Notes: generated by a model from the letters alone, not told the origin. Shown: positions 1-57,862, counted from the whole stretch's first letter. The stretch: 57,862 nucleotides of DNA, filler included, from Sluysia triapertura (GCA_046118255.1; 4 parts of 4 records of this genome joined end to end with filler, not necessarily neighbours in it), one strand, 5' to 3'. Numbers and translations: made by a program.

Positions 1-760
1 AAATTAAAGTAACCGCAATCTTCCCAACAAGTCCTAACAAACAGTTAACATAGCTTTTAATTTCATCTCCATTTTTTTCAATTATATGTCAGAAAACCTA
101 AAAACATTAAAGAAAAGTTCTTGTATTGTAAGACAAAGGTTTATGCATTATTATGTACTACTACCTCCTATCACTATTATTATTACCACTTTTCAATTTC
201 ATTATTATTTACTATTATTATCCTTATTATTCTTATTATCATTTTTTAATTTTATTATTATTATCTTCATTATTACAATAATTATTATTATTTCTTTATT
301 ATCATTATTATTACCTCTTTTTATTATTAGTACTATTATTATTATTCTCATCAATATTACTATTAGTAATCACAATTATTACATCACAATACTTCAACCG
401 ACTTATGATGTAATAATTACATTGAAGTACAATCATTGAAAATATGTACATTACATCATAAATTCATATCGAAGCACAAAAATCAATATCGTAATCAGCA
501 CACCACCCAATCAGATAGCTCACAAGTATTCTTATTTATCTCTAATCTGATTGGGTGAAGTAAAGGATCGTTTCTGTTATACACACAGACAGAAAATTAA
601 ATCAACAGCCAATTAAAAAGGGCAAACACTAGACATCCATTAATTAAAAACATTTAATGTAATTGCTAGGCTGACAGCCATCTTGACGAAAATTAATATC
701 ACAATTAGAGAATCACCATTATTAAAAAAAAGCAAAAAATTTTGTGAATGTTTAAAAATT
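1..760 (+). repeat. 5' module of dispersed cargo-carrying element, copy A (cut by window start)
   Basis: 77-170 (ttcaattatatgtcagaaaa..aaagaaaagttc..taagacaaaggtttatgcatta) aligns by eye with ~28713-28795 and ~53295-53365. All three are followed by a TAT-rich tract, a CCAAT-type motif and an A-rich leader. Confidence 0.7.
504..557. promoter_or_regulatory. 13-bp perfect inverted repeat of opposed CCAAT boxes (putative element promoter)
   Basis: CACCCAATCAGAT (504-516) and ATCTGATTGGGTG (545-557), 28-nt spacer, ~200 nt upstream of the ORF at 748. Promoter role is inferred. Confidence 0.55.
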
Positions 761-2295
761 CAATTGATAGACAGAGTAAAGAAAAAAAAACTTTCAAAAG
801 TCGTCAAATTTTGAAGATTCATCATCAAAACTTTTCATCGTCAAAACTATTATCTAGTATGAATTCTCAAGCAGAAAGTGTATCTGAAATTGGACTCGAT
901 GGAAGACGGAGGGCAATCGAAAACGAAGCCAAAAGAGAAAGTGAACTAAGTAATCAAGTTGGTTGTATTACAGAAGCTGATGTTAATACTCATGATGAAC
1001 AATGCAAGCAGTTTGTTAGATTCTTAGAAACAGAGACACTTACCATGAATATTATCCTTGATGATCAAGAAGCTCTATGTAGACTCAGAGATTTAGATTT
1101 GATGTTTAATGTAGAAAGTAGAGACAGATTGTTAGCAAGGCCTAGAGTTGTTAATCAGATTAGAGAGTTTGTAAATAGCATGGGAATTTTAGAGGTAGAG
1201 ACACTTAGCTTTAATTTTATTCCTGGTGGTGTTACAGCAAAACAGTTCATAATGCACCACAATGCGTTCGATCTGGATATACACGTGACGGGTGCACCAG
1301 AATTGTATTTAAAGGATTCGGTAGCGGGCGGTTGTCCTTATGTATTTACGATTGGTAAACAACAACGTATTGAAGATGCAGATTCAACTCATAATACGGA
1401 TTTCGCGACGTGTGAATTTTATTTAGCTTACGAAGATTATAATGATCTAATGAAGATAACAGAGGAGGCGTTACTTAGTTTAGTTACGAAGATATCCAGT
1501 ATCTATGAAGCTTCAATGAACAATGATATACAAGATCGTAGTGAAAAACAAATGCTGAACGGCATATTCTTAGATGCTGCAGAATCCCCGGCTCATGTAA
1601 ATAGAAGTATGGCTACTTTTCTTTTTAAGTTTACAATTAATATAATTGATACAGTTTTAAACTTCTTATTAACATCTTATTTTTATAGATTTGGTACAGC
1701 GTGCGAAAACGAAAATGGACTCCGCAAGAAAGGAACTCTGTTTGGTGACGCCCCATTGAACAACCTTTTAATACATGTTTCAATACATTTTGATATTAAT
1801 AGTTTTTATTTGTCTAAGTCTAAAATTTATTATAAAAGTTGTAAATTAAATAATAGTGTAAACATCGATCTAGTGACACAGACACACTCGAAGAAATCCA
1901 AATATTTTGAACCACTAAAAGAAATGATTGACATTTATTCCAATTTATGTATGAAATGTTATGCACAATCCAATCTTAATATCAAGTCACACCTTCCATT
2001 AAGTTTCATGCCCCATTGCATAAGTCTTCACATACAAACCAATTCTTCCTCCAACTTTCTTGCGTCTCCGAACATCTTTAAATTAGTAAAATATTCAAAC
2101 AACATGACAATAAACTATATAAGACGAACTAACATCACGATTTTAAATCCCATAAATAATTATTGTGTTGTAAAATTTTTATACTTTCTTAGTATCCAAT
2201 TATTCTTGAGTTATAATAAAAACATTCCCTTAAGGATTAGACCGACAATAACTTTGACATTTTACATGGTGCACCTTATTAGGTGCAAAACATAA
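748..2295 (+). CDS. Chimeric ORF containing a degenerate class II lysyl-tRNA synthetase catalytic-domain fragment; the 3' third is probably not real coding sequence
   Basis: 515-codon open frame; aa ~104-249 are LysRS-like and the flanks are unrelated. Possible GT-AG intron at 1597-1688. The 3' end runs into the non-coding repeat module at 2215-2440. Confidence 0.55.
   Translation: MFKNSIDRQSKEKKTFKSRQILKIHHQNFSSSKLLSSMNSQAESVSEIGLDGRRRAIENEAKRESELSNQVGCITEADVNTHDEQCKQFVRFLETETLTMNIILDDQEALCRLRDLDLMFNVESRDRLLARPRVVNQIREFVNSMGILEVETLSFNFIPGGVTAKQFIMHHNAFDLDIHVTGAPELYLKDSVAGGCPYVFTIGKQQRIEDADSTHNTDFATCEFYLAYEDYNDLMKITEEALLSLVTKISSIYEASMNNDIQDRSEKQMLNGIFLDAAESPAHVNRSMATFLFKFTINIIDTVLNFLLTSYFYRFGTACENENGLRKKGTLFGDAPLNNLLIHVSIHFDINSFYLSKSKIYYKSCKLNNSVNIDLVTQTHSKKSKYFEPLKEMIDIYSNLCMKCYAQSNLNIKSHLPLSFMPHCISLHIQTNSSSNFLASPNIFKLVKYSNNMTINYIRRTNITILNPINNYCVVKFLYFLSIQLFLSYNKNIPLRIRPTITLTFYMVHLIRCKT
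1021..1494 (+). pseudogene. KARS1: Intronless lysyl-tRNA synthetase fragment (motifs 1 and 2; no anticodon OB-fold, no motif 3)
   Basis: LDDQEALCRLRDLDLMFN..LEVETLSFNFIPGGVTAKQFIMHHNAFDLD..APELYLK..GG..VFTIGKQQRIEDADSTHNTDFATCEFYLAYEDYNDLMKITE matches eukaryotic LysRS (DQETRYRQRYLDL..LEIETPMMNIIPGGAxAKPFITYHN..RIAPELY..[33 protein letters not shown]). Confidence 0.92.
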
Positions 2296-2440
2296 AAAAT
2301 TGATTAATGATCAAACATTATTTTCTTTTACTTCACTCAATCTACTTTTACTTAAATTACTTCTCTCATTAAAATAATGAATAACTTTAGATTTTAGAAT
2401 TGAATAGATTTTCACATCCAATTTTCTAATGGTAAATGTT
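2215..2440 (+). repeat. 3' module of dispersed element, copy A
   Basis: aggattagaccgacaataac..tacatggt..ttattaggtgcaaaacataaaaa..ctcaatctacttttac..ttacttctctcattaaaataa..ccaattttctaatg aligns with 31870-32140 and 49720-49970. Contains hairpin TGCACCT-TATT-AGGTGCA (2270-2287). Confidence 0.85.
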
Positions 2441-3450
2441 TAAGGTTAAATAATCTAGTTTTAGACTTAATGTTATTTCATGCTTAAAGGTTTTATTTAA
2501 TACTTCATAATATTTATCTTATCAAGTTAAAATAAACTTAACCTATTTAGGTGTAGTAAAACAATAGAGAAAACCTTTTTATAAGTTAAATAATAACAGT
2601 ACTTTTAAAATCTGAAGTTATGACTAGTGTAATTATCACTACTCTAAAGTAGAGAGATCCTAACAAGTAGAAACTTACGAATTGTCTCCTGTGATACCAA
2701 TTAGTCTGATGATACTCTTGAACGTGCAGCATAAACTATCCATTTATATTATATATGGTACTACGTGAAAAATTTAGAAAATCTTCGAATAAGCACTATT
2801 AAGATTTATGAGTAAACTCTTCGTTGTGAGTAATTATGTGAATGAGTCCTCTTTAAATACTTTTCTCTTAGTTTAATGCGTTTTCCATTTATTTTGTAAT
2901 TAATTTAATGTAATTCCTATCCAATTTTAATTTTATTTATTTATTTTATCATTTGTTTAATTGCACTTCTTGTTTGAGTAGAGTTATTTTAACCATTTGT
3001 TAATTTTTTATTAATATTGTTTGTTTTTAATTAATTACCTTTTTAATTGCAGGAACCTGCAGGAAATATATTAATTCAATTGATGAATGATAATTTTGAT
3101 GAAATTTTAGCAATCATGTTCTATCCTATTCCATAATAATTTTATTATGTTCAATGTTTTTCCATATATTTTCTTGCCTATAATAGATTTTTGTTTATGT
3201 TGTTTCCATGGTGATTTATTAATGCACTATTTCTTTTTTCCGTATTGATTTATTAAAATAAAATTCGTTTTATTAATTTTATAATTCACATTTGTATTAT
3301 GAAATTGTGAGAGCTGAACTGCTGAACTGTTACTGAACTGTTATGCTGAACTGCTTATAGTGATTTTATAAAGAATTGAATTGTGATTATTATGTGATTA
3401 TATTAATATTATGTAATTATATTAAATAAAATTATTATAAATATTACATT

Positions 3451-3540
3451 AAAAAATTATAAAATATAAATTTAAGTGAAATAAAATATTTAAAAAATTA
3501 GAATATAAATTTAAGCAAAATAAAATATTTAAAAAATTAT
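3451..3540. repeat. ~40-bp AT-rich tandem duplication
   Basis: aatataaatttaag(tg/ca)aaataaaatatttaaaaaatta occurs twice in tandem. Confidence 0.6.
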
Positions 3541-3797
3541 TATATAATTTTTATAAAGTAAAAATCAAATTCTAGTAAATATTCTAAAAATTAATTAAAA
3601 AATTAAAATGATTTGTTTAAATAAAACAAATCTTTCTATACGTGTAATAACACGTTCAAGAACAAAAATCAACTATAAATTTAGTTGCAAATTATGGAGC
3701 AAACATAACAAAAATTTTCAAATTCTTAATCATTATCCAAGGACACAGAAGAAGATCCATGTATTCGGTAAGAATATTTTATATAAGTTTGTCCTCC

Positions 3798-4165
3798 TTA
3801 CCGTAAGAAGGAAGGAGTAAAATCTTACTCAAATTTAATTTAAATTTTTTTTAACTTATACCTTAATAAGGATAAGTAAATTTAAATTTAAAATCTTACT
3901 AAACTAAATTCTTATTGAATTTAAGTTAATTTAAACTGAGTATCATTATTATTAGTAAAATTTTGTTGTTAGATCTTTTGTGGTAATATAAGTTATTGAT
4001 TTGCTTTAGTTATTATCGTAATAATTAAAATCATTGTTTGAATGCTATACCGTAACAGGATAGCTTAATTTGATAAAATTTACACTTTTGTTTTCAAGAA
4101 ATTAGACCGTAAACGGCTAATTTAATATTTAATTTTGATCAGTTAGACCGTAAAAGGCTAACTTA
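3798..4165 (+). repeat. Cluster of ACCGTAA(n)GG motifs
   Basis: ttaccgtaagaagg (~3799), ataccgtaacagg (~4047), ttagaccgtaaacggctaa (~4102), ttagaccgtaaaaggctaa (~4143); a related taagaccgtaaaa at ~5745. Confidence 0.55.
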
Positions 4166-4348
4166 AAATCTTTAAAATATTAACAAATAATAATAATAAT
4201 TTAAGGAGATAATTGTTATAAACTTATCTAAACCTTAAGTCTTTATCTATTTCTATTTCTTATATTATAAATCCTAATAGGCCGCCGTCTTATAGACTTA
4301 AGTCGTTCTTGTTAGGTCGAACTCGTCTAGGCTTATTTGCATCGTAGG

Positions 4349-4984
4349 TTAGGTATAACCCAGAATCGTAGCAAGTATATGTAATGGACGTTGCAATAAC
4401 AAATAATTTATCAAAGATCGATTAGTACCAAAAATAACAAATACAAAAATAGCACGCATTATTAACATACCAGAAAATAATCCAAGTAAGAATGTAGCCG
4501 TAATATGATAACGTTCACTTATTCCAATTGTACTTACTAATAATTCATTAGAATCATCTTGATGAAATGAAATACATTCTGTTGAATTTTGTTTAACTTC
4601 ACGCAATTTGTTACGAATAAAAATATCGTGATTTTCTTGTTTAAATCATCTTGGTTCTTCTACGTAGACTGAATCGCCTAAAGCACCTTGTGTGGCCGTT
4701 TGTTTCTGTATAGTATGCAATTGAGATGCATCAAAATCTGTTGCTTTTACATAGTTTTCAATGTCATCTTGTAAGTCGTCTAGATAATGTTCTAAACCAA
4801 CTTTGTTAATCGACTGTTGAATGTGTTGACTTAATGTGTTCAGTTAATGTTGGGCCCTCATTAATGTGTTATTAACTTGTTGAATTTCTGATCGTCTTTG
4901 TCGACGAGGCTTTCAAGGTTTACTATCGGTTTCATTTGTATAACCTTCATTAATTTCTCCATTATTATCTCTAGAATCATTCAT
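4349..4984 (-). pseudogene. TMEM237: Intronless, 3'-truncated TMEM237-like pseudogene (ciliary transition-zone membrane protein)
   Basis: One frame from ATG at 4984 (MNDSRDNNGEINEGY..) with three in-frame stops. GDSVYVEEPR*F resembles TMEM237 GKVFVEKSRRF, and ERYHITATFLLGLFSGMLIMRAIFVFVIFG resembles [30 protein letters not shown]. Confidence 0.65.
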
Positions 4985-5360
4985 TTAAAACCTCAAAAAT
5001 GGATTCTATAATTAGGAACAAATTGCTATTGTTAATACTCGATGTAAATGTATTGATAGATTGTGATAACGCATTATACCACATATTGTTACTATTGCTG
5101 CTACCGCTGATTGGATATTTGGATAATGCTGATCCACTTCCATAACCACTAGATCGAAATCGTTTTTTTTGTGAAGACAAACAAAAGTATTCATATCCAT
5201 TTTTGATTTCAAAGATACCATATTATCATCATTTAGAGGTGTTTTTGGGAGATAAAAGCACTTCTTTTGTAGCAAATATATTTGAATTAACGGTTGGCCG
5301 TAAACAAGTTTTTTTTGAGATGAATGGTGTGAATCGGGATCAAATATATTGCGTGTAGTA
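4977..5360 (-). pseudogene. Unidentified frameshifted coding-like fragment directly upstream of the TMEM237 copy
   Basis: ORFs 5012-5422 and 4977-5180 join at a T-run (~5163-5170) to read ..RNIFDPDSHHSSQKKLVYGQPL..FVCLHKK/RFRSSGYGSGSALSKYP..; family not recognised. Confidence 0.3.
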
Positions 5361-7693
5361 TTAGGGAGAAACAAAAGGATAAAAAGAAATAAGGATAAAA
5401 GAAATAATAATAATGATAACAATTACGTGGTTATTATACTTATTAATACTGAATTGTTGATGTAGAAATTTATTATGAAAACTATTATAAAAGTTATTAT
5501 AAAAGTTATTATTTGATATTTATATTATATAACAATAATGACAATAATTATTATATATGTATATTGTTTAATACGATTTGAATTGTAATAATTAGGTGCG
5601 ATGATCATATTTGTTTTTTGAATGAGTTTAGTAGTTTGTTTAATAGTCTGTGTAAATGTGAAATGTCTTTATGTGATGAAATGTGATGAATTTTGTGTGA
5701 TTTCCCTACAATAACATATTACTTGAAAGGTTAAACGTCGGCTTAAGACCGTAAAAATAACTAATAAATTTTAACATGAACAAAGCAAAAGAACTCAAAA
5801 TGACGAACGATATATTAAAGAATGAAACAATAACACGTTTAAAATAAATCGTAATAAACCGTAATATTGATGTTCAAATACGGATAAGATTAAAAGTGAC
5901 ATTATGCAGAATATATTGTTTACAGCAAAATATGAAGCTGTTATTGTTAATAAAATGTAATTAGTATTCGAAACATTAATTGTTAAAAAAATTAAGTATA
6001 ATAAACAATTCAATGATACTACATATTACAATTATGTTACGCAAAAACCAATAGTGATCATGTAAATAAAAGAAGTTATTATGTGTATAAAACAGAAAAA
6101 CATAAGATAAATTATGATAACCTTCAAAAATAACAAAAATAAATAAACTGCTATCCTAAGATCAGAAAAAAAGAATCTAGTTTAGTAATAATAAGTCCAT
6201 CGTTTTTAAAATTACCACAAATTATCAAATGTTGAAACATTAGTTAAATAAAAGAGAATAAAAAGCATGATAAAAAAATTTTTATCACCTCTTTATACTG
6301 TGAACTGAGTCGTTTACAAATGAAATAATTGTATACTTTGTTCAGTGTTCGTTTGGGAAATAAGCAAATAACAAGAAGTATCAACGAACTAATAGGTATT
6401 ATAATTAATGAAAAAATTGCAGTAAATGTAACTGTTTTTATTCCAATTAATAAAATAAGGAAAATGGTTAAACATGGAAGTGCACCATTTAATACAAGAG
6501 AAAAATTTAGTTTTGATTTCTACGTTAATATAAACATTAAATTTTTCATTTAATATATTAATACCTGATTCTTTTCGATTGAATATCTCACCACTTCCTT
6601 TTTCTCAGGGAAATTTGCCAAAGATATCATCTGATAAGATTATAAATATTAAATTGCAAAGGCAAAATTGATAAATAAATCGCATATAGTTAACATAAAT
6701 AAAGGTAAAACGAAACAGTTAGTTATACATGAAAAGTGTATATATTGTAATTCGGCTTAAAAATTGGTCGTCATAAATTAACATTATATAAAAAGATAAA
6801 CTAACCAATGGATAAAATGTTATTACTCCTTGTATTTAAATTAACACTGGATAAGATAGAGTTATTTAAATATATCATACAAAACAGAACGTTTACATAG
6901 AACTCAAATAGATAATTTAATATCCACGCTTTAAACTTATTCTGTCATGATTAATATCAGGTTCTAAATTCAATTTAGTAATAATTTACGATTTATTAAT
7001 AATTTACATATTATTACACAACTTTGTACAACCATTACCATAGATTTTTTAAAAATTGTGTTTATTTACTTATTAATATTTAATCATATCTACAAAATTT
7101 ACCAAGACAAATATAAAATATTTGCAATAGTTATTTTTCTACAAAACAAAAAATATTAATAAAATGACGAATCCTTTAAAAGTATCTATTTTTATCACTT
7201 ATAATAATTTTATACAAAATAATAGATAATAAATCTTTAATAGTTCTATACGCAAGACAGTAGTAATGTATAAATGTGGGATATTACTTTAAAAAGAAAC
7301 AATGTTAGAAAGAATAAGAAATCAGAAACATAAAAACTAAATAATGATGGTTAAAATGGATTAATAATCGAAATTTTTGATTTTATATGCATATATTTGT
7401 CTTTGAAGCTGTACATTCATGCCAATAGCAGATTGTAAATCAGATTCCATATTAATACAACGCATCATGAGTTCTTCACATATTCATTTTGATCATATCA
7501 AAGGTACATGTTGTATGACTAATAACTTCATTGGATATGTTTGTAAAGACTCTTTCATGCGAATAAATATAGGACTTAATGAGGAAGATCCCAATATCGA
7601 ATTGTGCTGAGTGGGAGAAAGTAAGATATTATTCATTATTAAAGTTTCTGTACTGTTGGAGTTGCGTGTATGTGAATCTGAGAAACACTGAAT

Positions 7694-7824
7694 TCATTCT
7701 GACCTCATATATTTGTGAATAATTTTCTGCTGATTTTTTATTGTTTTACAAAGATTTTCTTTTCCTTTTTCAAGTAAATCAATAATTCTTTTGGTTTCAG
7801 CAAATTCATCTTGACTATCTGTTA
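7694..7824 (-). other. Candidate exon, unidentified
   Basis: Acceptor ttttgcttgatctag, then TDSQDEFAETKRIIDLLEKGKENLCKTIKNQQKIIHKYMRSE*; the frame stays open past the TGA. Confidence 0.25.
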
Positions 7825-7884
7825 CTAGATCAAGCAAAATATATTTATCTATTGCAACATTTAATTGTTATTTTCTTTGTTCAG

Positions 7885-8023
7885 ATCTAGTGAAGAATCA
7901 GTTGTTGTTTATGAGGTGCCATTTAAGCCGTTTTTTGATTGGCAGAAGACTGTTGCTTCTACAATCTTGCATAAATCTCATCTGGAGCAGCAATTAATTC
8001 ACCATGATGACCTTCTTGGATAA
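7885..8023 (+). other. Candidate terminal coding exon, unidentified
   Basis: Good acceptor ttttctttgttcag, then SSEESVVVYEVPFKPFFDWQKTVASTILHKSHLEQQLIHHDDLLG*; locally raised GC. Confidence 0.35.
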
Positions 8024-8179
8024 TAACAAAGAAAATTTGAATGAATACGAAATTATTATGACTGTGTTTATGTTTTAAATGTAATGAGTACTTTGTTTAA
8101 TAATTTGTTTATGTAATATGTATCGATTTATGTTAGTGTTTGCTTGTAATTGTCATCAGTTGATCTTGAGTTCACTACA

Positions 8180-8500
8180 TTGACGTCTCTGGTAGCTGAT
8201 TATATATTTTTGAAACATATACGGTTTGTATCATACTGTCTAGCTTATTATTACTGTGGATTTTGTATAGATTATTATGTCTCAATAAAATATTCATCTT
8301 GATTTCTAAATTTTTTATTATTTCTAAGAGATATTCAGGACTTCCATTATATAAGCATTTCTAAATTTTTGTAATGATTTTGAATTATATTCTTGCATTT
8401 ATTGGCAACAATTGTAATTATTTCAGATAACATGATTAATTATTAATTGCAATTTTTTCACTTTTCTATATGAAATTGAATGCAATGTACCATTGTACAA
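8180..8500 (-). mobile_element. 3' remnant of a non-LTR retrotransposon, same family as 38040-38855
   Basis: tctctggtagctgattatata.. and tgattaattattaattgcaattttttcacttttctatatgaaattga align with 38092-38430. Confidence 0.75.
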
Positions 8501-9699
8501 CATCTCAAATATACTTAATCAATAAAAGAAAATTTAAAAAAATTACGAATCAAACAGTAACGCTGGATGAACGAAAAAAGTATAAAGTTATTAAAATATA
8601 AAGAAAGAAATAAACACTAATAAACAAAAATTAATACAAATTAACAAATAACTGGAAAATAAATGTATATTACATTGGAAAATTAAATAAATAGATTTAA
8701 TTGGTTATATTGTCACACTAATATAAAGAATGAAAGAAATGGGCCATATAATAAAATCAACTACAGAATAGTTATTATAGAATTGAACTAAAATCAGAAA
8801 AAGAAGTTATAAAAATAAATTAGTTTCAATATAACCTGCACAAATTATGGAACCGAATCTTTTCCAATATAACAATCCTGTAATATTATTTGCATGGAAT
8901 CTATAAGTAACTTATCTATCCACTACATTTATAAATAATGTACTTAATGATATGATGCAAAACTACAATCACTTTAAAGATCATGTCAATGAGATTGATT
9001 ATAAGTATCAACAACCGAGATAAATCAATTGACATAATGTATACGATAACTATTCGTAAAGCCAAATTTATTTACTGTGTGGTAGAGTAATTATAATTAC
9101 AGTTTAAATAATAAATTTTTGTTGAAATATCGAATAAAACGGAATAAAATGAATTATCATTAATAATATTATTATTATATTTATTGTAATAAATAATTTT
9201 TAAATTTTTTGCTTAAATTGTTCGATTAAAATCTGGACAATGAATATCAAACCTTTAAATTTTGTAAATCTTTATCAATAATGTAAATATGGTCAGTGTA
9301 TGATGCATCTATTTTCATCACTCTGGGTAATTCACCATTCATTTCATAGCTATGCATTTGTTTATAATAATCAGAATTAGCAAGTTGACGATAATTTTTG
9401 AATAGAAGACACTAATTGATACATGTTACACATCGAAAAAAAGTATGTGTTGAAATTATTAAAATTAAGTGATAATTTCCAAAAAAATGCATCATTTAAT
9501 AAGTATAATGCATTATTAAAATTTATAAGCACATAAATTCACATAACGTGAACTAACGTTACCCATTTACCATTGTTTTTTTATATTCAGTATACAGAAG
9601 AATTCTCTATGATATGTTTTATTTAATACATCTAAAGCCATATATCCAATCATTGAAAGAACTATCTTCTTCGTCAAACATAAAGCAGCTTCAAAATTT

Positions 9700-9923
9700 T
9701 CAGATAATATTGAATGTATCAGTGGTTTTTTTTAAGATTCTTCATAAAAAATCATTAGTTTCATAAATTTTAATTCTGATGCTAAAATAAGGTTTTCTAA
9801 ATTTTCTAAATCTGATTTTTCATTTCTTTGTGATTCAATGTTTTGAGATAGTTCAAAAATAGAGTCTTTTATACTCCAATATCTATCAGAAAATTTTTTA
9901 CAAGTTAAAAGTTTCTGAATCAC
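9700..9923 (-). mobile_element. Possible hAT-type transposase remnant
   Basis: SIKDSIFELSQN..ENLENLILASELKFMKLMIFYE/ILKKTTDTFNII weakly resembles the hAT FEF..IFxxTDxLFNILQ segment. Confidence 0.3.
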
Positions 9924-10074
9924 ATAAAAATATGAAAAAATTGATTCGATTAAATTTAAAATTACTAATTGAATTTATTACGCCGATGCAATGAAATGTG
10001 TATTGGAAGCTAGAGTGGCCAATTCACATTTTAATGGGCTATTAGCAAAGTTACAAGGTAGTGAATAAAATTAC

Positions 10075-10233
10075 TAAAAGTAATAATAAAGTAATAGTAA
10101 TTATAATTATAACTATAATATCCCTAATAAGATTGATAATGATGATGGCAATAATAATAACCATCATCATAGTAATAATAATCGTAATAATAACAATAAT
10201 AATGGTAATAATAAGATTGATAATGATGACATC

Positions 10234-10266
<33 letters not shown>

Positions 10267-10290
10267 TATTATTATTATTATTATTAAGCA
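10075..10290. repeat. AAT/ATT low-complexity microsatellite
   Basis: Degenerate (AAT)n switching to (TAT)n; it accounts for the spurious poly-Ile ORF. Confidence 0.85.
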
Positions 10291-12459
10291 TACTATATCT
10301 ATTGCATCGATATGCTATTAAATAATTCTCCAGTTACAAATGCTTTCGTTCTGTATTTACTTGTGTCAATGTTTGTTTTTGTGTCGTAGTTGCTGTTCAA
10401 ATGTAAATTTTAAGTTTTTTAATCAACAATTGAAATCGATGATTGAAGCCATCTGATATCCACTTTAATTAAACAAACACTATGAAAGCATCAGTAAACA
10501 AAATCCATGAATTATATTATTCATATGTGATAAATGTTAAAAAATAAATATTTAAATTTAATAAAAATTAAACGTAATTTATTTTTACAAAATGTAATAT
10601 GAAACTACATTATAAATTATTATAATAAATAATGTAAAATAAATTATTATATTTTTAATTTATACCTCTTTCTAATAAACATTTAGTTTAAGTGCGCTAT
10701 ATGAATATAATTTTAAATTGGAACACTCTAAACTTTATACATAGAGTTCATTATTTGGTAATCCTATTTAAAATTCAAAGTTTGCATTGAATTATTTATT
10801 TTGTTTTAGTATATTAGTAATATTACTATTATAATATTAGTATTATTATTTTGGAAAATAAATTTATAAAAAAATATTTGGTGATAGCCTAAATTCTATC
10901 AGAATCTACAAACGTTAGTTTGTTTAACTATATTAACTATACTTTGGAAATAAGATCTTTTTTAACTTTTTTTATTTTTATTTGTTGTAAAATCTAACTT
11001 TTATTATTTTTATTGTCGCTGTTTCTATGAATTATTTTTATTAATTTATTATATCATTACTATAAGTTATTATTACATTTTTTCTATATCGTAAAACATT
11101 TTAAAAATATTTTTATTCTGTGTAATGAAATTTGAATCTATTGGTATATTTAAATATATTTCTCGTGCGAAGTGCTATGATAGAAGATAAAACTGTCCTT
11201 TGTAAACGATACAGCAAAAATATTCATGTCTTAAATATTAATAATTATATTAATAATAAATTATCACAAAGAGTTTACTTTACTTATACTACAAATTAAT
11301 TTATTACTTTAATAACCCCTTATTTCTATTAAATGTCTTAATTGATTTATTACAATTCTAAAATAAATAAAATCAAAAGATACAACTTTAATTATATTCA
11401 ACACAACTTATTACAATAATAGGGGAACAAATAATTCCAATTATTTTTTCTTTAATTATCTATTCTTACTATTAATAATCTAACATTAAAAACTGCCGTC
11501 ACCTAACAGTAGTTAAAATAAAATAAGATAAATGAATAAAATAGCAAATAATAAAAATGAAATTAAAACCAGGGATGACGTAAATATTAACTATTATTGA
11601 CGCTTTACTGTTAATTTATTGTTATTTTTATACTAAGATTTAGTTATGTTGTGTCACCTCTGGAATTGAGATTTATAATTGATGATATATTGATGATATA
11701 AAAATAGATAATCTTTTGCAAGACACATTAAAAAAATTAGGTAATGATTAATCAATTAAATATTTTTAAATAAGTAATAATAAAAAAATTACTTTTAACA
11801 CAAGTCCAAAAAATAAAATAAAAATCCAATAGATAATTAAAATTATAAAAATTGATCAATAAATGTTCATTAAATTATAAAAGTTTATTTATATAATTCA
11901 TCAATAATTGTATATACAGTAAATTAATGTTGGTAACTGATGGTGTGTCATTAATTGTATTTATTGATTGGTAAGTGTGTTGTTATCACAATAATAATAA
12001 TAATAATAGTAATAATAATAATATGCGAATAACCTGTTGTTGTTAGTAATTGAATATCTGAAAATAATTATCGAATTACTTGCAAAAAACACGTATGGTA
12101 TAAAATTAAACGCTGATATAAATAGAATTAAAATAATTTTTAAAAAACAAACAAAATAATTGTTTCTTAGAAATCATCGACATATCTTTAATAACATTTC
12201 TTGAAATAAACTACTGAAGAGTGATATTGATTGCTAACGACTTCTGGATTTTCGGTTCGTGTCATTTATTAACGGTTAACGAATTTTTTTAGATTGTTTA
12301 TCGTGACATGATAATTTTGTGGATCATTCTCTTTGGATTTAAAGGAGCTATTCTTAATAAATTTTTATCTCCTTTATGTGGAGATACAAAATCAACGTAC
12401 TCTAGTTTAAGCTAGAAATAATATCATTATATATCCAATAAACATTACCAATAAGATAT

Positions 12460-13260
12460 GTCTCTCACAGATCGCCACTAAAATAATTGAAACCAGCGCA
12501 CAAAAAGGTTACATGGACCTCTAACCTAAATATAATTAAACCCTCAATATTTTAATCCCAAATATGTAAGACAAGCTTCAAAACTAATAATATAAACCTA
12601 ATATAAACAACCACAAAGATAGCCGCATTGGTATGCACATCGAATGCGTCATTTGACATCTAAATATTACGTGGAGTGTCGACTTTAACAATAAAATCAA
12701 CACTTTCCACTATAAGCAGTATCATCTCGTCGATAGTTCTAGCAAAAGCTTATCATTAGATCCCAGTGCATTCATCAGAAGTACCGAACTTTTAAAGTAC
12801 ATGCGAATTTTGTTTTTCGTAATACCAACCAAGCCTTTCAAAGGCATATGGGTCAAACCTTGGCTGCCTTTTGCGGTTGCGCATGTCGACATCATTATAC
12901 AGTTGGCCGATTCAATATCTCACAGAGATAATCTGAAAGAAGCCATCCAAAGACTTGCGCACAATGATCTTAACCGAAAAAATTCTCATTTTTGCATTTC
13001 TTGGTAATAGTACTTCTGCTAAGCATCACAAAGGCATTAAGGAAATGAGAATTTTTCTTGGTGCGGTTAACTTTTGTATGTGTTTCCTACCCTGACTTCC
13101 TCAAATTTTAGCGCTTCCTACAGCTTTATCTTCCAGAAATAAATGCAACTTATCAAATGGACAGATACTTCACTACAGCTTTTCAAAATAATAAGAATCC
13201 CATTCCATTTTAGTTAAGTAGAGATACGTCAAACGCAGCAATCGATGCCGTCATAAAATT
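12460..13260 (+). mobile_element. Degenerate Ty3/gypsy pol remnant (RT and start of RNase H)
   Basis: VLAKAYH*IPVH (DLxKAYHQIPVH), RNTNQAFQRHM (RNAAQTFQRFM), LPFAVAHVDIII (LPFxxxYIDDIL), KEMRIFLGAVNF..FLP (KELRRFLGMVNFYRRFIP), IKWT, RDTSNAAIDAVI (TDASNxAIGAVL); many frameshifts and deletions. Confidence 0.88.
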
Positions 13261-13855
13261 TTGTTTCGTATTACGTCAGTTTAATTATTGTAAGGCACGA
13301 TATTAATAATAATGTCTACGAAAAATCTTACTCAAAATCTTTTGTTAAATATTTGGATATTATAGTAGATCCTGCGTAAAATCATTGATAAAAATTATTT
13401 GACTTCTTAAATTTGAACCGTTATAGAGTTAAAATACGTAAAATATTATTGTATTATATAATATTTATTTTTACCACGTTACTATTGTTTTATAATAAAT
13501 TATTAAAGGAGGTTCTTTATTATTCAATTTACATAGTTTTAATTTTCAAAATCCGTAGACAAAAATTGTTTTCAACAATTGGAATTTAAATCCAATTACG
13601 CAAAATATTTTAAGATTCCATTTCAAGGAATCTACGTAAAATCATTCACATAATATTATCATTATTAATTTTTAGATAAAATCTTATAAAATCATTGAGT
13701 ATCAAACTTACCTCCAGACGTCTTTAATTTAATATTTAGCGAAGCCTTTTGAGCATTTCTTTTAGCTTTATTTAAGAAATCTTTAATTCACAAAACCAAC
13801 GGCTGGCCCTAACCGGTAATCCCAGTACGTTGGTGAACTCACTTAAACTCTTGCT

Positions 13856-13906
13856 TTGTTCTATTATTAAATTACTCATAATTGTTCTATTATTAAATTA
13901 CTCATA
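13856..13906. repeat. 25-bp perfect direct duplication
   Basis: ttgttctattattaaattactcata at 13856-13880 and 13882-13906. Confidence 0.85.
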
Positions 13907-16900
13907 TAATTATTTCAATTAAAATTTTGGATTGCTTCGAAAGTGATTCTTATATTTTAACAATGAATTTTGACCCATGCATAATCGTTAAGATTTTAAG
14001 TATATATTAAAGCTAAAATATTATAGCTTGAACTTAATATAACAAAACTCAGGAATTCATGGAATAAAACGAAATCCAGATAAATAATATGTTGACTTTG
14101 TGCATAAAATCCTGTTACTGGAATTAGATGTAATTGTGATAAAATATTGCTTTCGCTAAAATCAGAATGAACGTAGATCCTCTGTAACCAAACAATCTTG
14201 TAAACATAGTCTTGTCGAAAATATTCTTGTAGAAAATATTTTTATGTAAAATGTTCTTGCGTTTTAGTTTTGCGAGATCTGTTTCTTTAATATCAATTTG
14301 AAATTGTCACGTTATTATTTTATTACAAATTTATCCGATAATATTCCATAAATACGCTTTTTTAAGTAATAAAACTGAAATTAAACGAATATAAATTGTA
14401 ATGAAATTCTCAAAGTTTTAATAATATTCATAAAATAAAACTGATATACAATTTTCGTTCTATAAATTGTTTAAATTTAATTTATTTATAATTAATAACT
14501 TAATTTATATATAACATTAATTAAATGATAACAACAATATTTACATATAAATTAAAGTAATTTAAAAAACAAAATTTAAATATTAATTACATAAATATAA
14601 AATATTAACATTAATTAAATGATGAAATATAATATTGATTTACATTCCTACAATTATAAATCCTGACAACCACAAAGCAACGATTTCTATCAGTGCCAGA
14701 CCAAAAGGAGTAATTAAAATAAGTCTAGTGAAAGTAGTTTTAATAATTGTATATTGTATAGTTTTAAGTTTAGATTACGGTTAAGTCCTATAGAAACAAT
14801 TGCTATGAATTAAGCTAAATTTTTATATTTTAAGCTAAAGTTTTGCTATTTTCGATTTTAAAGCTAATATTAAACCTATAAATTCGAAGACATTTTGTAA
14901 AATTAAATTTTTATTGCTATTAAATAATTATAAACAATTTTATAATTATTAATTCTATTCAACCAAATTTGAAAATTAATAATTAATTCATTACATAAGT
15001 TCAAAAAATATTTTTGTGAAATATAAAATAAAATATTTTCATTTATAAATATAAAAATTTTGTATATCTCTAATAATAATTTTAACTGATCCAAAACAGT
15101 TATGTAAAACTAACGTTGAAAATCATTTTACCATTTAAATTATATTAATTTTTCATCTCTGTGTTTAAATTCATCATTTTACGTCCATAAAACTATAACT
15201 CTTAAAGTATATCCCGATATCCCTAATATATTCCTCATAAAACAAATAAAACAATCATAAAATTATCTTATCATTAAAAACAATACACTTAAAAAAGAGT
15301 ATTGACATTTCCTATTATTACTAAAAATATTTCCAACAAATAGAAAATGTATTTTATGTTGCACAACTTTTAAGATTGATTTTTTATTTATTTAATATTG
15401 ATTCAGGTGGTAGTCATTAGAATTGTGGTCAAAATCATTTGTTTTAAAACATTTGCTGTATTATAAATAACTGTTGTTATTTTTATCAGTGTTGTTAGCA
15501 ATATTAAAACAAAATAAAGATTAAATTTAATCAACATTATTATTTATTCGGTGCTATCATTTATTAAATATTGCAGTTCAGAGCCTTTAGATTGTATACA
15601 TAGTTAATGTTTTATTTATAGGTGATGTTTTATTTTTTGATTTGTTTAAACTAAATTGGCGGTATTTTCAATTGATTTTTTCAGTTTTATCTAATAAAAA
15701 TATGTTTAATTTTTAAAATTCCATTATTTTAATTTAACTGTATTTTAGTTTTTATTTGTTTTTCCAAATTTTATTAAATTTAAATTGTAAAACAATTTAA
15801 AAAAATTAATTTTTCTAGTAGAAATGCTACGACGATTGTACTGGAAAAAACACTTGCACACTAATTTATGCTTTTGGAGAAGTTATCAAAAAAACCTTGT
15901 AACTACATTTGTGATAAAATATGTATATATTATGTTACTATAATAATTATGTGCTATTCTTTTATTTAAACAATATCTAAATTTTATTTTGATGCTTAAA
16001 GCGGTTTTTTAATCATTGTATAAAATTTTTTAGATAAATATGACTAAAATGATGAAATTTGTTAAAGTATAAAAAATAATTTCTATCTAAATTGGAAGTG
16101 AAGGATTAAAGGTATTCATCTTATATCTATGAATGACGAGAAACCAAGCCAGATTTGGTAATGTCCGTATAAAGTCGGGGTCTCGCCGATTATTATTCTT
16201 CTAATTCATCACAATGAAAACTAATAAAACTCAATGAGTTAAATTTTATATTTATGAAAATCACTGTTTTACGTTCTTAGAATCCTACGGGCTACGACGA
16301 CTAACATGTTGCTTTTACTACCCAGTTACATTGTATTTGTCTCTCAGATGATACACTTCGTGTTCGTACTGCATGCTAGCAAGCTAATTAAACAAATGAA
16401 TATTACAAATCTGCTACTTACCACAGAAAATTATGTTAAAAATAAAAAAAATATTGCGATATTATTTTTATTCTGTGTGAAAATTTTTGTTGATACTTCT
16501 TCCTCCTTCAGAGTTGTCCCGCTTTGCCCATCTAAAAATCTGGTCACCTTATGGAATTCACCAATTTATTTTTGCAAAAATGAATATAAATAAGTGTAAT
16601 TTGGTTTAATAATATATTTTATTCAATTTTAATATGACTTTGGATAACTGGATAATAAAGAAATAAATGTGTTACTAGATTTTTTAATAAATTTTATTAT
16701 TTTTTTCCTCGAAAAGATGCCGTTTTCTAGTCTCGTTTTTGGAGAATATTTCTTTAAATTTTTGTAAGTATTAGATTTTACTGGTATTAAAAATTCAAAG
16801 TACATTATTATTCCCCTTTTGTATCATTACTTTTTATGAAGATATATGGCTCTTATATATTTTAAAAATTAATTATAATGTATCTATTAAGTTTAACTAT

Positions 16901-17269
16901 TTTCATATCTACCACTCTTTTCTTTTCTAATTTATAATGTTTGGACCATTTAAAATTTTGAAATAAAATGAATGTGGTGCGTTCAATAAGTAGAAAAAGA
17001 AGAATATTAAAACAATGTTAAATAATATGTAATAAATATTATCTGTTTCTTAAGATAAACTTTACGTGTATTTTGTTTTATTTTACTTGTTTTATTACAA
17101 TTATTGTGAATACAATAAGATACAGTTGGTACACTATTAGTCACATTGGTTTATAATTAGTCTCTATATCCTTAGTTACAAACTCGTCTTCGATGATAGT
17201 TATTTTAGTAGTTAAAATAAGTTAGACTCAAATACCATTACACAGAAACAATTTAAACTGTTTAATATA

Positions 17270-17800
17270 TTAAGGAACTATTACAGATCTATCATCCTTA
17301 CATTTTTGAATTACTAATGGTATTGCTGTTACTACATGTTTTTCAAAAAACAGCTGTTTCATCCATCAGTACAATTTTTGTATATTCAAGTGTACATATA
17401 TCATATAATTTACAACACGTTTAATCAATTCTTCATCAAACAAAATAATTAAAGCTATTAATTAAATTAACTGATTAAAATAATTAAAGTAAATCCATTT
17501 CTTTTCATAAATCCTGTAATCTAACTTCCGGTTGCTTTAATTCAATCTCACATTCATTTGCTAAAGAAATAGTTCTATCGTGATTGAATCCTCGTGTAAT
17601 CTTTTTTGTATTCTAAAATCTATTTGTTCAAACTAATTTTTCCACTATCGGCTATCCATTTCATAGTGGAAGATTGTTCTTTGTATCTTAACTCTGTTTT
17701 TATACCACTGCTTAAACATTGATTGATCATATATATTTTTGTTTTTAGCTTCAAAATATTGCTTTGCAGCATAAAATGATTTTCCTTTTTACATGAATTC
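17270..17800 (-). mobile_element. pogo/Tigger-like (Tc1/mariner superfamily) transposase remnant
   Basis: GKSFYAAKQYF..SMFKQWYKN (N-terminal HTH), KATGS*ITGFMKRNGFTL (CENP-B HTH FKASxGWxxxFxKRH), KIVLMDETAVF (first Asp of the DDE/D triad, NxDET). Confidence 0.75.
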
Positions 17801-19451
17801 GACGTCTTAATTTTTTAATTTAAAATTGTGTTTCAAATAATTGATTATTTAAAAATTAAGAAAAACATTGATGAAGACATTTGATATATTTATTTTGTGC
17901 GACTTTATGATTCTCATTTATATATTTTTTAAATAAATTTTTAAATATTCGTATTAATGTAATCTGTTTGGGTATATGGTATAGTATTTTTAATTATAAT
18001 GGTGATATTATTTAAATATTATCACCAAAACATAATAAATTATTTAAATAGCAATATACGTTATTATTATTATTATTATTAAAGATTATTGTTGTAGTAA
18101 TCTTATTAAACTTATTCTTTACTAATTCCTCTTAAATTCAACTTTATAATCTATCTCTTAATTATGAAATCTGTCTCAATGTTTTGTTTAATATTTAATG
18201 ATTTTAAAACTTTAATATAAACAGTCTCTATCTAAAAAATCTTAGTTCTAATTCATCTCCGATGTAAAAGATGGAAATGCAAATCAAATTTAGATTCTCT
18301 TTTGATCTCAAAATAAAAATAAAACTAAGTTAATTAAATTTTCTATTACAATAAACAATGACAAGTCTAATAAAAATACCATGTGTAATGCTTTAAGGGA
18401 AAATAAAACATTTTATAAAACTCGATTTTATAAGATATTTTAAAGACGTTACTAATTTTAAAGTCTTCCTGAATAATAATTTCACAAAATCTTCAATAAA
18501 CGAAAATTGTAATTCAAAGTTGTTAAGTCATTGAAGTGAAAAATACCTCCATATAGTATTTTACACGGATACCACATAATAGTCAAAAAATTTATTTGAT
18601 TATATTTTATAATTTCTTAATTACATTTTCTCTATAAGTAATTTCGTCTTTTGCCTTCCTGGGGTCAATTTTCTCCGTAACAGTTAATTATGTGCTATAA
18701 TATAGTTCCAGCTGTATTTTCATCCTTTTTATTTATTTGGTATTTTCTATATTGTAATTATGCTTTAGTAAATTAATATCAGCCTTAATTTTATTCTATA
18801 ATATAATGCTTTACAGTAAATTTTCATTCACATTAATTTTCTTCTATAATATATATCTGTCTTAGTATTAGTTTTTCAATTTTACGGTGTTTTTTTCTTA
18901 TTCTTTGCAGCTCCTTTCTTGGCCAATTAAGTGTGATAAGTTTTATTCTTCCATCTTAATTTCTTTTATTATTTTTGACTTGTTTCCTTTTTATTTTCAA
19001 AATTTCAAGTTTTGTTCAAGTGAATTTTATTTTATTTATTCATTTATATCTTTAATATATTTGAATTTATTTTATATTATTACATTTTATTGGATTTATT
19101 ATTTTTATTACTATTTTTTATTATTATTAATACTTAAGTACCATTAATGTTTCATTTTTATGACTGCTTTACTATAAATCAAATATTTCAATAAATTTAA
19201 TCTTGGAGTAATCTGGTGAAATATATGCAACAAAATGTTCATAATATTTTCATGTAATCATAATATTTTCATTTAATATAAAATTAAAATTAAATTTATT
19301 TTAAATTAAATGGAAATTATTATTATTTCATTATTATTATTACTTTTATTATTATTATTACTATTATTATTACTGTTATACTACTATTATTACTATTATT
19401 ATTTGTACTATTACTAATATATAATTATTATTTCTATTATGCCTGTCAATA

Positions 19452-19551
19452 NNNNNNNNNNNNNNNNNNNNNNNNNNNNNNNNNNNNNNNNNNNNTTAAT
19501 TAATTAANNNNNNNNNNNNNNNNNNNNNNNNNNNNNNNNNNNNNNNNNNNN
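19452..19551. other. Artificial contig linker
   Basis: N44-TTAATTAATTAA-N44; the 12-mer has stops in all six frames. Confidence 0.95.
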
Positions 19552-19684
19552 ATATATATGTATATAGTACAAATTATAAACCAATTAAAAAAAGATAAAT
19601 ATAAATTTTCAGAAAATCATTTAGAAATAATTCAAGAAAAGCAAAGAAAAGTTGTACGACAAAATTTTAAAACATTAATCCAAC

Positions 19685-19968
19685 CTGGAAACTTCCCCAA
19701 ACACTTTCTGCTACAACAGTTGGATAAAAATGACTTGTCATAGCATATTCTTGCTGTAAAAACACTAATAAACTGTCCAATTTGATTTGAAAAGAATCGA
19801 CCGAAAATTCGAATTTTCTTCTCATTCGATGCACTAACTTTAATTCCACTATACGACTATTGCCATAGCTACTACCGAAAGAAATCAGTGACCACAAATC
19901 ACCATTCGAAGAATCACTAATGCATACTTGTTTATGTATGTAGCTTTCCGATATTAAATTCGAAGAAG
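19685..19968 (-). CDS. TENT5: TENT5/FAM46 terminal nucleotidyltransferase, third observed exon
   Basis: Acceptor ttattttcag, donor CAG|GTTGGA. ISESYIHKQVCISDSSNGDLWSLISF..VELKLVHRMRRKFEFSVDSFQIKLDSLLVF..MTSHFYPTVVAESVWGSF matches FAM46 EAYVQKMVKV..DRWSLISL..VELKFVDSxRRQFEFSVDSFQIxLDSLL..FxPTVxGESxYGDF. Confidence 0.93.
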
Positions 19969-20629
19969 CTGAAAATAATGATACATTTTTAATGAATATT
20001 GTATTATATATTAATTAAAGTATAATTATATTTCTTCTATAATATCTTAAGTTCATCATCGTTTATCCAGGTACAGTATAAAGTTATTTTTAGTAACAGA
20101 TATTGTGATTCGTCATGCGTGACTACTAACTTGTATCTTATAAACCATATACGTTCATTATACATATTTCTCATTGTTGAAACTTAACAGTGAACAAGGA
20201 TCAACGTTCAACTTGATTATTATATCTTGATCATTAATATCTTTAACTTTAGATATGATAGCTTCTATCTAATTCCATAGAATATCTACTGGTAAACATT
20301 TATATCAAGAAAAATAATCATAAATATATTGTTTTTAATATTGAACTTATATTTTCCATGTTTTTGTCATGACAACCCTCTAAAATTATGCAAAATGCTA
20401 TTAATAGTCTTTTAAAAAAGAAAATTCGCTTCTAAAAATAGAATAGAACATTCCATCGATTCCCATTGGCTGATAACTAGTACATAAACTAGTATTAGTT
20501 TATTGAGAATTGCCATTTTTAAAATTTCTATCGATTTTCGCTTACACAGGATTATTCGAGTTTCATATCTATTCAGAACTTGCTTTATCCTAAAATGCCA
20601 TTTGGAATAATTGACTGTAGTAATCTAAA

Positions 20630-20732
20630 AATTGTTATACGGGGCTGCTAGCTCAGTGATAGAGCATCTAACTGCGCATTAAGAGGTCCCGGGTCGATCA
20701 TTGGTCAGTCCATTTTATGAAGTCTAACAATT
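20630..20732 (+). repeat. tRNA-derived (Cys-like) short repeat or tRNA pseudogene, copy 1, enclosed by an 11-bp inverted repeat
   Basis: GGGCTGCTAGCTCAGTGATAGAGCATCTAACTGCGCATTAAGAGGTCCCGGGTCGATC..CAGTCCA has an A box, a degenerate B box and resembles tRNA-Cys (AGAGCATTTGACTGCAGATCAAGAGGTCCC). Stems are broken. Flanks are AATTGTTATAC and GTCTAACAATT. Confidence 0.75.
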
Positions 20733-20861
20733 GATGAGCCCACATATCGAATGTTGAATTAAATGATTTACAAAATGTTTGATGACAAACATAATTGATT
20801 TGGGTGAGATATGTTAGGATACAGGCCTAAGGTGCCGTAGTGTAATGGAGTATAATGATAT

Positions 20862-20943
20862 AAAAATTGTTAGATAGCTCAGTGGGCAGAACATCTGATT
20901 GAGCAGCGAGAGGTTCCGTCAGTCCATTTTATCAAGTCTAACA
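20862..20943 (+). repeat. tRNA-derived short repeat, copy 2 (internally deleted)
   Basis: aaaaattgttagatagctcagtgggcagaacatctga..gaggttccgtcagtccattttatcaagtctaaca shares both flanks with copy 1. Confidence 0.7.
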
Positions 20944-22359
20944 CAAGGACCCTCAATAAATTGTAGTAATAGCCATTAGATTGATTGTTGGAATCAGAAT
21001 TTTAATAATTTATTGCTAATTATTAACTTATCAAGTTACGTCGTTTACTGTAATCAAAAATATTGTGCCGTAGGTTAAGTGTTAGAATTATGATAATTTT
21101 ACGACGAATGCCAAGGTCAATTTATTTTGAAATGATATAATTATCTATTCTTTGATAAATTCCAGTAAACTGTTTAGTAAGTTATTTAAATATTGTCACT
21201 TTGATATCAATAGAAAACGATAACAAAACAATCTTTATTTCTTATTCACGCATATTATTAGACTGTCACTCGTAAAGGTTGCATTTAATATTTGATAAAG
21301 TTTATTATAATTTATTTATTGAAATTCTCGTTTTTCAAATGTTGTAACTTATTTTCTAATATTATTGTGGTTTTAATAATCATAATCATAATCATAATCA
21401 TAATGATAATACTGATAATAATATAATCATAGTCATAATAATGATAATATAATAATATAGTCATAATAATAATATAATAATAATGATAATTATATAACTA
21501 TAATCATAAAAAAATAATTGAAACTTTTATTTTCAGTAAAAGCACGCTTTGTTAAATTTATAACTAAATATTGACTTTACAACTTCAACATCGCAACAGA
21601 AAAAGCATTGTTTATAAACATATTGTTAAATAAAATTTGAATAGTGTTTTACAAATTAAAATCATTTTTAAAATTCAAAAAATGCAAAATAGAAAACACA
21701 AATAAAATGTAGGAAATGTGGCAAAAGAATCTGGCACACTTAATTTGGCACCGTAGAAATAAAAGTCACGTGTGCATACGTAAATAGAACAAAGAGTTTA
21801 GACTATTTTTCTTAAAGTATGTCCATAGAAATAATAATAAATATAATTTATATGGTCGAGCTTTATTACAACCTTTACCGTATATAATGTCTTCGAATGG
21901 ATTTATGATGTAAATAAATTAAATTAATTAATTGTAATACTGTAAAATAGACTCTTTTTCGAAGTAGACTTGATTATTCCATATTATTATTATTAAGTCA
22001 TTAATCTCAATCAATCTTAATTATATAGTGTAGTACACTGGCGTATCCTATAATTAGGAGCAATTGTTTGTAAAATTCATAGAACAGTTAAATTTAATCA
22101 AACTTGTATTTTTAAAAAATATATTGATTATAATTCAAATAAGCGTAGTCAAGCAACAACAAAAGTTTATGATAAAACTGTAGACAATTTAAAACGATGT
22201 ATTAATGTAAGATTTTGTCATACTGCTTAAAGCTTAATTATGTAGGCAAGTAAAGCCAATATGATTCGAGATATTCCAAGTTATGTAAGAATGTATCAAT
22301 TATACAATATGAAAAATTAGAAAAATATTGTCAGCAATTTAATTGTAAGTTTGAAATTA

Positions 22360-22720
22360 TGACTGGTCTTTTAGCAATTATGTTGGGATTTGAGGAAAGA
22401 TTTTTTGATACATTTCAATTGGATAATCTTGAGTTTTGTGACTTGACTTTTTTATTGATCCATTTGCATGCTATTCATGAAGACAAAATCAGTTAGAAAT
22501 TTTGTCTCATTTCGTGATGTATTTGTTGTGAGATTTGAAGAAACTGTTGACATAACTTTTTTTAAAATTATTTGATGCTGTTGCCTCAAGCAAATAAACA
22601 TAATTTGCATATCTGAAACTAAAATTATCACTCACTTTCAAAAAATCTTTTGAGAATAGCATCATGTTCAAGGTTATTAATTTTCGTAGAAAAAAGGTTC
22701 TTAGCTGTTAAGTAGAATGT
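22360..22720 (+). mobile_element. hAT (Buster/SPIN/Charlie-like) transposase C-terminal remnant in a TENT5 intron
   Basis: LGFEERFFD..FIDPF (LxxEFxxRFxD..FxxPF) and NYHSLSKNLLRIAS..EKRFLAVK (KYPNLxxxALKIxS..CExxFSxMK), with stops and frameshifts. Confidence 0.5.
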
Positions 22721-23826
22721 TATATTTTTAATGCATTAATCCACTAGTAAACACTGTGTTCATTATGGTCCGTTTTTATTAATGGAAATATTTTTGATGG
22801 CTATAGCGGCGTCATTTGCTTTCAGGTTGACACAAATTGGCGGCAACGTATTAAAGAAGAACGAGCTATTCTTTTTTATACAAATACAATGGATTACAAG
22901 ATGAGTTTATAGTCTTTTATAATGGTGGCAATTTACTGACTCTAGTTTCACATTGTGTTAGCTGAATCCAATTGGTGGAACTCTTGATTGCATGCCAACA
23001 GAAATATGGTTGGTGGTCACTGAGTGCCATGGTTTATGATGAAGATCTTTCCAAAGCATATTGACAAGTTATGAATCGTCGAAAATGTTTTAAAATTCTT
23101 GATATTTAAAATGGAATTTTAAATCACACTGTTTGTTATAATGGGAGAAAGAATTTTTCCAATTATAGAAATCTTTAAAAACATTGTTTGGGGAAGTGAG
23201 ACAAATAATGAAATGAAACCACTTTTAGTTTGTGGTCCTAGTGACGAAAGGGGTACATAATAATGGTCATAAGAGAAACCAAGAGAAACACATAGTGGAA
23301 CCAACGGTTAGTTGAAGTTCGATGATTTTGAAATAAGTTTCGATAAATGTTAAATTTAAGTATAGCAATTTTGAAAACATAAATAAAAATGCCCTGAAAT
23401 CGTAACCTTCGAATGATATCCATTATTTCTTGTGTATATAAGTTTGTATGATGATAATGAGGATTTCGTCGAGGATTTACACAGTGTATGTTAGATACAA
23501 TCATTTTTGAACGGAGGTAATATTATTTATTCTGCTTATTACACTATTTTTCAAAATTATTGATAACCTTTTTAACTGATTGAATATAGCTTTAAAATAA
23601 AATAATTAAACTTATAAATTTCTTATTAAAAATAGCGTTTTCCGTAATAAGAATGATCCGATTTAAGAATGAAATGGAACTCTACAAAGACTTTATGAAC
23701 TTAATCGAAATTAGACAACAATTTTTTAAAGTAATCAATCAAAACAATTAATTACACAAATTCTTTGCTCTGAAGAAAAAGCAAATTCAGGAATATATAA
23801 TTGGAAATGTGAATGTATTCCGTAAT

Positions 23827-24179
23827 NNNNNNNNNNNNNNNNNNNNNNNNNNNNNNNNNNNNNNNNNNNNNNNNNNNNNNNNNNNNNNNNNNNNNNNNNN
23901 NNNNNNNNNNNNNNNNNNNNNNNNNNNNNNNNNNNNNNNNNNNNNNNNNNNNNNNNNNNNNNNNNNNNNNNNNNNNNNNNNNNNNNNNNNNNNNNNNNNN
24001 NNNNNNNNNNNNNNNNNNNNNNNNNNNNNNNNNNNNNNNNNNNNNNNNNNNNNNNNNNNNNNNNNNNNNNNNNNNNNNNNNNNNNNNNNNNNNNNNNNNN
24101 NNNNNNNNNNNNNNNNNNNNNNNNNNNNNNNNNNNNNNNNNNNNNNNNNNNNNNNNNNNNNNNNNNNNNNNNNNNNNNN
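23827..24179. other. Assembly gap hiding the end of TENT5 exon 2
   Basis: Run of N. Confidence 0.98.
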
Positions 24180-24401
24180 TAGAAATAAATTGTGGCAAAG
24201 ACGATGACATGATAGTATAATTATGAGTCGATGATGATAATTTGTGATATTGTTGAAAATATTGTAATTTCGGACTACATTTGATAATAGAATTTAATAT
24301 AACATTACGAATGTTTCTTAAATTATCCGGATCGGATTGATTTTGATGATGGTTTAATGAAATTATTAAATCTAAATCACTATACGGTGTATCATCTGAA
24401 C
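24180..24401 (-). CDS. TENT5: TENT5/FAM46 exon 2 (3' end lies in the gap)
   Basis: Acceptor tttttatttcag. The phase-1 join with exon 1 gives G|GT. Translates GSDDTPYSDLDLIISL..LRNIRNVILNSI.., containing the catalytic DLD motif. Confidence 0.9.
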
Positions 24402-37106: not shown

Positions 37107-37836
37107 GTACGTTTGTTTATACAAATTATTCTTGCAAATATTTAGCTTCATAATTATGAAGATATCTTTTCATAAATTTTTGTTAACATTATTCGACGCT
37201 TTTGTTTAATTTCTCATTTATTATTTAGTAAATGCAGTTAAAACTTATTATCATATGCAATATTTACCTGAATGATGTCTTCCGCAAATTATTTTTATAA
37301 TAACGGCTGTTTCTTTAAACTCCGAATGATGTTTTTCTGTTTGTTTTAACTGTCAAGGGTATGAATGACAAAACATACTTTATTTGATGGCATATGAAAC
37401 TAATAATTTATTAATATATTTAATTACGAATAAGAAATCTATAATAACCACAAGTGTGTGTTGAGTTAATATCGTCATGCAAAATTTAATCAATCAATTC
37501 AATTTAATCAGTCACATCATCATTAATCCCAGACAATTTAAAATCCTCCACTAGTGTTTAATGTCTTAGTATCTATTTTGTGGTTTCTATTATTATATTT
37601 TCTTGTAAAATTTTAATTTTTATATTTTCTTTAAATAAATATTTAATAGACAACTTTATATTTTCAAAATTTGGTCCTACTATCGTAAAGCATATCCATT
37701 AATTCTAAATTTTAGATGATTGACAAATGGTTCTTAACATTGTTCGTATCTTCCAAATTTATTGCCTACCATTTTAATACCTTAATGAAATTTTTTGTTA
37801 TTTCCTCCAAATCCTACTTTCTTTTAGTGTATACCA

Positions 37837-37979
37837 NNNNNNNNNNNNNNNNNNNNNNNNNNNNNNNNNNNNNNNNNNNNNNNNNNNNNNNNNNNNNNNN
37901 NNNNNNNNNNNNNNNNNNNNNNNNNNNNNNNNNNNNNNNNNNNNNNNNNNNNNNNNNNNNNNNNNNNNNNNNNNNNNNN
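37837..37979. other. Assembly gap
   Basis: Run of N. Confidence 0.98.
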
Positions 37980-38039
37980 TATCTACTACAAAGTATGTGC
38001 TTAAAATAAATCATTCACTATAATATTTCTGAAACAGAA

Positions 38040-38855
38040 AAAACTTTGCCTTTTTCTTAAATATTTCATAATCTTCAAGTAATTTAACACTCTCTGGTAA
38101 CTGGTTGTATATTTTTAAAACATAAACGGTATACAACCTATTACCATCTTATTATCACTATGCATTCTGTACAGATTATTATACCTCATTGAAATATTCA
38201 TCGTGGTTTCCAATTTTCGTACTATTTCTAAAAGATATCCGGGACTTCCGTAATGTAAGAATTTGTAAATCATTATCATGATTTTGAATTCTATTCTTGC
38301 TTTTATTGGTAACCTATATTATTCCTTAAGATAAGGTGTTACATGAGATATTTTTCCCACTTGGAGAATTAGTCTTGCTCCTTGATTAATTATTAATTGT
38401 AATTTTTTTACTTTTCTATGTGAAATTGAGTACAATAAACCATTGTTAAAATCTATGTTACTAGTTATCAATGAACAAACAATGAGTTTATTTGATATTT
38501 TCTTCCATGTTCATTTTTGAATCCATATAACAGCCTATATTCGTACTTTTTGCTTCGCATACAGTATTTTACCACCTAGAATTAACTTTGTTTCATTTAT
38601 TTTAGTGTTGTAGCTATTTTTATTGAATATTATAAATTCTGACTTTTCTTCATTTATTTTCAAGTATTTATTTCCAAACCATTTTTTATCAATTCAGATA
38701 CTAGTTCTTCAAATACTTATTTTATGTTTTTCATTTCAAGTTCAGTATATATTTGCATGTCATCAACTTACATATGGTATTTATAACCATATGATTTGAT
38801 TACACTTGAAACATCATTAATATATATAAACAATGAACCAAATATTAATTCATAG
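38040..38855 (-). mobile_element. Non-LTR retrotransposon (L2/CR1-group-like) RT and C-terminal remnant
   Basis: LIFGSLFIYINDVSSVIKSYGYKYHM*VDDMQIY (LGPLLFxIYINDL..YADDTQIY), WFGNKYLKINEEK (WxxxNxLKLNxxKT), KIYNQLPESVK..IFKKK (WNxLP..FKxxL). Confidence 0.85.
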
Positions 38856-41800
38856 AAAGACATAATTTTAGAAAATAAAAAGACCTATGTTGCACAGAAA
38901 TTTTATTTCTTTTTAAATTGAAAAAAATTGGTTTGTTTTTATTCATAAAGGAATTGCACAATATAAAACAAAAAATTATAATAATTCAGTTTAGGTTTTT
39001 TGTTATAGAGTGAGACTCAAAAAAGTGGGACATTAATCAATTTTAAAATTTCATATTTAAATGCATTTTTTTCAGAATCAATATGAGATATCGTTCGTCG
39101 ATATTGCATTACATCTTTCATATAATATATAATAAAATTTGTAAAATTTAAATAAAATGTGACCTCGTCATATTATAAGGTACTCTGATCAGATTCGATC
39201 GCGTTATACCTCAAATAAAAGATTATCTTATTCTAAATTATATTTTTTGTTAATATTTATTTTAAGTTATTGTCAAAATTTTGTTTTAAATTAATTAAAT
39301 ACATATTAATTAATTATTTTTAAAGGTTTTAAATTAAAGAACCTCGTACACCTTATAATAAGTAAAATGACTTGAAGTAGTTATATATGGACTCATCCAT
39401 ACTTTTTTAACCCGATGTATTAATATTTTTATTTTCTTACATTATCATTAAGATCTTAGATATATCCATCAAATCGGAGTTTTTCCAATGTATGACTTAG
39501 CGAGTTATATACCGTCATAAATTTTTTTATATTGAAATTAAGTTACAATTCTAAAGCAAACGAAACTGATTCACAATAAGACGTAAGATATTTTATTATC
39601 AAAGCCTAGCAAAAACAATATAACATATGGAAACTTTTATAAATGAAGCACAAAATAAAATATCAATCAAACCATAAGGAATTGAAACTTCTGAAACTTT
39701 GAATATTGCCTACATCATTTTTTTCATTAAGCTCGGTATATTTTGATCATTTTTGGTAAATCATTTTTTTTGCACTACCATAATTAAAAAATATATTAAT
39801 GTAACTGTAAAATTTTTAAAAATATGTTAAATGATAATATGCGATTGGTTTTAGTCTCTACTCTATTTTAAATATCCTCTATATTAGTTTATATAATGAT
39901 AATATATATTATAGTTTTTACCACTCTTGCTTGTCAATTTAGTTCTGGTCTGTAACTCTTAAAATTTGTTCTTAATAATATCGAATGTAGAGATTGTTTA
40001 ACTCCTCTCTGTGCTTTGTGTAAAAGGCTAAAAATCTATTATTATCTTAAAGTTTAATTTCTACAATCCTAATAAATTTTCGCTTTATAATGAGTTCGCT
40101 ACTCGTATCAGCTGTTCGAGGTGGTGAATCGTATAATACAAGTTTTGAATTTGACTGTTTACATTTTACTCGCTAAACGAACCTTATATTTCGGTACTCT
40201 ATATAAATCTTTAATTGATCAAAAAATAAACCAAAGTTTTAAAAAATCTTCACTACTCTGATTATAATTATTCACAAAATTTTCAAACAAACTTCACATT
40301 AAATAAATTTAATTTTTGTAGTTTTTATAATTAAGCTTGAATAAAAATCTTCAACTTTATAAAATAAAATTATTTTATTTAATATTAAATCTTTGTAGTG
40401 ATATAATAAATTTCATTTCGTATCATTTGATGTGAATTGGATCAACTAACATAAAATTAATTACTCGCTGTGAAGTTATATGGTATATAATTCTTCGAAA
40501 CTCTATAGATTTGTATATATATTTCTTATGCATATTTTTGACTCGTGATAAATAATTTTTCGATTTTTGTTGTGTGATTTTTATTTCTCTTTCGCTATTT
40601 ATCTTATACCACTAAGTATTGATTAGATTATTATGTAACATTTTATTAAAAAATTAACATATATACAATCAGAGTAAAATCATACTAAAATTTACGAATT
40701 TCGTAAAAATTCACAGATATAATATATTACTAAATATAATCATGAATATAAAATTTGTAAAATTTTCTATGCCACTACATATTTGCAGACATCGTTATTA
40801 AATTTAAATAACACAACTTTTTTTGTGTAAATTTAACATAAATAAATTACATTACATACTCTATTAAACATACAAACATTTATACTTTATAAAAATTTAA
40901 TTATTAATACTTACATTTCATGTACGATATTTGTATTCAATAAATTTCATAACATTACATTCCTTTTAATTCATTAATTCAATATTTTCAGGCATTCACA
41001 GTTGACTCATTATTTTCAATAATTAAATAGTGGCTAATCATTTTACTTTTAATATTTATTAATTTTTTGCACTTCGTATATCAAACATTTTACAACTTAT
41101 TTTATACTTACAACATATCAAGTAAACATTTGATAGTTTATTTTTTTAATTCATTGCATTGTATTATGTTATTCACGAAAAAATTCATCTAACATTTATT
41201 TTCTAATGTTCAATTATAGAATAAAGTTTTATAGCTTATTTTCAAAGTATTACAGAAATAATTTTTTTGATTATTACGTTGCTCTTTTGCAACAACTTTA
41301 CAAACATTTACAGAAGAACATTTATTATTTAATAACGGTATTTATTCGATTCAAGAGTATATCAAACATTCGTTTTATCCAGGCATTCGATTGCAGCATT
41401 CCATTTACTTTGAGTATTACAGTGTTTATTTTTTTTACATTTATGTTTTGTGCTGTAAAAGTATATGTTTTTTTCGTTGATTCTTTTCTATGTGATTGGC
41501 CTTAGCAGTCTCACTATAATTTTTCTATCAAATCGAATTATTAATGTAGCTCTTACCTTTTGCTTTAATCTCTTGTTAATCTATGAAATATACTATTTAG
41601 TGAGCTCTATACTCATCTCTGTTGTTATGAGATGGAAGTGTTTTATTATATAATATAATTTATAAGTTTGGCTGTTTTCAATTTTAATTTTCAACCGAAC
41701 CCCACGTTTCGATCCCTTTCTTATACGAAACTTAGGTTAAAATACAAGAAAAATAAGAAAAACAAGCACAATGGAAATATATATTTAATCCAATTATTTG

Positions 41801-42092
41801 TAAAGGTTCCAAGATAAAATACATGCAGGGTTCTTATAGTATTCTTAAATATTTCTCATATAGTCAAGGTCTTCGTTTGATGTTTCCTTAAACTTATTCA
41901 CTGCAAATTATCTGAGAAGTCGGTTCGCCTAATATATACGCTTTATACCACTATTGAGGACGTACTATTAGGTTTTCTTAATTCGATTGAACTTAACTAC
42001 CTTTTTACTTTAACTTTAATATCAATTACTTTAATTACTTTATGGTACAACCATTTGCTAGATGTTTAAAATTTTATATTTTACAAATTACT

Positions 42093-42344
42093 CAACCCGT
42101 ATTAAGGTGTTGCTTTGAAAATATATTAGTACTTTAAAAGATTGCGCAAAGGTGTTACTTTGCAAAACGGATTTTAGGTTAATAACAAAAGAAGCTTAAA
42201 ATTCTTAAGGTATATTACAGCACAAAATCTAAAACTTACAAAAATGACTTATAATAAAAATAAGATTTTAGTTCAACCACTCAATTATTAATTGGCAGTT
42301 TTGTATTTTAGAAAGATTTTCCGCAACCCGTATTAAGGTGTTGC
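42093..42344. repeat. 21-bp perfect direct repeat pair with internal dyad symmetry
   Basis: CAACCCGTATTAAGGTGTTGC at 42093-42113 and 42324-42344; partial copy aaggtgttactttg at ~42149. Confidence 0.8.
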
Positions 42345-44408
42345 ATCAAAAATAAAATCAGTTAAGTATATTTTAAGTTTCCTTTCTTAAAGTGAAACCG
42401 TACAAACTTATAATAATTACTGGTTGTGCATGGAATTGAAAATGATAATATTCTTCAAATAAAAGTTTCTTCTGGAACGATAAAATTTTGTTGATCACCA
42501 AAAACGTTGTGCCAAGATTTTATTCTAAAAATTTGTTCTAAACTGTTGTCAAAATTTTATGTTAAAACTCACCCATTTAATTCTAATTTATTTTAATATG
42601 TCTTACGATAAAATAAATTGACACATTTAAACAAAATTTATTTTTGATTTCATGTTTTATTTTAATTTCTTAATTTTCTAATTTTTAAATTTTATTAATG
42701 TCAATTCCATTAATCTTAATTAATTTTATTTAATTTCTTATTAAATTAATTTCAATTCCAAAAATTTTATATTTTGAATATTTAATAAATATTTAATTTA
42801 ATAATATATTTAATTATATTTAATTTAATAATAAATATTTAATAAAAATGAAAACACATTTAAATTACATGAATTCTTTATACGTGACTTCTTAAACCTA
42901 ACAGTACTATGTAAACGCTTATTTAAGAAAGTAATTTGTACTTGTTTTCGTAAAAGATTCAACTTTCACAACCGTGGTTAATAATAAAATAGCTGTATTT
43001 AATAGCTGTGACAGTTATATTTAGAATATATATTAATATTTAACGTATATTAAAAACAAATTAAAACAATATTAATTTTTTTACTCTAAAATTTATAATT
43101 GTGGTATATTATATGATGTAATAATTATTTTTACTTTGTTTTTTCCATATGCAAATAGCATAATGGAATTACTTACTTTATTCTTATCACCAATGATTTA
43201 CAATTCAATTAATTTAATACAAATTACCCATTGTCCAATCTGCAGCCGATATTAATCTTCAGCAATTTTAATAAAAAAATCACACTAATTAACCCTAATA
43301 ACACTAATTAACGCACTATTAAATTTTAATATAAAAATATAATATTTATTATGGATTTTAAAAAATGTGGTAACACACTTGTTTCATATCAGTGAATTTA
43401 AATTGAGTTTAAGTCCTATGTAAGTAAGACGATCCTTATAAAAATTAAACTTACGATCATGGAAAAGCTAAATAATTTTAAATCAGTCGAATGATGACTG
43501 CTCCAAATGTAATGTTAGAATTACGAAGTTCATTGGCAATTTATAATATGAATTGCACTAAATTTTTATTCCTTTCGGCTCCTGTTAAATTTTCACATTC
43601 AGGTCTGTTCTTTGTACATAATAATTTACTTTTTATAATCTAACCAGAAAAATAATAAAAAGATTATCAATATAACTTTTGTTAGTTGATGAATAATAAA
43701 ATAGATATAAAGGAATTGTAAAATATTTTAATATACTGCTACTAGTAATAAAAATGAAATAAAATACTTTTTACAATTATATTAAAATTAAAATTTGTTT
43801 ACGGTATTAAAAATATTTTTTATAAAATTTACAATATTCTTTACAAGGATTATTATTAAAAATTTTATTTTTCCTTGAAAATTATTTCTGTTTATATATA
43901 TTGCACCTTACAAAACAAATAATTGACATTAATCTCTAATAAACAGCAGCCTCAGTGCATCACCGTAGTTTTAGCAAAAGTAATCGGATATTCTTGTTTT
44001 TATTCTTTTCTGCTTGTATATAGTTGAAATACTTACGTTATTTTGTCTGATTATATATAGTTAATAACAATTTCATTCCACTCTCCTTACCAATACCAAT
44101 AATATATACACAAAAATTCATATAATCACAGAATTATGTACTGACAACTATATTAATAATATAATTCATTCTACTTTTGCATAAAATGAATTACGTACTT
44201 TCATTTTGTTAATTAATATTGGCTCATTATTTTTATTACAAATTACTATTATTAATTTGCTATTTTATAAAATTGAATATTAAGTAATATGATATTAACA
44301 TCAATTACACTTTTTTGTGATTCACTATTTACATTTTCTTTTAAGTATAATTTCTTGTTTATCATTACATTTCATGACTTATTTTTAAGCATTCAATCAG
44401 AAATAATA

Positions 44409-44473
<65 letters not shown>
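44409..44473. repeat. (TAT)n microsatellite
   Basis: Perfect trinucleotide run. Confidence 0.97.
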
Positions 44474-44474
<1 letters not shown>

Positions 44475-46275
44475 GAGTATTTTATTGTCAAACATTTAGT
44501 TGAAAAGGTTATTTTCAGACATTCAAACATTCAATTATTATAATTAATCCAATTAGAGAGTATTTATATTATATTGTTATTGTATTCCAATATTCGATAT
44601 TATTACGTTAGAGCAATTACATTATCTTCCAACATCCAATTAAAGTATAACATTTTCATTCTTAAAACATTCGATTATTTTGAAACCGTCAATTATAAGC
44701 AAGCTTTTCATTAGAGTATAAAAATGAATCACATTTTCAGTTCATTTTTAAAGAGTATTAAATATGAACATTGAGTATTGTAAAGAGTACTGATGTGAAC
44801 CTAAAGTATTATGTTGATTTCACATTTACATAACAAAAATTAGTTGAATCAGCTGCGAAAAATTTGAATTCTTTGTATATACGCATGTAACTGAAACTTG
44901 ACCTTCATCACAGTAGCAAGTTGATTTCAAAACTGTATCAAAACTTTAAAATCGATATATGCCACAAAAGAAATTATAAGATTATCAATCACACATAAAT
45001 TTTCTAAAATTCTGAGATTAGAAAATATTTCAACACATTTCAAATAAAAATGAATCGTATTACGTTTTTCAAGATTAATTAAGAAATAAAATATCTCAAA
45101 TAAATTTACATTGATACATTCGTTTAGAAGAATTATTACTTCAATTCGCAAAAGTTTTTTACTTCGATGTTTATACTTATCTTGTTGAATGAGCACGTTC
45201 ACTTACATTAAGACCTAATAAATAAACGTTTACTTCTACGTTAATTAAGAGCAAGAATAGATCATTTGTCCTTGTAACTTGATATTGAATATGTTTCTCC
45301 ACATTAATTACATAAAACCTCTTTTTCATCGCTCTTTATTACATTTTTTCAGTTTAGGACTCATCATTATAAAACATTAGTTATAAAATTTCAAAAACTT
45401 AATAAACGTTTCAAATTGTTAATGATATTGTTAAGATAGTAATTAAAATGGATATTAGAACATTTATTAATAACTGCAAATAAAGGTAACAATGAAACTA
45501 GAATGTAATAATGGGTAATTGTATTCGATTCCATACAAAATAGTTCAAGAGTTAAGAACATTAAGGATGTTAAGGACATTTGGTAATGATATATATGTAA
45601 AAATTTAATGATGCATTGTTGAATGTGTAGTTTTAATGTTGTGGGTATGATTGAAAGTGTCATTGCGTTTTGACTCACCATAGTTTTGAATCATACTATA
45701 TTAATACAATTATATTGAAAAATAATGAAAGTTATTTAAAATTATTTATTGAAACTTGGAATTAATATATAATTACGAATGTAGCGTTTTTTTACAGTGT
45801 ATAGAACCTTATTTCCAGAAATTAAGTTTAAAATAAGTTAAGTTTCTTGTACATTGCTATTAATAAATTACACAATTATTCACATGAATTATTTTCACGA
45901 ATTTGCTTGTGACTCGTTTTATGATCAATTTTGTTTTCCGAAGTCATATTAATTGCTCTATTTGAAATAAATCTTCCATTATCTCATTAATTATTATTTT
46001 TTATGTCTTTAATTAAGTTTTATTAATTTGTTTCATCAAACTAAATTGGTTTTAGTATCTTCGGTTCTTAAATCGCTCGTGAAATATTAATCTATTAAGT
46101 ACTAATATTTTAGTGCACTTAATATTTAAGCATTTATTTAAATTATGATTTATAAATATTTAATTTCTAATTTTATTTTACATGAAATGAATAATCAATA
46201 CTATTTTAACAATACTTTAATTTTTATATTATCTGCAAAACAAATATTTCTGGTGTTTTTTCATGTTTATTAATA

Positions 46276-46305
46276 ACTAGCTGTGTCCGTTCACACGTTG
46301 CTGTG
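46276..46305 (-). mobile_element. Helitron 3' terminus (degenerate hairpin plus CTAG before T)
   Basis: Minus strand reads CACAGCAACGTGTGAACGGACACAGCTAG|T, close to the animal Helitron end type CACAGCAACGCGTGGCCGGGxACAGCTAG|T as I recall it. Confidence 0.55.
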
Positions 46306-46503
46306 TTAAAAATGTAAACAAAAAGGCAATTTTGATACATCAAACACAATTGATTAATTATCAAATGTGTACAATACATCAAAATGAAAATTAACAATAA
46401 AATTATCCCTACATATATGTCATTTGAATATAACATATGTATATGAATATAACATAAGATATACCATGGTTGCACCTAGAACTCCAACTCTGATTAAAAA
46501 AAT

Positions 46504-46603
46504 NNNNNNNNNNNNNNNNNNNNNNNNNNNNNNNNNNNNNNNNNNNNTTAATTAATTAANNNNNNNNNNNNNNNNNNNNNNNNNNNNNNNNNNNNNNNNN
46601 NNN
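46504..46603. other. Artificial contig linker
   Basis: N44-TTAATTAATTAA-N44. Confidence 0.95.
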
Positions 46604-49569
46604 TTATTATTATATTATTATTATTTTATTATTATTCTGATTTTTTTGATTTGTACAATAATTAATTTTAATAAAAATATTTGGGAGATTTATTTTTAGT
46701 TATTTAAGTTATGTGAATAAAAATCATTAAGGTTAAAAAATTATTTCTTTAAATTCTATGAATTTCGTAGAACAAAATATCCTAATCCATAAATGTTTTT
46801 GAAGTTATCAAGTCAATTTTTGAAAATGTTCCATATTAAATAAATGATAATATGTTGAAGTAATATCTGGTAAATATGGTGTGAAATATGAAAGTCACCA
46901 TGCATTTATACTCTAGTCATTTTTTATCTAAATATAAATAACGTTACCTAATACACAACATAATGAACTTCATTTTTAATGTTCATATAAGGTCCTTATT
47001 ACTACTTTATAAAAACTAAATTCTTTTTTGAAATTTGACTTTAATTAACTGTCAAATTTTTATAAACGTACAAAAGCGGTTACATTTTAGAAAGTAGTCG
47101 AGAATTTAAATTTATGAGTTTATTACTTAATATAATGTTATAAATTTATTTTAGTGTCTGTTAGTTGTGAAAATGCTGTGTACTTCCAACTTTGTAATAG
47201 GATTAGTTACTCTACAGTTTATGCTAAAAACTTAAAATTTATTAAAGATTTAACAAAACTTAGATATAAATTAAAATAGAACTTATAAGAACATCATCGT
47301 GACAATTTTTGAACTTTTAATTATAATTTTTTGTTACTTTTTTACTTTAACATCTTCCAATCATTTAGTTTAATTAGTGTAACATTTGTTATTGAATCCA
47401 TTTGAAATTCTTGCGATTGACGTTTCTGATAAACGCATTGTACATATCAAACTTCCTTAAATTAGTAACAAATTTTGATTAATGTTCAGATGTTTTCCCT
47501 ACTAAAACAATCACTTAAAATTCAAATAATATTTATTGCTGAATTCACGTTAGAAAATAATGATTATAACTTGTAATCAAATAAATGTTAACTGTCACAA
47601 ATAATTGTTAATAATCAAGAATAAGTGTTACAGTTACAAATTATTCACAATTACAATTAAATTTACATAAAAATTAATAACGTGAAAATTACAAAAATAA
47701 ATAAACCAAGGTTGACGCAATCAAATCTGTGATATCTTCTAAATTTAAATCAATATAGCCATTTTAAAAGGAAGGAATATTAACTATCATCTTTTAATAA
47801 TAATTCGATTCTAATTGTAAAGGTACGATTTGGGTACGTCGAAAACACGTTTAAATAGTAATATAATATTTTTAATCTGGTAATTTAAAAATTAATAGAT
47901 TTAATAAAAAGAATAAATTAATAAATAAAATTCTAGCAGGTGAAATTAAATAATTAAATCTACGAGAACGTATCAATAATATAAATATTGAAACATTTAA
48001 AACAGGATACGCATTTGTTTATAAGTGTTATACAAATTTATCCACGAAAATTTTTAACAAGCTTTTAGAATTAGTTAATTGTAATATAAAAGATCTTCAT
48101 TCAACAGAGGACTTGATTCGTACTTAGCATTATAATTGCTTCTGTATAATCGATACTACGCAAAATAATTATTTGAACTACCCATTTTCCCAAGATTGTT
48201 ACAATAGTGTCTGCAGATCATATTCTCTATCTAGATATTAATTCATTCCTACTCAGTAAATCAAAGAGATTGGTAAGTTTTTTCTTCATTCTTTTTATTA
48301 AAATCCACAGAAAGATCTTTTAATTTTTATTCTAGCATACGATAATCAAAAAATATAAAATTTTAATTATTAACATTACGGCCAAAACCTTAATGCAATG
48401 ATTAATTGGTTTTCATATAGAATTGCTATTGTACCATTCAGTAGGAAGTTGTGTTATTAGATACAGCATCATTGTACAAATTCGCGACATGAGCATATTT
48501 AGTCGGTCAACTTATTTTCATGTTTACATAAACCTCTAAAATAAATATACGAGACAAAGCTTTAAGATAAAATTATATTGATTAAATCACACTTGGATAG
48601 GTTAAGATATAATGCTTCGGAATTATATTTATTGTGAGACTAATATTATTTTTGAAGTCATTAAATTGAGAAGAATCTCAAATAATATAATAATTGCAAA
48701 GACAACAAACATTTCAATTAACTTTAAGTATACGAAATAATCTCGTGATATACCGTGAGCAAAATAGATTGGATTCCAGCATAATAGGAATAATTCCAGC
48801 ATAAATTAACAAAAGTGAATAAACTCATATAAGTGTGTCCTCAGATAATTAAGTCGAATAAAAATTTTAATTATAAAGGTTTTATTTCAAATCGTAGTTC
48901 TGTTGGATCTTAAATCAAGATTATTAACAAGAATAATTTAATAATTAAATTAATTCCAAATTTTTTTAATGTATTTTCAGTGATCGTGAAATAGTTACTA
49001 ATTATTGATTATCCTCTAAATTTTAATATTCACTGAATAAATGCAAATCTTAATTTATATATTAAAATCCTTGTAAATTCAATTAACAAGTACAATTTAT
49101 TATCAATCCTCTTATGAATAATAACAAAATTTTTTCAACCCAAAAATTATTTATTATTAATTTCAAATAAAAAATAACAACTCAATACTATATTAAATAG
49201 AAAAGAAAACCAAATATAATAATATGAGTAAATTAACTAAAAATGATGTGATCTTCAACAATATTAATTAAAATATAAATATCCACAGAAATTAGCAATT
49301 ATATTTACGTCTTGTCAAATGTCTTTCTTTTAACGTAATAACAAAAAATACTATAAAAGTTTGGGCAGGGAATCTCCCACTATTCAATTAAAATCGACAC
49401 TTAAAAGTTAAAAATCAAAATTCATTTTTAAAATAATAGTTAAATAATAGCAATTTGGACAAGGAGCCCTCAAAATATTCAAATTTATCAATAGGCAAAA
49501 AAATTTCTAAAATTAAATTAAAAAATATTTTAATTAATTCAAATTATAAAATAAACAAAAATATTACAA

Positions 49570-50020
49570 TTACCATGGATTTTCTTTTTTTTCTCGTAAA
49601 CTTTGACTTAAGTGTTGTGTAAAACATTATCTATGTATTCGCTCTTATATCTCTTTACGTCCAATCACTCACAAACTCACAATCAGGAATTACCATTACA
49701 CAAATCATCAAAACCTCCTTTAAAGATTAAACCGACTAAAACGACTTTGACACTTACATAGTACGACCTCAGAAGCAAAAAAATAATTCGATTAACAATC
49801 AACTCTCATTTTTCTTCTACTCTACTCGATCTAGTTTTTCATTAATCACTTCTTACATTAAAATAACAATTATTATTATTAACATGCTTTAAAATAATGA
49901 ATTTAACTTTAGTTTTTACATTTTAATTAATTTTCAATTCCTCATACTCAATTTTTTAATGGAAAATGCTTGAGATTCCAATTCCCAAACTAACCATTTC
50001 AAAAACATTTTAATCTCACT
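49570..50020 (+). repeat. 3' module of dispersed element, copy C
   Basis: Colinear with 31720-32184 and 2215-2440 (aagattaaaccgac..actttgacacttacatagt..actctactcgatcta..acattaaaataaca..taacatgc..aaaataatga). Confidence 0.85.
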
Positions 50021-52449
50021 TTCGGATTCTCCTATTTCATAGCAATCATGGCATACCCAAATCATCATCTTTTCATCATTCTAAATGTGAAAATTTCAAC
50101 ATTTTTTAATTAAAAATTAATTAAAAATTAAAAAATTCGACTTTAAAGCTTTACTCGCATGAACGTGGTCAAACCTTATCTTCATCGGAAGGTCTCTTTA
50201 AAAGCACATACATACACAATTACAGTTTGAAAATAGCATTTCTCATTGAAAAGTAATTCACACAAACGTAGTTTAATTAATTGATTAATTAAACTTATTT
50301 TATTCTAAGTTTAAAGGTTATAAAGTTGTTAAATACTTTATAAAGTGCTTAGGAGGCTTTAGATGTTATTACCTTCACCACTCTGATTCTTTTTTCTATT
50401 TGTTTAATTCAATTATTATTGCATTAAATTTAACCATGGTTTTCAAAAAAATAATATCAAACCAATACGAAACAAAACACGACGCAAAAATCATAGCATA
50501 GATTCTAATATATAATTCCATTCAAAAAATTTCAAAATTATAATTATTTATGAACAATATTAATTTTCCAAACAAGAAGAAGGTTTCACATGACATCTTA
50601 TCTTCAGAAAGTACTGGTTAGCAATAAAAGCAATAATAGAATACAAAATCATAAAAAGAATTCATAAATCCTAAGTAACTCTTGGAAATAATAAAAATGT
50701 AGAAATCAGAACGAAGATTGATTTCTACCAAATAACGTTAAATTACTAAAATATTATGAAATGCTTTAGAAAAAGGCAAAGTTATTTTTGTTTCAGAAAT
50801 AGTATAATAAATTATTTGTTTTAAGAGCTTTTTGAGCACTCACTTAATAAATATTACTATTATTATTATCATTATCAATATTACTATTAATATTATAATT
50901 ATTATATTATATTATCATTATTAATGTTATTACTACTATTTAAAATGTAATTTATTTATTTTTTCTTTATTATTATTGTATTATTATTAATTATTATTTA
51001 TAAAATAACGATTTAAATATTTAAATTTTATAATAATAGCAATAATTATTATTTATTATTATTATTAAAGATTATTAATGATTATTATTTATAATTATTA
51101 TTTATTATATTATTACATTATATTATATTATTTTCATTAATATTATTATTAATATAATCGCTTATTATTGTTGTTATTATTATTATCAATTATTATTATT
51201 ACTAATTATTAATATTATTAATATATTATTAATATTAATATTATTAATTATTATTATATTATCATATTTCAGATATTTTATATCACTTTTTCTTATATAT
51301 AGATAAAAGTTTTGTATTACTTGTTGTTTTCTTAATTTATGTGGTGAGTCCTTTACAATCTTAGTCTTACTCACTTAAGGGCTAAGTTGTTAGTAGCAAT
51401 CAAAGAAATGATAACTGGAGGTAAATAAGATTTTTAAACTCTAACTATTTAAGTAAAATTGATCCTTTCTTTGAAAACTAATTGGAATTTAATATATAAA
51501 AATTTACGCAGAAGTTTATTAGAAAAATTATGTCTTAAATTGTCTTCTTTTTAATATTTTGTATCAAGTAATGTTTAACAAAATCTTTTTGAAGCTGTAA
51601 ACAAAAGTGATAATTTACGTGATATATTAAGACCGTATTATAAAAACGGCACCTTACAATTATCAATACTTTCTTTAATAATAAATTTAAGAGTAATTTA
51701 CGATCGTACCTTATGTATAATTTTCAGATAAAAAATATATATAGGGAAAATTTAAAATATAATAGAAACAAGAAAATCTAACAAATAATTAGCAACATAA
51801 TAACAAGTTTACAAGATTATAATATAATCAAATTTAAAGGTTTTCGTTTAAATTTTTCATCACCCAAATTAAAAGGCGCGATTTTGCGCACAAAAAAATA
51901 GGCACATCTTGATGTAAAAAACTAACGAGTAAGCCGAATGCGTACTTGCTGTAATCAATCAAAATCCAGATAATTAGAATATTTTAAGATTTAAGATAGA
52001 TGTATCAATAGAATTCCAACAGATCCGAATAACAAAATCGAAGAATTTTAAAAAATTGATGGGTAAATCCAAATAATTCAAATAAAGAATAAATAAATAA
52101 CTTTTAAGACTGCTCTGTGCTGTGTGTGAAGTGTATAAAATTGAAGCATTAAATAGATTTTTCAAACGATCTTGATCAGGCTAGTTCAAACAATAAGTTA
52201 TTTTGTAAATTATTCTATTTTATAAATTTAATAATAATATGCAAGCAGAATTTTATTTAAATAATATTTTTTAAACTTTTATTAAAATATTTATTTAAAA
52301 CTGTGTAATAATATATGTATATTTAGAAACATTAAATATTTTATTGATTTTCTTTGTATAGAACTAAAGCATAAACATTCGACATATTGAATTTGAATAT
52401 ATTTTTATTTTTTAATCTAGTTTTATTTGTATTTAGATTTGAACTTTAG

Positions 52450-53417
52450 TTATATTGAACAGACTTGAACTTCTACATATTGTGGTGACCAACCCAATAT
52501 TTTACAGTTTTATTTCAATAACACACAGTAAAATCACTAGTCAAAATATTTCATAATTCTTAATATTCCTAAACATAAAATTACATAACATTAAATTCAC
52601 TTTTAATACCGAAAATCATCAAAGATTTACTTTAAAAAAGTAATTCATAACAGTACAAACTTAATTCAACACATTTCACATAAAATCACATTCTATTACC
52701 TATTTTTACATCTAAACCTTTCCATATTTTTTTTCTACATCCACTAAAACATTATCATAACCTTCTCAAAACATCTTTATTTCATACTTCATAATATTAA
52801 CATTACAATCAATTTCAGAATTTATGACATACGTTAAAAATTCATTAAAAACATTTTTATTCACAGTTACATAACAGTGCAATCATAATGACATTTGTTA
52901 ACAATGTATAAATGCCTTTAGAATGTAATAAGACCGTCAATATATTTCAATTCTGTCAGATTCTCCAAAATTATTTTTAATATTTTAAAACATTTCAATT
53001 CACAAGCTTAGCATTCGAAACCATTAATGCACATCAAATTGTTTTTAAAATGTTTCTAATTCACAATTTTTCATTGTCCAAACTTTCTCTTCAGTCAAAA
53101 CCACCAATCTTCATTTAAAATTCACTTAAAACAATTTATTCTTTATCACGTAACATTAGAATCAAAATTACACCTAATTTTATCGAAAATGCATCATATT
53201 AATTTATAACATAATAAGTTACAGAATCCCAAAATTTAACCATTTTAGACATTTCAATTAAAATAAATCTTTTCAAGATAATAAGTCAAAAGATTTATGT
53301 TGAGAACTAAGATTAAATTAAAAGAAAGATCATGCTTGAATATATCATAAGAGATTTATGTCTTTATTATCAATTAATTTTTATTATTATTATCATTATA
53401 ACCATTATTATTATTAC

Positions 53418-53478
<61 letters not shown>

Positions 53479-53810
53479 GTTATTTAATGTTATTGATTTT
53501 ATTATTATCAGCAATATGGACAGAATTAAACTTATTTTAGCATTGTCTTTTTGTAGCTACCACTATCAGTAATGACAGTCTTAATTTCTGCATATCATCT
53601 GTCATTACTGATAGCCATTAATCAAAACATTTTGAGCGAAGTGCAATTGGACATCCAATCACTTCTCTATAACTAAATACTATTATTCCCTTGATTGGAC
53701 ACACTCACTATATAGTAATTTTCAACAGAGTAATTAAAAACACACAACTATTCCCAAATAAAACGCGAAATACAAAAAACGACTTGTAAACATAATTAAA
53801 GACAGCACAA
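52450..53810 (+). repeat. 5' module of dispersed element, copy C (no recognisable cargo follows)
   Basis: Shares several 13-18-nt blocks with 27700-29150; same order of C/A-rich block, (TAT)n (~53382-53478), hairpin, CCAAT dyad and A-rich leader. Confidence 0.7.
53563..53699. promoter_or_regulatory. Double inverted-repeat module (16-bp perfect IR plus opposed CCAAT boxes)
   Basis: CTATCAGTAATGACAG (53563-53578) and CTGTCATTACTGATAG (53599-53614); TCCAATCA (53654-53661) and TGATTGGA (53692-53699). Confidence 0.6.
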
Positions 53811-56800
53811 ATATTGGTTGAATATTGTAGATATTATATTCGTGTTATATCTGTAAATATTATAGACATTATAATTTTTATTTGTATATTTTTATGTGTT
53901 ACTAATTTTTAGAAATAAAATAATCTATTAAAATAATTATTGAATATTGAAAATAATAATTGCTAATAAATAATTAAAAAGAAATTCAACAAAAACATAT
54001 GCCATTTCAATTTTTAAGTATTTGAATAATAGATTATTAAAAAACATGTTTAAAATTTAAATGATTCATACTTAATCTTAATATTTAAAAAACACGTTTA
54101 AAAATGATGATATATAAGTAATTTTTAAAAGATTTTTCTCACACCAAAAAATTATAATTTAAAGATTCAGCAATTTCGTTTCAAGTTTTTTTATTCGGAA
54201 AATTTTGTACAAGTTCTTTCCTTGGGAATTCTTAATTCTACGAAGGTTTTAATCGTTCAAAATTTTATACAGATTCTCTTCTTGGAAACGCTGCTTTGTG
54301 GAAATCATATTTTAAAGAAAAATTATTAATCGACCATAAGTAAGCTAATTTTTGATAAGTGCATTTATAAAATTTGCATCAACTTATTACGTAAAATCAT
54401 TTTAAATTATAACCCAAGAATTAATCCTGGGTCAAAATCTTGATCAAACTTCATCAATTTGTTTATTTATTTATTATAATTCGTTATTTTATTTGATTAG
54501 ACTTTAAAAAATTGACTGTATATTTATTTATTTCTATCTTTGTTTATTAATAAAAAGTTTATTAACTTTTACGCCTTTTAAAAAGGAAAAAAGAGTTTCG
54601 ATTGCATAAAAGAAAAGATATTGTAATATTGTCGTAATAATACAGTAAAACAAAATTGTTAAAATATTTAAGTTATTGTTAAGTTATTTAAGGTTGCCCT
54701 AAGGTTATAAAATACAGTCGATATTAAATAAAGTTCATTTTAGAAAGTACTAAAAGAAATAAATTATAAAAGAGTAGTTTTAAAGTTATTGATTAATAAA
54801 AGGTAAAAGAATTTGTTCATAAAGAGGGTATTCAAATTAGCGATTTGTTAAGTCCGTAAACAGATTTGACCCTCCAATTGCATTTGTTTTAAGAGTTAGA
54901 TTTATTTTGCATTGTAGAAATTCAAATCCTGTGAGCACATCCTTTTCAAGATAAACCGTGTTACACAGGCGAACCCATTTTACATTAACTTTCATAATTG
55001 TTTTCGTAAAAGACAAACACTAAAATTAATCAAAGATCGTCAAGATATTGATTATTTTATAAATTTTATTACTTTATCTGATATCTGATTTTGCCAGTTT
55101 ACTATAAATTGATAATTTTAAAGAAATGATTCGATTATTAATAGAAAAACCCTCTAATTTAGTTAACCAGCTTCATTTTAAGTTTATACATAAATTTTTA
55201 CATTAAGATTAACTTAACGCCATTTTTAGGACCTAAGACGCTTAGTGTAACCGGACCCTGCTGAACTTTTATTTTGTTGTAGGTTTAGATTTAAGAAAAC
55301 CACAGCAGATTTATTTTTATTGGCACTAATGGATTTTTGTCAATAAGATTATAAATAAGTAAATTTTTCACGAACAAGTTTAATTAAATTTAGACTAAAA
55401 AATAATTTATTTTTCACCAACGACAATACTAAAATATTGATTTGATATGGATAAGTTTGTTCATCTAATTTGGTAGTTATCAACTTTTATGTGATAGATT
55501 GAGATTTTAGCAATAGTGGATCTTTGCGATAATTATCTATCCCTTCCTGCTATAATCCATTATCATTCTAATTCGTTAATTTTTTAAAACTTTTCTCAAA
55601 AGCTTTTAGTATCCATTAAATAAATAGATATGTTAATAAAGATTTCCCTAAATAATTTTTTATTCCGTTTTTTAATTATTAACTTTATTTATTTACAAAT
55701 ACTTTACAAAAAATTTTAAGATTATATTTTCTACGGAGATTTCATTTAATCCTAGTCGTATTTGTTGGCTAATTAAGTGCAATAAGTTCCATTTGGTATT
55801 TCTTTACATATTTAGAGAGAATAATTTCGTAATTTCAGACTTATTAAGATACTTGAACTTAAAAAATATTTTATTTTTATTTCAAATTATACAATGTTTG
55901 CGGTATTGTTAAATGAATAAATGAATTTTATACTTTGAAGTACTTTTAATCGAATATCAGTACAAAATTAATTCAAAGATTAAAGTTCGTGAAGCATAAA
56001 TTGATTTTTAGACTGTTATTCATAATAAATTATTCGCTATTACAAAAATTATAATTTTTGTGTACATTGTGAATGTTTTTGCAAATAATGATTAAAATTA
56101 TTTTGTATTCACATTGATTTTTAAATAAAACTATATAGAATTTGACAAATTGTACTTTTTTTCAATGAATAAATATTTTTTATTAAATTTAAAATAGCAT
56201 CACAAATATTTAATTTAGATTGCAAATATTTAATTTAAATAATGCATAAAAACAAACTGGGATTGATATGATAATTGCTCATATTTCATTAAATATAGTA
56301 TTTAAATTTTTGTCAGGTCACTTACGACAAAAGCGTCATTAATAATAAAATATATTTACTGTCAAAATTCTTTGAAATTATTTAAACAATTCACTGATTT
56401 GTTCTAAAATGTTTACAGTAATGTACAAATTATTTTTCATTTTGATAATTCATTAAAAATTAATCGAAATAAAATTAATAAAATTCATACAAAAAATAAT
56501 ACACATTAAATTCATCCAATTTTATTATTACCTTTAATATTTTTATTCATTTTTTCAATAATTTTTATTGCTGGCTAGTACGCATGTAATAATAATAACA
56601 AACTATGTATTTAATATTTGAATTCTATATTTAATGATAAAATGTTGAATATATAATAATATATGAATAGTATATGTGAAAATTTATAGCTAATATATAA
56701 GGTATATTAGCTAAACAATATGAGTTAACTGCAAAAGAAAAAATCTTTATATAAAATTACAAAATTCTTTAAACAAACGTTAATTGAAAATATCATACTG

Positions 56801-57659
56801 TATTCATTGCTAAATTATTAATATCCTAAAGGCTATTAATAAATTATTCTAAAATTGCTAAAAATAAACTGATTTATAAAAATATAGAATTTTTTCGTTT
56901 ATTTTTAATTTAGTTTCTTTTGTTTTGTATTGAGACCAAATAGAAGAATTTGAATCAATTGAGAAACGGATAAACTTTGACCTTCAGAATAAATTTTAAT
57001 ATTAAGTTGAGATCTTATAAGAATAACTTTAATGTAATTTTAATAAAAAGTTAAGCACAAATAAAATTAACTTAACGAAATAACCTAACAAAATTAGTCA
57101 TCCTTTTTACTAATTTATTTAATAAATTAATAAATTATATATGAAAAAATTCGGGAAATTTTTTGGTATATAGATATTTCAATCTTGTAAAAATTGAAGA
57201 ATTAAAATTTCTCAATCATTTCTTTATTATTATTTGCCAGTGTTTTTTATTCAAAAGTTAACTGAAAAATGATCCGCCTATAGTTAACTATTTATATCCT
57301 CAGAGAAGACAAATGATAAAAACGTTTGTTTATTTAAATCCTTCTAGGGTTTGTCCTAATTTTGTAATAAATTAATATCCTTCTGAAGAAAATCTTGTTT
57401 AATCTTATTAAATTCTTTGAATTATATACGTTTGATGTTTGAAGTAACTAATTTCTTCTATGTATTTTAAAATTTCTATCACTCCAGCTGATGAATATGT
57501 TGGGATTGCCCAACTGTAGATCAGGAGATGAGTAAGAAACATAAACTATAAAATAAAGGAAGAACTGATACAACATGATGGATTGAACATGGTAAACATT
57601 ATTGGAATAAGAATCATAAAAGTAAAAACATCTATAATAATGTTAAAAATTAAAGAATA

Positions 57660-57862
57660 CTTTGGTGTTCCAAAGACCTATCTAAGGGTTTGAGATCTTA
57701 TGGAAGCTTGAGATGGACTTGATAAACCTTTAGAAGCATTAAGGTACCTTTGAACTTTAGAACCTTTGGATCATTGGAGACCTTGGTAACCTTTAAGTAT
57801 TCTTGAAATATCGATAAGCATTTGAGATCCTTTAGTAACCTTATAAAGTGTATAAAATCTTT
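57660..57862 (-). pseudogene. Degenerate collagen-like (Gly-X-Y) coding repeat
   Basis: 9-nt periodicity; the minus frame reads ..TKGSQ..LKGYQGLQ*SKGSKVQ..SKGLS.., with Gly or near-Gly codons every third position. Confidence 0.35.

What the first reader, a model, noticed from the sequence alone, without database searches (positions are those of the whole stretch)
1..53810. Modular gene-capturing element family: conserved 5' and 3' blocks around swapped host-gene cargo
Seen: the same 5' module (1-760, 27700-29150, 52450-53810) and 3' module (2215-2440, 31720-32184, 49570-50020) each occur three times in one orientation on different contigs. In copies A and B they bracket unrelated intronless cargo, LysRS catalytic domain versus PSD/EFA6 Sec7, both in sense orientation right behind the CCAAT module. 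Known: Pack-type TIR elements, Helitrons and LTR elements capture gene fragments. Inference: this is a non-autonomous family with its own promoter cassette and an exchangeable cargo slot filled from mRNA, producing chimeric genes. I found no TIR, LTR, TSD or Helitron terminus for it, so its class is unassigned and it may be undescribed.
Basis: partly seen in the sequence, partly recalled or inferred. Interest (0 to 1): 0.9.

Follow-up and report, generated by a model that had tools for sequence, protein, structure and literature searches.

The report
Old repeats flanking decayed gene copies
In an AT-rich invertebrate genome, two broken copies of ordinary host genes sit between the same worn-down repeat blocks, probably an old jumping-gene family that picked up gene pieces in a known way, but a tidy "promoter cassette with a swappable slot" is not shown.

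Summary
Partly confirmed. The 3' block is a real three-copy repeat (73-78% BLAST identity; scores 167-360, nulls at most 93). The 5' "module" is much weaker: B and C share collinear patches, A shares about 125 bp with B, and A-C fails once the ATT microsatellite is removed. Both cargos are real and degenerate: a LysRS catalytic fragment and a Sec7 domain (PSD/EFA6 label only recalled).

Against a clean cassette: copy C has the blocks in reverse order with no cargo; a piece of the 5' module recurs inside B after the cargo; a third decayed gene copy (TMEM237) has other flanks; no TIR, LTR pair, Helitron end or poly(A) tail was found.

For linkage: all three 3' blocks have a same-strand 5' block within 2.5 kb (simulated P 0.0005-0.003, post hoc). 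Unexplained: copy A keeps a 478-codon open frame although 13 of 47 near-invariant LysRS residues are changed.

Best reading (0.45): an old non-autonomous, mosaic, Helitron-like family carrying captured gene pieces. Main rival (0.33): independent pseudogenes among dense old repeats. mRNA origin, copy number and class remain untested because no genome is held.

The parts
75..199 (+). Block Y of copy A, the only part of A's 5' region clearly shared (with B); runs into an ATT microsatellite (201-365)
   Evidence: score 79, shuffle max 50; profile of B+C finds it at E=0.053, null best 9.7; TRF
504..557 (+). Hairpin made of two inverted CCAAT-type boxes; CCAATCA at 507 followed by CTCAC
   Evidence: fold z -3.9, 0 of 200 shuffles; motif census. 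Promoter function is inference
859..2295 (+). Chimeric ORF A, 478 codons from the ATG (frame open from 748): 62 unassigned residues, LysRS fragment, 253-codon tail ending inside Z
1045..1527 (+). Degenerate lysyl-tRNA synthetase catalytic-domain fragment (motif 1-2 region); 13 of 47 near-invariant columns changed
1534..2295 (+). Stop-free tail in frame with LysRS, no known relative; 0 stops in frame, 29 and 28 in the other + frames, 17.8 expected
2160..2456 (+). Block Z, copy A (shorter than B and C; internal deletion)
27908..28714 (+). Block X and the G-poor stretch after it, copy B; collinear with C 52483-53246
28711..28850 (+). Block Y, copy B, with short ATT-like tract
28888..28990 (+). 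Hairpin homologous to C 53550-53624, then a CCAACCA..CTCAC motif at 28973
29180..30822 (+). Decayed Sec7-protein copy: ATG 29180, frameshift in a T run near 29497, Sec7 homology 29470-29832 with Lys where an ARNO chain has the catalytic Glu, then an in-frame tail with stops at 30040 and 30376
30618..30943 (+). Second copy of block X, inside B, downstream of the cargo
   Evidence: 0 of 60 window shuffles against B and C; C + this copy find B 28002-28089 at E=1.4e-4, null best 2.7
31636..32184 (+). Block Z, copy B, cut by the contig end; carries CCAATCA..CTCAC at 31813
49500..50019 (+). Block Z, copy C (true 3' end unknown); CCAATCA..CTCAC at 49661; lies upstream of the 5' block of this contig
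52411..53700 (+). 5' unit, copy C: block X (52411/52483-52900), weak Y (53296-53342), ATT tract (53364-53508), perfect 16-bp hairpin (53563-53614), inverted CCAAT boxes (53655, 53692); no cargo found after it
4289..4984 (-). Control: third decayed, contiguous host-gene copy (TMEM237), five in-frame stops, CCAATCA 130 bp upstream, flanks not homologous to the 5' unit or the Z core
   Evidence: (PF15383 E=1.9e-6, 27.8 bits, cut-off 28.1)

Best explanation
Blocks X, Y, the ATT tract, the hairpin and Z are remains of one old non-autonomous mobile-element family. It works like a rolling-circle (Helitron-type) element: copies land next to or inside each other, new compound elements are cut from the start of one copy to the end of another, and whatever lies between is carried along, including exons or mRNA copies already retroposed there. 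A and B are compound copies that carry a LysRS piece and a Sec7 piece; contig 4 shows the end of one copy followed by the start of the next; the second X inside B is an internal terminus of the mosaic. The cargo enzymes are dead. Shown: the repeats, their order, the cargo and its decay. Inferred: one family, mobility, the rolling-circle engine, any promoter activity and any RNA step.
For: Same-strand proximity of Z and 5' blocks on 3 of 3 contigs that hold either, none on the fourth (P 0.0005-0.003). Collinear B-C patches at a near-constant offset. All blocks are G-poor on the same strand (skew -0.33 to -0.72). A CCAA[TC]CA-N3-9-CTCAC motif occurs 4 times, all in these blocks and on +, against 0.01 in shuffles (pattern chosen after seeing the sites, and two of the four are homologous). 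Mosaic order, an internal microsatellite and hairpins, with no TIR or LTR pair, fit published Helitron behaviour: compound elements, captured promoters and nested retrogenes (PMC4224331, passages).
Against: No hairpin+CTRR end at any Z copy; the only one near a block is upstream of B's 5' unit at 27745-27775, one of three distinct such sites in the window. No subterminal inverted repeat shared by copies. No RepHel remnant among 214 stop-free fragments and 38 read-through frames scanned. Only two cargo-bearing pairs. A's link rests on about 125 bp. Unrelated windows reach best-z 6-7 at the 90th percentile in the same scan (true repeats included). An unrelated three-copy repeat (R3) of like divergence and a third decayed gene with other flanks show how crowded the background is. 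The model does not explain why frame A stays open.
Confidence: 0.45

Rival explanations
1. No cassette: Z and the X/Y unit are separate old dispersed repeats, and the LysRS, Sec7 and TMEM237 copies are independent processed or duplicated pseudogenes that lie among them by chance in a repeat-saturated genome (a LINE could supply reverse transcriptase).
For: Third pair reversed and empty; X occurs on both sides of B's cargo; TMEM237 copy has different flanks, with a 3' repeat shared with 41871-42434 and 55218-55314; R3 is an equally old three-copy repeat in mixed orientation and reads like the end of an L2/CR1-type LINE ORF (recalled; Pfam and PDB gave no hit); 5' similarities are invisible to single-sequence nhmmer.
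Confidence: 0.33
2. LTR-mediated retroposition: template switching replaced part of a large LTR element's inner ORF by host mRNA. Z is the start of the 3' LTR, X-Y-hairpin the end of the 5' LTR or leader, contig 4 a long solo LTR, and the in-frame tails are remains of the element's ORF.
For: Published mechanism gives partial, sense-strand, often in-frame retrocopies without poly(A) or TSD (PMC5131818, abstract and section 5). Both tails are coding-like and in frame. Z carries a CCAAT box near its start. Z-then-X order in contig 4 fits one LTR; giant LTR elements with extra domains are known in planarians (PMC6431247, passages).
Against: B's two flanks should be at least as alike as Z copies from different loci, yet 27800-29200 against 30550-32184 scores 73 versus 74+-8, with no shared 12-mer. 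Nothing after Z in A resembles what follows Z in C. The TENT5 first exon lies where B's upstream Z should be. No conserved PBS or polypurine tract. Tails of A and B are unrelated (p=0.52).
Confidence: 0.15
3. A is a live lineage-specific chimeric gene (and B a recently dead one); the '5' module' is partly this genome's ordinary promoter grammar (G-poor run, ATT tract, CCAAT 130-350 bp before the ATG) rather than an element end.
For: 478 stop-free codons despite 28% change at near-invariant sites; simulated chance of staying open 0.033 at 5%, 0.004 at 10%, 0 of 1000 at 15% divergence, indels ignored. The same loose layout without sequence homology precedes the TMEM237 copy.
Against: X, Y and the hairpin are shared by alignment, not only by motif. 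The tail has flat GC by codon position, no relatives and no confident fold (pLDDT 40, single sequence). This reading can coexist with the first.
Confidence: 0.07

Closest known systems
Bat Helitrons carrying captured promoters and nested retrogenes (Thomas et al. 2014, PMC4224331; passages read)
   Same: Non-autonomous, compound elements built from ends of different copies; promoter pieces next to intronless gene pieces; no TIR or LTR.
   Different: There the TC and CTRR ends, empty sites, poly(A)/TSD of the retrogenes and copy numbers are shown; here none could be shown and the blocks are far more decayed.
LTR-mediated retrocopies of animals (Tan et al. 2016, PMC5131818; abstract and section 5 read)
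   Same: Partial sense-strand gene pieces flanked by discontinuous element sequence, without poly(A) or TSD, able to fuse in frame.
   Different: No pair of LTRs, PBS, PPT or gag-pol remnant is linked to these blocks; junction microhomology untestable without parent genes.
DINE-1 / HINE (non-autonomous Helentrons; PMC4067079, passages; HLE2 definition PMC11417382, passages)
   Same: Conserved core, internal microsatellite and hairpin; linked to gene duplication.
   Different: Defining 11-18 bp subterminal inverted repeats and a 3' stem-loop were not found.
Pack-TIRs / Pack-MULEs (PMC8277862, passages)
   Same: Conserved flanks around unrelated captured host sequence.
   Different: The two flanks here are not inverted repeats of each other.
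Burro giant Gypsy elements of planarians (PMC6431247, passages)
   Same: Large AT-rich elements with extra host-like domains, in the group this genome may belong to (taxon inferred, not established).
   Different: No sequence comparison was possible; no Gypsy ORF lies inside A or B.

Membership tests
Helitron (HLE1) | 3' hairpin followed by CTRR, inserted between A and T | tested here: inconclusive
   None at or after the Z copies; but Z's true end is unknown (B cut by contig end, A truncated). One such site lies upstream of B's 5' unit, 1 of 3 distinct sites in the window.
Helitron (HLE1) | 5' TC terminus and empty sites | not testable with these tools
   No genome held; 5' boundary not defined by two or three decayed copies.
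Helitron (HLE1) | Autonomous RepHel partner sharing the ends | not testable with these tools
   No RepHel hit in the window fragments scanned; rest of genome unavailable.
Helentron / DINE-1 (HLE2) | 11-18 bp subterminal inverted repeats shared by copies | tested here: not met
   Exact inverted 11-mers between 5' unit and Z: 0 in A, 1 AT-rich word in B, 0 in C. A 17-of-19 inverted match in A is absent from B and C.
Helentron / DINE-1 (HLE2) | Internal microsatellite and hairpin | tested here: met
   ATT tracts; hairpins z -2.4 to -5.4. Not specific: ATT tracts are common in the window.
LTR retrotransposon-mediated retrocopy | Direct terminal repeats on both sides of the cargo | tested here: not met
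   B flanks 73 vs 74+-8; no shared 12-mer in B. Only block X and a short motif recur.
LTR retrotransposon-mediated retrocopy | PBS and polypurine tract | tested here: not met
   No purine tract and no conserved CA..TGG site near any block; decay could hide them.
LTR retrotransposon-mediated retrocopy | Microhomology at cargo junctions; intron loss against the parent | not testable with these tools
   Parent genes not found.
Pack-TIR / Pack-MULE | Terminal inverted repeats and TSD | tested here: not met
   Six 5'-versus-reverse-Z alignments, 19 to 183 of 200 shuffles score as high. TSD untestable.
LINE-made processed pseudogene | Poly(A) tail and TSD | tested here: inconclusive
   No A run of 7 or more after A's cargo; one 7-mer at 31244 in B; old tails decay.
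PSD/EFA6 subfamily (cargo B) | Closest to PSD Sec7, followed by a PH domain | tested here: inconclusive
   Sec7 only; no PH hit in the tail; the N-terminal motif is recalled.
NUMT (mitochondrial insert) | Mitochondrial protein homology under a mitochondrial code | tested here: not met
   0 of 12 frames of X and Z hit Pfam under table 9.

The most novel reading that the evidence does not exclude
An undescribed element family without TIR, LTR or Helitron ends that supplies a CCAAT promoter and a 3' block, takes up different host mRNAs in sense and in frame, has seeded decayed gene copies at about one per 19 kb in this genome, and has left at least one still-selected chimeric gene (the 478-codon LysRS fusion).
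Probability: 0.12. Interest if true: 0.72.

Novelty: new member of a known kind. Interest (0 to 1): 0.32.

Why it matters
If the pairing holds genome-wide, it adds an invertebrate lineage in which one element family has duplicated many host genes and placed them behind a ready promoter, a direct route to new chimeric genes; the open LysRS fusion would be the test case. Gene capture by Helitrons, LTR elements and TIR elements is already published for animals, so the interest depends on scale and on whether the class is really new. On this window alone it is an old, ambiguous repeat mosaic with one odd open frame.

Tried and rejected
Genome-wide tests: no whole genome is held. Read or contig laying gave no result, so copy number and boundaries stay open. 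A degenerate Z pattern had 0 matches in metagenome contigs; the A tail had no relative in viral contigs. Earlier-findings look-ups by place, sequence and relatives were empty.

Parent genes and taxon: word-index searches with the LysRS and Sec7 pieces found nothing; phmmer on representatives gave generic LysRS, best hits about 45-51% identical; TENT5's best relative (72%) is unnamed. 'Flatworm-like' is recall only.

Ideas rejected: shared coding tail in A and B (p=0.52); an X copy in A's tail (62 identical columns vs 60+-5); a short peptide match to 48225 (chance level); 5' unit and Z as two LTRs; TIRs or subTIRs; NUMT; RNA family or tRNA (0 hits); A's N-terminus as LysRS N-terminal extension (best 46 vs shuffled mean 49); a fourth 5' unit before TMEM237 (5 of 6 comparisons not significant, the sixth a short unrelated patch); a cargo after C's 5' unit or before C's Z (no Pfam hit at cut-off). 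AlphaFold on the A tail was uninformative. The bacterial promoter scan does not apply. Literature searches found no description of this family, but the organism is unknown and no repeat library (Dfam, Repbase) was available. No supplements were read.
Full report
SETTING. The window is 24% GC and consists of four contigs joined by N-linkers. It holds one ordinary gene, TENT5/FAM46, on the minus strand with multi-kilobase introns (PF07984 hits at 26363-26773 and 19667-20011; middle exon read from the sequence). That points to an animal; a flatworm-like invertebrate is my recollection-based guess (searches gave no name). No genome is held, so all tests are within the window.

THE 3' BLOCK (Z) IS REAL. 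Three copies, 2160-2456, 31636-32184 and 49500-50019, score 167-360 where dinucleotide shuffles, block shuffles and real background never exceed 93. Identity is 73-78% by BLAST. It is not an Rfam family, tRNA or mitochondrial insert. An unrelated repeat, R3 (8186-8505, 37997-38466, 50476-50828 reversed), is equally old (74-80% ungapped), so three-copy repeats of this age are ordinary here.

THE 5' BLOCK IS WEAKER THAN STATED. Much of the raw score is the ATT microsatellite. Without it B-C remains significant (243, null maxima 180-204), A-B is marginal (89, maxima 80-89) and A-C is not (62). Composition-aware alignment resolves three patches: X (B 27908-28102, C 52483-52671), Y (A 75-199, B 28711-28850; weak in C) and a hairpin (B 28888-28964, C 53550-53624; perfect 16-bp stem in C, z -5.4). 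B and C are collinear between the patches (0 of 60 and 2 of 60 nulls). A's CCAAT segment does not align to B or C. nhmmer with single copies finds no cross-hit at E<1; leave-one-out profiles recover the third copy at E=1.4e-4, 0.043 and 1.2 for X, and 0.053 or not at all for Y.

THE LAYOUT IS A MOSAIC. A is Y-ATT-CCAAT-cargo-Z. B is X-Y-hairpin-CCAAT-cargo-X-Z: block X recurs at 30618-30943. Contig 4 is Z, then R3 and an AT-rich tract, then X-Y-ATT-hairpin-CCAAT, with no Pfam-recognisable cargo on either side. The motif CCAA[TC]CA-N3-9-CTCAC occurs at 507, 28973, 31813 and 49661, so in both kinds of block, against 0.01 in shuffles (defined after seeing the sites). Random placement gives P 0.0005-0.003 that all three Z copies have a same-strand 5' unit within 2.5 kb, and 0.004-0.01 for at least two with it upstream. 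This favours one family, modestly, since the blocks were chosen after inspection.

CARGO. A: LysRS motif 1-2 region. Of 47 columns at least 90% conserved among 142 of the 150 hits (8 dropped as aligning over too short a stretch), 13 are changed, against a median of 2% in homologues: the enzyme is dead. Yet the frame is open for 478 codons from the ATG and ends inside Z. The 253-codon tail has 0 stops in frame, 29 and 28 off frame, 17.8 expected; the longest open run in 30 shuffled windows was 150 codons. Neutral decay would keep the frame open with probability 0.033 at 5% and 0.004 at 10% divergence. The tail has no relatives or confident fold. This is the least explained feature. B: Sec7 domain with a frameshift in a T run near 29497, two later stops, and Lys at the position where one ARNO chain has Glu (that this is the catalytic glutamate is recalled). 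Its tail is also coding-like (2 stops in 323 codons, 25.8 expected). The two tails are unrelated. PSD/EFA6 is a recalled label. Neither cargo has a poly(A) tail; intron loss is untested.

A third decayed, contiguous gene copy, TMEM237, lies at 4984-4289 on the minus strand (E=1.9e-6, just under the curated cut-off). It has a G-poor run, an ATT-rich tract and CCAATCA upstream, but no homology to the 5' units. Its 3' flank is another repeat (with 41871-42434, score 124 vs max 62), which ends in a 30-nt patch like the start of Z in B (0 of 100 shuffles) and, weakly, C. So decayed gene copies occur at three per 58 kb, and one does not need these modules; alternatively it belongs to a distant subfamily.

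MECHANISM. TIR capture fails. A classic LTR-cargo-LTR fails because B's flanks are no more alike than shuffles while Z copies at other loci are 73-78% alike, and no PBS or purine tract was seen. Head-to-tail order, an internal repeat of a terminal block, microsatellite and hairpins fit rolling-circle elements best; bat Helitrons form compound elements and carry promoters with nested retrogenes (PMC4224331, passages). But the defining ends (PMC11417382, PMC4067079, passages) were not found, so I do not file it as a Helitron. I give 0.45 to a Helitron-like mosaic family with captured pieces, 0.33 to chance neighbours, 0.15 to LTR template switching (PMC5131818, abstract and section 5), 0.07 to a gene-centred reading.

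NOVELTY. Capture by Helitron, LTR and TIR elements is published for animals (also PMC8277862 and PMC6431247, passages). Five literature searches showed no account of this family, which says little with the organism unknown and no repeat library at hand. Verdict: probably an unannotated member of a known kind; interest 0.32, with a 0.12 chance of a new promoter-and-slot family worth 0.72.

Noticed in passing
window 4984-4289 (-): Decayed contiguous TMEM237 copy with five in-frame stops; a 9-mer occurs both upstream (5746) and twice downstream (4104, 4145), but no longer direct repeat flanks it.
   Followed up: partly
window 4371-3756 (-), 41871-42434 (+), 55314-55218 (-), weakly 5788-5586 (-): Another dispersed repeat family (R4), about 600 bp, ending in a short motif also found at the start of Z.
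   Followed up: partly
window 8186-8505, 37997-38466, 50476-50828: Three-copy repeat R3; the minus-strand reading of 37989-38693 looks like the C-terminal part of an L2/CR1-type LINE ORF2 (recalled; no Pfam or PDB hit).
   Followed up: partly
window 26776-19667 (-): Apparently intact TENT5/FAM46 gene, three exons seen, poly-Asn N-terminus; its ATG lies 1.1 kb from B's 5' unit, head to head.
   Followed up: partly
window 20599-20729, 20843-20943, 24842-24923: Three decayed tRNA-like copies inside TENT5 introns, 76-82% alike ungapped; not called by ARAGORN or Rfam; tRNA origin is by eye.
   Followed up: no
window 12657-13250 (+): GC-richer stretch reading like Gypsy integrase and reverse-transcriptase remnants (recalled; no hit).
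   Followed up: partly
window 27745-27775 (+): Short hairpin followed by CTAG-T, a Helitron-like 3' end, just upstream of block X in B; one of three distinct such sites in the window.
   Followed up: partly
window 45660-45542 (-): G-poor patch similar to B 28446-28575 (score 77, max of 60 shuffles 67), possibly a further fragment of the 5' unit on contig 3; it would weaken the statement that this contig has none.
   Followed up: partly
window 1250-1540: CpG-rich part of the LysRS fragment (observed/expected 1.72 against 1.01 for the window, 0 CpG in 1040-1250).
   Followed up: no
window 46604-46640: Contig 4 begins in an ATT tract about 2.9 kb before Z, the same distance as in B; no other similarity found.
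   Followed up: partly
window 22254-23524 and 7364-8075: GC-richer, stop-poor stretches that may be further decayed genes or transposases; no Pfam hit.
   Followed up: partly
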